Below are positions 1-64,000 of a stretch of DNA of 64,000 bases, piece by piece. The notes below the pieces were generated by a model. The model had not been told where the DNA came from. It saw only the letters and a list, made by a program, of their open reading frames with translations, and did no database searches. Numbering within the stretch: position 1 is the first letter of the stretch; each line of letters starts with the position of its first letter. This DNA comes from Rubricoccaceae bacterium (GTDB lineage: Bacteria > Bacteroidota > Rhodothermia > Rhodothermales > Rubricoccaceae): positions 221,271-285,270 of the forward strand of contig CAWHWG010000001.1 of the NCBI GenBank assembly GCA_963832985.1, read 5' to 3'. The translations under genes were made by a program, and so were the position numbers.

Positions 1-704
1 GAAGGATGCGCCCGCCGGTGCCGTAGATGCCGATGCTCGACATCGGGATCGTGTCCTCGAGGCCGAGTTCGTCGCGCAGGAACGCCGCATCGATCGCGGT
101 AGATGCCGGTCTCGGGGATCGGCACCTTGAACCAGCGGCCCTCGGCCAGCCGGCTCCGGCTCACGGCGAGGTGCGGGTTGTCATCGCCCGACGAGGCCAA
201 CCGGGCCGCCACGGGCGGGCGGGGCACGCGCACCACGATTCGTCGAGCACGGATCAAGCGCCCGTCCTCGACGCGAAGCATCCGAAGAGACAGGCTGCCG
301 ACCAACTCACGACGGCGCTCGCCCAGGTTGACGACCTCCGCTGCCGACGCGTCGAGGCTGAGAGTAGGCGGCCTCGAGGTCGGACGAGAGGTTCACCTCC
401 TCGCCCTCGAAGGACACGACGGTGACCGCCGGTGGAACGGCGGAGCCGAGCGAGATCTCGTGTGACAGCGTGGCCCGACCTGCGCTGGCCAGCCCGATCA
501 GGTTCTCGAGTACGGCCTCCCGCGCGCTCGACTGCGTCCTCGAGGGGCGTCCGCCACCACGTCGTGACCTCGATGGTGATCGCGTTCGGGGTCGTCTCGA
601 GGACGCGAAGCGATGGGACGCTCTGGGACCTGCTCGACGTACTCAACCGGTGCCTGGGCAGAGGCCGCGACGGCGAGGGCGCAGAAGAGTGCAAGACGCG
701 ACAT
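1..704 (-). CDS. porU: Type IX secretion system sortase PorU (C25 family), 5' part; runs off the window; apparent frameshifts
   Basis: Signal peptide MSRLALFCALAVAASAQA. Manual translation of 1-150 (minus) gives LAEGRWFKVPIPETGIYR/IDAAFLRDELGLEDTIPMSSIGIYGTGGRILP, matching the PorU N-terminal motif (LASGxWxKxxxxxxGIYxI...IYGxGGxxLP). Confidence 0.7.
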
Positions 705-1162
705 AGAGAGCGTGCGGGAGGCCCGAGGTGGGTGGGAACCTGTCGACGCGCAGCACAGGGGCTGCAGCGGGGCGTAGCACGAAACTCTCTTATACGCGGG
801 GTGGTGGTGGGCGCGGATCGAAGATACGGGAGCCCTCTGAACGCGGACAAGGCGCGCGGCCGTGCCCCGAGTGAGGGATTCGAGGATATCGACCTCGAGG
901 TCGACCCGCGGTGAGGACCAGATGAGGTTCGTTCGCCTGCGGCCTCAAAGCCTGTCGATCCGCGTTGAGACGCCGTCCACGGCCGTCGGGCGACGTAGCG
1001 CTGCATCCTCGAGGCCGAGGACCGACCTGAGGTCGCACCTCTGCCACTCTCGATGTTTCGGACCAGGGCCGTCGACGCCGGACTCGAGGCCGATTCTGGG
1101 CGCGGTGCCACGAGACCGAGGACCTCATCCCCTCTCCGACGACCGTCCTCGAGGACGGATCT

Positions 1163-2168
1163 CTAGCTGTTGATGTTCCGGTGGATCGCCTGCCGCGTCA
1201 GACCGATCCGCTCGCCGAGCTGGCTTCGGTTGTCGATGCCAGGGATACCGACGAAGCCGTTGACCAAGCTCGTGAGGTACTCCTGGCGGAGCTTGTTGAT
1301 CGGGATCGGACCCAGGATCTTCGCGATGTCGAGGTCGGCCAGTTCGCGGTGAGCGGCGGCGATGTCGCTTTCGATGCGGTCCTCGTGAGAAGGCCACGTC
1401 GGGATCGTATCGAGCGTCGCCTGCGCCTGCTGGTAGTACTCGAGGGCGAGACCGTAGAACTTGAAGTCGTAGTGGTAGATCTGCGCGAGCTGGTGAAGCG
1501 CGAATCCCTGCTCGGCCACGAGACCGTTGCGAGTCGCGAGCTCGTGCGCCTTTTGGATCGACTCCTCGCCCTCGTGGTGCTTGTCGAGCTTGACCTCAGC
1601 GAACCCCTTGTAGGTGAGGGCGCGCGGGATGTACTCCACCAGTCCGTTGCGTCGGCTCAGGTTGTAGACGCGCGTGCAGATCTCGATGCCCTGCTCGAAG
1701 TCGCCCTGCACCATCAGCGCCTGTGCTTTCTCGAGAAGCGCCGCGACCTCCCACGCTCGGCTCCCCAAACGGCGAGCCTCCTCGCGGACGCGGTCGAAGT
1801 ACTGAAGCGCCGCGGTGACACTCATCAGAGCGATGGCGCATGAGCCATCCGAGTCGGTAATCGAGGACGAGCGTCTGATAGGCATCCTGCGGGTCGACGA
1901 GCGCGAGTTCCGTCTTGGTCCGCTCGACGGGCGCGTCGCGGAGGCACCGGACCGCCTGAAGCTGAACGTGGGTCTGGAGGAGTGGATCGAGCGGAGCCTT
2001 GAGAAGCTCGTTGAACTCGAGATACGCGTCGTAGACCGCGGCCTGGGCGACGTGACCCACTGCGCGGTCCCATCGTTCGCGGACGGCTGCGGGCTGATCC
2101 GCGAGCGCGGCAGAGACACGGTCGATGTGCTCTTGCTCGTGGGCGGGGATCATCGGGGCGGAGGACAT
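1163..2168 (-). CDS. TPR-repeat protein with C-terminal Fis-like helix-turn-helix (one frameshift near 1815)
   Basis: Joins ORF 1596..2228 (from MSSAP) to ORF 1163..2119. TPR-like helices (ALHQLAQIYHY..LALEYYQQA); C-terminus DNRSQLGERIGLTRQAIHRNINS resembles HTH_8. Confidence 0.6.
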
Positions 2169-2292
2169 ACTCGTGTGGGCTCGGCGACAGACGCCACTTG
2201 GGTGCAGACGAGATATCGGTTCCGGCAACCGATCCGCTTAAGCGCTCTCGAACTCCATTCCGGTCCTGACGGAACGTTGTTCCGTCGCTTCG

Positions 2293-2841
2293 CTACCCGA
2301 TGGCGCGATCCACTAACCGCCTCAGCGCGGCCACATCGGCGAATAAGGCCTCTAGCTCCCCGGCTGCCTGCTGGATACTTGCGATCGCCTCCACGACCGT
2401 TTCGTCGGTCGGGACGGCGCGTGCCATTTCCGCTGCAAGCTGCGCGTTTCCAGCAATAACCGCCAGCGGGTTGTTCAGATCGTGAGCCACACGAGAGAGC
2501 TCGTCGCGAACCTCGACCAGGGATTTCCTGACCACTGAGGACCGTTCGCTCTCCTCCTCTGCCGACTCATTCCCAGTGTCGTCTCTCAGCCGACGCTCGA
2601 CGTCCGCGACCTCGACGTGCTCGATCTCGACCTCGAGGCCGAGTGCGTCCCGGAGAGCCTCGATGCGACCCGAAGCATCGGCGTCGGGCCCGATCCAGAC
2701 CGTGTCGAAGGCCGTCCCCGCCAGATACGCACGACCCTCCATCGCCGACGACGCCGTCGTGACCTCAATGGACGAGTTGGGAGCCTCCTCCAGCCAGCGA
2801 TCAGCGTCGGGGTGAACGAGCAGGACGGAGCGGATGGGCAT
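2293..2841 (-). CDS. Degenerate receiver-like domain plus HisKA dimerisation/phosphoacceptor domain, no HATPase
   Basis: H-box ELSRVAHDLNNPLAVIAGNAQL; N-terminus SVLLV...TTASSAMEGRAYL..FDTV is receiver-like; the ORF stops before any ATPase domain. Confidence 0.65.
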   Translation of the reverse strand: MPIRSVLLVHPDADRWLEEAPNSSIEVTTASSAMEGRAYLAGTAFDTVWIGPDADASGRIEALRDALGLEVEIEHVEVADVERRLRDDTGNESAEEESERSSVVRKSLVEVRDELSRVAHDLNNPLAVIAGNAQLAAEMARAVPTDETVVEAIASIQQAAGELEALFADVAALRRLVDRAIG

Positions 2842-2871
2842 CGAGGGCGGGGCCAGAGCGAGAGCTGCCGG

Positions 2872-4086
2872 CTAGCGGCGTGCGGCCTGAGGCTGTGCGG
2901 GGCGAGCCGTCATGTGACCGTCCCCAGCCGACTGTGACGTGGAGAGACCCGGCATGGCCACTCCGACGAGCGTGAGGCGATCGGAGGAGCCCGCCGTGCG
3001 GCTGTGGCCGCGCCGCCACATCATCGAGGTCGGCCCGTGGGGCGTCGCGTGGACCACAACGTAGGGCTCGTCGCTCGCACTCCAGAACCACCGCGTGAAC
3101 GCCGTCGCCTCGGCACCGGCGAGACGGAGCGCGTCGAGGGCGGCTCCGAAATCGGCGACCGCGTGGGAGCGGCGGCCGGTCATCTTCTCCAGCGAGCGGT
3201 TCCAGCGGTATGTGTTGCCCGCGGCGCCGAACGCGGCGATGGCGATGCCCGCGCCATCGAGGGCGTCGCCCAGAGCCTGACGGCCGGACGTGAGTTGCTG
3301 GACACGGCGATCCACCATCAAGTCCAACGAATCCGCAAACGATGCGACGCGATGCTCGAGACGGCGCTCGTGGAGCTTGTCGGTCAGCTGGTACAGCACC
3401 AGCGTCTCGTCGCCCGACGTGAACGCACGTAGTGCAACCTCGACGGGCCGCGGCTGTCCGTCGCGGTCCACGATATCGGCCTCGAGGCCGGAGATGGAAC
3501 TCCCCTCTTCGAGCGACCGGACGGCGTAGTCATCGAGGGCGGCGGTAGAAAACGCGTCCTCGAGGTCGGCGAGCGGAACCCCTCGGACGTCGCCTGGCGC
3601 CAGGCCCGTCAGTGCGTAAAACGCCGGGTTGCCCTCGAGGGCGGATCCCTTCAGGGCAGCGAGCAGAATCGGGTGCGGGCTGATCTGATAGAGCGCCGCG
3701 ATGTGGTCTTGGTGGTCTCGTGCTTCTCGGTTTCTGGCCTCGAGGACGTTGGCGAGCGGGCGCAAGACCTCGACCTCGGGTCCGGTCTCCCGCTGGCTTT
3801 TCATGACGTGCGACACCGGATGTCGGGCCTCGGAGGCCTCCTTCGCGACGACCTCGATGCGGCGAGACCGGCGCGGGCCAAGCACGTAAGCCAGCAGCGC
3901 GATCACGACCACGAGCACGCCCCACAGCACCACTCCGACGCCCACTGCATCCAGCAGCGCGTCCTCCGGAGACGCCGCACCTCGTGCCATCGACACGAGG
4001 TGAAGCTCCACGGCTAAAACCGCTACCGCCGTGACGACGAGCAGTCCAAGGAGGGTAATTCTAGTGGAAGGATTTGGGAGAGCCAT
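2872..4086 (-). CDS. Membrane-anchored PAS-domain sensor protein without a kinase domain
   Basis: Two N-terminal hydrophobic segments; PAS motifs (GNPAFYALTG...DRDGQPRPVEV; WNRSLEKMTG). Confidence 0.65.
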   Translation of the reverse strand: MALPNPSTRITLLGLLVVTAVAVLAVELHLVSMARGAASPEDALLDAVGVGVVLWGVLVVVIALLAYVLGPRRSRRIEVVAKEASEARHPVSHVMKSQRETGPEVEVLRPLANVLEARNREARDHQDHIAALYQISPHPILLAALKGSALEGNPAFYALTGLAPGDVRGVPLADLEDAFSTAALDDYAVRSLEEGSSISGLEADIVDRDGQPRPVEVALRAFTSGDETLVLYQLTDKLHERRLEHRVASFADSLDLMVDRRVQQLTSGRQALGDALDGAGIAIAAFGAAGNTYRWNRSLEKMTGRRSHAVADFGAALDALRLAGAEATAFTRWFWSASDEPYVVVHATPHGPTSMMWRRGHSRTAGSSDRLTLVGVAMPGLSTSQSAGDGHMTARPAQPQAARR

Positions 4087-4119
4087 ACGTTTCGTAGAAG
4101 GCCCGCCGGCTCTCGAGGC

Positions 4120-5002
4120 CTACAAAGGCACTCGCGTAACCGGAACCAACTCGGAGGGAAGGTCGGGCCGCTCGTCCGATGTGGCAACCCCACGCTCCGT
4201 CTCCACGATTCTGGCCCATGCCGTAACCGGGTCGTGCTCGAACACGATGCCCCACGACTCGCGCGCCGCACGTCCCAAAATCGCCTCCTTCTCGGACAGT
4301 GTCGAGAGCGGCTCTACGTCGTAGGCCATGATCCAGAGCGGAGTCACATGGGCAGCGGTCGGGACGAGATCCGCTGGATAAAATACCGACTGGTCCCCGT
4401 CGGTCACGCGCGGCAGCACCTGCCCCACGGTGTGGCCGTCCGCGACCTCGAACACGACGTTCGGGAATGGCCGGTCCCCACGACCGAACAGGCGAAGGCG
4501 ACCCGAGGCCTCGAGTGGATCGAGGTTCTCGGGCAGAAAGGAAGCCCCCTCCCGCGGACTCTCGTGCGCCCACTTCCAGTGCGACTCCCCGACCCACAGA
4601 TCGGCATTCGCAGAACACGACCTCGAGGTCACCGGAACCCGTTCGGCGTGTTGCGCCGCCTGCGTGGTCGAAGTGGAGGTGCGTGAACAACACGTCGGTG
4701 ACATCCCCTGGCGCGACCTCGAGGTCGGCGAGCGAGCCGAGCAGCGTCGAGTGCTCGTGGTCCACTCCGTAGATGTCCTCGAACTTGTCCGTGCCCTTGT
4801 GCCCGACTCCGGTGTCGACGAGGATGGTGCGGCCGTGTCCTCGAAGCAGCAAGCACCGCATCGCGAGCGGGATCCGGTTTCGGTCGTCGGGCTCGATCCG
4901 CCGCTCCCACAAGGGACGCGGCACGATTCCGAACATGGCGCCTCCATCGAGGCGGAGACGCCCGGCCTCGACGAGATCGATCTGGTAGCCTGCGAGGGTC
5001 AT
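4120..5002 (-). CDS. MBL-fold metallo-hydrolase, YtnP-like (frameshift near 4610)
   Basis: RLDGGAMFGIVPRPLW, THLHFDHAGG, DGHTVG, ADLVPT, YDVEP and FEHDP motifs split over ORFs 4061..5002 and 4120..4947. Confidence 0.85.
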
Positions 5003-5134
5003 GATGGAGTGGACGGGTGGACAGTTGCCGTCGTCAAGGCTGGCCGTCTCGAGGTCGAAAGAGACACTTTACTCAAGAACTGGAAGCCACGAAAGCACGC
5101 GAACGAGCCCGCGTCCTCGAGGGCGCGGCCATCC

Positions 5135-5773
5135 TCAGTCGTCGTCGAGAGTGGGAAACCCTGTGGCGTGACCGTCGCCGCGAGCCAGGCTGCGGAGGTC
5201 GCGGGCCTTCTTGAGCCGTACCAACAGCGTTTCGAGATGGTCGGAGAGCGACTGAATTCGGTCTGACTCGCGGACCATCTCGAGCAGTTTCTGCTTGTCG
5301 GACAGGTCCAGGCCTGCGTTGCGAGCGATCACGAACGAGGTCGGCACGCCCTGATCGTAGCGCTGAGGGTCGGGCTCCTCGCCCGCCATCTCGAGCAGCT
5401 TGAGGTGCCGAGCGATGGCTGCGCTTCGAGCCGCGATGTCGTCCTCGTCCTCGAGGTCGTCCACGGGAGTCGCGTCAGCGGTGAGGTACGACCGGTCGCG
5501 GTGGATCTCCTCGACGCGAAACCGCGTCTCGCCGACGGCGATGATGTCAAGTCGGCCATCGGAGTACCGAGCGGCGACGCGCTCGATCCGGGCCGTGCAT
5601 CCGACGCTCGCGACGTTCTCCTCGGAGGCGTAGACGATCCCGAAGGGGCGATCCGCGTCGATGCACTCGCGGACCATCTCCTTGTACTTCGGCTCGAAGA
5701 TGTGCAGCGGGACCGGTTCTCCCGGGAGGAGCACCACGCCTAGTGGGAACAGGGGAAGACGGTCTTCAAACAT
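5135..5773 (-). CDS. LON peptidase substrate-binding domain protein
   Basis: MFEDRLPLFPLGVVLLPGEPVPLHIFEPKYKEMV is a typical LON_substr_bdg N-terminus. Confidence 0.85.
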   Translation of the reverse strand: MFEDRLPLFPLGVVLLPGEPVPLHIFEPKYKEMVRECIDADRPFGIVYASEENVASVGCTARIERVAARYSDGRLDIIAVGETRFRVEEIHRDRSYLTADATPVDDLEDEDDIAARSAAIARHLKLLEMAGEEPDPQRYDQGVPTSFVIARNAGLDLSDKQKLLEMVRESDRIQSLSDHLETLLVRLKKARDLRSLARGDGHATGFPTLDDD

Positions 5774-5948
5774 GTGTACGGTCGCGTACTTGAGGCGATG
5801 CGCGAGGTTCTGCACCGTCCGTTTAGAGCGCGAGTCGACCTCGAGGACGCGACAGGGACGCCACTCGTGCCGAACGGAGCATGGCCGACCTCGAGGCCGG
5901 GTAGTCCTCGGCAGCGGCTCAGGGTAGCTTGGTGCACCCCCCGGTCCT

Positions 5949-7295
5949 GTGCGCCTCGCAGCTCTCTCCCTCTCCCTCCTGATCGTCGCTGGCTCGGCCG
6001 GCGCCCAGCCGCTGGCGTTCGGCTCGTCTGACGACGTCATCGAACTCGGCAGCGCGTTTCGCCCCGAGGACCGGTTTCGTGCGGCGGGGTACCTCGGGCC
6101 GGCCTATCTCCCAGACACATGGCGCGGCGCGGGACGCGTCGAGGTCGAGGCCCTCAGCGGGCGCCTAAGCCTCGCACTCGGGGGCACTCTCCATTCCGGC
6201 GACTCCGGACTGTATGGACCAGAGGACGACGAGCTCTACGACATCGCTCGGCTGGTTCGCTATGTGCGGATTAACTCTACGGCCGCCGACAAGAGCTACC
6301 TCCGCCTGGGGCCGACGGAGCGCGTCACTCTCGGCTCGGGCGCTCTCGCCCGTGGCTACCGAACGACCGCGGCGTGGGACGAGCGGACACTCGGCCTCGA
6401 GGGCGCCCTCGAGGTCGGCACGCTGAGGCTGGCCGGTTTCGCTGATGACGTGCTGCGAACCAACGGAGTCGTCGGGGCCGAAGTCCAAGCCGATCTCGGC
6501 GCTCGCCTGGGTCCGGTGCGAGGCATCGGCGTCACGGTCGCGGGCGTCCACGACCTGGGACGCCCGGGTCTCACCGGCGACTCGTCGCTGACCGGCCTCG
6601 AGGTCACCGCCAGAGGACGGCTGCCGGGCATCGGGCCGCTCGACCTCGAGCCGTACGCCACCCACGCCCGCTACCTGGGGCACGGGAGCACGCTGGGCGG
6701 CGGCGTCCGAATCGGGTCCGACAACCTGGGCGACGTCTTTCGCGGCTCGGCAGGCGCGGGAGTCTTCTTCTCAACCCCGGACTTCGTGCCGGGGCACGTC
6801 GGCCCGTTCTATTCCATCTCGAACGCCACGGAGCGAATCGTGGACGACGAGGGGTTCTTCGAGGCCGAACCTCGTGTGGAACTGGCCGGGACCCCGCTCG
6901 ACAGCCTCGAGGGCGGCGTGGACCTCGTCCTCGACGCGCAGCTCATTGCGTTCGGGCGCTTCGAACTCTCCCAGCACTTCCGCCGCCACATCGGCGCCGA
7001 GAAGGCGAGCGCATTTGCCCTCCGCGCAGCGGGACGCCTGCCCGGGCAGGGACGAATCGAGTTCGCCGTCGAACGACAGGACTTCCGAGGCTTCTTCGAC
7101 TTGATCCAAGACCTCGGCCAGCTCAACACCCTCGTCCTCGACGTGCAGGTGCCGGTCGGACCTCGAGGCGTCGTGTTCGTCCGCTCGCGCTACGGCTACC
7201 GCCGCCTCACCGACGCCGACGGCCTCGAGGACGACGACCGGTTCATCGTGGAGCGGCGGTTTGAGCCGCTGATCGGGATTCGTCTGGGGCGGTGA
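5949..7295 (+). CDS. Secreted hypothetical protein, probable outer-membrane beta-barrel
   Basis: 448-aa ORF with signal peptide (AGA-Q) and alternating beta-strand-like segments; palindrome read in the xLEx frame. Confidence 0.6.
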
Positions 7296-8379
7296 CGAAC
7301 AGGGCGCGCACACGCGTCCTCGAGGACGACACGGCCTCCGGGCGTCGCGTGGAGCGCCCTCGAGGGCGAGACGAGGACGCCTTGCTCATCTCGAGCATCC
7401 GCTCGATGGGCTTGCGCGCGGCCAGACGCAGTTCCTCGTCCATCTCCAGCACGGGCTGCTGGTGCTTGAGGCACAGATAGAGCTTCTCGATGGTGTTGAG
7501 CTTCATGTGCGGGCAGTCGTTGCAGGCGCACCCGTTGTCTGGTGGAGCCGGCACGAACGTCTTGCCGGGGTTGTCCTTCTGCATCTGGTGCAGGATGCCC
7601 GACTCCGTCGCCACGATAAACGTGTGCGCGTCCGACTCGGCGGCGAAGCGCCGAATCGAGGACGTGCTGCCGACGTGGTCGGCGAGGCGCAAGACGGCTT
7701 CCTCGCACTCGGGATGCGCCAGAACCGGGGCTCCGGGGTAGCGACCTTTCAGGCGGGCCAGCTTCTGGGCCGAAAAGATCTCGTGCACGATGCAGGCACC
7801 GTCCCACAGGACCATGTCGCGGCCGGTCTCCTTGATGAGCCACCGCCCCAGGTTGCGGTCCGGCGCAAAGATGATCGGCTGATCGGCGGGGATCTGGCGG
7901 ACGATGTGCTCCGCGTTCGAGGACGTGCAGATGATGTCCGTCTGCGCCTTGATCGCGGCTGAGCAGTTGATGTAGCTCACCACGATGTGGTCCGGGTGCT
8001 GCGCGCGGAACGCGGCGAACTCCTCCGGTGGGCAGCTATCGGCGAGCGAGCAGCCGGCGTTGAGGTCCGGTAGCAAGACCGTCTTCTGCGGATTCAGGAT
8101 CTTGGCGGTCTCCGCCATGAAGTGGACGCCCGCGAACACGATCACGTCGGCGTCGGTGCGCTCCGCCTCGCGGGCCAGCCCCAGGCTGTCGCCGATGTAG
8201 TCGGCCACGTCCTGGATGTCGCCCTCTTGGTAATAATGGGCGAGCAGGACGGCGTTGTGCTCACGCTTGAGCCGGTCGATCTCCTCGAACAGGTCGAGGG
8301 TCGGATCGATGTCCTCCTGGACGAACCCGACGCGGGCGACCTCGAGGTCGAGCGTCGGAAGGGCAAGAGCGTCAGTCAT
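7243..8379 (-). CDS. nadA: Quinolinate synthase NadA (true stop probably near 7370)
   Basis: [57 protein letters not shown] and CPHMK motifs. Confidence 0.95.
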
Positions 8380-8401
8380 GGCGGAGCGGGGGTTTCCCGC
8401 T

Positions 8402-9328
8402 CTACGCCGTCTCGTCGTCCTGAGATTCGGGAGCGTCGTCCTCGAGGCCGAGTCCGTCACCCAGCGAGCCGGGAGCGTCAAGCTGCGACGAGTCGACCTC
8501 GAGGACGGACTTCGCCTCGATGGGACGTGCGGGATTCTCGTCCTCGAGGCCGGATGCCAGCGTCTCGTCCTCGAGGTCGGATGCCAGCGTCTCGTCCTCG
8601 AGGTCGGATGCCAGCGTCTCGTCCTCGAGGTCGGCGCGCGGCTGGGCGTCATCCACGAGCCGGCCGCCCTCGAGGCGGAGGATCCGATCCGCCAGCGCGG
8701 CCAGCGCCGGGTTGTGCGTCACGACCACGAACGCCTGGTCGGCGTCGCGGCTCAGGCGAAGGAGTTCGTCGTGCAGCCGCTCGGCCGTCTTGACGTCGAG
8801 GTTTCCCGTCGGCTCGTCCATGAGCACGAGCCCGGGCTCGTTCATCAGCGCACGCGCCACGGCGACCCGCTGCTGCTCCCCACCGGAGAGCTGGCTCGGA
8901 CGGTGATCGAGACGGTCCTCGAGGCCGAGACTCGTCAGCAGCAGCCGAGCACGCGGGTCGGCCGTCTCGAACGTGCCGCCGGCGATCAGCGCCGGCATCG
9001 CCACGTTCTCGAGGGCGGAGAACTCAGGCAGCAGGTGGTGGAACTGGAAGACGAACCCGATGGCCTGATTGCGGAACGCCGCCAACGACTCGTCGCCCTT
9101 CGTGAACACGTTCTCACCCCGATACAGAACCGTCCCGGAGGTCGGCCGGTCGAGGGCGCCGAGAAGGTGAAGCAGCGTCGACTTCCCGGTCCCGCTCTCC
9201 CCCACCACAGCCACCAACTCACCGGGGTAGATGTCGACCTCGAGGCCGTCGAGGACGGTCAGGGTGCCGGCGGCGGTCGCGTAGCTCTTGGTCAGAGCGC
9301 GGGCGGAGAGGATCGCAGAGCGATCCAC
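8402..9328 (-). CDS. lolD: Lipoprotein-releasing ABC ATPase LolD with acidic repetitive C-terminal tail
   Basis: [66 protein letters not shown]; likely GTG start at 9328. Confidence 0.85.
8536..8634. repeat. 27-bp tandem repeat x3 plus a partial copy (encodes DLEDETLAS)
   Basis: cggatgccagcgtctcgtcctcgaggt at 8551, 8578 and 8605; each unit contains CCTCGAGG. Confidence 0.95.
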
Positions 9329-9474
9329 GGGAAGAGGCAGGGGGGGATGGGCAAGAGGCTCCGAACGGCTGCCTTCGGCCTCGAGGTCGTGCGAGACGGT
9401 GTCGGGACCGCTGCCGACCTCGAGGTCGGAAAAGGGACCTCTGCCTTCTGCCTCTTGCCGCTTGCCCTCGTTCA

Positions 9475-10845
9475 TCACTCTGGCCTCTCGATCTGCAAGT
9501 CCTTCAGCTTGTTGTACAGGTGCGAGCGCTGGATTCCGATCTTCTCGGCCGTCGCGGAGACGTTCCAGTCGTTCTCGTCCAGCTTGCGCTCGATGAACAG
9601 CTTCTCGGCCTGATCGCGAAACTCGAAGAGCAGATCGTACTTGTCGATGAGTCCGGCAGCCCCGCCGCTGCGCCCGGGCATCACGAACCGCTCGACGTCG
9701 GGCGTCGTGATCTCGTCCCCATCGGAGAGGATGAGAAGCCGCTCGACCACGTTGCGCAGCTCGCGGACATTGCCCCGCCAGTCATAATCGCGCAACCGGT
9801 CGAGTGCAGGGGGCGCAAATTGCTTGTCGGACATGCCGTTACGACGCATCACCTGACCCAAGATGAACCGAGCGATGTCCGGGATGTCATTTCGACGCTC
9901 CCGTAGCGGCGGGACGTGGATCAGGATGACAGAGAGCCGGTGGTAGAGGTCCTCGCGAAACAGCCTGGCGTCGACCTGGGCGAGAAGGTCTCGGTTCGTC
10001 GCAGCCACGACGCGAACGTCGACCGAGATCGAGCGGTCACCGCCGACGCGTGTGATCCGGCTCTCCTGGAGGGCGCGGAGCACCTTGGCCTGAGCGTCGA
10101 GCGACATGTCCCCGATCTCGTCCAGGAACAGCATCCCGCCGTCCGCCTGCTCAAACTTGCCGATCCGCTGCTTCGTGGCACCGGTGAACGCACCCTTCTC
10201 GTGACCAAACAGCTCGCTCTCGATGAGCTCCGACGGGATCGCCGCACAGTTGACCTCGACGAGCGGCCCGTCCGACCTCGAGGACTGCGCGTGCAGGTGC
10301 CGAGCCACGAGTTCTTTGCCCGTCCCCGCCTCCCCCGTGATGAGCACGCGCGCCTCCGACGGAGCCACGCGCTCGATGGTCTGCTTGATGCGCCCGATGG
10401 CCGGGCTGTCTCCCACGATGGGCGTCAGGTCCGACGAGCTCGTGTCCTTGACGACCTGCCGAAGCCGGGTGTTTTCGACCTTGAGTTGCCCGCGGTCGAG
10501 CGCGCCCCGGACTGTGACAAGCAGCCGGTTCATGTCCGGCGGCTTTTCCAGAAAGTCGACGGCGCCAAGCTGCGTGGCCTCGACGGCCGTCTCGACGGTC
10601 CCGTGACCCGAGATCATGACCACCGGCACGCCGGCCTCGATGTCGTGGAGCGCCTTGAGCACCTCCATGCCGTCCCGCTTCGGCATCTTGATGTCGAGCA
10701 GGACGAGGTCGACTCCCGCCCTCCCCTTCTCGAAGGCCTCGTCGCCGTCGACGGCCTCCTGAACGGTGTAGCCCTCGAACTCGAGGATCTCGCGGAGCAC
10801 GCGCCGGATGGCGGGCTCGTCGTCGGCGATGAGTACGGTGGGCAT
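9475..10845 (-). CDS. Sigma-54-dependent response regulator (NtrC/NtrX family)
   Basis: REC domain (LIADDE..LLDIKMP), [33 protein letters not shown]-terminal HTH. Confidence 0.95.
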
Positions 10846-11198
10846 AGGGCTGTCGAGAGAGGAGCGGGAAGCTAACAGCCAACGTGTCGCCCTCGAGGAC
10901 GCGGCTCGACCTCGAGGACAACACGTCGAAGACGATCTGCGATGTCGAGGGCGTCGAGGAAAGCGGTCTCCTTGGACCGCTGCCCGTCACCGGCTGGATA
11001 CCCTCCTGAGCCCATTCCCGCTCACGCGAGACTCGTAGGATGGCGAGAGAGAGACCCTCGCCGTCCTCGATGCCTGCGCTCGGTACCGACCCAGACCTCG
11101 AGGTCGACTTGCACGACACGAATCGTCACACACGATTCCTGCCACAGCGCGAATGACGGACTGTGGACAGATCCGCATCCACGTCCTCGAGGACGAGA

Positions 11199-12005
11199 CT
11201 ACTGGAGGTCTTCCGGCGTCAGCGTGTCGATGGCCGATTGCGTGGCCGTCGTCGTATCGGCCACGACGGGAGCCGGAGTGACGTCGCCTGTGGCCTCGCC
11301 CGAGGCGGACGCGGCGGCGGTCGCCGCGCCGAGCTCGACCTGTGCCGTGCTGGCTTCCGGCGTGTCCTCCCACTCCTCGACGATGCGCAGAAGCGCGGTC
11401 TCGGCCTCGCCAGCTTCGTTGGCTGCGAGGTGGGCGCGGGCGGCATCGAGCAGGTAGCCCGGCGTCGAGGCCGGCGACTCGAAGGCGTTTGCGGCACGCT
11501 CGTACAGACCGGCGGCCGTCGCGGCGTCGCCGTTCTGCTCCGCGATCGCGGCCTGGCCGGCGAGTGCGCTCGCTCCGATCAGGCCGGACCCACCGTAGTC
11601 CTCGAACATCTCGAGGGCGCGGTCGGTCTCTCCGAGCTGGTAGAGCGCGTCGGCCGCGAAGAAGGTGGCCTGCTCGCCCGTCGAGGTCGAGCCGTAGTCC
11701 TCAGCGATCTCCAACAGGCCCGGGGTCGTGTCGGTCCCATCGAGGGCGGCCTGGTAGTTCCCCGCCTCATACTCGGTCAGGATGGCACCCAGTAGCTCCT
11801 GCGCCTCCGAGGAGCGGTTCGACTGGTACGCGCGCCACGCCACAATGGCCACAGCGAGCAGCACGAGGCCACCGATGACCCCGATGATCACGTTGCGGTT
11901 GTCCTCGAAGAACTCCTGGCTCCGCGAGACTCGGAGCGCGGCGTCGTCACCGAAGTCAGAGGAGTGGGAGGGTGTAAGCGGCTTGGGAGGATTGATCTGA
12001 GCCAT
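11199..12005 (-). CDS. Membrane-anchored TPR protein (YfgM-like)
   Basis: FFEDNRN, single TM segment, TPR helices, IAEDYGSTSTG. Confidence 0.75.
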   Translation of the reverse strand: MAQINPPKPLTPSHSSDFGDDAALRVSRSQEFFEDNRNVIIGVIGGLVLLAVAIVAWRAYQSNRSSEAQELLGAILTEYEAGNYQAALDGTDTTPGLLEIAEDYGSTSTGEQATFFAADALYQLGETDRALEMFEDYGGSGLIGASALAGQAAIAEQNGDAATAAGLYERAANAFESPASTPGYLLDAARAHLAANEAGEAETALLRIVEEWEDTPEASTAQVELGAATAAASASGEATGDVTPAPVVADTTTATQSAIDTLTPEDLQ

Positions 12006-12219
12006 CAGGAAACGTCGGAACGCGTGATCGGTGGGGCCTCACAGGAAGCAAAGAAGGTAGAAGCGTCACTTCGGTGTGGCTATGAAGAGCATGGCGATAC
12101 CGTTTGGGAGCGCTACCGGGAGGTCTCTTGGGTCTGATTTCATCGAACCCGGTATCACCTCGAGGTCGAGACCTCTAACCTGACGTCTCGAGTCCCTCTT
12201 CTCTCCTCTTCTCAACCCC

Positions 12220-13221
12220 ATGGCCATCAAGATCGGCATCAACGGCTTCGGCCGGATCGGACGTCTCGTGTTTCGCTCCATCCTCGAGCGCGGCGGCTCC
12301 GACTTCGACATCGTCGGCGTCAACGACCTCACCGACGCTGAGACGCTCGCGCACCTGTTCAAGTACGACTCGGTCCACGGCAAGTACCCGGGCGACGTCA
12401 AGGCCGAGGGCGACGAGCTGGTGATCGGCGGCGACCGCTTCAAGGTGTTCTCCGAGCGCAACCCCGAGGACCTTCCCTGGGGCGACCTCGACTGCGACGT
12501 GGTCGTGGAGTCGACGGGTGTCTTCCGCACCATGGAAGGCGCGTCGAAGCACATCACGGCCGGCGCGAAGAAGGTCGTGATCTCGGCGCCTGCCTCGGGC
12601 AAGGTCGACGCGACCATCGTGCTCGGCGTCAACGACGACACGCTGACAGGTGACGAGACGGTGGTCTCCAACGCGAGCTGCACCACCAACTGCCTGGCTC
12701 CCCTCGTCAAGGTCCTGGACGATGCGTTTGGCCTGGAGAAGGGTTTCATGACCACGATCCACGCCTACACGTCGGATCAGAACATCCAGGACGCGCCGCA
12801 CAAGGACCTGCGCCGTGCCCGCTCGGCCGCCCTGTCGATGATCCCGACCACGACCGGCGCCGCCAAGGCGGTTGGTCTCGTGCTGCCTCACCTCGACGGC
12901 AAGCTCGACGGGTTCGCCGTCCGCGTCCCCACTCCCGACGGCTCGCTGACCGACCTCACGGCCATCTTGAGCAAGGAGGTGACTGTCGACGAGGTCAACG
13001 CCGCCATGAAGGCTGCTGCGGAAGGCCCGATGAAGGGCATCCTGGAGTTCTCGACGGACCCGATCGTCTCGATCGACATCATCGGCAACTCGCACTCCTC
13101 CATCCTCGACTCGCCCTCGACGATGGCCGACGGCACCCTGGTCAAGGTCGTGAGCTGGTACGACAACGAGTGGGGCTACGCGAGCCGCACCGTGGACCTG
13201 GTCAAGCGCCTGATGGCGTAG
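12220..13221 (+). CDS. gap: Glyceraldehyde-3-phosphate dehydrogenase type I
   Basis: GINGFGRIGR, SNASCTTNCLAP, SWYDNEWGY. Confidence 0.99.
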   Translation: MAIKIGINGFGRIGRLVFRSILERGGSDFDIVGVNDLTDAETLAHLFKYDSVHGKYPGDVKAEGDELVIGGDRFKVFSERNPEDLPWGDLDCDVVVESTGVFRTMEGASKHITAGAKKVVISAPASGKVDATIVLGVNDDTLTGDETVVSNASCTTNCLAPLVKVLDDAFGLEKGFMTTIHAYTSDQNIQDAPHKDLRRARSAALSMIPTTTGAAKAVGLVLPHLDGKLDGFAVRVPTPDGSLTDLTAILSKEVTVDEVNAAMKAAAEGPMKGILEFSTDPIVSIDIIGNSHSSILDSPSTMADGTLVKVVSWYDNEWGYASRTVDLVKRLMA

Positions 13222-13231
13222 AGGGGTTGGA

Positions 13232-13412
13232 GGTTCAGGGTTCGGGGTTCGTCTGTCGCGACCTCGAGGGCGCGGCAAAGGCTCGAGCCCTGGACCGCCC
13301 ACAAGGGCGAAAAGCTGACGCCAATCGCCTTCGACGCGGCACATCCCACCGGCCTCGATGTAGGTGGGAGTGTGTGCCAGCAGAACCCGAACCCTGAACC
13401 AAGAACCATCGA
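13232..13412. repeat. Intergenic cassette bounded by inverted heptamer-type repeats
   Basis: ggttcagggttcggggttc (13232-13250) is the near-perfect reverse complement of gaacccgaaccctgaacc (13383-13400), followed by further GAACC-type units. Confidence 0.7.
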
Positions 13413-13415
13413 CCA

Positions 13416-14594
13416 ATGAACACCCTCTCCGACCTCGAGGTCGCCGGCCAGCGCGTGCTGGTGCGCGTCGACTTCAACGTGCCGCTCGCCGACGACGGCA
13501 CGGTCTCCGACGACACACGCATCACGGCGGCTCTGCCGACGATCAACGCCCTCCTCGAGGCCGGCGCGACGCCCATACTGATGTCCCACCTGGGACGTCC
13601 GAAGGGCTCGCCCGACCCCGCGTTCTCGCTGCGTCCCGTTGCCGACCACCTGCGGTCCGTCCTCGAGGCCGAGGTGGTGTTCTGTTCGTCCACGGTGGGC
13701 GCCGAGGCGAAGGCGTGCATCGAGGACGCTCCAGACGGCGCCGTGGTGCTGCTGGAGAACACGCGCTTCCTGGCAGGCGAGACCACGAACGACGACGCGC
13801 TGGCCCGGCAGCTCGCCGAGCTGGCCGACATCTACGTGTCCGATGCGTTCGGATCCGTTCACCGCGCCCACGCCTCCACGGCTGGCGTAGCGACACACGT
13901 CTCGCAAACGGCGGCGGGTCTGCTGCTCCACCGCGAGGTCGACTTCCTGACGCGCGCCCTCGAGGACCCGGACCGGCCGTTCGTGGCCGTCATCGGCGGC
14001 GCCAAGGTGTCCGACAAGATCGGCGTGATCCAGGCGCTGGCTCCGAAGGTGGATTCCCTCCTCATCGGCGGCGCGATGGCATACACGTTCCTCGCGGGGC
14101 TGGGCCACTCGACGGGCACCTCGCTCGTCGAGGACGACCGCACCGACGAGGCCTTCCGCCTGCTGGAGGAGTTCAAGGACATCATCAAGCTTCCCAGCGA
14201 CCACGTGATCGCAGACCGGTTCGCGGCTGACGCCGAGACGCAGACCGTCGAGGGCGAAATCCCAGACGGCATGATGGGGCTCGACATCGGACCGAACACG
14301 CGTGATCAGTACGCCCAGATCATCGGCAGCGCCAGCACCGTGCTCTGGAACGGCCCGATGGGCGTGTTCGAGATGGAGCCGTTCGCGGCCGGCACGCTGG
14401 CGGTGGCCAACGCCCTCGCCAAGGCGACGAGCGAGCACGACTCCTTGACGGTGGTCGGCGGCGGAGACTCGGTGGCGGCTATCAACCAGGCCGGCCTGTC
14501 CGACGCCGTCACGCACGTGTCGACGGGCGGCGGCGCGATGCTCGAGTTCATGGAGGGCCAGACGCTGCCCGGCCTCGCCGCGCTCGAGGCCTAG
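13416..14594 (+). CDS. pgk: Phosphoglycerate kinase
   Basis: RVDFNVP, SHLGRPKG, LLENTRF, DAFGSVHRAHAS, GGAKVSDKI, HVSTGGGA. Confidence 0.99.
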   Translation: MNTLSDLEVAGQRVLVRVDFNVPLADDGTVSDDTRITAALPTINALLEAGATPILMSHLGRPKGSPDPAFSLRPVADHLRSVLEAEVVFCSSTVGAEAKACIEDAPDGAVVLLENTRFLAGETTNDDALARQLAELADIYVSDAFGSVHRAHASTAGVATHVSQTAAGLLLHREVDFLTRALEDPDRPFVAVIGGAKVSDKIGVIQALAPKVDSLLIGGAMAYTFLAGLGHSTGTSLVEDDRTDEAFRLLEEFKDIIKLPSDHVIADRFAADAETQTVEGEIPDGMMGLDIGPNTRDQYAQIIGSASTVLWNGPMGVFEMEPFAAGTLAVANALAKATSEHDSLTVVGGGDSVAAINQAGLSDAVTHVSTGGGAMLEFMEGQTLPGLAALEA

Positions 14595-14639
14595 TCCGGT
14601 CCGGCCTCGAATCGTCCTCGAGGCCGACTGGCGACTGTT

Positions 14640-15263
14640 GTGCTCTACGCGCTTGACCTCGCCGGCACGTTCGTGTTCGCGCTCTCGGGCGCGTTCAAGG
14701 CGGTCCGGCTTCGCCTCGACTGGCTCGGCGTGTGCGTGCTGGCCACCTTGACGGGCATCGGCGGAGGAATCCTGCGCGACGTGCTACTGGGCGACACGCC
14801 GCCCGGCGCCCTCGAGGACGAGGCGTACCTGCTGGTGTGCCTCGCGGGCGCCGCGGCCGTTGCCCTCGGTGCCCCCGCCGTCGCGGCCCGCTGGAACCGC
14901 GTCATGGTCGCCGACGCGCTCGGCCTCGGTCTGTTCGCGGCTCTCGGCGCCACCAAAGGACTGGCCTATGGCCTCGGCCCCTTCGGCGTCCTGCTCACCG
15001 GCACTCTCACCGCCGTGGGAGGCGGCGTCATCCGCGATGCGCTCGTGGGCGAGATTCCAGCCTTGTTGTTTAAGGGCTTCTACGCCACCGCCGCCATCCT
15101 GGGGAGCGCGACCCTTCTCGGCCTCGAGGCCGCCGGCGCGCCCGCACCGATTCAACTCGCCGGAGCGGCCTCTGTGACGACCGGCCTCCGGCTGTGGACG
15201 CTGGTCCGCCAGACCAACCTGCCGCGCCCGCCTTTCCACCCCGAACCCAACGACTCGCTCTGA
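14640..15263 (+). CDS. Trimeric intracellular cation channel family (UPF0126/YadS) membrane protein
   Basis: DLAGTFVFALSGA, GGGILRD, DALGLGLFA, GGGVIRD repeats. Confidence 0.9.
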   Translation: MLYALDLAGTFVFALSGAFKAVRLRLDWLGVCVLATLTGIGGGILRDVLLGDTPPGALEDEAYLLVCLAGAAAVALGAPAVAARWNRVMVADALGLGLFAALGATKGLAYGLGPFGVLLTGTLTAVGGGVIRDALVGEIPALLFKGFYATAAILGSATLLGLEAAGAPAPIQLAGAASVTTGLRLWTLVRQTNLPRPPFHPEPNDSL

Positions 15264-16282
15264 TGCAGATCCTCCCCGCCACTCCTGATACTGCGGGAGC
15301 CGACTCTACCGTCGACCCATCCACGCTCGACGTCCTCGAGGCCGCGGCCGACTCGGCGGTGGCCCCTGTAGGCATCTCAGTCGATGACGTCCGTGCAGCT
15401 CGCGAAACGCTGTTCTCCAGTGACTTCTGGATTGGGCTGGCAGAGACGGCCATCCAGGTCGCGATTGCTATTGGGATCGCGCTGTTTGCGATCTGGCTCG
15501 TCACGCGCATCAAGGCCCGCTGGGTCGCTTCCGTTCAGGACGACCCCACGACCGACAAGCGTCGCCAGCGAGTGCTCACCACGGCCGACCTGCTCGGCTC
15601 TGTCGCTCGCTACGTGATCTGGGCCATCACGTTTGTCACCGTCCTAGGCATACTGAGCTTCGACATCCGAGGCCTGTTGGCCGGCGCCGGCATCGCTGGC
15701 CTTGCCATCGGCTTCGGAGCACAGACGCTTGTGAAGGATGTGATCTCGGGGTTTTTCCTCCTCTTCGACGACACCCTGGGCAATGGGGACCTGATCACTA
15801 TCGGCACAGAGACGGGCACCGTCGAGTACGTCGGATTGCGGCTCATCAAGGTGCGCAAATTCGACGGCGAGCTCTTGATGGTGCCGGCCGGCGAGCTCCG
15901 CACGTTTGGCAACAAGTCGATCGGGTACGCCCGCGTAGTGGTGAACGTGGGTCTGAGCTACGAGCAGGACGCCGCAGAGGCCCTCCGCGTCCTCGAGGAG
16001 GTGACGGCGGAGTGGGCGGAGTCCGAGGCGGCGAAGTCCATCATGGTCGAGGACGCGCCACAGGTTCAGGGACTGTTGGAACTGGGCGACTCCGCCGTCA
16101 CGGCCCGCGTGATCGTGCAAGTCATGCCCGGCGAGCAGTTCGCGGCCGAGCGCACGCTGCGGTCGCTGATCAAGACGCGCTTCGACGAGCGTGGCATCGA
16201 GATCCCGTTCCCGCGGCGCACCGTCTACGTCAAGTCCCTGGGCGGCTCCGCAAGCGACCTCGAGGCCGCTGCCGGGGCATAG
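15263..16282 (+). CDS. mscS: Small-conductance mechanosensitive channel (MscS family)
   Basis: AGAGIAGLAIGFGAQTLVKDVISGFFLL...GTVEYVGLR...GIEIPFP. Confidence 0.9.
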   Translation: MQILPATPDTAGADSTVDPSTLDVLEAAADSAVAPVGISVDDVRAARETLFSSDFWIGLAETAIQVAIAIGIALFAIWLVTRIKARWVASVQDDPTTDKRRQRVLTTADLLGSVARYVIWAITFVTVLGILSFDIRGLLAGAGIAGLAIGFGAQTLVKDVISGFFLLFDDTLGNGDLITIGTETGTVEYVGLRLIKVRKFDGELLMVPAGELRTFGNKSIGYARVVVNVGLSYEQDAAEALRVLEEVTAEWAESEAAKSIMVEDAPQVQGLLELGDSAVTARVIVQVMPGEQFAAERTLRSLIKTRFDERGIEIPFPRRTVYVKSLGGSASDLEAAAGA

Positions 16283-16461
16283 CGGCGCTAGATCCAGCCG
16301 GGCGCTATCCGACTCGACTCTTGTCGGTTGGGCTCGAGCCGGCGCAAGAACCCGCCGACCGCACCCCAGATCGGCGCGGAGGCGGCGGTGGTGCGCGTCG
16401 CGCGCGCCGCAGCATCCCGCGAAGCGGCGTAACCTGGGCCTGCCCGCCCCGTAGCCGCCGC

Positions 16462-17397
16462 ATGCCTCTCGCGATCCAGACCGCCGACCTCGGCAAGACC
16501 TACGGCGGCCGACGGCCCGTCCACGCGCTCAAGCCGCTCACCCTCGAGGTCGAGGCCGGCGAGACGTTCGGGCTGCTCGGCCCCAACGGTGCCGGCAAGA
16601 CGACGCTGGTGAAGCTGCTCTTGGGATTGGCGCACCCGACCGTCGGCTCCGCAACGCTGTTCGGCACGGCCATCGAGGACGCGGAGGCCCGGCGCCCCGT
16701 CGGATTCCTGCCCGAAGGGCACCGCTTCCCCCCCTTTCTGACCGGCCGAGACGCCCTCGACCTGTTCGCCCAGATGTCCGGCCTCGAGGCCGGCGCCCGC
16801 GCGTCGCGATCCAGAGAACTGCTGGCGCTTGTTCGCCTCGAGGACGCTGCCGACCGGCGCGTCGGGACGTACTCGAAGGGGATGCTTCAGCGGCTCGGCA
16901 TCGCGCAGGCGCTGATGCACCGGCCTCGACTGGTCTTCCTGGACGAGCCGACGGACGGCGTCGACCCGGTCGGGCGGCGCGAGATTCGCACGCTGATCGA
17001 GCAACTGCGCGACGACGGCGTCACGGTGTTTCTCAACTCCCACCTGCTCAGCGAGGTCGAGCGCGTCTGCACGCGCGTCGCCATCCTGAAAGACGGCGTG
17101 ATGGTACGCGACGGCTCTGTCGAGGACCTGACGCGCCAGGGCCGAGCGTGGCACCTGACCTCGACGCCTCTCTCGCCCTCGACGCGCGCCGACCTCGAGG
17201 ACGCCCTCGGAGAGTCGACGGAGCGGCCCGATGGGCTGGTGCGAACCACCATCACGCTGCCCGACCGCACCGCCCTCAACGACGTCCTCGACCGTCTCCG
17301 CTCGGACGGCGTCGAGGTCGAGGCCGTAGAGCCCGCCCGCCAGTCCCTCGAGGACTTGTTCGTCGAGGTCGTGACCCACGACGACGCCACGTCCTGA
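16462..17397 (+). CDS. ABC-2 type exporter ATP-binding protein
   Basis: GPNGAGKTT, YSKGMLQRLGIAQA, FLDEPTDGVDP, SHLLSEVE. Confidence 0.92.
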   Translation: MPLAIQTADLGKTYGGRRPVHALKPLTLEVEAGETFGLLGPNGAGKTTLVKLLLGLAHPTVGSATLFGTAIEDAEARRPVGFLPEGHRFPPFLTGRDALDLFAQMSGLEAGARASRSRELLALVRLEDAADRRVGTYSKGMLQRLGIAQALMHRPRLVFLDEPTDGVDPVGRREIRTLIEQLRDDGVTVFLNSHLLSEVERVCTRVAILKDGVMVRDGSVEDLTRQGRAWHLTSTPLSPSTRADLEDALGESTERPDGLVRTTITLPDRTALNDVLDRLRSDGVEVEAVEPARQSLEDLFVEVVTHDDATS

Positions 17398-17453
17398 GCC
17401 GTCCGCGGCCTCGAGGCCGACGCTCTCCGACCACACCGCTCACTGCGCCCCTC

Positions 17454-18368
17454 ATGCTCGGACTGTTTCTCCTGACCCTCCGCGAGCTCCGCGCCCGGAA
17501 AGTGGTGATCGGCCTCTTCGTGGTCTCGACTGCGATCTGGATTTCGCTCGCCCTCGCCCTCCAGCTCGACGTCGTCGACGGCAGCCTCGCCGGGCTCCGC
17601 CTGTTCGGGCAAACCGCCATCGAGGAGCCCGTCGACCTCGAGGCCCCGATCCTCGACGCGGATGGCGAGCCCATTCTCAACGAGGACGGCCAGCCCCGGA
17701 CGGAAGCCGACAACCTCGAGTTCGGCTCGACCATGCTCGAGGACATCGTGTTCGGAGCGCAGGCCTTCGTCGCGGGCGCCGCGTACTGGATCGGCATCAT
17801 CCTGGCCCTGTTCGCGACGGGCGGATTGGTGGCCGCGCTCACGGAACGGGGCTCCGTCGACGTCATCCTGACCAAGCCACTCTCGAGGTCGGCTGTCCTC
17901 GGAGGCCGGTTGCTAGCCGTGATGGCGGTCATGCTAGCCCTGTCGGTCTACTTGTTCGGCGCCGTCTGGCTCACCATGTCGATCAAGTCTGGCATCTGGA
18001 ATCCACGATTCCTCTTAGCCATCGGCGCGGTGTTCGGCATGTTCGCCGTCGTCTACAGCGTCGTGACGCTGGTGGGCGTGTGGAGCGGGAGCGGCCCGCT
18101 GTCCTTCGTTGCCACGCTCGGCGTCCTGTTCGTGAGCCTCATCCTGGGCATTCCCGGCTTGGCCGAGCAGATCTCGAGCACGTGGCGTCCACTCGTGCAA
18201 GGCGGCTATCACCTGCTTCCCAAGTTTGGCAGCGTCGGGACCTCGATGGTGCCGCAACTCGCAACGGGTGACCCCGTAGACTCTCTCTATCCCTTGTTGT
18301 CGTCGCTCGCTTTTGGCGCTGTGTGTTACGGAGCGGCCTTCTTCCTGTTTGCTCGAAAAGACTTCTAG
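17454..18368 (+). CDS. ABC-2 type transporter permease
   Basis: Multiple TM segments, ERGSVDVILTKPLSR, C-terminal FARKDF; follows the ATPase gene. Confidence 0.85.
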   Translation: MLGLFLLTLRELRARKVVIGLFVVSTAIWISLALALQLDVVDGSLAGLRLFGQTAIEEPVDLEAPILDADGEPILNEDGQPRTEADNLEFGSTMLEDIVFGAQAFVAGAAYWIGIILALFATGGLVAALTERGSVDVILTKPLSRSAVLGGRLLAVMAVMLALSVYLFGAVWLTMSIKSGIWNPRFLLAIGAVFGMFAVVYSVVTLVGVWSGSGPLSFVATLGVLFVSLILGIPGLAEQISSTWRPLVQGGYHLLPKFGSVGTSMVPQLATGDPVDSLYPLLSSLAFGAVCYGAAFFLFARKDF

Positions 18369-18372
18369 ATCC

Positions 18373-19359
18373 ATGACGTTCTCCTCCCACAAGCCTTTCG
18401 GCGCCACAGTCGGCCTCGTCGCCATCGCTGCGATCTCCCTGGCTGTCTCTGGATGCTCCGACTCGCTGGCCGCCCCCGGCATCGGGGCGTCGTCACAGAC
18501 CATGGACGCGCTGGGCGTGCTCCCGACGGACGCCGACGTGTACGGGATGACCAACATCGCGGCCGCTCGGGAGAGCGACGCCCTCGAGGCCGCGCTCGGC
18601 GATACGGGCCTTGGCATGATCAACGGTCGCGGCTCGGCCGACCTCGACGAGTTCATTCGCCTGACGGGATTCGATCCGTCCACCGACCTCGACCGGATCT
18701 ATGTCGCCGCGAAGGACGGCATGAAAGAGCAGGGTGCGTTCGTGGCCTACGGCCGGTTCGACCGTGACCGGATCGAGCAGTTCATCGCGACACAAGAGGA
18801 GACGGAGTTCGAGTCCACGTCCATCGACGGGCTTCCGGTCTACCTCGTCACGGACGAGGAGGATGGCACGCGCGGAGGGTTTGCGCTCGCCAGCAACGAG
18901 ATGATTCTGGCCGGTGACGAGGCGACCCTGCGCGACATGCTGAGCCGTCTCGGTGGCGCTCGCTCGAACACGCCCGCAGAGCTCCAGGCCTTGTTCGACC
19001 GCGTCGCGTTCCCCGACGGAGCCTGGTTCGTCGCTCGCCTCGACCGCGTCGGCATGGACCTGTCTGGCAACGACAACCCGTCGGCCCTCGCCGCCCGCGC
19101 CGCCGATGGGTTCGTGGTGTCGATGGCCTTCGAGACCAACGGCGTTCCCGTCCGCGCCTTCCTCTCGACCAAGCCCGAGGCCAACACCGACGACGTGGCA
19201 GACGTGGTCCGCGGCGGCCTCTCGGCGGCACGTGTCGGCCTCAAGGACCAGCCCGCCCTCCTCGACGTCCTCGACAAGGTTGACGTCGAGGGCGAGACCG
19301 GAGGCGTCCGCATCGAGGGCTTCCTGACGCAGGACTTCCTCTCGACGGCCGGCGACTGA
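18373..19359 (+). CDS. Hypothetical lipoprotein, operonic with the ABC exporter
   Basis: Lipobox LAVSGC; starts 4 bp after the permease stop. Confidence 0.7.
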   Translation: MTFSSHKPFGATVGLVAIAAISLAVSGCSDSLAAPGIGASSQTMDALGVLPTDADVYGMTNIAAARESDALEAALGDTGLGMINGRGSADLDEFIRLTGFDPSTDLDRIYVAAKDGMKEQGAFVAYGRFDRDRIEQFIATQEETEFESTSIDGLPVYLVTDEEDGTRGGFALASNEMILAGDEATLRDMLSRLGGARSNTPAELQALFDRVAFPDGAWFVARLDRVGMDLSGNDNPSALAARAADGFVVSMAFETNGVPVRAFLSTKPEANTDDVADVVRGGLSAARVGLKDQPALLDVLDKVDVEGETGGVRIEGFLTQDFLSTAGD

Positions 19360-19703
19360 GGCACCCCCTCCACGACTCTGACGCCCTCGGTAGCTGGCCT
19401 GCCGAGGGCGTTTTGCGTCGCAGCTCGATGTCGACTGGGACGCGACGCTAGAAACGGTGCAAAGACTCTAAACGAGCGCCTCGGGCCGACCTCGAGGTCG
19501 CTGGCGCGGTCCGAGGATGCTGAAACGAACGGGTGGACAGAACCGCCGACCTCGAGGTCGGAGGCGACGACATGCGCTCGAGGACTCAAACAGCCTCGTC
19601 TGCACACCGGCGCGTTGAGGGCGACCTCGAGGGCGGAAGCGGGATCGATGCTTCGAGGCCGAACGGAGGCAGGCTACCTTCGCCCTCCCCCGCCCCACCG
19701 CCC

Positions 19704-20582
19704 GTGAGCCCGACCGATCCCGTCGCCCTGGATGCCCTTCCCGTGATTCCTCGTCCCGGGCGGGTCCTGATGACCTCGCCCGACCATTTCGAGGTCGCCT
19801 ACGTCATCAACCCGCACATGGCGGGCAACATCGGAGACGTGGACCCTGGGCGAGCGAGGAGCCAGTGGGAGGCGCTGAAGGCAGCGTACGAGAGCCTCGG
19901 CGTCGAGGTCTCCGTGGTGGCCGGCGCGCCAGGCTTGCCTGACATGACGTTCTGCGCCAACCAGACGCTCCCGTACCAGACGCCTGGGGGCGAGCGCGGC
20001 GTCGTGCTGAGCCGGATGCACGCCGAGCAGCGGAAGCCAGAGGTCGAGCACTACGAGCGATTCTTTCAGGGCGAGGGCTACGAGACGCAGGGCCTCGACC
20101 CTGACCTGCCGGGCGACTTCGAGGGCATGGGCGACGCCTTGTGGCACCCCGGCAGATACCTGCTGTGGGGCGGCTACGGCTACCGCACCGATCCACAGGT
20201 GTACGACCGCCTGTCGGACAAGCTTGGGTTTCCGATCGTTGCGCTCTCGCTCACGGATCCCGACTTCTACCACCTCGACACCTGCCTCTGTCCGCTTGAC
20301 GAGGAGACGGCCCTCCTCTACCCCGGCGCCTTCGACGAGCAGGGCCTCGAGGACATTCGGGCCCGATTCCGCCGCACCATCGAGGCGCCGGAGAACGAGG
20401 CGCGCGAGCTCTTTGCCTGCAACGCCCACTCCCCGGACGGGACGCACGTACTGATCCAAGAGGGATGCACCGAGACGAACGCTCTCCTCGAGGCTGCCGG
20501 CTATGACGTCCTCGAGGTCGACACCAGCGAGTTCCTCAAGTCGGGCGGCTCGGTGTTCTGCCTCAAGCTCATGTTCTGGTAG
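19704..20582 (+). CDS. Amidinotransferase / dimethylarginine dimethylaminohydrolase family protein
   Basis: YVINPHM, LPDMTFCAN, FEGMGD, FYHLDTC, SEFLKSGGSVFCL. Confidence 0.88.
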   Translation: MSPTDPVALDALPVIPRPGRVLMTSPDHFEVAYVINPHMAGNIGDVDPGRARSQWEALKAAYESLGVEVSVVAGAPGLPDMTFCANQTLPYQTPGGERGVVLSRMHAEQRKPEVEHYERFFQGEGYETQGLDPDLPGDFEGMGDALWHPGRYLLWGGYGYRTDPQVYDRLSDKLGFPIVALSLTDPDFYHLDTCLCPLDEETALLYPGAFDEQGLEDIRARFRRTIEAPENEARELFACNAHSPDGTHVLIQEGCTETNALLEAAGYDVLEVDTSEFLKSGGSVFCLKLMFW

Positions 20583-20583
20583 G

Positions 20584-21312
20584 GTGAGCACGCCACTCGT
20601 TTCTGTCATTATTCCCGCCCTCGACGAGGCCGAGCGCATCGGCGGTTCGCTCGAGAGTGTGGCGGCGCAACGCGACCCGTACGAGATCATCGTAGCCGAC
20701 GGCGGATCGACGGACCATACCCTCGACCGCGCGGCCTCGAGGGCGCCGACGGCCCGACTGGTCGCCTCGGCGCCAGGTCGGGCACGGCAGATGAACGAGG
20801 GCGCCCGACACGCCACCGGTGATGTGCTGCTGTTCTTGCACGCCGACACCCAGCTCTCGCCGGGCGCCCTCGAGGCCGTCCGGTCCGTCCTCGAGGACGA
20901 GGCCGTCGCGGGCGGGTGCTTCCGGACGACGTTCGACCTCGAGGACGAGTCGGCTGCGTCGTTTGGGCCTGCGGGACGAGCCGTGATGGCGGTGTGGGAA
21001 GCGAGGCTTTGGATGCGATGGCACCGCTTCGCCTTCGGCGACCGAGCGCTGTTCGTTCGCCGGTCCGTGTTCGAGGACATCGGCGGATTCCCGGAGCAGC
21101 CCCTCTTCGAGGACCTCGACCTGGTGCGCGCCATCCGACCTCGAGGACGGTTCGCGTTCCTCGACCTCGACGTGGTCACGTCGGCACGGCGGTACCAGCG
21201 GCACGGAGCCGTGCGGCAGCAGCTTCGCAACGTGGGGCTCTGGGCGGGCTGGAACGCGGGCGTCCCCCCGGCGCGACTCAAGCGGTTCTACAGCGACCGG
21301 GACCGAGGCTAG
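20584..21312 (+). CDS. GT2 glycosyltransferase, TIGR04283-like
   Basis: VSVIIPALDE, ADGGSTD, GRARQMNEGA, LFLHADT, FGDRALF, FEDLDL, TSARRY. Confidence 0.88.
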   Translation: MSTPLVSVIIPALDEAERIGGSLESVAAQRDPYEIIVADGGSTDHTLDRAASRAPTARLVASAPGRARQMNEGARHATGDVLLFLHADTQLSPGALEAVRSVLEDEAVAGGCFRTTFDLEDESAASFGPAGRAVMAVWEARLWMRWHRFAFGDRALFVRRSVFEDIGGFPEQPLFEDLDLVRAIRPRGRFAFLDLDVVTSARRYQRHGAVRQQLRNVGLWAGWNAGVPPARLKRFYSDRDRG

Positions 21313-21435
21313 GCGTCTCGTTGGCACAACAACGGGGATTAGGGGTACGATGCGGTTCCGGCTCTGGCTCTCGAACCCGTCCCGCGACGATGTAGGCACC
21401 CGTATTGCCGTCGTAGGCCTCGCTCCACCATTGAT

Positions 21436-23310
21436 ATGCGCTTCCTCCTCCTGACGGCTGCCGTCGCGTTCGCCGCGTCGGCCACGGCCCAACCCACGTT
21501 CCGGCTCACCGACCCCGCGCTCTTCCTCGACGACGCCCGCGTGCTTACCACCGGGGCCCCGCTCGTCCAGAGCCCATTCGGGATTCTGTCGATCGCCGTG
21601 CCGGGCCAAGGGACCTTCACCGTGTCTGACCGCCCGTTCGAAGGCGCCGCCCGCGCAGGACTGTTTGACGGCGAAGGGCTGTTCTTCCACGCGGGGGGCC
21701 GCGACATCCGCCTGGTGTCCCGGAGACCGATCCTGTCCGAGACGGGACCCGTCACGGCCTACGCCCAGTTTGTCCCGTCGCGCGTTCGGCGGGCTCGAGG
21801 GCTGGCACAGCTGTCCGTCGCCGAGGCTGTGGATGGACGCGGACGCCGCAGTATGGATCAGCAGCCTGTCGTTGTCGCGTCGGGACCGGTTTCTAGCGTC
21901 GGCGACCGTCCGGCCCGCCGAGCGCTGACTCGAATGGACCGCCAGGAGCGCAACGTCCGCAACGCAACCGCCGACCGTCCAGCCGCCCGATACCTCCGCG
22001 ACGACGAGGCCCGCCGCCTCGCTCGCCAGGTGGACCTCGCCGAGACTGACCGCAACCGCTTGGCAATGGAGCGCGACCGAGTCGCCCGGACACAGGGCTG
22101 GAACGCGCCGGTCGTCCAGCGGACGTCGATGACTCGAACCTCCTCGGCAGATCCTGTCCCGGCGCTTCTCGCCACCCAGCGCGGCCTCGAGGCCGACCGC
22201 AACCGCATCGCCCTCGAGCGCGACCAACTCGTTGCGTCCCTCGGCCGGACGGAGGCCGAGCGAGACCGCTTGGCCGCCGAGTTCTCGGCGCTCCGCGCCC
22301 GAGCTGAGGCCGCCGAGGCGCAGGCCTCGAGGGCGGGCCGCACCCGCAGCGACTTCGAGCGCGTCGAGGCCGAGGTCGTGCGTCTCCGCGCCGAGCAGTC
22401 CGACCTTCGCTCTCAGATCGAAACACGCGACCGCGCCATCGTCACGCTGTCGTCGGAGACGCGGGACCGGAGCAGCCGCATCCCCGCCCTCGAGGCCGAG
22501 ATCGCGTCGCTCAGCATGCAGCTCGCGGACGCCGTCGCCGCTCGGGACCGCGCGATCGCCGACCGTAACGAGGCCTACGCCCAGCGTGACCGAGCGCTTC
22601 TCAACCGAGATGCGGCCATCGCGATGTCCGACCAGCTCCGCGTGGATCTCGCGGACGCTCGCGCCACGCCGTCCCTCGACCTCTCGGCCGAGCGCGCCGC
22701 CCTCGACCGGGACCGCCGTCTGCTCGAGGCCGACCGCGCCGCCCTCGCCGCCGAGCGCGCCACCCTCGAGGACGCCGTCCGCCGGTCGTCCGCCGACGCC
22801 GACATCCTGGCCGACCGGCAAGACCTGCTGGCCGAGCTCTCCGCCGCCCAGGCCGACCGGGAGGCCCTGATCGCGGAGCGCTCCGCCCTGATCACCGAGC
22901 GCGACCGCCTCGCCGCCGCCCTCGAGGCTCGGTCCGACGCGGCCCTCCCGATGCCGCCCGCGCCGGTCGCAGGCACGACCATTCGTGAGGCGGGACCGGA
23001 AGGCGCCCTCGCATTCCTCCCCGGCTTCGACTTTGCCCGACTTGAGAACCCCGACGTCATCCGCCGCCGGCTCGACGAGGCCGAGTACCCGCGCTGGGCG
23101 ACGGTCGGCCGCATCGAGGGCGACGTGCTGGTCCTGTTCCAGGCTGACCGCAACGGCCGCGTCGTCCGAACCGCCGTCCCGACCCCCATCGGCGGCGGCC
23201 TCGATGCCCTCGCCGAGGAGATCGTTCGCGAGATGCGGTTTGACCCGCCGGTCGTCGATGGGCAGCCGACCGGCCTTCGCTCTCAGGTCGTCGTCCGCTT
23301 CGAGCTGTAG
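21436..23310 (+). CDS. Secreted long coiled-coil protein with C-terminal TonB domain
   Basis: Signal peptide ATA-Q, heptad-rich A/E/R middle, C-terminal YPRWA..GRIEGDVLVLF..DRNGRV...MRFDPPVVDGQP...VVRFEL. Confidence 0.75.
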   Translation: MRFLLLTAAVAFAASATAQPTFRLTDPALFLDDARVLTTGAPLVQSPFGILSIAVPGQGTFTVSDRPFEGAARAGLFDGEGLFFHAGGRDIRLVSRRPILSETGPVTAYAQFVPSRVRRARGLAQLSVAEAVDGRGRRSMDQQPVVVASGPVSSVGDRPARRALTRMDRQERNVRNATADRPAARYLRDDEARRLARQVDLAETDRNRLAMERDRVARTQGWNAPVVQRTSMTRTSSADPVPALLATQRGLEADRNRIALERDQLVASLGRTEAERDRLAAEFSALRARAEAAEAQASRAGRTRSDFERVEAEVVRLRAEQSDLRSQIETRDRAIVTLSSETRDRSSRIPALEAEIASLSMQLADAVAARDRAIADRNEAYAQRDRALLNRDAAIAMSDQLRVDLADARATPSLDLSAERAALDRDRRLLEADRAALAAERATLEDAVRRSSADADILADRQDLLAELSAAQADREALIAERSALITERDRLAAALEARSDAALPMPPAPVAGTTIREAGPEGALAFLPGFDFARLENPDVIRRRLDEAEYPRWATVGRIEGDVLVLFQADRNGRVVRTAVPTPIGGGLDALAEEIVREMRFDPPVVDGQPTGLRSQVVVRFEL

Positions 23311-23316
23311 GCTCGC

Positions 23317-24021
23317 ATGAGCTCTCCTCCCCTCGCGCGACTCCTGATCCTCGGAGCGTCGGGAGCATGCGGCCGGTGGCTGTGCAAGCTTGGCTCTGAA
23401 CGAGGCCACCCGACCCGTGCGCTCGTCCGCTCGGCGACACCCTTCGAGGCCCCAGCCGGCGTCGAGGTCGTCCGAGGACGCGTCCTCGAGGACGGGACTC
23501 TAGACCGCGCCCTCGACGGGTGCGACGTGGTCCTCTCGGCACTGGGAATCAAGCGCGTCCACCCGCTCAACCCGTGGTCGGCCCTCGCCTCACCGCTGGA
23601 CCTCACCACGCGTGTTGCTCAGATGTTGGTCGCACGGATGCCTGAGCACGGACTCAAGCGTGTCATCGCGATCAGCGCGGCGGGCGTCCGCGACAGCCTC
23701 GAGGACGCACACCCTCTCATCCGGTGGATGATCGGGCACAGCAACATGGCAGCCTCCTACGAAGACCTCGCAGGCATGGAAAGCACGTTGGCAGACAGCG
23801 ACCTCGACTGGGCAGCCATCCGCCCTACGACGCTCACCAACGGTGGCCCGACAGGGACGAGCCGTCTCGTCGACCGATACGCCCTGCTCCACCACGCCCG
23901 ACGCGCAGACGTGGCCACATGGATGCTCGACGCCGTCGCGAGACCAACGCTGGGTCCGAAGCGGACTCCAATGCTTGCGTCTGCTGGCCTCCCCTGGCCA
24001 ATGACACGCAGGGAGCAGTAG
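23317..24021 (+). CDS. NAD(P)H-binding protein (flavin reductase/BVR-B-like)
   Basis: LILGASGACGR Rossmann motif, SDLDWAAIRPTTL, RADVA. Confidence 0.85.
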   Translation: MSSPPLARLLILGASGACGRWLCKLGSERGHPTRALVRSATPFEAPAGVEVVRGRVLEDGTLDRALDGCDVVLSALGIKRVHPLNPWSALASPLDLTTRVAQMLVARMPEHGLKRVIAISAAGVRDSLEDAHPLIRWMIGHSNMAASYEDLAGMESTLADSDLDWAAIRPTTLTNGGPTGTSRLVDRYALLHHARRADVATWMLDAVARPTLGPKRTPMLASAGLPWPMTRREQ

Positions 24022-24058
24022 CGAGAAAAGCGGAGCCGGTCCGACCTCGAGGTCGGGC

Positions 24059-24523
24059 CTACGACCGAATGCCGCGTCGCTGGAGCGAGGCCTCGCGCTT
24101 CCCCTCGGCCGTCGTGTGACGATGCGCGTAGGCGCCCAAGATGGTGCCCCAGATGCCCACGTTCATCATCAGCGTGAGCATGATCGCCGCAGAGTCGCCC
24201 CCCGCGAACATGGGCCGGCCTCGAATGCTGGGCCACCCCGCGAGCGCCCACAACGTCGGGAGGAGAGCATAGACCATCGCGCTGGCAATCGTCGGGCGGG
24301 GAACGAGGGTGAATGGGACGCCCCAGAGCGTCCCGATGGCGAGGAAGGCCGCTCCGCCCAGTACGGTCGCCGTCAGCCAGCCGCCTCCAAACACCTCCTG
24401 CCACGCGCCGACGAACGGGGCCTTGGACGTGAGCCCAACCAGAACCAGCAGTCCAAAGATGCCAGCCACCGCGACCGCACCGAGAAAAGCGCCGATGAGG
24501 GTGGACCGAAAGATGGGATGCAT
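24059..24523 (-). CDS. Hypothetical membrane protein (about 4 TM)
   Basis: Hydrophobic 154-aa ORF from MHPIFRST. Confidence 0.6.
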   Translation of the reverse strand: MHPIFRSTLIGAFLGAVAVAGIFGLLVLVGLTSKAPFVGAWQEVFGGGWLTATVLGGAAFLAIGTLWGVPFTLVPRPTIASAMVYALLPTLWALAGWPSIRGRPMFAGGDSAAIMLTLMMNVGIWGTILGAYAHRHTTAEGKREASLQRRGIRS

Positions 24524-24599
24524 GATGCCAGGAGTGATGGAGACCGCGTGCCCGCCAAGCTCGCCCTCGAGGACGGTCGCTGCCGCCAAGAGATGACTC

Positions 24600-25370
24600 C
24601 TACGACCTCGAGGCCAGCCAGTCGGCGTCGTAGCGCTCGAGCAAGTCCCGAAGACCGTCGCGCCAGAGGTCGCGCGTGTCGTCCACCTCGCGGCGCATCC
24701 AGAAGCCGTACGCCGTGTTGGCCTCGTACTTCAACGTCCACTCGTTCCCGACCTCGAGGTCGATCATTGGGAGGAGGCGCTCGCTCGCGTCGGTAAAGGC
24801 GAAGACGGAGGCCTCTGGGTTCGTACCGGCCTCGAGGTGCGCTCCGTAGTCCCGGAAGGGACCAGACTGCAGGCGGCCTGGAAAGCCTCGACGCTCGAGG
24901 TCAGAGGCGGCGAGCCAGTAGATGCGGGCAATCCGCGACACGTGGCGGTCGTAGATCGGCTGGATGAGCGACCGGACGACCGCGCTCTCGCCGGGAACAG
25001 CAGCTCTTGTGACCCAGCGAACGAAGGCAGGGTCGTAGTGTCCAAATTCACCACCCGCGTAGAAATCGAGGTCGACCGCCGTCGCGTTGACTTGGTGAGG
25101 GCCGCTTCGGAACGGGCTCGTCGGAAACTGCGCCGCGAGGGTCTCCACCGGGACCGCCCTGTTGGCGACACACGCCAGGCCCCGGACGCCGAAATGCGAG
25201 TTGTACGACCCGAAGCGCTCCTGGCAGTCGAGGTTCTCCGACCTCGAGGCCTCATCGAGGCCGCTCCACACGTCGATATAGGGCGACTCCACCGACGAAT
25301 CCGCGGCGGGAGTCGGAGCGCTGCAACCAGAAACGGCCAGGGCGACTACAAGAAGGGTACGGGCGAGCAT
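24600..25370 (-). CDS. Hypothetical lipoprotein
   Basis: MLARTLLVVALAVSGC lipobox; aromatic-rich globular domain (FGHYDPAFVRW, GFWMRR). Confidence 0.65.
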   Translation of the reverse strand: MLARTLLVVALAVSGCSAPTPAADSSVESPYIDVWSGLDEASRSENLDCQERFGSYNSHFGVRGLACVANRAVPVETLAAQFPTSPFRSGPHQVNATAVDLDFYAGGEFGHYDPAFVRWVTRAAVPGESAVVRSLIQPIYDRHVSRIARIYWLAASDLERRGFPGRLQSGPFRDYGAHLEAGTNPEASVFAFTDASERLLPMIDLEVGNEWTLKYEANTAYGFWMRREVDDTRDLWRDGLRDLLERYDADWLASRS

Positions 25371-25436
25371 GTCGAGGTCGGTGAGAGTGCCGACAACGCG
25401 TTCGCCCACCCCTTCTGTTTCCCCCCATCCGCAGCC

Positions 25437-25949
25437 ATGTCTGACCAATCCCCCACCGAGCGCCAAGAGCACATCGCCAAGCTTGCAGACTTGATCGATG
25501 ACATCAACATCTGCATGCTGACCACCGTCGACACGGACGGCAAGCCATGGAGCCGGCCGATGGCCACGCAGGACGTCACGTTTGGCGGCGACCTGTGGTT
25601 CTTCACTCGCGACGACTCTGAAAAGGTCGAGCACATCGAGCGCAACCGGAAGGTCGGTGTCACCTTCGCCCACCCCGGCCGCCAGGACTACGTCACGATG
25701 GCCGGCACGGCGCTGATCGTCAAGGACAAGCAGAAGGCCGAGGAGATGTGGTCCGAGCCCCTCAAGGCATGGTTCCCGAAGGGCCTCGAGGACCCGCATC
25801 TTCGCCTCATCAAGATCGAGGCCGAGCGTGCCGAGTACTGGGATTCGCCCTCGAGCCCGGTCGTGTTCGCGCTCGGCTACCTCAAGTCGAAGGTCACAGG
25901 AAAGCCGGCCACGGATCTCGGCGAGAACAAGAAGGTCGACCTGACCTAA
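25437..25949 (+). CDS. Pyridoxamine 5'-phosphate oxidase-like / general stress protein 26
   Basis: CMLTT..SRPMATQ..LWFFT..KAWFPKGLEDP..AEYWDSP. Confidence 0.9.
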   Translation: MSDQSPTERQEHIAKLADLIDDINICMLTTVDTDGKPWSRPMATQDVTFGGDLWFFTRDDSEKVEHIERNRKVGVTFAHPGRQDYVTMAGTALIVKDKQKAEEMWSEPLKAWFPKGLEDPHLRLIKIEAERAEYWDSPSSPVVFALGYLKSKVTGKPATDLGENKKVDLT

Positions 25950-26006
25950 CCAAGAACCGTCCTCGAGGTCGATCTGCCGACCTCGAGGACGTTCAGGCAG
26001 ATTGGT

Positions 26007-26036
26007 ACGGGGATACGAGTTACCCCGTTTTTTCTT
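26007..26036 (+). terminator. Putative intrinsic terminator
   Basis: acgggg-atacgagtta-ccccgt hairpin followed by a T run, downstream of gene 25437..25949. Confidence 0.55.
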
Positions 26037-26174
26037 GAGGAGCGCTGCGACGCGGCCCTTCCGTGGGTCGTCTCGCTGTGTGTCGAGACTGCCTCGCTCC
26101 ACCCGCGTTGCCAATCGGACCCGTTCGTTTCGGGGACGCCTTCGGAGGCACTGAGGTCTGATGCAGTGCGAGTC

Positions 26175-26507
26175 TCAGTCTTCGAGTTGAACGGCGGTTC
26201 CGTACGCCAGCATCTCGGCCATGCCCTGGCCCACCATGCTGGTGGTAAACCGAACGTTGATCACGGCGTCGGCGCCCAGGCTGATCGCGTCCGCCTTCAT
26301 GCGGTCGAGGGCCTCGTCGCGGGCCTCGCGAAGCATCTCGGTGTAGCCCCGGATCTCACCGCCGACGAGTGTCTTGAGTCCGGCCATGACGTCCCGCCCG
26401 AGATGCTTCGCCCGGACGGTGTTGCCGTAGACCACGTCGAGGTGCTCGGTGATCGTCTGGCCGGGAATGTGATCGGCGGACGTGATGGGGATGAGCGTGT
26501 CGAGCAT
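26175..26507 (-). CDS. YbjQ/UPF0145 family protein
   Basis: GRDVMAGLKTLVGGEIRGYTEML..ARDEALDRM..GADAVINVRF..AYGTAV. Confidence 0.92.
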   Translation of the reverse strand: MLDTLIPITSADHIPGQTITEHLDVVYGNTVRAKHLGRDVMAGLKTLVGGEIRGYTEMLREARDEALDRMKADAISLGADAVINVRFTTSMVGQGMAEMLAYGTAVQLED

Positions 26508-26620
26508 GGCGCAGGGGGGCAAGCGAGAGGACGCGACCGCCTACGGCCGGCCTACCGGTTGCGTTGCAGCGCCGTCGGAGAATGGCCGGCGTCCTCGAGG
26601 GCGAGCCTCCCCCGAGCGGT

Positions 26621-27343
26621 CTAGCGCGTCGAGAGGCGAATGTCTCCGAAGTAGGCCGTCGCCGAGTTGCCTGTGTTGTCCGCATCGCTCATAATGGCGA
26701 CTCCCGCGATGGCCGGAGGCGCTTCGCCGAACGCGGCACGGTAGTCGGCCTCGAGGTCGCGGCGCTCGTTGCGCCACGTGCCCAGGTTGGCGGGTCCGCT
26801 CTCGACGGGGATCATGTGGACCCAGTCGGTGAAGGCGTTGGAGACCGGCTGCGTCTCGTTGGCGCGGTTCGCCCAGACGTAGCTGATCGCGCGAACCGGG
26901 ATCTCGTCGTAGCCGAGGGCTCGGAGCGCGCGGTACTTGACGCGGTCGCCGAACGAGAGATCGGCCGGGTCGTAGTCGAACAGGACGTAGATGCGCGCCG
27001 GGTAATCGTCGCCGCCTCGACTGCGGATGTTGCCGCCCTGCACCACGTTGTCCGCCTTCCAGCGCCACGAGAGCATCGGATACCGACCGGTGTCGAGGTT
27101 GAAGCGGCGCACGAGACCGGACGCCGAGGCATTGGCCTGACCACGAACGACCGTCCGCCCACCATCGCGGACCAACGTGTACCGGCTGGCCGGCGCGTTG
27201 CCCAAGTTGAGGGACGTCCATCCGTTGATGCTGCCGCCGGCAGACATGTTCGAGAACGACGCGACGGCGTAGTCCGGAAGCGCAAAGGCGGATAGGGCCA
27301 GCACGGCGGCGGCGGCCAAGAGAGTGATTCGTGAGCGAGTCAT
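26621..27343 (-). CDS. DUF3047 family secreted protein
   Basis: SASGL, LSWRWK, DDYPARIYVLF, ISYVWA, WRNERRDLEADY, AIMSDADNT. Confidence 0.85.
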   Translation of the reverse strand: MTRSRITLLAAAAVLALSAFALPDYAVASFSNMSAGGSINGWTSLNLGNAPASRYTLVRDGGRTVVRGQANASASGLVRRFNLDTGRYPMLSWRWKADNVVQGGNIRSRGGDDYPARIYVLFDYDPADLSFGDRVKYRALRALGYDEIPVRAISYVWANRANETQPVSNAFTDWVHMIPVESGPANLGTWRNERRDLEADYRAAFGEAPPAIAGVAIMSDADNTGNSATAYFGDIRLSTR

Positions 27344-27427
27344 AGTTGTTCAGGGAGGACACCTCTCCAACCTGAGGCGCCCTCGAGACGTTGCCTGGAG
27401 GACGTAGGACAACCGCTCGCCTACCCG

Positions 27428-28103
27428 TCAGTCTGTATCGGTTCTCTCGAACGTCGCCGGAGGCACATCCCCGTCGACCTCGACGCGGTCCAGGCTCAGG
27501 CTCCCCGTTTTGACACCGCTCACGGTCTGCGTCACCTGGTGCGGGACCATGAGGCCGTCGACCTCGCGATAGTCGGAAAGACGGACCGCGATGTAGCTCA
27601 CCACGTCCCCACGCCGCCGCTGCGTCGTCGAGCAGGTCCGGCCGCCCTCTCGCGTTGAGGCCGACCAGGATGTCGTCCTCGAGGTCGTCGATCTCGACGC
27701 GGATCAGGCCGGGCGACAGCTCGGTCGCGAACACCTCGGAGCGACGGGCAACGAGCATGACGGGGTGCAGCCAACTCTCGGCCGCCACGTCGAGAGCCGC
27801 CTCGACGGCGAGCGGCTGATCCTCGCCCTCGATGACGGAAAACGCCTCTCCCCGATTGAGGACGACGGATCGCACGCGGCCGCTGACGCGCACGTCCCAT
27901 CGCATGGCGTCCGGGAAGCGGAGCGTCTGGGTCGACCGGAGCCGGCGGTCCTCGCCCTCGAGGACGACGTCGGCGCGGGCAGACAGGACGAGCGTCTCAA
28001 GCGCGTCCACGCGGTCCTGCCCACCGAGGGCGTCGGCGACGGCGTCCAAGGGCGACTGCGCGGAGGCGGACGCGACGAACAGGAGCAGGAGCGCGGCCCT
28101 CAC
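27428..28103 (-). CDS. Secreted hypothetical protein (frameshift near 27620)
   Basis: Signal peptide ASA-Q, ADALGGQDRVDAL; the C-terminal frame reads SDYREVDGLMVPHQV...TFERTDTD*. Confidence 0.6.
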
Positions 28104-29815
28104 TCGGCCGGCTCGTACAGGACCAAGCCGTCAGGATCGAGGACGACCTCGAGGCCGGAGGCCGCGCTCGACCGTCCCGACACCGCCGGTCATCGGCAGG
28201 CGCGTGCGCTGGCCTCCCACCTCGACCTCGACGGGCACGTCGAAGGTGACGTCCTCGAGGCCGTCGGGCAGCACCCATCGGACGGTGGCGGTGCTGCCGG
28301 AGCGCTCGACAGCGAGACTTGGGACGAGGGGCTGGCGGAGGTAGACCTCGAGGACGTCGGACAGGTCGCGGCCGGCGGCGCGGGACAGCTCGCGGACCAC
28401 GTCCTCCGTCGAGACGAACCGGGCCTGGCGCCCGTCGGTCGTCTGCTCGTCCTGCACCGTCGGGTACAGGATGGAGCGGAGCGCGGCGAAGAACCGTTCG
28501 TCGTTGTCGATCAGGCCGCGCATCGTGTGCAAGATCCAGCCGCCCTTGGAATAGATGTCGCCGTTGGAGCGGCCGTCGGCAAGGCGTACATCTGCTGTGT
28601 CGTCCGCGTCTCGCGAGGCGCGATGGCGATCTCGTTACGGTGTCCTCGACGCGTGTTCTTGAGGTACGCGAGGTAGGCCGCCCGTCCAGCCTCCGGCCCG
28701 TCGCGGCGGCTCGCGATGTCCTCCGCGTAGAGCGACTCGGAGTAGTTCGCGAACGACTCGTGGACCCAGAAGTCGCGCCAATCCGGCGCCGTTCCGAGGT
28801 TGGCCCACCACTCGTGGGCGAGCTCGTGGTAGTGCAGGAAGTCGAACCCGAAGGCGTTGTCTTGAAAGTCCGATCCGTAGGCCACCAGGGTCTGGTGCTC
28901 CATGCCGAGGTACGGCGTGTGGAGGATCTTGTAGCCGTCGCCGCGCCACGCGTATGGGCCGAACGTGCGTTCGAGGAAGTCGAGGTCGCGGAGGAAGCCC
29001 GGCATCTGGCGCTCGGCGTCCTCGACGCGCTCCGGGAGCACGAAAAATGGGACGGTCTGCGTCCACCCATGCGGAGCTCTCGTACTCGGCCTCGACGATC
29101 TCGTAGGGGGCGATGCCGAACGAGACGCCGTAGTTGTTGATCGGCGTCGAGACGAACCAGCGCTCGGTCGGCGGTGCCGTCGCCGTGGTCCTCGCGGCCC
29201 TCCCAGACGCCGTTCGAGATGGCGCGCAGCTCGGACGGTGCACGCAAGGCGATGCGGAGCGAGTCGGTCTCGTCGGACGGGTGGTCCTTGACGGGCCACC
29301 ACAGGTCGGCACCCTGGATCTGGCAGCTCACGGCTACCCACGGACGGCCGTCGGCGGTCTCGGACCAGGTGAACCCACCGTCCCACGGCGGACGAGGCGC
29401 GACGCGAGGCGCCCCTCCGTACGTCACGCGCAGCCTCAGTCCTTGCCCCGGCTGCGCCGTCCGGCCAAGGTCCACGCGAAGCCGGTTGCCCTCTCTCGTG
29501 AACGCACGCGGCAACGCCACCTCGTCGTCCGTCCCTACGAGATAGCCCACTTCTTCGACGCTCGCGACGGTGAAGGGCGAGTCGAGGTCGAACACCACCG
29601 CCGCCGTCGGCTGGACGACGCGCGCCTCGGTGATGACCACGCCCTCGATGGTCCGGTTGTCGATGTCGACGGCGACCTCGAGGTCGATGTACGTCACGTC
29701 AATGGCGGCCTGCTCGGGGAGCAGTGGAAGGCCAGAGTCGTTGGGGAGGGCCTGCGCCGCGACCGACGGGGCGGCGATGACACAGAGCGACGAGGGCAAG
29801 GAGCGAGCGAATCAT
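28100..29815 (-). CDS. M1 family aminopeptidase (several frameshifts)
   Basis: GMEHQT, HELAHEWWAN...W.HESFANY, IYSKGGWILHTMR; signal peptide MIRSLLALVALC. Confidence 0.85.
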
Positions 29816-29918
29816 GGGAGCGGGGCAACGGGCTGGAAACCTACGGCCTCCCCTCCCGCGGGGATACGCCTGCGACGGCGGCGACCTCGAGGTTGAGACT
29901 CCTCCTTCCCCGACGCCC

Positions 29919-30406
29919 ATGCGCACTGTCCTGCTACTCTCCCTGTCCCTCGTCCTTCTTCGCCTGCGATAGCGCCGACGACGACGCTGGAGGTGCAGCC
30001 TGCGCCGCTGCTGGACTCACCGCGACGGGCTCCCTCACCGCGACCGCTGGGGGCGAGTCCTTCAGGGCCGCGTGCGTGAGCGGCCAGATGTCTGGTAGCG
30101 CGCTTGCACTGGCGGGCCTCACGAACATCGACGGCTCTGCGGGCGCCTCCCAGCGGCAGATCAATCTCGACGGTGATCGGGAGTACGCCTGGCGAGTATG
30201 CCATCGGTGGCGTCGGCGCCATCGCGACCTACGCGGACATTGACCTGGCCAATCCTGCACGGCGGGACGTACGCCGGAATCAGCGGCTCCGTCACCCTCG
30301 ACGCTGCCTCGGCGACAGGCGCCAGTGGCTCGTTCTCGTTCCGGCCCGCAACAACGCCGGCCAGACGGTGCAGGTCAGCGGCGGCGAGTTCGACATCACG
30401 TTCTAG
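29919..30406 (+). CDS. Hypothetical lipoprotein, paralogue of 30510..31004 (frameshifts)
   Basis: AC lipobox, GAACAAAG..GSLTAT..C, C-terminus QVSGGEFDITF. Confidence 0.55.
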
Positions 30407-30509
30407 CCGGTCCGACCTCGAGGGCGCACTCAGCGTCCCCATCCGCGACCTCGAGGTCGGCAGCGTGAGGCCCTGTGCGGTACGTTGCCGCATCCCTCCT
30501 CCGACCTCG

Positions 30510-31004
30510 ATGCGCACGCTGATTCCCCTCATCGCCCTCTTTTCGGTCTCGCTGCTCGTTGGCGGGTGCGACACCGTCAGTGACGCCCTCGATGGAGCCG
30601 CCTGCGCCGCGACAGGCTACGCCGACTCTGGAACCGTGGCGGCCACTGTCGGCTCCAGCCGCTACTCGACGCCGTGCGTCCGCGTCGAGGTCGAGGCCGG
30701 AGTGCTCACGATTGCGAGCATCGACGACGTGGTCTCGGACAACAACCAGCGGTTGCTCGCGGTCACGGCGCCCAACGAACTGGGCACCTTTGAGGTCGGC
30801 GAGAGTGCCGCCGCAGGCGTCTACACCTTGCGGGCGGAAGACGCCAGCCAGCAGGCCGACCAGACGTTCGCGTCGGTCTCGGGACGCGTGACCGTCTCGT
30901 CCATCGAGGACGACGCCGCGACCGGCACCTTCTCGTTCGTCGCACGCACGCCCGGCGGCGACGAGGTCCAAGTCACCGCCGGCCGCTTCGACGTCACGTT
31001 CTAG
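30510..31004 (+). CDS. Hypothetical lipoprotein
   Basis: LVGGC lipobox, GAACAATG..GTVAAT..C, C-terminus QVTAGRFDVTF. Confidence 0.7.
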   Translation: MRTLIPLIALFSVSLLVGGCDTVSDALDGAACAATGYADSGTVAATVGSSRYSTPCVRVEVEAGVLTIASIDDVVSDNNQRLLAVTAPNELGTFEVGESAAAGVYTLRAEDASQQADQTFASVSGRVTVSSIEDDAATGTFSFVARTPGGDEVQVTAGRFDVTF

Positions 31005-31050
31005 CGGTCTCGTCCTCGAGGACACACTGGCTCCGCCCTCGAGGACGACT

Positions 31051-31227
31051 CTACCTGACAACTCCCCGGAGCCGCAGCACCATCCACACCACCAGGAGGG
31101 TCATCGCCAGGAGGAGCAAGACGTTCAGCGCCCGCCCGTCGAGAATCGCCGTCCCGACCTCGAGGCCGGCGATGACGACCGCTACCCCAGCGAAAGCGAT
31201 GGACAATTTTCGGTAGCTGTTGGCCAT
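31051..31227 (-). CDS. Small 58-aa two-TM membrane protein (not in the ORF track)
   Basis: Manual translation MANSYRKLSIAFAGVAVVIAGLEVGTAILDGRALNVLLLLAMTLLVVWMVLRLRGVVR*; starts 20 bp after the metG stop. Confidence 0.6.
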   Translation of the reverse strand: MANSYRKLSIAFAGVAVVIAGLEVGTAILDGRALNVLLLLAMTLLVVWMVLRLRGVVR

Positions 31228-31247
31228 AACGCTATCGGGTGGGTTGG

Positions 31248-33381
31248 CTACTTGACGATGGCGCCGACCTCGGCGTCCGTCTTGACAAGAATCAGCCGCC
31301 CCTCGCGGTCCTCGGCGAACAGGATCATGCCGTTGCTCTCGAGGCCGCGGATGGTCCGTGGCTTGAGGTTCGCCACCACGACCACCTTCTCGCCCTCGAG
31401 GTCGTCCGGCGCGAAGTGCTCGCGGACGCCCGACAGGATCTGACGCGTCTCGAAGCCCAGGTCGACGTCGAAGCGCAGCAGCTTGTCCGCCTTAGGGTGC
31501 AGGTCGGCCTTGACGATGCGACCGACGCGCAGGTCGAGCGGCGCGAACTGGTCGAACGTGATCTCGTCGCCGAGCGGTTGGTAGTCGGCCTCGAGGTCGG
31601 AGGACTCGTCCTCGACGCCTGCGGCGGCATCCGCGGTGGCCGCGCGCGACGACAACCGCTCACGCTCGGCCTCGACGGCCTCGTCCTCGACCTTGGCCAC
31701 CAAGATGCCGGGCTCCCCGAGCGCGTGGCCGGCCTCGAGAGCGACGCGAGCCGCGTCGTCCCAACCGAAGCCCCTCGGTCCCCGCCCTCGAGGACGACCG
31801 CACGCCCTCGAGGGCGAGCATCTGGCGCAGGTTGGCGGCGATGCCGGGCACGATGGGCTCGAGCAGGATGGACAGGCTGGCCGTGGCCTGGAGGGCGACG
31901 TGGACCGAGTTGTGCATCGCCCGCTCGTCGGTCTTGCGCGTCTTCCACGGCTCCGTCTCCTGGAGGTACTGGTTGCCCAAGCGCGCAAGCTGGACCGTCC
32001 GCGCCACCGCATCGCGCATCCGGTACTCGCGGTAGGCCGTGCCCACGTCGGCAGGGGTCGACGCGATGGCCGCGAGCAGTGCCTTGTCTTTGTCGGACGC
32101 GTCCTCGAGGGCGGGCACCTTGCCGTCGCAGAATCGCGTCGCGAACGTCAGCGCCCGGTTGCAGAAGTTGCCCACCACGTCGGCCAGCTCGCCGTTGACG
32201 CGGTTCTGGAAGTCGGACCACGTGAAGTCGGCGTCTTTCGTCTCGGGCAGGCCGACGGCCAAGGCGTAGCGCAGCAGGTCAGGGTCGAAGGCGGCGGCGG
32301 CCTCGTCGGCCCAGACAGCCCAGCCTCTCGAGGTCGAGAGCTTGCGGCCCTCGAGGTTGAGGAACTCGTTGGCAGGCACGTTCTCCGGCAACACGAACTG
32401 CGGCAGGTCCGGCTGCGCGCGGTTGGCGGCCATCAGCGTGGCCGGAAAGATCAGACAGTGAAAGACGATGTTGTCTTTGCCGATGAAGTGGACGAGCTCG
32501 GGCTCGGTACCGTCCTGCACCTGCCAGTAGCGGCGCCATTTTTCGGGGTCGCCCTGCTGGATTGCCCAGTCCTTCGTCGCCGAGATGTAGCCCAACGGCG
32601 CGTCGAACCAGACGTAGAGCACCTTGCCGTCGGTGTCGCCCTCGAGGTCGGGCGGCACGGGGATGCCCCAGTCGAGGTCGCGCGTCATGGCGCGGTCGCT
32701 CAGGCCGGACTGAAACCAGCTCCCGATCTGCCCGGTCACGTTCGGCTTCCAGTTGTCCTTCGTACCGATCCAGGCCTCGAGGTCGGGCTGGAGATCGCCG
32801 AGGGGCAGGTACCAGTGCGTCGTCTCGCGGCGCTCGGGCGTGGCGCCGGACAATGTGCTCGAGGGCTCGATCAGGTCGTCGGGCGAGAGCGACGAGCCGC
32901 AGTTTTCGCACTGGTCGCCGTAGGCGCTGTCGTAGCCGCATATCGGGCACGTGCCCTTGACGAAGCGGTCAGCGAGGAAGAGGCCGGCCTCGGGGTCGTA
33001 GAGTTGCGTCGAGGTCTTCTGGACGAACCCGCCCGCGGCCTCGATGGAGCGGAACAGGTCCTGGCTCGTCTCGTGGTGGAGCGGCTTCGAGGTCCGGCTG
33101 TAGACATCGAACGAGATGCCGAACGCCTGGAACGCGGCCTCGAGCTCGGCATGGTAGCGGTCCACGATGGCCTGGGGCGTGGTCCCCTCTTGCCGCGCCC
33201 GGATGGCGATGGCGGCGCCGTGCTCGTCGGACCCGCAGACGTACACGACGTCTCGGCCGGCGAGACGCTGGTACCGCACGAACAGATCGGCCGGGAGGTA
33301 CGCGCCGGCGAGGTGGCCGAGGTGGAGCGGCCCGTTCGCGTACGGGAGCGCGGAGGTCACGAGGAGTGGGCGGTCGGACAC
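31248..33381 (-). CDS. metG: Methionine--tRNA ligase with C-terminal tRNA-binding domain (frameshift near 31780)
   Basis: TSALPYANGPLHLGH, GSDEHG, YVWFDA, HFIGKDN, KLSTSRGW; C-terminal DLRVG...VVANLKPR..GLESNGM. Confidence 0.97.
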
Positions 33382-33534
33382 GTCGAGGTCGGATGGGAGC
33401 CAGGAAGCTACCGGCGTCGGGGTTGGGGTTGGAAAGGAGAAGAGGCAGACCTCCCTGGCGACCTCGAGGACGACGAGCTAGCGTGAGACCATCTGAGCAC
33501 GGGACAGGCATGCATGCCCTTGGCGTCAAAGGCC

Positions 33535-34973
33535 TCAACGCAGATCGGCGGAGCCCGCAAGGTTGCGGAGAACAGCGTCCCAGAACTCGAGCGCGCCGAA
33601 AAAGGCTCGGACGCCGAGATGCTCGTCGAGGCCGTGGTAGCCTCCAGCCTCCGAGGCCCGCACGAAGAGGCCGTTCGTGCCGTACGTCGGGATACCGGCC
33701 CGGCGGAGGTGCATTCCATCAGTCCCGCCGGAGGATTGCTGGGGGAGGACTGGCGTACCCGGATAGAGCGTTTCGACGCCCGCCCGGATCGCGGCTGACA
33801 CGTCGTCGCGGATGGGCGATGGCGGGCTCGCAACGGGGTCGCCGAGCACGGTGAAGGTCACGGATGGGTCTGCCACCACCTCGCGCAAGACGGCCTCCAC
33901 CTCGGCGACCTCGACGCCGGGGAAGATGCGGCAGTTGACCGTCGCCACGGCCGACTGGGGCAGAGCGTTTTCGGCGTGGCCCGCGCGCAGCATCGTCGGG
34001 ATGCACGTCGTCCGCGTGGTGCCGATCTGCTCGGGCTCGTGCCAGAGCACGCGCGCCGCCGCTCGTCGTCGGAGTCGGCCGCGAATGCCTGCATCGCCTC
34101 GCCGACGAGTCCGCCCTTCGCTCGTCCGACCTCGCGGAAGTACGTCTCCGTGGTCTCGTTCGTGCGGACTGGAAAGCGGTGCTCCTCCAGGCGTGCGAGC
34201 GCTGCCACGAGCTGGTAGATCGCGTTGTCGGTGCGAGGCTGGGCCGAGTGACCGCCCGGGTTGGTGACCGAAAGCTCGAAGGTGACGTAGGTCTTCTCGG
34301 CGGTCTGGACGAAGTAGCTCTCGGCTGTCCCGTCGTCGCGGAGGCGCCCGCCGCCCGCGTCGGCGTTGAGGGCAAAGGCGGCGTCGACGAGGGCGCGGTG
34401 CTCGCCGACGAGCGACCGCGTGGTGGCCATGCCGGTCTCCTCGTCGCCGGTGAAGGCGAGGATCAGGTCGCGGGTCGGCACGACGCCCTCGGCGCGGAGC
34501 CGCAGGAACGCCGTCGTCAGAATCGCGACGCCGTACTTGTCGTCGGCGGTGCCGCGGCCGTAGAAGAGGCCGTCCTCCTCGATCAGCGTGAAGGGGTCGC
34601 GCACCCAGTCCTCGCGGAGCGCGTCCACCACGTCGGCGTGGGCGAGGAAGAGGACCGGCTCCTGCCCGGACGACCCGTCGCCGCGGTAGCGGACGACCAG
34701 GCTCGCGACGGCCTCGCCGTCGCGCGAGGTGGCCGGCAGGACGTGGATGTCGGCGTCCGGAAACCCGGCGTCGCGGAAGCGGTCCGCCAGCATCTCCATC
34801 GTCGCGGGGACGAGCCCGTGCCCGGCCGCGGTCCGCGTCTCCACGAGTGTCCGGTACAGCTCGAGGGCCTGCCGCTGATGCGGCGCCGTGTAGTCGGCGC
34901 TGCGGTTCTGTGCGGCGGCCGGGAAGGTGGCAACGAGGAGGACCAGGACGAGGAGGCGGGGGAAAGACGTCAT
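33535..34973 (-). CDS. Secreted M20/M25/M40 family metallopeptidase (frameshift near 34060)
   Basis: AHADVV, YGRGTADDK, FTGDEETG, GGHSAQP, GHAENALP, GGTDG, HGLDE. Confidence 0.88.
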
Positions 34974-35185
34974 GCGGAGGGCGGAAAGGCACGTGGGGGG
35001 GGGCGCTTCACGGAGAGGCGGCTGGATTGAACGCGTTGCTCTGCTCTGGGAAGGAGTTGCGTCAGCAGAGCTGTACGAGGGGCACCGGCTGGGCGAAGCA
35101 TGATGGCTGAGCCTCGCATCCATATGCTCGGGCGCCGGAGGTGCCGGCTCGAAGCGGGCGGAGCCATCCGCTCTCGGCGAATGGG

Positions 35186-36496
35186 TCAGCGCGTGGCGAG
35201 CACACGGAGCGCGGCCACGAGCTGTTCGAGGTCGGCCGGGCTGTTGTACAGCGCAGGCGTCACGCGCACGCAGTCCCCACCCGCGATCCCGGACCGGGCG
35301 ACGGTGAACAGACCGAACTTGTCGAATAGTGTCTGGGCGAGGGCGCGGTTCGAGTCGCCGTCGCCACGCCCGTGCAAGCGGAAGCTGGTGATCGCGCCCT
35401 CAATTCGGGGTCATCGGGCGTCAGGATGTCCACACCCGTGATCTCGCGGGCCTCGGTCACCCACAGGTCGCGAAGGTGTCGGACCCGCGCCATTTTGTTC
35501 TCCAACCCGATGGACGCCTGAAAGTCGAGGGCGTCCGGCACAGTGAGAATGGCTGCGAAGTTGAGGGTCCCCGTATGGAGCCGGCTGTCGATCTGGTCGA
35601 GAGAACCCTTGTCGCCGTGTGCGCGGTCGATGGCGCCCAGGCCGGACTCCCGGATGTACATCGCACCGACCCCGACCGGCGCTCCAATCCATTTGTGGAG
35701 GTTGAGCCCCACGTAGTCTGCGCCGAGGCCGGGTATATCCAGCGGGACGTGCCCCCACGAGTGCGCGGCGTCCACGATTACGTCCACGCCCCGCGCACGC
35801 GCCAGAGCGCTAATCTCGCGTACGGGATGGACGAGCCCGGTCTTGTTGTTGGCGTGCGTGAGGAGCAGGAGCCGGGCACGAGGGTTCGCGTCGAGTGCTC
35901 GGGTGTACGCGTCGAGAATGGCGCCGCGCGGCGCAGGCTCCGGGATGGTCAGCGTGGCGACCTGCGCCCCGTTTCGCTCGGCCAGTGCGTCCATGGCCCA
36001 TTGCATCGCGGGGTAGTCGAGGTCGGCGTATAGCACGGTGTCGCCCGGCTGGAGACGGTTGTACTGCCCGATGAGCGCCTGGAGGGACTCGGTTGCATTA
36101 CGAGAGAACGCGATCTCACCCGGTGCCACTCCGAGCGCATCGGCCACTCGCTCTCGGGACGCGCGCGCCAGCTCTCCGAAATCGGTGCGGGCGAACAGCG
36201 AACTCTCGCGGTTCACCCGGTCGATGTAGCGGTGGTACGCCTCGCGAACGGGTGTCGCCATCATCCCGAAGTAGCCCCCCTCGAGGTTCGGTCGTGCGAT
36301 CGGTGACGATGTACTGCGCGGCGACCTCCCGCCAGAACTCCTCGTCTTGTGCGACCTCTGACGGAGACCCGGCAGGCGACGAGAGTCGCGAGTGATCGCG
36401 AGCGCCCGCAGTGTGTGCGGTTGCTGGCGTTGAAAGCGTGAGGGTGGCGGCGGAGGCAGGGCCCGCCCGCCGGAGGAAGCCGCGGCGATCGATCAT
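35186..36496 (-). CDS. Tat-exported class V aminotransferase (isopenicillin N epimerase-like), two frameshifts
   Basis: MIDRRGFL Tat motif, DEEFWREVA, RNATES, VDAAHSWG, NLHKWIGAP, CVRVTP. Confidence 0.82.
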
Positions 36497-36670
36497 GCGG
36501 GAGGGTACGGGCACCACGCCCGACCTGCCACCCCACCTAAGCGCCAGCACCTATCGGCGACTGAGGTTGAATCTCGCCGTTCCCGGCTGCTGGGTCAGAA
36601 CGACGACAGGACACCGTCTTCCGCTCGTCACTGACGCGCGACCTTGAGGCCAAGCTCAGCCCCTAACAAA

Positions 36671-36698
36671 GAAGCCCCCTGCAAAGGCAGGGGGCTTC
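36671..36698 (-). terminator. Intrinsic terminator of tRNA-Arg
   Basis: gaagccccctgc-aaag-gcagggggcttc perfect 12-bp stem, followed by tttgtt on the minus strand. Confidence 0.85.
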
Positions 36699-36699
36699 G

Positions 36700-36773
36700 T
36701 GCGCCCGAGAGGATTCGAACCTCTGACCTCTTGATTCGTAGTCAAGCACTCTATCCAGCTGAGCTACGGGCGC
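36700..36773 (-). tRNA. tRNA-Arg(ACG)
   Basis: GCGCCCGTAGCTCAGCTGGATAGAGTGCTTGACTACGAATCAAGAGGTCAGAGGTTCGAATCCTCTCGGGCGCA folds as a cloverleaf with anticodon ACG; CCA not encoded. Confidence 0.97.
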
Positions 36774-36806
36774 GGGTCCATCAAGATAGGAGTGGTCTTG
36801 GCGAGC

Positions 36807-37666
36807 TCAGATGAAGACGGGCAGAACGTGAGCGCGCCGACCTCGAGGGCGTCGCGCCGAGGGATCCGCCTCCGTCCCGTCGAGGAACCAGAAGTGAGAC
36901 GTCGGGCCGTGGCCGCCTCCAATCGAGAGGCTGTTGCGGATCGCCTCCTGGAGATACCGCCGCGCGCGGCCGACGGCGTCCTCGAGGTCGAGGCCCCGAG
37001 CCAGTTGGCCGCGATGGCGCTCGCGTAGGTGCAGCCCGTCCCATGCGTGTTGGGCGTGTCGATTCGCTCCTCCCGAAACAGGGTCTCCCCGTCGGCGGTG
37101 AGGAGCACGTCCACGGCGTCCGTCTCGCTCTCGAGGTGACCGCCTTTGATGAGCACCGCCTTCGGGCCGAGGGCCAGAATCTGGCGGCCCGCGCGGCGCG
37201 CGTCCTCGAGGGAGCGGACCTCGAGGCCGGTCAGGCGAGCCGCCTCGTGGGCGTTGGGCGTGACGACGTCTGCGAGGGGCAGCGACAGAGTCGCGACCGA
37301 CGCCACCGCATCGTCGGCGAGAAGCGCGTCTCCGCTCTTGGAAATCATCACGGGGTCGACCACGATCGGGCCGAGCCCGTGGTGACTCAAGCCGTTGGCC
37401 ACGGCCTTCACGATGTCGGGAGTCGCCAGCATCCCGGTCTTGACCGCGCCGATGGGGAGATCGCCCGCAACGGCGTCGAGTTGTGCCGTGACGAAGTCGG
37501 CCGGGACGGCGTGGACGCCGGCGACCTCTCTCGTGTTTTGTGCCGTGAGTGCGGTCACGACCGACATGCCGAACACGCCGTGAGCCTCGAAGGCCTTCAG
37601 GTCGGCCTGGATTCCAGCGCCACCGCCAGAATCGGAGCCGGCGATAGTGAGAGCGGTGAACGTCAT
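36807..37666 (-). CDS. thiD: Hydroxymethylpyrimidine/phosphomethylpyrimidine kinase (frameshift near 37005)
   Basis: [47 protein letters not shown]. Confidence 0.93.
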
Positions 37667-38374
37667 TCGGGTGGGATTGCTAGAGGACGGCCTCGGGGAC
37701 GAGCGGAGGGTTGAAGATCGCCGCGGACGCACCGTCCGACCTCGAGGCCGGGCGCCTCCTCGCGCGACGGCGTTGAGAAACTGGCGGACGGTCCGGTCCT
37801 CGTCCCACGCGAACAGCAACGACGAGATGGCAGCGGCGCCGTGGGCGCCGACCAGCCGGGCGATCCGAGCCCGTGGCGGCGTGATGCCCCCTAGTGCTAG
37901 CACCGGAATCCTAGCGTGTGTCGCCGCCAGCTTCAGCGGGTCGATCCCGGTTGGGACGGCGTCCGGATGGGTCCTTGTGGTCCACACGGGCGAGAACGTG
38001 GCGTAGCTCGCCCCGGCCTTCCCCGCCCGCGCCGCGCCGGTCGCCGAGTGCGCCGACACGCCGACCAATCCCGGGACGCCGGCCTCGAGGGCGTCCTCCA
38101 GCGACGCTCCTCTCCTGCCGACGTGGAGCCCGACCTCGAGGTCGAGAGCCGCACGCAGGTCGCCGTGGACCGAGACCACGACATCCGGACGAATCGACCG
38201 GAGGTCTCGCACGAGCGGACGGGCGACCTCGAGGACGGTGCCTTCGTCGGCGTCGTGGTCGCGGAGCGAGACCCACGGGACGCCGGCCTCGACGAGCGTC
38301 CGCGTTCTGGCCTGGATCGCGTCGGCCTCGAGTTCTGCGCGCCCCGTCGCGAACCCGTCGGCGATCAGGAGCAA
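37663..38374 (-). CDS. thiE: Thiamine phosphate synthase / TenI-like protein (frameshift near 37765)
   Basis: [40 protein letters not shown] one-base correction yields a TGA overlapping the thiD ATG. Confidence 0.75.
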
Positions 38375-38416
38375 GCGGGGACGGTGACCTCGAGGTCGGA
38401 GCCGCCCTCGAGGACG

Positions 38417-39247
38417 CTACTCATCGACCTCGACGCGGCCGCCGGCCGGCGTCGAGGCCTGTGCGTAGAGGCGCCGCGGGATGCGACCGGCGCGGCGTGC
38501 CGAACGCCCGCCTTCGACGGCATGGCGGATCGCAGACGCCATCAAGGCCGGGTGCTCGGCACCCGAGACGGCCGTCTTGAGCAGACGCCGTCGTAGCCGA
38601 GTTCCATCGCCCGAGCCGCGTCGGATGCGGTGCCGATTCCGGCGTCCACCACCAGGGAACGTCGGGCAGGATCTCGCGGATGATGCGGAGCGCATACGGG
38701 TTGACCAGCCCATCCCGCTCCCGATAGGCGCCGCCAACGGCATCACGGCAGCACGGCCGAGGTCGGCCAGCTTGCGCGCCGTGATCGGATCGTCCCCGCA
38801 GTAGGCGAAGACCTCGAAGCCGTCGGCGACGAGGTCGGAGGCGGCCTTGAGGAGTTGAACGGCGTCAGGGTACAGCGTCTCGTCGTCGCCGATGACCTCG
38901 AGCTTGACCCAGTTGGTTTCGAGGGCCTCGCGCGCGAGCTGAGCGGTAGACACGGCTTCCTTGGCCGTGTAGCATCCGGCCGTGTTCGGGAGCAGATCGA
39001 GCCCCCGCTCCATGCTTCGGAGCGCGCCCGGCAATGTCTGCCGGTCCGCGCTGGCCTCGAGGTCGACGCGCCGGACGGACACCGTCACGACTTGAGCGTG
39101 CGACGCCTCGACAGAGTCGAGCAGCGTCTGCAAGCTGGGATAGCGGCTCGTGCCGAGCGGCACGCGGCTGGTCAGTTCGACGCCGCCGACGGTCCAGGAA
39201 TCGGCCTCGAGGTCGGCGCTCGCGGGTTGGGAGATCAGCTCGCTCAT
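38417..39247 (-). CDS. thiG: Thiazole synthase (internal frameshifts)
   Basis: LLPNTAGC, WVKLEVIGD..LYPD, AVMPLAAPIGSG, AGRIPRR..AQASTP. Confidence 0.95.
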   Translation of the reverse strand: MSELISQPASADLEADSWTVGGVELTSRVPLGTSRYPSLQTLLDSVEASHAQVVTVSVRRVDLEASADRQTLPGALRSMERGLDLLPNTAGCYTAKEAVSTAQLAREALETNWVKLEVIGDDETLYPDAVQLLKAASDLVADGFEVFAYCGDDPITARKLADLGRAAVMPLAAPIGSGMGWSTRMRSASSARSCPTFPGGGRRNRHRIRRGSGDGTRLRRRLLKTAVSGAEHPALMASAIRHAVEGGRSARRAGRIPRRLYAQASTPAGGRVEVDE

Positions 39248-39447
39248 CCGCCCTGTGCCGCCGTGATGATCTCGACGCGGTCGCCCTCCCCGACCGTCGT
39301 TGTGGGCCAGTCGGCGCGGCGGACCACTCGGTCGCCCACGGCGCAGTCGACGCCGTGCTAGAGGGTCACGGCCGAGCAGCGGAGCAGCGCGTCGAGGGCG
39401 AGAGGCTGAGGGACGTCGCGAGGCTCACCGTTGATGGTCAGGTTCAT
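39244..39447 (-). CDS. thiS: Sulfur carrier protein ThiS (frameshift)
   Basis: MNLTINGE start; C-terminal EGDRVEIITAAQGG*. Confidence 0.85.
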
Positions 39448-40560
39448 GGAATCACGAAAGCGTTTCGGCGGGAACGGAGCCAGCAACGGCGCTGTTCCGG
39501 TTCCGCCCGTCCAAGGACGCGTCGACCTCGAGGGCGACTCCGTCGGCCGTGACCGGTGCCAACAGCACGCCGTGGCGGTAGTGGCCGTGGCGTAGAAGAC
39601 GCCGCCAGATGCCTGTCCGAGGAGCGGTCCGTGGTCGCGCGCGGCCGGCCGGTGCCCGGCCCACGTCTCGATGACCTCCATCTCCTCCACGCCCGGCACG
39701 ACCTCGACGGCGCCTTCGAGGAGCCGGTACAGTCCGCCGCCGTGACCATGGAGTCGGTCACGCCCTCCTCGACTCGTGGCGCCGACGATGAGGCGGCCGT
39801 CGGCCTTCGGAACGAGATAGGGTCGGGCCCCCGGATCATGCCGTAGGTCGAGGCCTCGATCCGGGTCGAGACGCAGCGCCAGCGCCTGTCCCTTGACCGA
39901 CCGGATCGGCGGCCGCGGCTCTAGCCCCAGCGCTCCGCTCGCAACGCCGCGGCCACGACCACGGCCCCGACCTCGAGGACGCCGTCTTTCGTCTCGACGC
40001 GGGGCGGTCGCCGGTCTCGATGTGCAGCACCGGTGTGCGCTCTCGCACTTCCCCGCCCGCGGCCTCGAGGGCGCGGCGCATCGCGGTGAGGACGCGCACG
40101 GTTGTCGACCTGATGGTCGTCAGGGCGAAGACGGCGCACGGCAGGCGCGCGCGACGACAGCGGCTCGAGGTCGGTCGCCTCGTCGCCCGACAGCCACTCG
40201 ACGGGGCGCCTGCTCCGTCTGGAACTGAAACAACCGGCGCAGAGCCCGCGCGCTGTCTCGGTCGTCGGCCACGACCAGCGTCCTCATCGCGGTAGCCGAC
40301 CTCGAGGCCGGACGCGTCCTCGAGGCGTCGCGCGAAGTCGGACCACCGGGCCACGCTCTCGCGGCCGAGCGCGTAGAGGTCGAGCTCCTCGAACCCGATC
40401 TCCGCCGCCGGCGCCAGCATCCCCGCCGCCGCGATGAGGCGCCCCTCCCCGAGGCGCCGGCCTCGAGGACGACGACGCGCCGGCCGCGCTCGGCGAGCGC
40501 CCACGCCACGCCCAGGCCGGCGACACCGCCGCCCACCACCACGACCTGGATGTCTGCTCG
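39444..40560 (-). CDS. thiO: Glycine oxidase ThiO (multiple frameshifts; start approximate)
   Basis: VVVVGGGVAGL, AAAGMLAP, DDHQVDNR, IRSVKGQ, ETWAGHRP, GHYRHGVLLAP fragments in the thi operon. Confidence 0.85.
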
Positions 40561-40676
40561 GCTACGAGTCCCGATCTTGCATCCGCAAACTTCCCGCCCT
40601 CGATGCACCGTCTCCGTCTCTGATCCGACCTCGAGGGCGAGCGACGGCATCGTAGCTTGGACGAAACGTCGCTGCC

Positions 40677-40882
40677 ATGACCAACGAGATCATCTTCGTC
40701 GTCTCAGAGCTCGCCAGAGGGCGGCTTCGAGGCTCGCGCACTGGACATTCCATTCATACAGAAGCGGCAGCGTGGCGGCTCCGCGAGATGGTTCGAGATG
40801 CCGTGGGTGTCCATTTTGACGAGAGCGAGCGGCCTGGAATGATCCGGCTGACTTTGTGCGTGAGGAGGTGATCGCGGCGTGA
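40677..40882 (+). CDS. hicB: Short HicB-like antitoxin (frameshifts)
   Basis: MTNEIIFVV...GHSIHTEA...LREMVRDAVGVHFDE...IRL...EEVIAA*; stop overlaps the hicA start (GTGA). Confidence 0.7.
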
Positions 40883-41121
40883 GGACGCCGCGCGACTTGG
40901 ATGGAAGCCGTCTCGTCAAGCGGTTGCAAAAGCTTGGCTATCAGCAGACGAGGCAGAGCGGAAGTCACGTCCGGCTCAGTCGTGCATCACAGGACGGAGA
41001 CCATCACGTAACAGTGCCCCTGCACAGCCCGCTCCGGGTTGGGACGCTGAACGCGATCCTCGGTGACATCGCGACGCATTTGGGAGTGAGCAAGGATGAT
41101 GTGATTCGGCGAGTCTCCTGA
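40879..41121 (+). CDS. hicA: HicA family toxin
   Basis: LGYQQTRQSGSHVRL...HHVTVPLH..LRVGTLNAIL. Confidence 0.9.
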   Translation: MRTPRDLDGSRLVKRLQKLGYQQTRQSGSHVRLSRASQDGDHHVTVPLHSPLRVGTLNAILGDIATHLGVSKDDVIRRVS

Positions 41122-41179
41122 ACGCCGCTCGCATGAGGACTTTCCGGTCCAAACGCAGAGCCGATCTCCGAGGGCGAGC

Positions 41180-42225
41180 ATGAGCCGCCCACCGTCATCG
41201 TCGGCGCCGGGCTTGCCGGCGCGTGTGCCGCCCTCGTGCTCAGCCGCACGCGCGAGGTCATCGTCCTCGAGGCCGAAGGTCCGGCGTCGGGAGCGACGTC
41301 GGCGGCCGCGGGGCTGGCCAACCCGTTCATGGGGCGCAAGGCGAACGCGGCGTGGCGGCACACTGAAGCGCTTGAGGCCGTGCGCGAGTTGTGCGACGAG
41401 GCAGGAGTCCCCTTCCGTCAAACCGGCATTATGCGACCTGCTGGTTCGGAGGCGCAGGCTGAGGCCTTTCGAGCCCGAGCGAACACACACGCCGAGTTGT
41501 CGTGGTGGCCATCCGAGGCGAGCCGAGAGCGCTGGCCGCTCGTCGCAGCCCCGCACGGAACGCTGTGGGTCCCCACGGGTGGCTCCGTGGACTTGCCCCG
41601 GTTCGTCGAGGGCGCCCTCGAGGTCGCGCGCTCACGCGGGGCGGAGGTTCGGCGGGAACGGCTGAGGCGGACAGATGGCAACGTTGCAATAACGGACCAA
41701 TCCATCCTCGAGGCCGAGAGCATCGTTCTCTCGCTGGGCGACGGTGCTCGTCACCTGCCCGTGACCGCCTCCCTCCCGCTCCATCGCGTCAAAGGACAGA
41801 CGATCCGGATCGCTCGCCCAGGATCGATCCCGGCTGACCACCCCGCGGTCTCCGGCGGCGGCTACGCCGTCCCGACCGGCACCGGCGTCGTGGTCGGCTC
41901 CACGTTCGAGCACACGTTCGACTCCACGGATCCCGACCCCGCCCTCGACGCCGACCTGGTCGCTCGCGCTGGACGGATGATTCCCGACCTCGAGGGCGCC
42001 GCCGTCCTCGAGCGCCGTGCCGGCGTGCGGCTGACGGTCCCTGCGAACCTGTCCCCTCGACGCTTGCCGATCTGCGGCCCCGTCCTCGAGGACGTCTGGG
42101 TGCTAACCGGGCTGGGCGCCAAAGGCCTGATGACCGCACCGCTTTTGGCTCGCATCCTCCCTGACGCCCTCGAGGGCACCCGATCGATGCCGCCGGAGGT
42201 CTTGGTACCGCTTCCAGGACGCTGA
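41180..42225 (+). CDS. FAD-dependent oxidoreductase, DAO/MnmC-like (frameshift just after the start)
   Basis: IVGAGLAGA, GATSAAAGL, VKGQ, VVGSTFE, AGVR, GLGAKGL. Confidence 0.8.
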
Positions 42226-42295
42226 TTCCCGGATTTGACATCGACTCGAAGCCGGTGTCGATAGCTTGTCCCTCTCTCCCTCTACTACCCCGACC

Positions 42296-43363
42296 ATGTC
42301 CAAGACGACCGAACAGTACCTCGGCGACGAGGCCGACAGCCTCCTCGGCTTCGACTCGCCCGCGATCTCGAAGGACCGCCTCCACCTCCCCGGCCCCGAC
42401 TGGATCGACCGGATCTTCGCGCCCAGCGACCGACCCATTCCGGTCCTCCGCTCGCTCCAGCAGCTCTACGACCACGGTCGTCTTGGCGGCACCGGATACC
42501 TGTCCATCCTGCCCATCGACCAGGGCATCGAGCACTCCGGCGGCGCATCGTTCGCCAAGAACCCGGACTACTTCGATCCGGAGGCGATCATCGAGCTCGC
42601 CATCGAGGGCGGTTGCAACGGCGTCGCGACCACGTACGGCGCGCTCGGCATGGTGGCGCGGAAGTACGCCCACAAGATCCCGCTCATCCTTAAGCTCAAC
42701 CACAACGAGCTCCTCACGTATCCCAACACGTTCGACCAGATCATGTTCGCCCGTGTCGAGGAGGCGGCGGCCATGGGCTGCGTCGCCATTGGAGCCACGA
42801 TCTATTTCGGGTCCGAGGACTCGGACCGTCAGATCCAGGAGGTCTCCCACGCCTTCGCGCTGGCTCACGAGTACGGGCTAGGCACCATCCTCTGGTGCTA
42901 CCTCCGCAACGATGCCTTCAAGGTGGACGGAACGGACTACAGCTCCTCGGCCGACCTGACAGGGCAGGCCAACCACATCGGCGCCACCCTCGAGGCCGAC
43001 ATCCTCAAGCAGAAGCAGCCGACCAACAACGGCGGCTACAAGGCGCTCAACGCCGGCGACAGCAGCTACGGCAAGCTCGACGAGCGGATCTACAGCGAGC
43101 TCGCCAGCGACCACCCCATCGACCTGACGCGCTACCAGGTGGCCAACGGCTACATGGGCCGCGCGGGCCTCATCAACTCCGGCGGCGGCTCCGGCGCCGA
43201 CGACTTCGGCCAGGCTGTTCGCACGGCGGTCATCAACAAGCGCGCCGGCGGCATGGGTCTGATCTCAGGCCGCAAGGCGTTCCAGCGGGAGCGCTCCGAG
43301 GGCGTCCGCCTGCTGAACACGATCCAGGACGTCTACCTGGACGACGCCATCACGGTCGCGTAG
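42296..43363 (+). CDS. fbaB: Class I fructose-bisphosphate aldolase
   Basis: [65 protein letters not shown]. Confidence 0.97.
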
Positions 43364-43451
43364 CCGTTCTCGGCCTCGAGGCCGACGCTCTGCAACCTGT
43401 CAGCGGGGACCTCGTCATGTACGGGGTCCCCGCTCTCCTTTTCAGACTCTG

Positions 43452-43841
43452 ATGAATCGCTCCAACTGGCTCCTTCTCGCCCTCAACGCATTCATGGTCT
43501 TCGGGGCATTCGTCGGGTTCGCCAGCAACGAGGAGGAGGTCCTGATGGTTGGCGCCCTGCTCGCGATGCTCGTCGGAGTCGCGAACGTTGCGTCCCTCAT
43601 TCTGAACCGGCGCAAGGAGCAGGCGCCCAAAGCGAAAAGGTCCGTAGGGGACGAGATGGACGCCCGAACGATCCTCGACCTCGACGCCCGCCTCGAGGCC
43701 GTCGAGCGAGCTCAGGCCGATGCCGCGGACGCCGCAATGTGGCGAGCGCTCGTGGAGAGTGGCCAGGTCACTGGCCCCGCCGCCGACCTCGAGGACGCCA
43801 CCGGAATGACGTCTCCGCTGCTGTCGAGGAACGGCCAGTAG
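43452..43841 (+). CDS. Hypothetical membrane protein (2 TM plus short coiled coil)
   Basis: 129-aa ORF with two hydrophobic N-terminal segments and LDARLEAVE. Confidence 0.6.
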   Translation: MNRSNWLLLALNAFMVFGAFVGFASNEEEVLMVGALLAMLVGVANVASLILNRRKEQAPKAKRSVGDEMDARTILDLDARLEAVERAQADAADAAMWRALVESGQVTGPAADLEDATGMTSPLLSRNGQ

Positions 43842-43848
43842 CGACTCG

Positions 43849-44367
43849 CTATGGCGCGAGCGTGGCCTCGAGGACGGTCCTCACGCTGCTGTCTCCCTTC
43901 GAGTCCTCGAGGGCGAGGGTGCGGCCGGTGGACGGCATGAGTTGCATCAGGCCACGCGCTCCAACGCCCGAGGTGGCGCGCGTCGAGGACTGTGACTCCT
44001 GCCGGATCAGCGCCGCCGCGACGAACGGGTCGATACCGTTGGTTTGCGCCTCGGCCTCGATGCGGTCCACAAGCGTCGCGGCGTCCACGAGCCGAACGCT
44101 CAGGTCTTCAGTCGCGTCGAGGTCGGGCAGCGACACTCGCCGGCAGCCTCGCGCGACGAGCACATGACCGTAGTTCGTGTGCCTCCCGGGCTCCACAGCC
44201 AGACGGCCGAGCGCGTCCCACCGGTCGGCCTCGAAGCCGGCCTCCTCCAACAGCTCCCGTGTGGCGGCCTCGAGGGCGTCCTTCCCAGGATCGATCATGC
44301 CGGCAGGAAGCTCCAGAGCGTCATCCACCAGCGGCGGATCAGGGTCCCCGAGGCGAGCGTGGTCCAA
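43849..44367 (-). pseudogene. Chimeric remnant: 5'-truncated NUDIX hydrolase fused in frame to a lytic transglycosylase (SLT) fragment
   Basis: Nudix box ELPAGMIDPGKDALEAATRELLEEAG, followed by SLT motifs GIDPFVAAALIRQES and SGVGARGLMQLMPSTG; both are incomplete. Confidence 0.7.
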
Positions 44368-44495
44368 CGTCGAGATGCGTCGGGGGGGTCACTCATATTG
44401 CTTGGGGACAGCGCACAACCGACGGCGACATTGAGGGGGCGGAAGGTCACACAACACAGTAACGGCCCCCTATTTACAGGAGGTCCGTCCTATTT

Positions 44496-44539
44496 GAGCG
44501 AGACTCGAACCCGTGACCTCCTCCACCTTGGCAGGATGG
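44496..44539 (-). other. Degenerate 3' half of tRNA-Gly(GCC), possible att-site scar
   Basis: Minus strand CCATCCTGCCAAGGTGGAGGAGGTCACGGGTTCGAGTCTCGCTC resembles an anticodon arm (GCC) plus T-arm; no 5' half. Confidence 0.55.
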
Positions 44540-44653
44540 GAGACAATGATCTATAAATGGACCCCAAACAATTGCATATAAATTTGTTTACTATAAAAAA
44601 ATAACATGTGGTTTACTGTTTGTCATATTAGTGACCTGCCCTTGAACGACGGC

Positions 44654-45666
44654 TACAGCGTGACGGGGAAGCTCTGATCCGGTAGCTTCGCCGCTCCGTG
44701 CTGCCCATGGCGATCTCGACCGACCTCCGCCGCCGCGCCGTCGATGCCTACGAGCGCGGAGATGGCTCTCTGCCCACCGTGGCCGCTCGATTCGCCGTCG
44801 GCGAGGCGTCGCTCGGACGCTGGCTCCGGCGCAAGCGCGAGACCGGATCCGTCGAGCGTGCGCCCCGCACCGGCGGCAATCCGCGCCGCGTCACGCCCGG
44901 CGGCGAGGCACTCCTGCGTGCGTGGCTCGACGAGGATCCGTCGGTGGCACAGCACGTGCTCGCCGCCCGGCTGGCGGACGCCGGCGAGCCTGCGGTCTGC
45001 CAGCAGACTGTGAGCCAGACGCTGGCCCGGATGGCGCTGACGCTCAAAAAAAGTCCTTCCGAGCCGTCCAGCGACTCCGACCTGACATCGTAGAGGAGCG
45101 TGAGGCGTTCGCCGCTTGGCAGCCGACCATCGAGGGATCACGCGTGGTGTGCGTCGACGAGCGCGGCATCGTCGCCGGAGGTCGGGTCTCGTACGGCTAC
45201 GCGCCTCGAGGTGAGCGCTGCGAGGAGCACGCACCGTATCGCAAAGGGCGTCGGACGAGTTTGCTCGGCTGGGTGGGCCTCGGGCGTGGCGGGGTGGTCG
45301 CTATCGAAGGCTCGGTCAACAGCGACGTGTTTGAGCACTTCGTGCGCGACCACCTCGCGCCGAAGCTGAGGCCGGGTGACATCGTGATTTGGGATAATCA
45401 CTCGGTCCACAAGCGGCCGGAGCTACGAGCGCTGATCGAGGCGCGCGGGGCGGCGTTGGTGTGGCAGCCGCGCTACTCGCCGGAGTTCAATGCTGTCGAA
45501 GAGATGTGGTCGAAGGTGAAGCACCTCGTCAAGCGTGCGCGGGCCGACACCGCAGCGGCGCTGACCGGAGCGCTGGCAGCAGCCGTGGCTGCGCTGACGT
45601 GGGAGGACTCGCTCGGCTGGCTGTGCCACGCGGGCTACCGGATCAGTCCTACCGAGTAACGCTGTA
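44654..45666 (+). mobile_element. IS630-family insertion sequence with TA target duplication (CTAG target)
   Basis: Imperfect terminal IRs TAcagcgtgacggggaagctctgatccggtagc and (reverse complement) TAcagcgttactcggtaggactgatccggtagc; TA at 44654-55 and 45665-66. Confidence 0.92.
44707..45659 (+). CDS. IS630 transposase, two ORFs joined by a -1 frameshift at A7G (45046-45053)
   Basis: HTH MAISTDLRRRAV...; DDE part VCVDE, VIWDNHSVHK, PRYSPEFNAVEEMWSKVK; ctcaaaaaaagtcc slippery site. Confidence 0.9.
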
Positions 45667-48111
45667 GAGGCCGAACGTGACTGTCGCTTCGTTGGCCTGC
45701 AACGTCCATTCCAACCGAACGACGACCGCTCCCACGGTCGAGGTCGTCACTAGGTCATCGGAGGGCACAACGATGCCATCCACCCGCACAGGTCCGAAAG
45801 CGGTTGGCGAGACTACTTCCACCTCCACTCTCTGGCCAACCACACCTACGAGATGGACCATCAACGCGTCCGCTGACCGCGTCACCGACTCTACGCGGCC
45901 CGTCGCCGCACTTAGGTAAGGCGCCTCGGGCATACCACGATCGAGTTCGATGTGCGAGGCGGTCCCTAGTACGACGGCGGATGGCGATTCGACACCATCG
46001 ATCACGATGCGGCGGAACGTTGTCCCTCTGCCTGACCACGTCACCCAGGTGGTCTCCCCGCCAATGGCGAGGTCGTATGCGACAGCGTCAAACCCCTCCG
46101 GAAGCATCGGGCTAAACGACAGGTTCCACGGTGTCTCGCGGACGCCCGCGAGTTGGTACAGAACGTTCAGGAACCAGCCACCTGCCCACAGAAACGTTGG
46201 CTTGTCGATCGCGCCGTACGCCGTCGAGGTCGTATCTGCATTGCGGTACTCGTAGAACGCAGGCTGGCCATTCGGGCTGTCCTCTACTCCTGCGACGCTG
46301 AGATAACGCGTCAGCACATCGCGGGCCTCGCCCACTCGTCCAGCCGCGATCAGGCCAAGCGAGTACCACGCGTTTCCTTGTGGCCATACGCCGCCATTCA
46401 TGTACACGCCTGGTGTGCCGACCTCCCCTTCTTGGAACTGGTACACGTCGGTCAGCAAGTGATAGTCAATCGGCATGGCGTTGCGGACACCGACGTTCTC
46501 GTCCAGCAGCTCTCGCCGCGCCGTGTTGAGCAACGTGTCGCGTTTCCCATCATCAAGCAGGCCGAACCATGCTGCTACCAGCGAGCCGGTGTAGTAGTGG
46601 CGGTCTGTGCGGGTCGAGTCGAGGCCGTTCAGGAGATAACCCGCCTCCTCATCCCACAAGTCGTCGACAAGGGCGCGGCGCATCCGGTCGGCGCGCTGGA
46701 CGAGGTCAGCCAGATCGGCGCTGTCGCGACCGAGCGTCAGCGTGAGGCTTGCGTAGGCGTCCAAGGCTCGGATCGCGAGCGCGGTGAGGTATGAGCGGGG
46801 ACCGGGGACATGACCGATATCCCACCAGTCCGGCCGTTCGGCCACCATCAGCCCGTCACGCTCATTGGCGAGCATCAGCGCCATGCTCTTCTGGAGCGTC
46901 GGGTATAGCGCCTCGACCGTCGCCGTGTCGCCACTATGCTGGAGGTACGAGGCCGCCAAGATCACCACCCATAGGTGGTTCCAATTGTCCGCGTTCGCGG
47001 GCTCAACGACATACGCACCATCCTTCCAGTAGCGCGCGTGAGGCAAGATCGAGTCCGCGCGGACGAGGGACTGTACGTAGAGGAGGTCGTCGCGGACGCG
47101 GGCGAGGTCGAAGTGGACAGCACCCAGGTCGGTCAACAGGAGGTCGTGGGTAAAGAAGAAATTGTATTCGGCTGGGCTGGGCATCGGGACAAGGCGCCCC
47201 TCCAGCATGTGCCGGTCTGCGCGTAGTAGCGCTCGTGACAGGCGGTTGGTCTCTTGGAGCGCTGGATCCAGCCCCTCGAAGCGGCCCACGTCCCGCACGT
47301 AGGTCCGGATGGCGTCCTCCGTTGCCTCCACCGCCCCGGCCCACCCCCTCTCAGCGCGCTGACGGACGGCCTCGACATCCCGCTGTCGGCTTGTCCCGAT
47401 GAGTTGCGTGACGACAAGGGAGTCACCGGGCGCGAGGTCGCGGGTGTAGCGAAACGCAGAGGTGGAACCTGCAGGTTCGCGCCCAGCGTCGGGGGCGGCT
47501 CCGACGTTGGAAACAAACATGGACACCGAGTCGGTGTCTGCGGCGTCGTAGGACGCAATGAATGCCGATCCGTCACCCGCGAATGCCGTCCGCGTCGGCT
47601 CGCGAGAGGTGTAGGTGTGGGAGGTACGCAGCGTCAGGTCCATTCGGGCGTCCACCTCGAACGAGGCACGGCGGCCGGTCCGGTTCACCAGCGTGAACTG
47701 CAAGACGACGATGGGCAGGTCGTCGGGGAAGCGGTACGAAAGGGTGCCGTCATAGAGCGGCGTCTGGCCGTGGAATTTGACCGCGTAGGGCGTCCAGTGG
47801 TAGGCCCAAGGCGATGTGCCCAACGTGTCGGCCTCGCCGTCGACGCGAACGATGAGAGTCAAGGGCCGCGACTCGCCCCGTTCCCAATACCCGGTGCTTA
47901 GATCAAGGCTGTTGGCGACCGGGTCGTAAAAGCTGATCCGCGCCGGGACCGGTCGGCTGTCGTGAAACTCGACACCAGCGTACGCGCCGCCCACCTCCAC
48001 CTGTCCGCGTAGCCCGTCGAAGGCGACCGACAACGTGTCGCGCCCCTGGGAGTAGGCGCCAGGGGCAAGGAGTACAAGCAGGACGAACGCCGGCGCAAGG
48101 AGACGGAACAT
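45649..48111 (-). CDS. Secreted six-hairpin (alpha/alpha)6 glycoside hydrolase-like protein
   Basis: Signal peptide MFRLLAPAFVLLVLLAPGAYS-Q; YNFFFTHD, Y..HSGD...EALYP, PDWWD, LWDEEAGY, YMNGGVWP, FYEY, FLWAGG motifs. Exact GH family not assignable by eye. Confidence 0.75.
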   Translation of the reverse strand: MFRLLAPAFVLLVLLAPGAYSQGRDTLSVAFDGLRGQVEVGGAYAGVEFHDSRPVPARISFYDPVANSLDLSTGYWERGESRPLTLIVRVDGEADTLGTSPWAYHWTPYAVKFHGQTPLYDGTLSYRFPDDLPIVVLQFTLVNRTGRRASFEVDARMDLTLRTSHTYTSREPTRTAFAGDGSAFIASYDAADTDSVSMFVSNVGAAPDAGREPAGSTSAFRYTRDLAPGDSLVVTQLIGTSRQRDVEAVRQRAERGWAGAVEATEDAIRTYVRDVGRFEGLDPALQETNRLSRALLRADRHMLEGRLVPMPSPAEYNFFFTHDLLLTDLGAVHFDLARVRDDLLYVQSLVRADSILPHARYWKDGAYVVEPANADNWNHLWVVILAASYLQHSGDTATVEALYPTLQKSMALMLANERDGLMVAERPDWWDIGHVPGPRSYLTALAIRALDAYASLTLTLGRDSADLADLVQRADRMRRALVDDLWDEEAGYLLNGLDSTRTDRHYYTGSLVAAWFGLLDDGKRDTLLNTARRELLDENVGVRNAMPIDYHLLTDVYQFQEGEVGTPGVYMNGGVWPQGNAWYSLGLIAAGRVGEARDVLTRYLSVAGVEDSPNGQPAFYEYRNADTTSTAYGAIDKPTFLWAGGWFLNVLYQLAGVRETPWNLSFSPMLPEGFDAVAYDLAIGGETTWVTWSGRGTTFRRIVIDGVESPSAVVLGTASHIELDRGMPEAPYLSAATGRVESVTRSADALMVHLVGVVGQRVEVEVVSPTAFGPVRVDGIVVPSDDLVTTSTVGAVVVRLEWTLQANEATVTFGLYSVTR

Positions 48112-48316
48112 CGACCCCGCAGGGGACGACGAACGGCGTGGAGGGGTAGCGGTAGACATGGTCGAGTGTAAAAGAGGGAGAAGGAGATCCATGTCCGCAC
48201 GAGTCGCCATGACGGGCAGCGTCCTGTCACACCCCGCCTGCCGGAAGGCCTTCCATCGCCTAGAACCTTGCCCGTTGCGCGATCCACACTTGCGTAGCCC
48301 GAAGGTAGACGTTTCA

Positions 48317-48332
48317 ATCGAAGCGCTTCGAT
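48317..48332. promoter_or_regulatory. LacI-type operator 1
   Basis: Perfect 16-bp palindrome ATCGAAGCGCTTCGAT with central AAGCGCTT, upstream of the glycosidase. Confidence 0.75.
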
Positions 48333-48779
48333 GTTTGACATGACCTCCTCGTCGGGGCTCAAGGTCGAGGACGGGATCATGGTTCGCCCAGGGTTCGCCG
48401 GTCTGTGGCTTCAAGGATGATTCGCGCCCTCGAGGACGGGTCGCCCTGGGCACGTCATGCCGTACCCCTACCTACCCAATGCCATGTTCGCCCTGGAGGT
48501 CGGATCATCCTCGAGGGCGCAACAGTGGTGGGCCGTCCTCGAGGGCGAATCAGTCGGAGCGGAGGGCGCGGACGGGGTCGGCGATGGCTCTCTTGAGGTT
48601 CTGGATCGAGGCGGAGGCGAGTTAGGCGTCGTCCTTGTCGCATATGGCTCGTAGCCGACCCCTCTAGAAAGCAGCCTTGGTGTGCCCGCCCCCCTTTAGA
48701 ACACGTCGGCTCGTGATCCGACGACTGCAGGGTAATTCTCGCACGGCCGGCACGAGTCGCTGCTGAGTATCGCCGAGAG

Positions 48780-48794
48780 ATCGAAGCGCTTGAT
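48780..48794. promoter_or_regulatory. LacI-type operator 2 (imperfect)
   Basis: ATCGAAGCGCTTGAT. Confidence 0.55.
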
Positions 48795-48847
48795 CTGCCC
48801 GCAGGCTCCCTCCAGGCAAGATGGACGTCTAGGACCTAAATGAGTCC

Positions 48848-48905
48848 TTGACTCGCTCGTCATTGATCCCTATCTATCGAAGCGCTTCGACTGGAAGCGC
48901 TCCCA
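48848..48905 (+). promoter_or_regulatory. Putative lacI promoter with tandem operators 3 and 4
   Basis: TTGACT-N17-TATCTA, then TCGAAGCGCTTCGA (48877-48890) and TGGAAGCGCTCCCA (48892-48905), just before the ATG at 48917. Confidence 0.7.
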
Positions 48906-48916
48906 TCTACAGTTTC

Positions 48917-49942
48917 ATGTCAAGCCGAGTGACCATCTCCGACGTTGCCGCGAAAGCTGGAGTCTCCATCTCGACGGTATCGCTCGTGATGAACGGGAAG
49001 GGGTCCGTTGCCGACGCAACACGCTCTCGCGTCCAGTCCGCTGCCACACGACTGGGGTACACGCCCTCGAGGACGGCGCGAGGGCTGGCCGCGGGCCGGA
49101 CGGGCAACCTGGGGTTCGTGCTCCGCGATGATCACTTCCGGCAGAGCGAGCCCTTCTACACTCGCGTCTTCCTAGGTGCTGAGTTTGAAGCGAGGCGACG
49201 GGGTCTGTACGTGCTCCTTTCGACAGTTCCTGAGCACTACGACGCGAGCCACGCGCCGCGCTTCTTGCAGGAGCACAGCGTCGACGGCGTGGTGGTCGCG
49301 GGCCGCGTCGACGACGGATTCCTCGACGCTCTCAGGCGGTCTGGCATCCCCTTCGTGCTGACCGATTATGCGTACGGGACCGCGCCCTCGGTCCAGGTGG
49401 ACAATGAGGGCGGGGCGCGTCTGGCGGCGACTCACCTGCTCGAGCGCGGGTACACCACGTCGGCCTTTGTCGGAGGAGACCGTGACCACCCGAGCATGTC
49501 TGCGCGGTGTCACAGTTTCGTGTCCGCCATGGCTTCTGCCGGACACCCCGTTGGGGAGTCCGGGATCGTTACGGACATCGGGGCGGCGGACCGACCGACC
49601 GGGGCGCGGCTGGGTGCGAGGCTTCTGGACGCAGCGGATCGCCCGCACGCGGTGTTCTGCGGCAACGACGCCTTGGCACTGGGTGTCCTTGACGCGGCTC
49701 GCGCTCGGGGCCTGAGCGTCCCGGGCGACGTGGCCGTCGTCGGATTCGACGACGTCGAGGGCGCTGCGCTGTCCGACCCTCCCCTGACCACGATCCGTGT
49801 GTGCAAAGAGCAACTCGGGGAGGTCGCCCTAGGGATTTTGGCCGAGCGCACGGCGCCGACGAACCCTGGTGACGCCCGCTTTGACCGAGCACCCTCGATC
49901 ACGTCGATCACTACGGACCTCATCGTGAGGGCCTCGAGCTAG
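48917..49942 (+). CDS. LacI family transcriptional regulator
   Basis: VTISDVAAKAGVSISTVSLVMN, LGYTP, FCGNDALALG, VPGDVAVVGFDD, PPLTTI. Confidence 0.96.
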   Translation: MSSRVTISDVAAKAGVSISTVSLVMNGKGSVADATRSRVQSAATRLGYTPSRTARGLAAGRTGNLGFVLRDDHFRQSEPFYTRVFLGAEFEARRRGLYVLLSTVPEHYDASHAPRFLQEHSVDGVVVAGRVDDGFLDALRRSGIPFVLTDYAYGTAPSVQVDNEGGARLAATHLLERGYTTSAFVGGDRDHPSMSARCHSFVSAMASAGHPVGESGIVTDIGAADRPTGARLGARLLDAADRPHAVFCGNDALALGVLDAARARGLSVPGDVAVVGFDDVEGAALSDPPLTTIRVCKEQLGEVALGILAERTAPTNPGDARFDRAPSITSITTDLIVRASS

Positions 49943-49965
49943 TCCACATTCGTTTTCCGGTCGAG

Positions 49966-49985
49966 TTGACCTGGAAGCGCTTTCC
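49966..49985 (+). promoter_or_regulatory. LacI-type operator 5 adjacent to a -35-like TTGACC
   Basis: TTGACC-TGGAAGCGCTTTCC, about 20 bp upstream of the ATG at 50007. Confidence 0.65.
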
Positions 49986-50006
49986 CTATTCCACTCCTAC
50001 ACTCTC

Positions 50007-52571
50007 ATGATTCGATCGTTACTCCGCACCCTTCCAGCGGCTGCGCTGCTGTGGTGCTCCCTGCCCGCTCACGCACAAGACGCGGCTTCGATGGCCGCAA
50101 CCAATAAGCTCCAAGATGGAGGCTTCGAGGGTGACCGTCCATCGTACTGGGCGTCATCGGGCGCCGGCGCGACGTGGTCGACCGCTCAGGCCCACTCCGG
50201 CACCCACAGCCTCGCCCTCTCCGGCACCGCCGCGGCGTCCTGGACGCAGGCCGAGGTCATCCAAAACTGGGAGTCCGGCTTCGAGGCCAACACCGCCCTG
50301 ACGCTCGGCGCGTGGGTCTTCACCGACGGCGTCAACACGGCGCCCGGTAGCGACGACGCCAAGTTCCAGATCGCCTACACCTTCCGCGACGCCGACGGCG
50401 CCGACATCCTGGGCCAGGAGGTCGTCATCGACCTGCCGCAGACGGCGGCCTCGACGGGCGGCTGGGTGAACGTGAACACCGCGGGTCTCGGTGAGATCAC
50501 GCTGCCGGTCGACGCCAAGAGCGTGACCGCGGTCGTGCGCAAGGGCTCCGCGGCGACGGGCACCGTGTACGTGGACGACTTCTACGTCAACGCCAACACG
50601 TGGCACGGCGCGAACGTGGACCTTCCGGCGGACTGGTACACGTTCTGGCCGGGCTTCGACGGCGGCGTCGAGGACCCGCAGTGGATCATGGCGAAGACGA
50701 CCGACGAGGCGCACACGGGCGCGGCGAGCCTGCGCGTCGAGCGGCTGGGCAGCCCGACCGACGTCGAGGGTGAGGCCGTCGCCATCTCCGAACGCGTGCC
50801 CGTCACGGTCGGGAAACCCGTCCTCGTCAGCTACTGGGTCAAGACAGACGACAACGCCACACCTGCGGAGATCGGCACCGGCGACAACAACGTGGGCCTC
50901 ACCGCACTGTGGTACAGTTCTCTAGAGAGCGGCGTGGCTGGGTACAACGAGCTCGGCGGAGCAGACATCCGTCTCAACGGCGAGTACAACCCGCAGGTGA
51001 TCCCGCTCCTCCCCCGCCAGGCCGACAACGGGTGGACCCAATACTCGTTCGTCGTCAACCCGATCGAGAACGCGGTCGGAATGGAGCTTCGCCTCCGGTA
51101 CTGGCACCAGTTCACCGGCACGACCTACTGGGACGACGTCGTGATTGCTGACGTCGAGGACGTGACCATGGAGCTTCCGAACCTGCTGTCGGAGTCGGCA
51201 CAGGGGTTTGAAGGCGACCGTCCATCGTACTGGGCGCCATCGGGCGCCGGCGCGACGTGGTCGACCGTCCAGGCCCACTCCGGCACTCACAGCCTCGCCC
51301 TCTCCGGCACCGCCGCGGCGTCCTGGACGCAGGCCGAGGTCATCCAAAACTGGGAGTCCGGCTTCGAGGCCAACACCGCCCTGACGCTCGGCGCGTGGGT
51401 CTTCACCGACGGCGTCAACACGGCGCCCGGTAGCGAAGACGCCAAGTTCCAGATCGCCTACACCTTCCGCGACGCCGACGGCGCCGACATCCTGGGTCAG
51501 GAGGTCGTCATCGACCTGCCGCAGACGGCGGCCTCGACGGGCGGCTGGGTGAACGTGAACACCGCGGGTCTCGGCGAGATCACGCTGCCGGTCGACGCCA
51601 AGAGCGTGACCGCGGTCGTGCGCAAGGGCTCCGCGGCGACGGGCACCGTGTACGTGGACGACTTCTACGTCAACGCCAACACGTGGCACGGCGCGAACGT
51701 GGACCTTCCGGCGGACTGGTACACGTTCTGGCCGGGCTTCGACGGCGGCGTCGAGGACCCGCAGTGGATCATGGCGAAGACGACCGACGAGGCGCACACG
51801 GGCGCGGCGAGCCTGCGCATCGAGCGGCTGGGCAGCCCGACCGACGTCGAGGGTGAGGCCGTCGCCATCTCCGAACGCGTGCCGGCGATGCAGGGCGAAC
51901 CGATGTTGGTTTCGTACTGGGTCAAGACGGAAGACAACGCCACACCTGCCGAGATCGGAACGGGTGACAACAACGTCGGGATCACGGCGCTGTGGTACTC
52001 GTCGCTCGAGTCTGGCGCTGCAGGCTACAACGAGCTCGGCGGAGCAGACATCCGTCTCAACGGCGAGTACAACCCGCAGGTGATCCCGCTCCTCCCCCGC
52101 CAGGCCGACAACGGATGGACCAACTACGCCTTCGTGCTCAACCCGATTGAGAACACGGCAGCGATGGAAGTCCGCCTCCGGTACTGGCATCAGTTCACCG
52201 GCACGACCTACTGGGACGACATCGCGATCACCAACATTGCAGGAGACAACCTCTTCGCAACGGCTGGCGAGAGCGGCCCTGGTTCGAACGGTCCCGACGG
52301 CACTCGCGCCACGTGGCTGAGCCCGAACGCTCCGAACCCGTTCTCGGACCAGACCGAGGTGCGCTTTACACTTCCACAGGCAGAAGACGTCACCCTCGAG
52401 GTCTACGACCTGCTGGGCCGCCGCGTGGCGCTCTTGGCCGACGGCGTACCGATGGCCGCGGCCGACCACGCCATCGCGTTCGACGCTGCCGAGGCAGCCA
52501 GCGGGACGTACATCGTCGTCCTGAGGACGCCGACGCACACCGAGGCCCGCCGAATCACGCTGGTCCGCTAG
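50007..52571 (+). CDS. T9SS-secreted protein with duplicated CBM4/9-like modules and a type A C-terminal sorting domain
   Basis: Signal peptide AHA-Q; repeated GFEG..W...AHSGTHSL...VYVDDF and AHTGAASL...TYWDD modules; CTD PNPFSDQTEVRFTLP..VTLEVYDLLGRRV...SGTY. Confidence 0.85.
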   Translation: MIRSLLRTLPAAALLWCSLPAHAQDAASMAATNKLQDGGFEGDRPSYWASSGAGATWSTAQAHSGTHSLALSGTAAASWTQAEVIQNWESGFEANTALTLGAWVFTDGVNTAPGSDDAKFQIAYTFRDADGADILGQEVVIDLPQTAASTGGWVNVNTAGLGEITLPVDAKSVTAVVRKGSAATGTVYVDDFYVNANTWHGANVDLPADWYTFWPGFDGGVEDPQWIMAKTTDEAHTGAASLRVERLGSPTDVEGEAVAISERVPVTVGKPVLVSYWVKTDDNATPAEIGTGDNNVGLTALWYSSLESGVAGYNELGGADIRLNGEYNPQVIPLLPRQADNGWTQYSFVVNPIENAVGMELRLRYWHQFTGTTYWDDVVIADVEDVTMELPNLLSESAQGFEGDRPSYWAPSGAGATWSTVQAHSGTHSLALSGTAAASWTQAEVIQNWESGFEANTALTLGAWVFTDGVNTAPGSEDAKFQIAYTFRDADGADILGQEVVIDLPQTAASTGGWVNVNTAGLGEITLPVDAKSVTAVVRKGSAATGTVYVDDFYVNANTWHGANVDLPADWYTFWPGFDGGVEDPQWIMAKTTDEAHTGAASLRIERLGSPTDVEGEAVAISERVPAMQGEPMLVSYWVKTEDNATPAEIGTGDNNVGITALWYSSLESGAAGYNELGGADIRLNGEYNPQVIPLLPRQADNGWTNYAFVLNPIENTAAMEVRLRYWHQFTGTTYWDDIAITNIAGDNLFATAGESGPGSNGPDGTRATWLSPNAPNPFSDQTEVRFTLPQAEDVTLEVYDLLGRRVALLADGVPMAAADHAIAFDAAEAASGTYIVVLRTPTHTEARRITLVR
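50133..52219 (+). repeat. Intragenic direct duplication, period 1083 bp (361 aa)
   Basis: gaccgtccatcgtactgggcg at 50133 and 51216; near-identical for about 670 bp, then a patchwork of identical and diverged blocks. Confidence 0.93.
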
Positions 52572-52577
52572 GGAATC

Positions 52578-52716
52578 GTCCTCGAGGTCGGGCACTGTCG
52601 CTCGGCCTCGAGTCTTGCTGAACGAACGTCCTCGAGGCCGGAGCATCGGTTGCTCGACCTCGAGGACGGTGGGACTGGCGTTCGTCCTCGAGGCCGCATA
52701 CATCGACCTCGAGGAC
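52578..52716. repeat. Intergenic cluster of CCTCGAGG palindromes
   Basis: Copies at 52580, 52630, 52658, 52686 and 52707, plus a one-mismatch copy at 52606. Confidence 0.9.
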
Positions 52717-52769
52717 GGATGATGGTCCGCTTGACGGAGCCCCGTACGGGCGCAGACGACACCACCACT

Positions 52770-55463
52770 ATGTCACTTCTTCCTCTAGTTCGAACCCTTG
52801 GGCTGACCGCGTTTGTCGTGGTCGCGCTGGGTCCTTCGGCCATCGCCCAGACCGGGAAGGTCTCGGGCCAAGTCGTGGACGCGGGCACCGGAGAGCCGCT
52901 GATCGGCGTCGCTGTGGTTCTGGGCGAGACGGGACGCGGCGCGGCGACGAATATGGACGGCTACTACGACATCGTGGGGGTCCGGCCGGGCACGTACGAC
53001 GTACGAGCATCGTATGTCGGGTACACGCCGCAGACCGTTGAGGGCGTCCGGGTGCGAATCGACCAGACGACGACCATCGATCTGTCGCTGGCGGAGGAGA
53101 GCATCGAGGGCGAGGAGGTCATCGTCCAGGCCGTTCGGCCGATCGTGCAACGCGACCGGACCTCGAGCGAGAGCTCGGTGTCAGCTGAGGACCTCGAGGC
53201 CTTGCCAGTCCAGTCGTTCCAGGACGTGGTCAACCTTCAGGCCGGCGTGGTCGAGGGTCACTTCCGCGGCGGCCGAACGGGCGAGGTGGCGTACCTCGTC
53301 GACGGCGTGCCGGTCAACGACGTGTACGACCAGTCGTTTGCCTTCCAGGTCGAGAACGAGGCCATCCAGGAGGTCCAGGTGATCTCGGGCACGTTCAACG
53401 CCGAGTACGGTCAGGCTCAGTCGGGCGTGGTCAACATCGTGACGAAGGACGGCGGGACGGACTACCGGGCGTCGCTCTCGGCGTACGGTGGCGACTACGG
53501 AACGACGCGGGACGACCTGTTCGAGCGGCCGAGTGCGTTCTCGCCGTTCGCCAACGTCGAAGCGAATGGGTCACTGAGTGGTCCCGTGCCCGGGCTGGGC
53601 GACCGCTTGACGTTCTTCGCGTCCGGCCGGGCCGTCCGCAACGACGGGTACCTCTACGGCCGCCAGGTAGTGACACCGACCTATGCTTCGACGGGCGACC
53701 GCATCCCGGTCGAGGCCAACGGCCGGACCGTGTTCGTCCCCGGCCTCGGCGACAGCACCCTGTCGAGCTTGAACTGGTCGGAGCAGGCCACGGCTCAGCT
53801 CAAGCTGACCGCACGTGTACCGGGAGGACGTCTCGCGATTAATGGGCTCCTCCAACGCGACCAAGGCCAGAATTACGACCAGCTGTTCCGCTACAACCCG
53901 GCGGGCCAGACGACGGTGCGGGGTGCATCGGAGTCGATCCTCGCGACCTATACCGCCCTGCTGTCCTCGACCACGTTCGTCGACGTCAAGGGCGCCGTGT
54001 TCGCGAACGCCGTCGACGAGTATGTCTACGAGGACCCGCTCGACCCTCGCTATCCCAACGATGCAGCCTTGCGCGAGCTGTCGCCCAACTTCGGGTTCTA
54101 CCTGGGCGGCGTCCGCAACTCGTACTTCACGCGCGACACCCGCACCACGGTCGGACGCGTCGACGTGACGAGCCAGATCACACGAGCGCACCTGGTGAAG
54201 GGCGGCGTTGAGGTCAAGAGTCACTCGCTGAGTCTCGACCAGTTCAACATCCGCAACAACGCCTCGACCGGGTTCGAGCCCCAGATCCCCCAGTCCGGGA
54301 CGCCGGCACACGTGACCTACGAGCAACGCCCCTTGGAGGCCTCGGTGTACCTCCAGGACAAGATCGAGCTCGACTATTTCGTGGTCAACGTGGGGGCGCG
54401 GCTGGACTACTTCGACGCACGAACGACGGTACCCTCGGACTTTACGCGGCCCACAACGGGCGACCGGACGGCGACCGACGTCAAGGTCCAGCTGTCGCCG
54501 CGACTGGGGTTTGCCTACCCGATCTCCGAGCAAGGCGTGGTGCACGTGGCCTACGGGCACTTTTTCCAGATGCCGCCCTTCGACTTCCTATTCACCAATC
54601 CGGACTACGTCTACAGTCCCGAGGCCGGGTTGGGACGGGCATTCGGATACGCCGACCTCGAGCCGCAGAAAACGGTGGCGTACGAGATCGGGCTTCAGCA
54701 GGGGATCACGGCGAACACGGGCTTGAACCTGACGGTGTACTACAAGGACATTCGCAACCTGCTGGGCACTCGGATCGAGCAGATCGCGCCGGGCGTCGGC
54801 GAGAACTTCCAGCTCTCGTACTACGGGCGCTACACGAACCGCGACTACGGCAACGTGCGGGGCGTGACGCTGGCGTTCGAGCGCCGGGCCGGTCGCGGCG
54901 CCGCCGGGCGAGCCGGGCTGGGGGTCAACGTGGACTACACGTACCAGATCGCCGAGGGCAACGCCTCCAACCCGCGCGACGTGTTGTTGACCGAGGGCGC
55001 CAACGACGGACGGACGCAGCCGACCCAGCTCTCCCCTCTCGACTGGGACCGCCGCCACCAGCTCAATGTCCGGGTCGCCGTCGGCGAGGCGGACCGGAGC
55101 TACGGCCTCGTCAGCATCGTCGGCCGCCTGGGCTCCGGTCTGCCCTACACGCCGACGCGCGCCGACGAGCGGACGGGCGTCGAGAACTCCGCCCGGCGGC
55201 CCGGCGTGGCCTCGGTGGACGTGTTCGCCACCCGCCAGGTCCGGGTCGGCGGCCTGCGCCCCGGCCTGTTCCTGCGTGTCTACAACCTGTTTGACACGGG
55301 CAACCTGACCAACGTGTACACCGACACCGGCCGCGCGGAGCCCAACCTGCGGTACTACTCCGGCCAGCCGCTGGGGCTCAACACACGTGAGGAGTTCTTG
55401 CTTCGGCCCGACTTCTACTCGGCGCCCCGCCAGATCCAGTTCGGCGTTTCCGTCGACCTCTAA
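52770..55463 (+). CDS. TonB-dependent receptor with N-terminal carboxypeptidase-regulatory-like domain
   Basis: GKVSGQVVDAGTGEPLIG, FRGGRTGEVAYLVDG, GTFNAEYGQAQSGVVNIVTK, YLQDKIE, LSPRLG, PRQIQFGVSVDL. Confidence 0.93.
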   Translation: MSLLPLVRTLGLTAFVVVALGPSAIAQTGKVSGQVVDAGTGEPLIGVAVVLGETGRGAATNMDGYYDIVGVRPGTYDVRASYVGYTPQTVEGVRVRIDQTTTIDLSLAEESIEGEEVIVQAVRPIVQRDRTSSESSVSAEDLEALPVQSFQDVVNLQAGVVEGHFRGGRTGEVAYLVDGVPVNDVYDQSFAFQVENEAIQEVQVISGTFNAEYGQAQSGVVNIVTKDGGTDYRASLSAYGGDYGTTRDDLFERPSAFSPFANVEANGSLSGPVPGLGDRLTFFASGRAVRNDGYLYGRQVVTPTYASTGDRIPVEANGRTVFVPGLGDSTLSSLNWSEQATAQLKLTARVPGGRLAINGLLQRDQGQNYDQLFRYNPAGQTTVRGASESILATYTALLSSTTFVDVKGAVFANAVDEYVYEDPLDPRYPNDAALRELSPNFGFYLGGVRNSYFTRDTRTTVGRVDVTSQITRAHLVKGGVEVKSHSLSLDQFNIRNNASTGFEPQIPQSGTPAHVTYEQRPLEASVYLQDKIELDYFVVNVGARLDYFDARTTVPSDFTRPTTGDRTATDVKVQLSPRLGFAYPISEQGVVHVAYGHFFQMPPFDFLFTNPDYVYSPEAGLGRAFGYADLEPQKTVAYEIGLQQGITANTGLNLTVYYKDIRNLLGTRIEQIAPGVGENFQLSYYGRYTNRDYGNVRGVTLAFERRAGRGAAGRAGLGVNVDYTYQIAEGNASNPRDVLLTEGANDGRTQPTQLSPLDWDRRHQLNVRVAVGEADRSYGLVSIVGRLGSGLPYTPTRADERTGVENSARRPGVASVDVFATRQVRVGGLRPGLFLRVYNLFDTGNLTNVYTDTGRAEPNLRYYSGQPLGLNTREEFLLRPDFYSAPRQIQFGVSVDL

Positions 55464-55588
55464 CGATGACGTCGCACCTCCCCCTGCTCGGCCTCGAGGC
55501 CGACCTCGCCGCGCCGGCCTGCTCTAGAGGCTGCTCGGCCGCGCCGCCGCCCTCGAGGCCGGCGCGCTCTGTCCTGACCGTTTCGTCT

Positions 55589-58500
55589 ATGCTCCGAGCC
55601 CTCTTCCTTCTCGCTCTCGCCCTCGAGGTCGCGGCCCCGGCCGTCGCCCAGCGGGAGTCGGACCCGAACAATGGCGACCCGCAGCTGACCCAGTGGGGGA
55701 TCCTGGATGGCAACCGCGTGCGGACGCTGTACGCCAACCACGGCGAGATCGCTCGTTACCCGGACCAGCCGTCGGCCGAATGGCCCAAGGGCTCGGGCCA
55801 TTCGTACATCGACGGGATCGCGTTTGTCGTGTCAGTCGCCACGCGTGACGCCAACGGCGACGTGATCTACCCGATGTCGACCAACTACCGCGAGGACATC
55901 GACCGTGACCCGGTGACGGAGGTCCCGTGGGGCTGGCACCCCGTGCCCGGCTACTCGAACCCTCGCCAGGCCAGTCCCGCACGCTCGGACGACCCGCGGA
56001 CGTGGCCCTCGAGTTGGCCCGACCGACCGATCGACTGGGCAGGCCAGTGGAATGGGCTGTTCGGCCGTGGCGTCACGAACGCCGATGTCGAGACCTACTT
56101 CGTGATGGACGACGCCTTCGACCCTGAGTGGACGCAGGCACCACACCAGTTCTACCCCTGTCCCGGCGAGACCGACCGGGGAGGCGCCGGCCTCGAGGTC
56201 GCAGTCCGCGGGCTTCAGTGGAATCACCCGCTGGCGCAGGACGTCATCTTCTGGGTCTACGAGATCACCAACGAGTGCGAGCAGGACTACGACGACGTCG
56301 TGTTCGCGCAGTACCTCGACTGGGGCATCGGCGGGACCGACGACTCGGGCGACGACGAGGGCGCTTACAACACGCGCCTCGACCTCGCCTTCGCGTTCGA
56401 CGCCGACGGGATCGGCTCGCCGGGCCAATTCAGCCCCGTCGGGACGGCGGGCTACGCATTCCTGGAGTCACCGGGCAACAGCACGGACGGGACGGACAAT
56501 GACGAGGATGGCATCACGGACGAGACGCGCGACAGCGGTCCGGGGGACCTCATCGAGGGCGAGGAGGCGATCCGCGCAGCCGTGGCGTCGCGCTACGACC
56601 TGACGCGGTTTGAGCGGTTCTATGGGCCTCTCGACAACACGGCGGCCATCCGCGACGGGCAGTGGTGGACCGGCGACGAGAACCTCAACTGGCAGCGGTT
56701 CACGGATGTCGATGAGGATGGTCAGTACAGCGTCGGCGAGCCCCTCAACGACGACGTAGGTGCGGACGGGCTCGGACCCAACGCCAGCAACTACCCCGGC
56801 CGCGACGTCGGCGAGGGCGACGGCCGCCCGACGCCGGGCGAGCCCAACTTCGACGCACTCGACAAGGACGAGTCGGACCAAATCGGGCTCACGGGTTTCT
56901 CCGTGTTCGACGTCCATACCTACGAACTCGAGGACGACGCGGAGGACTACGAGGTTTTCCGCCGCGCCCTCCCGCCGCAGGACGTCGTCCTCGAGGGCGG
57001 CCGCAACCTGGGGATGTTCTTCGCGAGTGGCCCCTTCCCGCTCGCCGCCGGCCAGACCGGAGCGGTTCTCGATGGCGCTCATCTTCGCCGACAAAGACTT
57101 TACCGACCCGCGCGAGATCGAGAACTCGTCGCTGGCGCGCAAGAAGCAGACGGTCCAGCAGATCTACAACGCCAACTACCAGTTTGCGCGCCCGCCCGAC
57201 AAGCCAACCTTGACGGCGACACCCGGGGACGGCGAAATCACGCTGACCTGGGACACGCGGGCTGAGGAGTCCTACGACCCCTTCCTGCGCGAGTTCGACT
57301 TCGAGGGGTACATGATCTACCGCTCGACCGAGCCCAACTTCCGCGAGAACCTGCTGGTCACCGACGCCTACGGCAACCCGGTGTACCAGCGCCCGCTCGC
57401 CCAGTTCGACCTGGTCAACGGGACGCGCGGGCTGCACCCGATCCCCGTCAACGGCGTCCAGTTCAACCTGGGCACCGACTCCGGACTGCGCCACAGCTAC
57501 ATCGACCGCGATGTGGTCAACGGCCAGACGTACTACTACGCGCTGGTCGCCTACGACCGAGGGCTGGTCACCAGGAACGCTGACGGCTCCATCCCGACCA
57601 CGCCCGACGGCCAGGTCGATGGACTCTCGCCCTCGATCACGACGGCGGTCATCAACAACGACCTGTCGGGGAACATCACGACCGACATCAACACGGCCCA
57701 GGCGACGCCTCGTGCACCAGCCGCCGGCTACGTCGCGCCGGGCGTTGCATCGTTCGAGAGCAGGGTGCGCGGTAGTGGCGCCATCGACCTTGCCATCGTG
57801 TCGCCACCCGCCCTCGAGGCCGATGGCCGCTACCGGCTCCAGTTCACGAACACCGACACGGTGTGGGACACCGACCTGACCCCGGCCTACGAGTTGGTCG
57901 AGACCTCGACGGGCACCGTCCTCGAGGCCGGGACGATCCGTCCCGGTCTGAACGAGTTGCCGCTCACGGCGGGCTTCTCGCTCACCGTCCAAGCGCCGGC
58001 GGCCATCGAGATCCCGGACTCCCGGGTGTCCTTGTCCGGCGAGAGCGGCACGTACGTCCCCGTGGTGACGCCAGGCACCGTTACACCAGCCGTGACCGCG
58101 GCTCGGTTCGTGCCGTACCCCTACGACTTCGAGGTGCGCTTCGCCGCGCCGGGTTCGGCGGCCCAGACGAGCCTGTCGCTCGCCTTCGGGCAGCAGACGA
58201 CGGCACTCCCCTTCGAGGTGTACAACACGACGCTGGGTCGGCGTCAGGAGGTCATCTGGATTGAGGACGACCCGGACCTGCGCAACGGGACCTGGGACCC
58301 CGGCGACTTGATCGTCCTGGTGGACGGTCTGACGCCCGGCACGGAGCCCCTGCGCGCGGGCGGCGCCTGGACCGCTGGATGGGCCTTCCGTCTCCTCCCC
58401 CCGACGCCGGCATCCCCATCGAGGCCCCCTCGGCTGGCTCTGTGCTGTCGTTCAGCCCGACGCGCCCATTCGCGAACGGCGACGCGGTCGACTTTCAGTT

Positions 58501-58855
58501 CACGGCGCCGGAGTTCGACCCGGAGCTTGCCAAGAGCGCCCTCGAGGACGTGTACGTGGTCCCGAACCCCTACGTCGCCACGAGCACGTTCGAGCCGGCC
58601 AACCCCTATCTGGTGGGCCGCGGCGAGCGACGGATCTACTTCATGAACCTGCCGCCGCAGTGCACGATCCGGATCTACACCGTGACAGGTGAGCTGGTCC
58701 AGACCTTGACCCACGACTCGACGGTCGACGATGGGCAGGAGCCGTGGGACTTGGTCTCGAGCGACGGCATGAACGTGGCGTTCGGCGTCTACCTCTTCCA
58801 CGTCGATGCGCCGGGCGTCGGCGAGTCTGTCGGGCGCTTCGCCCTCATCAAGTAG
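55589..58855 (+). CDS. Large secreted protein (about 1090 aa) with Dx[DN]xDG motifs, FN3-like module and T9SS-type CTD (frameshifts near 57058 and 58397)
   Basis: EWPKGSGH.Y, WPSSWPD, DGTDNDEDGITDE, GDGEITLTWD..AE, FEGYMIYRS, VVNGQTYYYALVAYD; C-terminal VVPNPY...NLPPQCTIRIYT..GELV...WDL...GVYLFHVDAPG...FALIK. Confidence 0.75.
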
Positions 58856-58859
58856 TCCC

Positions 58860-59892
58860 ATGACCGACTCTTTTCGCGGCGTTGCCGCCGCCCTTGTGGT
58901 GCTCCTGGGTGGCATCGCTCCAGCCTCGGCCCAGAATGTCTCTCGTCGCGGCACGACAGCGGCGCCGTTTTTAACGATCGGCGTCGGCGCGAGAGGCACT
59001 GCGCTCGGCGGCGCGTTCACCGCGACCGTAGACGACGCAACAGCGCTCTACTGGAACCCCGCCGGCCTGGCGCAGATGACGTCCTCGGAGGCCGTTACGG
59101 CCCACTCAGAGTGGCTGGCCGACGTCAACCACGACTTCGTCGGTGTGGCCGTCCCGCTCGCGGGGGGTGTGTTTGGGGCGAGCGTGACGCTGCTGGGAGT
59201 CCCCGAGATGGTCGTCCGCACGGAGCTGAACCAACAGGGTACCGGCGAGACGTTCGACGCGGCCGACCTGGCCATCGGCGTGAGCTACGGACGAGCCATT
59301 ACAGACCGGCGTCTCGCTCGGCGGCACCGTCAAGTACGTCGAGCAGCGCATCTGGAACTCATCGGCCTCCAGCATGGCTGTTGACATCGGGACCCAGTTC
59401 CGCACCGACTTTTTCGGAGGCCTCACGATCGGCGCCCAGCTCTCCAACTTCGGCTCCGACCTCCAACTCGACGGGCGAGACCTGCGGACCTTCGTGGACC
59501 CCGCACCCAACCAAGAAGGCAACAACGGCCGCATCCCGGCCGACCTCGCTCTCGACCGGTGGAGCCTACCGCTCGACTTCAAGCTGGGCGTCGTCACGCG
59601 CCCACTCAACACACGCCTCAACCAGATCACCGTCGCCGTCGATGCCCTTCATCCGTCGTCGGACTACGAAAGCCTGAACGTCGGCGTCGAGTACGGCTTC
59701 CGGGAGCGGTTCTACCTGCGCGGCGGCTACAAGGGTCTGTTCTTGGACGAGGGCGAAGGCGGGCTGTCGCTCGGTCTGGGCGTGCAGTACCCCCTCCCCT
59801 ACCCCGACGGGATGGTCAAGATCGATCTGGCGTACCGCGACGCCGGTCGGCTGGGGAACGTCCAGATGGTTGGCGCCAGCCTGACGTTTTAG
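58860..59892 (+). CDS. PorV/PorQ family (UPF0164) outer-membrane protein (frameshift near 59310)
   Basis: GTTAAPFLTIGVGARGTALGGAF, ALYWNPAGLA, NVGVEY, LRGGY, C-terminal LTF. Confidence 0.85.
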
Positions 59893-59901
59893 CCCCAGGC
59901 C

Positions 59902-61204
59902 ATGCGCTCCACTGTCTTCCTGCTGGTCTCGATGATCACGCTCTCCGCGTGTGCTGGCGGCGAGCGCGACCTCGAGGACGGCGATGTCGTTCAGCTGGTG
60001 TACTGGACGAGCCAGAATCCCCAGGAGCGGATGGTTGCGGACACGATGGTCGCACGGTGGAATCGGCTGCGCCCCGATATTCAGGTCGTCGTCCAGCCGA
60101 TCCCGGCGGGACAGTCGAGCGAGGAGGTGATCCTGGCCTCGATTGTCGCGGGGACGACGCCTGACATCTGCTCCAACATCTGGCCCGGCGTGTTGCACGA
60201 CCTGGTCCGTGCCGGGGGCGTGGTCGCGCTGGACGAGATGCCCGGCTTCGATAGCCTGATGACGGCCCGCGTGCCGCCCGAGTTGGTCGAGCGGTTCCGG
60301 AGCGCGGATGGCCGGTTCTACCAGCTGCCCTGGAAGACGAACCCCATCCTGATGATGGTCAACCCGGCCATGCTGCGGGAGGCCGGCGTGACCCAGATCC
60401 CACGGACGTACTCGGAGTACCTCGAGGCCGCCGCCCTCGTCACCCAGGACACCGACGGAGACGGCAGGAACGACCGCTCGGATGGGAACGCGCGACATCC
60501 GCCCGATCTGGTGGCAACGCTACTTCGACGTGTACCCGCTCTACGTCGCGGCCTCGGGTGGCCAGACGCTGTTCGACCTCGAGGGCGACCTCGCCATCGA
60601 CGAGCGGGCGATGACCGACGTGCTCGGGTTTTTCCAGACGCTCTACCTGCGTGGCGACTACCCGCGCTCGACGTTGCAGGGCAACGCGTTCGCCCAGGGC
60701 CGCGTCGCGACCGACTTCACCGGCCCATGGACCATCGGCTGGCTGGCCGAGAACGCCCCCGACCTCGAGGTCGACTTCGCGCCGGTCCCGGTGCCCGACG
60801 ACATGGCCCGTGGGGATGGCCCGCCGGTGACCTACGGGGACTACAAGAACATCGCCCTGTTCGCCACGACCGAGCATCCCGAGGAAGCGTGGGCCTTCGC
60901 CCAGTTTCTCGTCTCGCCTGACGCCGACCGGATGCTAATCGAGACGACGCGCCAGATCCCCATCCGCTCCGGCCTCGAGGACGACCCGCTCCTCGCGCCG
61001 TTCTTCGAGGCCTACCCGGCCATGAAGCGGTTTGCGCAACAGGCAGCGGCAACGCGAGGTGTGGACGCCGTGCCGGACCTGCCCGAAACGCTTGACGCAA
61101 TCGCCCAGGGCTACGAGCGGACGATCTACGACGTGGAGACGCCAGCCCAGGCGGTCCGAAGCATGACGGACCGAATCCGCGTTCTTCAGGCGTGGGCGCA
61201 ATGA
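59902..61204 (+). CDS. Sugar ABC transporter substrate-binding lipoprotein (frameshift near 60478)
   Basis: LSAC lipobox, AGTTPD, DGRFYQLPW, FAQGRVA..FTGPW, HPEEAWAFAQFL. Confidence 0.88.
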
Positions 61205-62172
61205 CCGAGACGCCCGATACCATAGCCCAGGAGACCGTCCCGGCGATGCAGTCGCGGACCGATGTCCCCGCCGTCCCCGCGCACGCAGTTGCCCCTCCGG
61301 TCCCGGTTCGCCGTGAGAGATCGGACTGGCGCGGTGTCGCATTTGCCGCGCCGTACCTGCTTCACCTGGGGCTGTTCTTCGGATACCCGCTGCTGTTCGC
61401 AGCCGTCCTGATCTTCCACCGCTGGGACGTCGTGACGCCGATGGAGTGGGTCGGCACGGGCAACATTGCCCGGCTGGTCCAAGACGACCTGTTTGCCCGA
61501 GCGATGCTCAACACGGGAATCTTTCTGGTGCTCCACATCCCGTTGCAGATCGTTGTCGCGCTGCTGTTTGCGGAACTGCTCAACGGCAAGCTGAAGGGGC
61601 GGTCGTTCTTTCGGACGGTCTACTTCCTACCCGTCGTCGTGTCGGGCGTCGTCGTGACAATCCTGTTCCAGCAGCTATTTGCCTTCGACGGCGGCTACGT
61701 CAACAGCGTGCTCGGGGCGATCGGCGGCGAGGCGGTCCCATGGTTGGTGTCGCCCGCATGGGCAATGCCCTCGATCGCCTTGGTGGCAACCTGGAAGAAC
61801 GTTGGGCTCTACGTGCTGCTGTTCCTGGCCGGCCTGCAGAACGTGCCGCCGACGCTGTACGAAGCGGCGGACGTTGAGGGCGCGACGCGGTGGCAGCGCT
61901 GGCGCCATGTGACGCTGCCCATGCTCAACCCGATGATGGTGACGGTCGTCGTGCTGTCCACGATCGGGGGGTTCTCGTTGTTCATCGAACCCTACGTGCT
62001 GACCGGCGGAGGGCCGCTCAACAGCACGTTGTCGGGCCTTTTGTACATCTACAATCAGGCGTTCTACTTCAACCACATGGGCTACGCGGCCACGCTCGGC
62101 CTGGCCTTCGCCCTCTTGATCTTCGCCGTCGTGCTCGTGCAGCGCCGCGTCGTCGAGTCCGACGTCGCCTGA
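61201..62172 (+). CDS. Carbohydrate ABC transporter permease (MalF-type)
   Basis: FFRTVYFLPVV, FLAGLQNVP..LYEAADVEGA, GGP, GYAA. Confidence 0.93.
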   Translation: MTETPDTIAQETVPAMQSRTDVPAVPAHAVAPPVPVRRERSDWRGVAFAAPYLLHLGLFFGYPLLFAAVLIFHRWDVVTPMEWVGTGNIARLVQDDLFARAMLNTGIFLVLHIPLQIVVALLFAELLNGKLKGRSFFRTVYFLPVVVSGVVVTILFQQLFAFDGGYVNSVLGAIGGEAVPWLVSPAWAMPSIALVATWKNVGLYVLLFLAGLQNVPPTLYEAADVEGATRWQRWRHVTLPMLNPMMVTVVVLSTIGGFSLFIEPYVLTGGGPLNSTLSGLLYIYNQAFYFNHMGYAATLGLAFALLIFAVVLVQRRVVESDVA

Positions 62173-62175
62173 CCG

Positions 62176-63000
62176 ATGCAAACCTCCCCCTTCCGTACCG
62201 GTTTGGCCTATGCGACGCTCATCGTGGGCGCCGTCGTATTCGCGTACCCGTTCGTCTGGATGGCGCTGGCGACGTTCAAGCCCGAGGCCGACATCGCGGC
62301 GCTCAACCCGTTCCCGTCCGAGTGGACGACGGAGAGCTACCGGCTGGTGTTCGGGTCGGTGCCACTCGGGCGGTCGTTCCTGAACTCGGTGCTGGTGACG
62401 GGCGTGGTGACGGCGTTGGCCCTGGTGTTCGGGTCGCTTACCGCCTATGGCCTGTCGCGGCTCACGTGGAAGGGCCGCGACGCCGCGTTCTCGGTCATCT
62501 TGTTCACGATGATGGTGCCGTTCCTGGTGCTACTCATCCCGCTGTACACGCTCGTGGTGGGGTTCGGGTGGACGGACAGCTATGCGGGCCTCATCGTGCC
62601 GTTCATGATGAACGCGACGGCCGTGCTCATCCTGCGCCAGCACTTCGTGACGTTGCCCCAGAGCCTCGTCGACGCCGCCCGGATCGATGGGGCGGGCGAG
62701 CTCAGAATCCTCTTCCAGATCGTCTGGCCGGCCTCGGTGCCAGCACTCGTCACCGCTGGGATCCTGGCGTTTATCGGGAGTTGGAACGAGGTGCTGTGGC
62801 CGCTGATGGTCATCCGGGAGCAAGAGATGATGACGATGCCTCAAACGGTCGCCCTGTTCGCCGTCGGCGGCGGCGCCGAAGGCCGGCTCGGTCCCCAGCT
62901 CGCGGCAGCCCTCCTTCTGGCCGTCCCCATTATCGCGGCATACCTCGTGTTTCAACGCCGGTTTGTCGAAAGCCTCGCCACCAGCGGCCTCAAAGGATGA
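62176..63000 (+). CDS. Carbohydrate ABC transporter permease (MalG-type)
   Basis: FLNSV, LRQHFVTLPQSLVDAARIDGA, WNEVLWP, FQRRFVESLATSGLKG. Confidence 0.93.
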   Translation: MQTSPFRTGLAYATLIVGAVVFAYPFVWMALATFKPEADIAALNPFPSEWTTESYRLVFGSVPLGRSFLNSVLVTGVVTALALVFGSLTAYGLSRLTWKGRDAAFSVILFTMMVPFLVLLIPLYTLVVGFGWTDSYAGLIVPFMMNATAVLILRQHFVTLPQSLVDAARIDGAGELRILFQIVWPASVPALVTAGILAFIGSWNEVLWPLMVIREQEMMTMPQTVALFAVGGGAEGRLGPQLAAALLLAVPIIAAYLVFQRRFVESLATSGLKG

Positions 63001-64000
63001 CCCGTCTCGTTCCTCTCCTCGCTCTGCTCGCCCTCTCTGCGTGCCGCGAGTCTCCACTCCCTAGAACGGCGGAGCCGAGCAGCTCAACGACCGCCCAGGC
63101 CGACCTCGAGGCCGCGGGCTTCAACCTCGATCACCTCGATTTCTTGGGCGAGGACGTCGTCCTCGAGGGCGACACCTTGCGGCTGATCCACATCTACGCC
63201 GAGCCCGACGGCGAGGGCGGCTGGGAGTTCGTGGGCGACCACGACGAGGGGTTAGCCTGCGTTGACGACGTGGCTCGGGCGGCCGTCGTCTACCTGCGCC
63301 ACTACGAGGAGACGGGCGACGACGCCTCACGGCGCACCGCCGTCAAGCTGCTTCGGTTCGTCCGCCACCTCCAGGCCGAGTCGGGCCTGTTCTACAACTT
63401 CGTGTGGGACCGCGAGATGCGGCCCAACACGACGTTCCGTACCTCCGTCGCGACCGATGTGTCGTGGTGGACAGCCCGGGCCGTCTGGGCGCTCGCACTT
63501 GGAGCTCGCGTCCTGGAAGACGAGGATCCGGTCGAAGCTCGCGCCGCCCTCGAGTCCGTCCGCCGCGTCGAGCCACATCTGGACGCGCTCCTGGTCCGCT
63601 ACGGCGAGACAGCCCTCGAGGACGGACGGCCGTACCCCCAGTGGCTGATCGCCGAGACCGGCGCCGACGCAACGAGCGAGCTGCTGCTCGGCTTGGTTGA
63701 ACTCGAGCGCGTGGCACCGACGCCGGAGGGCGCTCGCCGCGCCCAGCAATTCGCCGAGGGCATCGGCTCTCTCCGATTCGGGTCACTCTCCGAGTTGCCA
63801 TGGGGCGGGCACGCCTCCTGGGAGGGCGGCTGGCACGGCTGGGGCAACAGCCAGACTCAGGCCATCGCCTCGGGCCGTGCAGCAGACGTGCTTCCCGAGG
63901 CCACCCTGGCGGGCGTCGAGGCCGAGGCGAGGACACTCTACGCGCACTTGCTCGTCGAGGGCTGGCTCCATGAGATCACCTACGCGACGGGAGCGGAGCG
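62997..64000 (+). CDS. Lipoprotein with a putative six-hairpin glycosidase-like domain; runs off the window end (not in the ORF track)
   Basis: Manual translation MTRLVPLLALLALSAC...IHIYAEP...DEGLACVDDVARAAVVYL...GLFYNFVW...WWTARAVWAL...WHGWGNSQ; ATGA overlap with the permease stop. Confidence 0.7.
   Translation, partial: MTRLVPLLALLALSACRESPLPRTAEPSSSTTAQADLEAAGFNLDHLDFLGEDVVLEGDTLRLIHIYAEPDGEGGWEFVGDHDEGLACVDDVARAAVVYLRHYEETGDDASRRTAVKLLRFVRHLQAESGLFYNFVWDREMRPNTTFRTSVATDVSWWTARAVWALALGARVLEDEDPVEARAALESVRRVEPHLDALLVRYGETALEDGRPYPQWLIAETGADATSELLLGLVELERVAPTPEGARRAQQFAEGIGSLRFGSLSELPWGGHASWEGGWHGWGNSQTQAIASGRAADVLPEATLAGVEAEARTLYAHLLVEGWLHEITYATGAE

Follow-up and report, generated by a model that had tools for sequence, protein, structure and literature searches.

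The DNA analysed here, a window of 64,000 nt, belongs to a Rubrivirga genome (Rhodothermales) that is densely populated by copies of a palindromic octamer, CCTCGAGG, and this palindrome is best read as one dialect in a family of words that spans the genus and is specific to the species. Two observations are new here: other Rubrivirga species carry different, non-palindromic words with the same genomic distribution, and words lie next to stop codons, in a specific orientation where the word is asymmetric. The word in this genome and the different words of related species make a new case of the iterated-word phenomenon known from HIP1 and DNA-uptake sequences, and Rubrivirga is a genus whose species can be compared for this unexplained phenomenon. 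Our reading, plausible if tentative, is that of a genus-wide HIP1- or uptake-sequence-like word that is kept by a sequence-specific directional process and is secondarily used at gene ends.

The assembly studied (G000) comprises 2.45 Mb in 6 contigs at 66.7% GC; it is 66% complete, with about one third of the genome lacking, so gene absences in it are provisional. It was compared with 20 Rubrivirga congeners (21 genomes with G000), among them its sister G002, which is 88% complete, and G009 and G016, which fall in another clade. Gene models are our own ORF and codon-score calls and span 84% of the G000 assembly. Expected counts were taken from dinucleotide-preserving shuffles for the window, from Markov models of order 0-3 for the genome and, for coding sequence, from a synonymous-codon (amino-acid-preserving) shuffle, a codon-order shuffle and a dicodon Markov model.

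A palindromic word in excess of composition and codon usage

An initial annotation of the window had put the number of exact copies of CCTCGAGG at about 170 and their enrichment at about 60-fold. The count was accurate, at 173 copies (shuffle mean 4.1, sd 2.05, max 10); the enrichment measures ~42-fold. Genome-wide we find 7189 copies, one per 340 bp, against 94, 149, 343 and 830 expected under Markov models of order 0, 1, 2 and 3, respectively. The octamer is the top-count 8-mer in G000, occurs 10 times more frequently than the next palindromic 8-mer and takes in 73% of the CTCGAG sites.

Most copies extend to a longer form, as the same annotation had noted: CGNCCTCGAGGNCG accounts for 118 of the 173 window copies (68%) and for 62% of copies genome-wide (4423 14-mers in total), and GNCCTCGAGGNC for 145 of 173 (84%) in the window. 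Across the genome the flanks of the octamer are C at 84-88% and G at 87-90%, and the two N positions of CGNCCTCGAGGNCG are close to uniform in base use and almost independent of each other, and complementary pairs are not preferred. Such free, independent positions fit the proposed gapped site for protein recognition and not a copied repeat, as do the intergenic inter-copy spacers, 90% of which are unique sequence. The palindrome can also be read as a half-word CGNCCTCG fused head-to-head. One-mismatch versions, which had been called common, number 209 in the window; the neighbour CCTTGAGG/CCTCAAGG (central-CpG C-to-T) is 4.7-fold enriched and the two transversions at that place are at ~1-fold. 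Next-neighbour spacing of the octamer is over-dispersed (CV 1.37), that is, copies are clustered.

A word of this kind might be an artefact of composition or codon usage in a GC-rich genome, produced by favoured CTC and GAG codons between GNC codons; 82-84% of coding copies lie in the one frame xxC CTC GAG Gxx, and G000 favours CTC for Leu and GAG for Glu. The codon nulls leave this reading next to no probability. Coding sequence holds 4707 copies against 1318 ± 30 in the synonymous-codon shuffle, a 3.6-fold excess, and 370 ± 17 in the codon-order shuffle, and main-frame copies number 3937 against 1141 under the dicodon Markov model. Further, density reaches 10 per kb in short intergenic spacers, fourfold the 2.5 per kb of genes; 18 of the 20 congeners, of similar composition, have at most 89 copies of the 14-mer that is so abundant in G000, and the maximum across 400 other genomes of the phylum is 22. 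Codon nulls, spacer density, and congener and phylum counts together refute the artefact; the enrichment neither vanishes under codon-aware shuffles nor drops to background between genes, outcomes that the initial annotation had named as fatal to its claim.

About 70% of copies are intragenic. Spacer density rises from divergent (6.6 per kb) through co-directional (9.6) to convergent spacers (16.1), so that the ranking from genes upward follows constraint, and among genes the top codon-bias decile has the lowest density (1.66 vs 2.4-2.9 per kb).

Different words in related species

The sister species G002 shares the G000 14-mer, with 6337 copies. In the other clade, the word of G009 is CCGCCTCGGGG (7423 copies vs 25 for the control), at 3.5 per kb outside genes and 1.2 inside, and that of G016 is CCGCCCCGCC, the core of CCGCCCCGCCC, at 9.95 per kb outside genes and 2.4 inside. 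G019 carries CCGCCAGCGGG; weaker versions are present in G003, G004, G005, G006, G014, G017 and G020, and no such word was seen in G001, G007, G008 or G018. The four distinct words of the genus all open with CCGCC/CGNCC and diverge over the six bases that follow. Because the words of congeners are asymmetric 11-mers distributed just as the palindrome is, palindromy is not the common factor. Neither in G009 nor in G016 (balanced between strands on every contig, and in G016 also in each 60-kb bin of a 360-kb contig) do these asymmetric words show replication-strand skew, and the polarity of Chi- or KOPS-type words is absent from them.

Origin and persistence of copies

Copies come from point substitution, usually with a (conservative) amino-acid change. 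Coding copies align gap-free to their orthologues, and hence arose by substitution; the outgroup sequence at motif sites is 2-3 mismatches from the word, compared with 5-6 at random sites. Of 44 sites where the motif encodes Leu-Glu, only 6 have Leu-Glu in outgroups too, the usual outgroup precursors being LD, IE, VE and LQ. Gain of the word continued in both sister lineages after their split, with 45 sites found only in G000 and 25 only in G002, some of which need 3-5 changes. In the sister species 49 of 94 copies are retained in place, and in-place retention between the sisters (52-62%) is about twice that of control 8-mers (23-27%). The word therefore behaves as the initial annotation had supposed in likening it to HIP1: it exceeds codon-aware nulls, is enriched in non-coding DNA, is retained above controls and alters proteins.

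A hotspot beside stop codons

In ~20% of genes the word lies 0-4 nt past the stop codon; in G000, 284 of 1422 genes have an 8-mer whose first base lies 3-7 nt past the stop. The peak stands at 5-7 times the spacer baseline, also for spacers of 100 nt or more, and the hotspot is present 0-4 nt after stops in three species with three different words. Within 20 nt after a stop, G016 has 72 sense and 17 antisense copies (4:1), as against 81 and 68 further downstream (1.2:1). Stop-adjacent copies are mostly single and make up only ~5% of all copies. The first 50 nt past the stop fold somewhat more stably with an adjacent copy (-19.1 vs -15.6 kcal/mol); the sequence downstream of copies contains no T-run, and no covariation of an extended hairpin is seen in adjacent copies. 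Read in the sense orientation, the words of G016 and G009 have a C-rich 5' end. By analogy with uptake sequences in terminators, the sense-oriented placement beside stops points to co-option of the word as a gene-end signal, possibly for a transcript 3' end or termination.

Comparison with known systems

HIP1 (GCGATCGC) and alternate cyanobacterial palindromes likewise have a palindromic octamer core with palindromic extensions (PMC4390886, PMC5861425). HIP1, like the Rubrivirga word, is at least 40-fold over-represented, reaches ~3 copies per kb, occurs in coding and non-coding DNA and has enriched one-mismatch forms and related lineages with variant words; it too is conserved between genomes above control palindromes (PMC5861425). 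It is, however, another word in another phylum, and it occupies all three reading frames, whereas the Rubrivirga copies favour one. Rubrivirga differs further in its related species with non-palindromic words, its stop-adjacent hotspot and its over-dispersed next-neighbour spacing, and no co-distributed methyltransferase was found, provisionally, as both assemblies are incomplete.

The uptake sequences of Neisseriaceae (DUS) and Pasteurellaceae (USS) also come as species dialects of a 9-12-nt word that share a core (reported for DUS in PMC3630211) and lie equally on both strands; as in Rubrivirga, they show frame bias and amino-acid cost in genes, concentrate at gene ends, occupy a percent-level share of the chromosome and build up by point substitution (PMC3630211; PMC1939737; bioRxiv 10.1101/2025.10.24.684340). 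Terminators contain about half of the uptake sequences, which show a reading-frame bias (bioRxiv 10.1101/2025.10.24.684340). By contrast, the G000 dialect is a perfect palindrome and 3-10 times denser, its stop-adjacent copies are mostly single and lack T-runs where DUS/USS form inverted pairs in U-tract terminators, and no type IV pilin or ComP-like receptor was detectable in five Rubrivirga genomes.

REP/RAYT sequences share with the Rubrivirga word a species-specific, palindromic character and a concentration 3' of genes, but they are 20-40 nt long, extragenic and flank a RAYT gene, whereas the word is mostly intragenic, is conserved over 14 nt and flanks no RAYT. Very-short-patch repair (Dcm/Vsr) enriches CCWGG in E. 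coli. A local, sequence-specific repair bias of that kind would move near-cognate sites to the word, and such a non-saturating drive would fit the Rubrivirga densities; yet neither Vsr nor a C5 methyltransferase was found, the enrichment exceeds that of CCWGG by orders of magnitude, and the word is also the longer one.

How the word may be made and used

We suggest that the 14-bp word may be written into DNA by directional point substitution. A sequence-specific protein, probably a symmetric dimer in the G000 lineage, would recognise the word, and a local process at near-cognate sites would favour it over its neighbours; candidates for this process are a bias in repair or conversion or, as for DUS/USS, uptake and recombination that prefer the word. 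The outcome would be a molecular drive held in check by purifying selection, and in a second layer the word would be co-opted as a gene-end signal after stop codons. No reader or writer protein for the word was identified, nor a methyltransferase, Vsr or motif-flanked RAYT. A search for the canonical type IV prepilin (PF07963) came up empty in five Rubrivirga genomes, with positive controls, as did a pattern scan of G000, so that uptake by the known DUS/USS route is not evident; ComEC and PilB/PilT-like ATPases occur in nearly all 21 genomes and, with RecC, do not separate word-bearing from word-free species. Two further points count against this reading: with copies at the genomic density, and every 100 bp in spacers, an uptake bias at the level of fragments would be expected to have reached saturation, and a purely DNA-level drive does not predict an orientation-specific stop hotspot. 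It is also conceivable, though we think it doubtful, that an undescribed, rapidly re-targeting system writes the word, an unseen reader driving near-cognate DNA to a species-specific 11-14-nt word that is also an orientation-dependent gene-end signal right behind stop codons. One half of the word would then be constant and CCGCC-like and the other variable, the two being fused into a palindrome in the G000 lineage, and, if this is true, a sequence-defined termination or 3'-end code would differ between sister species.

The hotspot also admits an RNA or transcription signal as primary, the word being a high-affinity site of a termination or 3'-end factor (e.g. a loader of the Rho type, or a protein that binds RNA or DNA). 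Just past a stop it would end or stabilise the transcript; intragenic copies would be harmless if translated and would silence untranslated or antisense transcripts, and a palindrome would serve both strands. The sharpness of the hotspot across three words, the sense preference close to G016 stops, the density minimum at highest codon bias, the more stable folding past stops and the 5' C-richness all agree with such a signal, which we nevertheless regard as unlikely, given how few copies adjoin stops, how nearly equal the orientations are inside genes, and the lack of T-runs and covariation; each of thousands of amino-acid-changing gains would moreover need positive selection, and we know of no exact 11-14-nt Rho-loading words. 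The initial annotation had favoured a methylation-linked origin, with an orphan CTCGAG/TCGA methyltransferase co-distributed with the motif. A word built round the target of such an enzyme by methylation-linked repair, as proposed for HIP1, would suit the core, which is the XhoI/PaeR7I site, and the enriched C-to-T neighbour, which a modified cytosine could yield by deamination; among cyanobacteria, the variants of HIP1 track methyltransferases (PMC4390886), and a third of the genome is absent from the assembly. The searches lend it no support, and we hold it to be improbable. PF00145, PF01555, PF02384, PF07669 and PF02086 had no match in G000 (66% complete), the only two methyltransferase-type genes of G002 (88% complete) are MmeI-like type IIL, and Vsr was found in none of five genomes searched. 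The XhoI-type methyltransferase of the genus has no homologue in word-bearing G000 or G002; its complete R-M pair, nuclease included, occurs only in G007 and G016, both without the palindromic word. Since congeners carry non-palindromic words with the same distribution, a palindromic type II methylation target is not the common denominator.

A Chi-like self-marker, read by a DNA-end-processing nuclease and shielding self DNA from degradation, would be expected to shift between species under phage arms races and to be copied by phages. RecC is present in the genus, dialects turn over fast among congeners, and CCTCGAGG also occurs, at 1-2.3 per kb, in three viral contigs that have direct terminal repeats; two of these contigs are rated complete, and one has similar flanks. 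Even so, we consider this quite improbable: strand skew is absent from the asymmetric words on the contigs, 360 kb of G016 among them, no known Chi is as long or nearly as dense, the word-free G001 has RecC as well, and the proteins of the viral contigs have no homology to G000, with Rubrivirga only a putative host. Spread by transposition, as a REP/RAYT-like or miniature mobile element, would accord with the species-specific words, the enrichment peaks downstream of genes and in convergent spacers, the Y1 transposase genes of G016 and G002, and the extra DNA with copies in some G000 spacers. It is very unlikely, however, in view of the largely intragenic copies, conservation limited to 14 nt between mostly unique spacers, and the gap-free, hence substitutional, origin of coding copies; the word does not flank the Y1 transposase loci of G002 and G016, and G000 and G009 yielded no Y1 transposase gene.

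Sites in the window

Copies of the word and related features in the 64,000-nt window
Feature	Position	Strand	Remarks
All 173 exact CCTCGAGG	55..63621		118 as CGNCCTCGAGGNCG; 118 inside called genes, 54 outside
Intergenic five-copy array	52572..52720		Copies at 52580, 52630, 52658, 52686, 52707; every copy flanked as CG(T/A)CCTCGAGG(N)CG; inter-copy spacers mutually unrelated
Stop-adjacent copy	52580..52587	+	8 nt past TAG (52569-52571) of gene 50007-52571
Stop-adjacent copy	38406..38413	-	14-mer begins right after TAG (38417-38419) of minus-strand gene 38417-39247
Stop-adjacent copy	11185..11192	-	6 nt past TAG of minus-strand gene 11199-12005; sister species also has a copy just past the orthologous stop, with differing flanks
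Stop-adjacent copy	24045..24052	-	6 nt past TAG of minus-strand gene 24059-24589
Stop-adjacent copy	31014..31021	+	9 nt past TAG of gene 30198-31004
Stop-adjacent copy	1147..1154	-	8 nt past TAG of minus-strand gene 1163-2119
Tandem 27-bp units, one copy each	8533..8640	-	Copies at 8542, 8569, 8596, 8623; C-terminal coding part of ABC-ATPase-like gene 8402-9478 (minus)
Spacer with ~110 nt of extra DNA, two copies	5816..5948		Copies at 5839, 5889; in congeners G001 and G002 the same conserved flanks surround just 9-16 nt
Spacer 3' of intrinsic-terminator-like hairpin, three copies and decayed copies	19360..19532		Copies at 19490, 19550, 19625; no copies in orthologous spacers of G002 and G001
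Longest copy-free stretch (3.3 kb)	49073..52393		In large gene 50007-52571

The second-longest copy-free stretch of the window runs from 45212 to 48427.

Abundance and form of the word

The palindromic 8-mer CCTCGAGG, here called the word, is built on the XhoI site CTCGAG and is present in 173 copies in the 64-kb window, against 4.1 ± 2.05 (maximum 10) in dinucleotide-preserving shuffles. Across the assembly of the Rubrivirga genome that bears the window at C1:221271-285270 (G000; 2.45 Mb in 6 contigs, completeness rating 66%) we counted 7189 copies, an average of one every 340 bp, where order-0, order-1, order-2 and order-3 Markov models predict 94, 149, 343 and 830, respectively. The word is the most frequent 8-mer in G000 (the runner-up palindromic 8-mer has 690 copies), takes in 73% of all CTCGAG sites and alone makes up 2.3% of the assembly. 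A position matrix, identical for genic and non-genic copies, shows that the true unit is the 14-mer CGNCCTCGAGGNCG, which is present in full 4423 times in G000 and whose outer C and G are kept in 84-90% of copies. Its two N positions are near-uniform in base content and nearly independent, with no preference for complementarity. The initial annotation had described a palindrome resembling HIP1, the cyanobacterial highly iterated palindrome, with freely varying N positions, and was accurate wherever this description could be checked. One-mismatch neighbours of the 8-mer are 5-9-fold enriched at position 2 in G000 and 4.7-fold enriched for C-to-T at the central CpG; position-3 variants and both position-4 transversions occur at the expected level.

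Distribution in genes and spacers

Gene calls, made from open reading frames with a self-trained codon score, cover 84% of the G000 assembly and are imperfect. Within genes, 82-84% of copies lie in the frame xxC CTC GAG Gxx, which encodes [DAGV]-L-E-[DAGV], and the word thereby skews G000 proteins toward this tetrapeptide. Leu-Glu ranks third among the over-represented dipeptides (O/E 1.68, compared with 0.66 for Glu-Leu), and 82% of such pairs are spelt CTC-GAG where codon usage predicts 43%. Codon usage does not account for the excess: 4707 copies were observed against 1318 ± 30 in a synonymous-codon shuffle that preserves every protein sequence with its codon usage, and against 370 ± 17 in a codon-order shuffle, and in the main frame 3937 copies were observed where a dicodon Markov model predicts 1141. 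Density is 10.0 copies/kb in short spacers (20-350 bp) flanked by confidently called genes and 2.5/kb in genes; by spacer type, it is 16.1/kb in convergent, 9.6/kb in co-directional and 6.6/kb in divergent spacers. The initial annotation had named loss of enrichment under a dicodon null, with intergenic density at background, as the outcome that would speak against it; because the excess survives codon-aware nulls and spacers are richer than genes, both parts of that objection fail. Together, the three nulls and the intergenic excess rule out a codon artefact.

Word density is nearly flat from gene to gene in G000, with a minimum of 1.66/kb in the top codon-bias decile. Long copy-free genes were considered as horizontally transferred "deserts", a reading we rejected on their normal codon scores (0.263 vs 0.267).

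Dialects across the genus

Among 20 Rubrivirga congeners, the sister species G002 is the sole one with a comparable word density (10117 8-mers, including 6337 full 14-mers). The remaining congeners have at most 89 14-mers each, and 400 other genomes of the phylum at most 22. When congeners were sampled for frequent words of their own (loci L058 and L062-L071 in G009; L095-L097 and L255-L274 in G016; L253 in G019), other dialects emerged, several of them non-palindromic. In G009, CCGCCTCGGGG has 7423 copies in 4.7 Mb, compared with 25 for its reversed control; neither strand is favoured on any contig, and density is 3.5/kb outside genes vs 1.2/kb inside. In G016, the core 10-mer of CCGCCCCGCCC, measured in 459 kb, occurs at 2.4/kb inside genes and 9.95/kb outside, nearly the densities of G000; its strands are balanced in each 60-kb bin, and the word is often arranged in inverted pairs. 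The G019 word, CCGCCAGCGGG, occurs at 1.8/kb (O/E 106). Weaker versions are found in G003, G004, G005, G006, G014, G017 and G020, and no frequent word was seen in this sampling in G001 (Rubrivirga sp. IMCC43871), G007, G008 or G018 (IMCC45206), of which G001 and G018 are complete genomes. Strand balance in G009 and G016 rules out Chi/KOPS-type polarity for the asymmetric dialects.

The Rubrivirga words have a CCGCC/CGNCC start in common, followed by six bases in which they diverge. An alignment anchored on CCTCG leaves three positions at which the G009 word and the G000 14-mer disagree, and the palindrome can be read as a putative half-word, CGNCCTCG, fused head-to-head. A two-protein tree makes G000 and G002 sisters (100/100) and places G009 and G016, with their asymmetric words, in another clade, a placement that makes palindromy a trait of one lineage and not of the phenomenon. 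The genus thus offers a natural experiment, with two sisters sharing one palindrome, at least three species with other asymmetric words, several with weak words and four with none. This spread permits phylogenetic profiling for a reader protein, and the asymmetric dialects permit orientation tests that are impossible with a palindrome.

Gain and persistence of copies

We aligned 33.5 kb of G000 with G002 (79% identity) and with two word-poor congeners as outgroups. Of 94 G000 copies, 49 are in place in G002 (32 of 52 in a first sample), compared with 23% of all 8-mers and 27% of GC-rich, CpG-centred 8-mers; 45 word sites are specific to G000 in this comparison and 25 to G002. At word sites the outgroup sequence usually lies 2-3 mismatches away from the word, against 5-6 at random positions, and gains that can be polarised, with the sister in the outgroup state, took from 1 up to 4-5 substitutions within 8 bp. 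Because genic copies align to relatives without gaps, they arise by substitution and not by insertion. Where a G000 copy encodes Leu-Glu, the outgroups also have Leu-Glu at just 6 of 44 sites; precursors are usually LD, IE, VE, LQ, LS and LA. Spacer sequences diverge too quickly for alignment, and certain G000 spacers contain additional copy-bearing DNA.

Of the spacers that separate intergenic copies, 90% have a unique sequence, so the word is not part of a longer mobile unit. A longer mobile repeat or MITE was likewise rejected: the consensus ends at 14 nt, and the 75 of 736 inter-copy spacers that cluster represent other small repeats. A link to REP/RAYT elements (repeats with a Y1 transposase) fails its defining tests. 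The further small repeats in G000 spacers include a family of GC-rich hairpins of the type CATCCCCGCGAAGGCGGGGATCC, a second family, CCCCTCTCCCGCGGGGAGAGGGG, and a CT-rich third, CCTCTTCTCTTCCGCACCTCTTCTCGCATTCC.

A hotspot past stop codons

In 284 of 1422 G000 genes the 8-mer starts 3-7 nt past the stop codon, which sets the 14-mer 0-4 nt past it. The peak reaches 5-7 times the baseline for spacers and is still present among genes followed by 100 nt or more of spacer (139 of 576 genes); the copies in it have flanks that are 87-95% conserved. A stop-adjacent copy accompanies 26% of TAG, 15% of TGA and 12.5% of TAA genes. There is no word peak before G000 start codons, and word-free congeners have no motif past their stops. 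The asymmetric words share the hotspot in an orientation-specific manner: at co-directional gene ends in G016, 72 sense and 17 antisense copies lie within 20 nt past the stop, vs 81 and 68 further downstream, and in G009 the first 10 nt hold 17 vs 7. G000 and G002 gained their stop-adjacent copies independently.

Pairing of neighbouring copies into hairpins was rejected, as adjacent copies have complementary N positions in 17-31% of pairs, close to chance, and no T-runs follow stop-adjacent copies; a second copy within 70 nt of a stop-adjacent one is as frequent as spacer density predicts. Because drive at the DNA level alone does not predict a stop-adjacent, orientation-specific hotspot, the gene-end hotspot points to a transcript- or transcription-linked role and suggests a testable link to transcript ends. 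It is comparable to the placement of DNA uptake sequences (DUS/USS) in terminators (bioRxiv 10.1101/2025.10.24.684340).

As a separate observation, TAG is the most frequent stop codon in G000 (677 of 1422 called genes; TGA 513, TAA 232). This predominance is unusual in a bacterium of 67% GC, and TAG stops are also numerous in the congener samples.

Locations of features in the window, in G000 and in congeners
Feature	Location	Strand	Remarks
TAG-associated stops	window 1163, 11199, 24059, 31002, 38417, 52569		
27-bp tandem repeat	window 8533-8640	minus	four units, one word copy each; within the 3' coding part of an ABC-ATPase-like gene; no counterpart there in the sister species
tRNA gene	window 36700-36773	minus	sole Rfam match in the window
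Small intergenic repeats (examples)	G000 C3:203232, C6:471702, C1:120066		outside the window
XhoI-type pair L060	G007:C5:1522742-1526320		
XhoI-type pair L061	G016:C22:46979-50554		
MmeI-like gene L016	G002:C180		type IIL R-M
MmeI-like gene L013	G002:C229		type IIL R-M

Methylation, uptake and local bias as proposed sources of the word

The word accumulates directionally by substitution within the limits set by constraint, persists above background and exists in dialects; no strand skew is seen, and there is a hotspot at gene ends. Chi-like and artefact readings failed their defining tests. The initial annotation had favoured a methylation-linked system, and the sole remaining hint of one is the enrichment of the C-to-T variant at the central CpG. 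Searches of G000 found none of PF00145, PF01555, PF07669, PF02384 and PF02086, the only DNA methyltransferase-like genes in G002 are two MmeI-like type IIL restriction-modification genes, and none of the five genomes searched has Vsr; at assembly completeness of 66% (G000) and 88% (G002), the absence of methyltransferases is provisional. A complete XhoI-type pair does exist in the genus, in which a gamma-class methyltransferase (Eco57I + TaqI_C) lies directly upstream of an XhoI-family nuclease. It is confined to G007 and G016, both without the CCTCGAGG word, which in G016 is rarer than its reversed control (115 vs 165), and neither G000 nor G002 has a homologue of the methyltransferase of this pair. 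Because methyltransferases were not found and asymmetric dialects exist, the methylation model is unlikely; that neither palindromy nor, provisionally, methyltransferases are needed for the phenomenon narrows the candidate mechanisms. With XhoI-type nucleases circulating in the genus, the word would render the G000 lineage highly sensitive to them.

Uptake of word-bearing DNA, as with DUS/USS, is a possible process behind the word. ComEC is present throughout the genus, and ComEC together with PilB-like and PilT-like ATPases occurs in nearly all of 21 Rubrivirga genomes, so that these genes do not discriminate word-bearing from word-free species. Against uptake, none of five Rubrivirga genomes (G000, G001, G002, G009 and G016) yielded the canonical type IV prepilin N-methylation motif (PF07963). 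Natural competence without type IV pili does occur in some Bacteroidota. An uptake bias acting at the level of fragments should reach saturation well before spacers hold one copy per 100 bp. Copy densities are better fitted by a local bias, of the kind that repair or conversion would give, although no enzyme for it was found. We infer a sequence-specific reader of the word, which would be a symmetric dimer in the G000/G002 lineage, acting together with a process that would favour the word at near-cognate sites.

Relation to published work and to viral sequences

What highly iterated palindromes do has been an open question since the 1990s, and debate continues over how uptake sequences evolve. 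Our literature search yielded no publication describing such a word for Rubrivirga or Rhodothermales and none mentioning both Rubrivirga and palindromes; the 8-mer turned up solely in cloning primers. The protein of one window gene had no identical entry in the database consulted. Three points are new relative to published HIP1 and DUS/USS work: the phylum, the occurrence of palindromic alongside asymmetric dialects in a single genus, and the orientation-specific hotspot past stop codons. In practice, the word marks native DNA. The 8-mer also occurs at 1.0-2.3/kb in three viral contigs with direct terminal repeats (L150, L181 and L114; two rated complete), whose proteins have no homology to those of G000 or the sampled congeners. 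One of these, L150 (IMGVR_UViG_3300030433_002109), carries 28 copies within 6.25 kb, with similar flanks (cGT..cCG).
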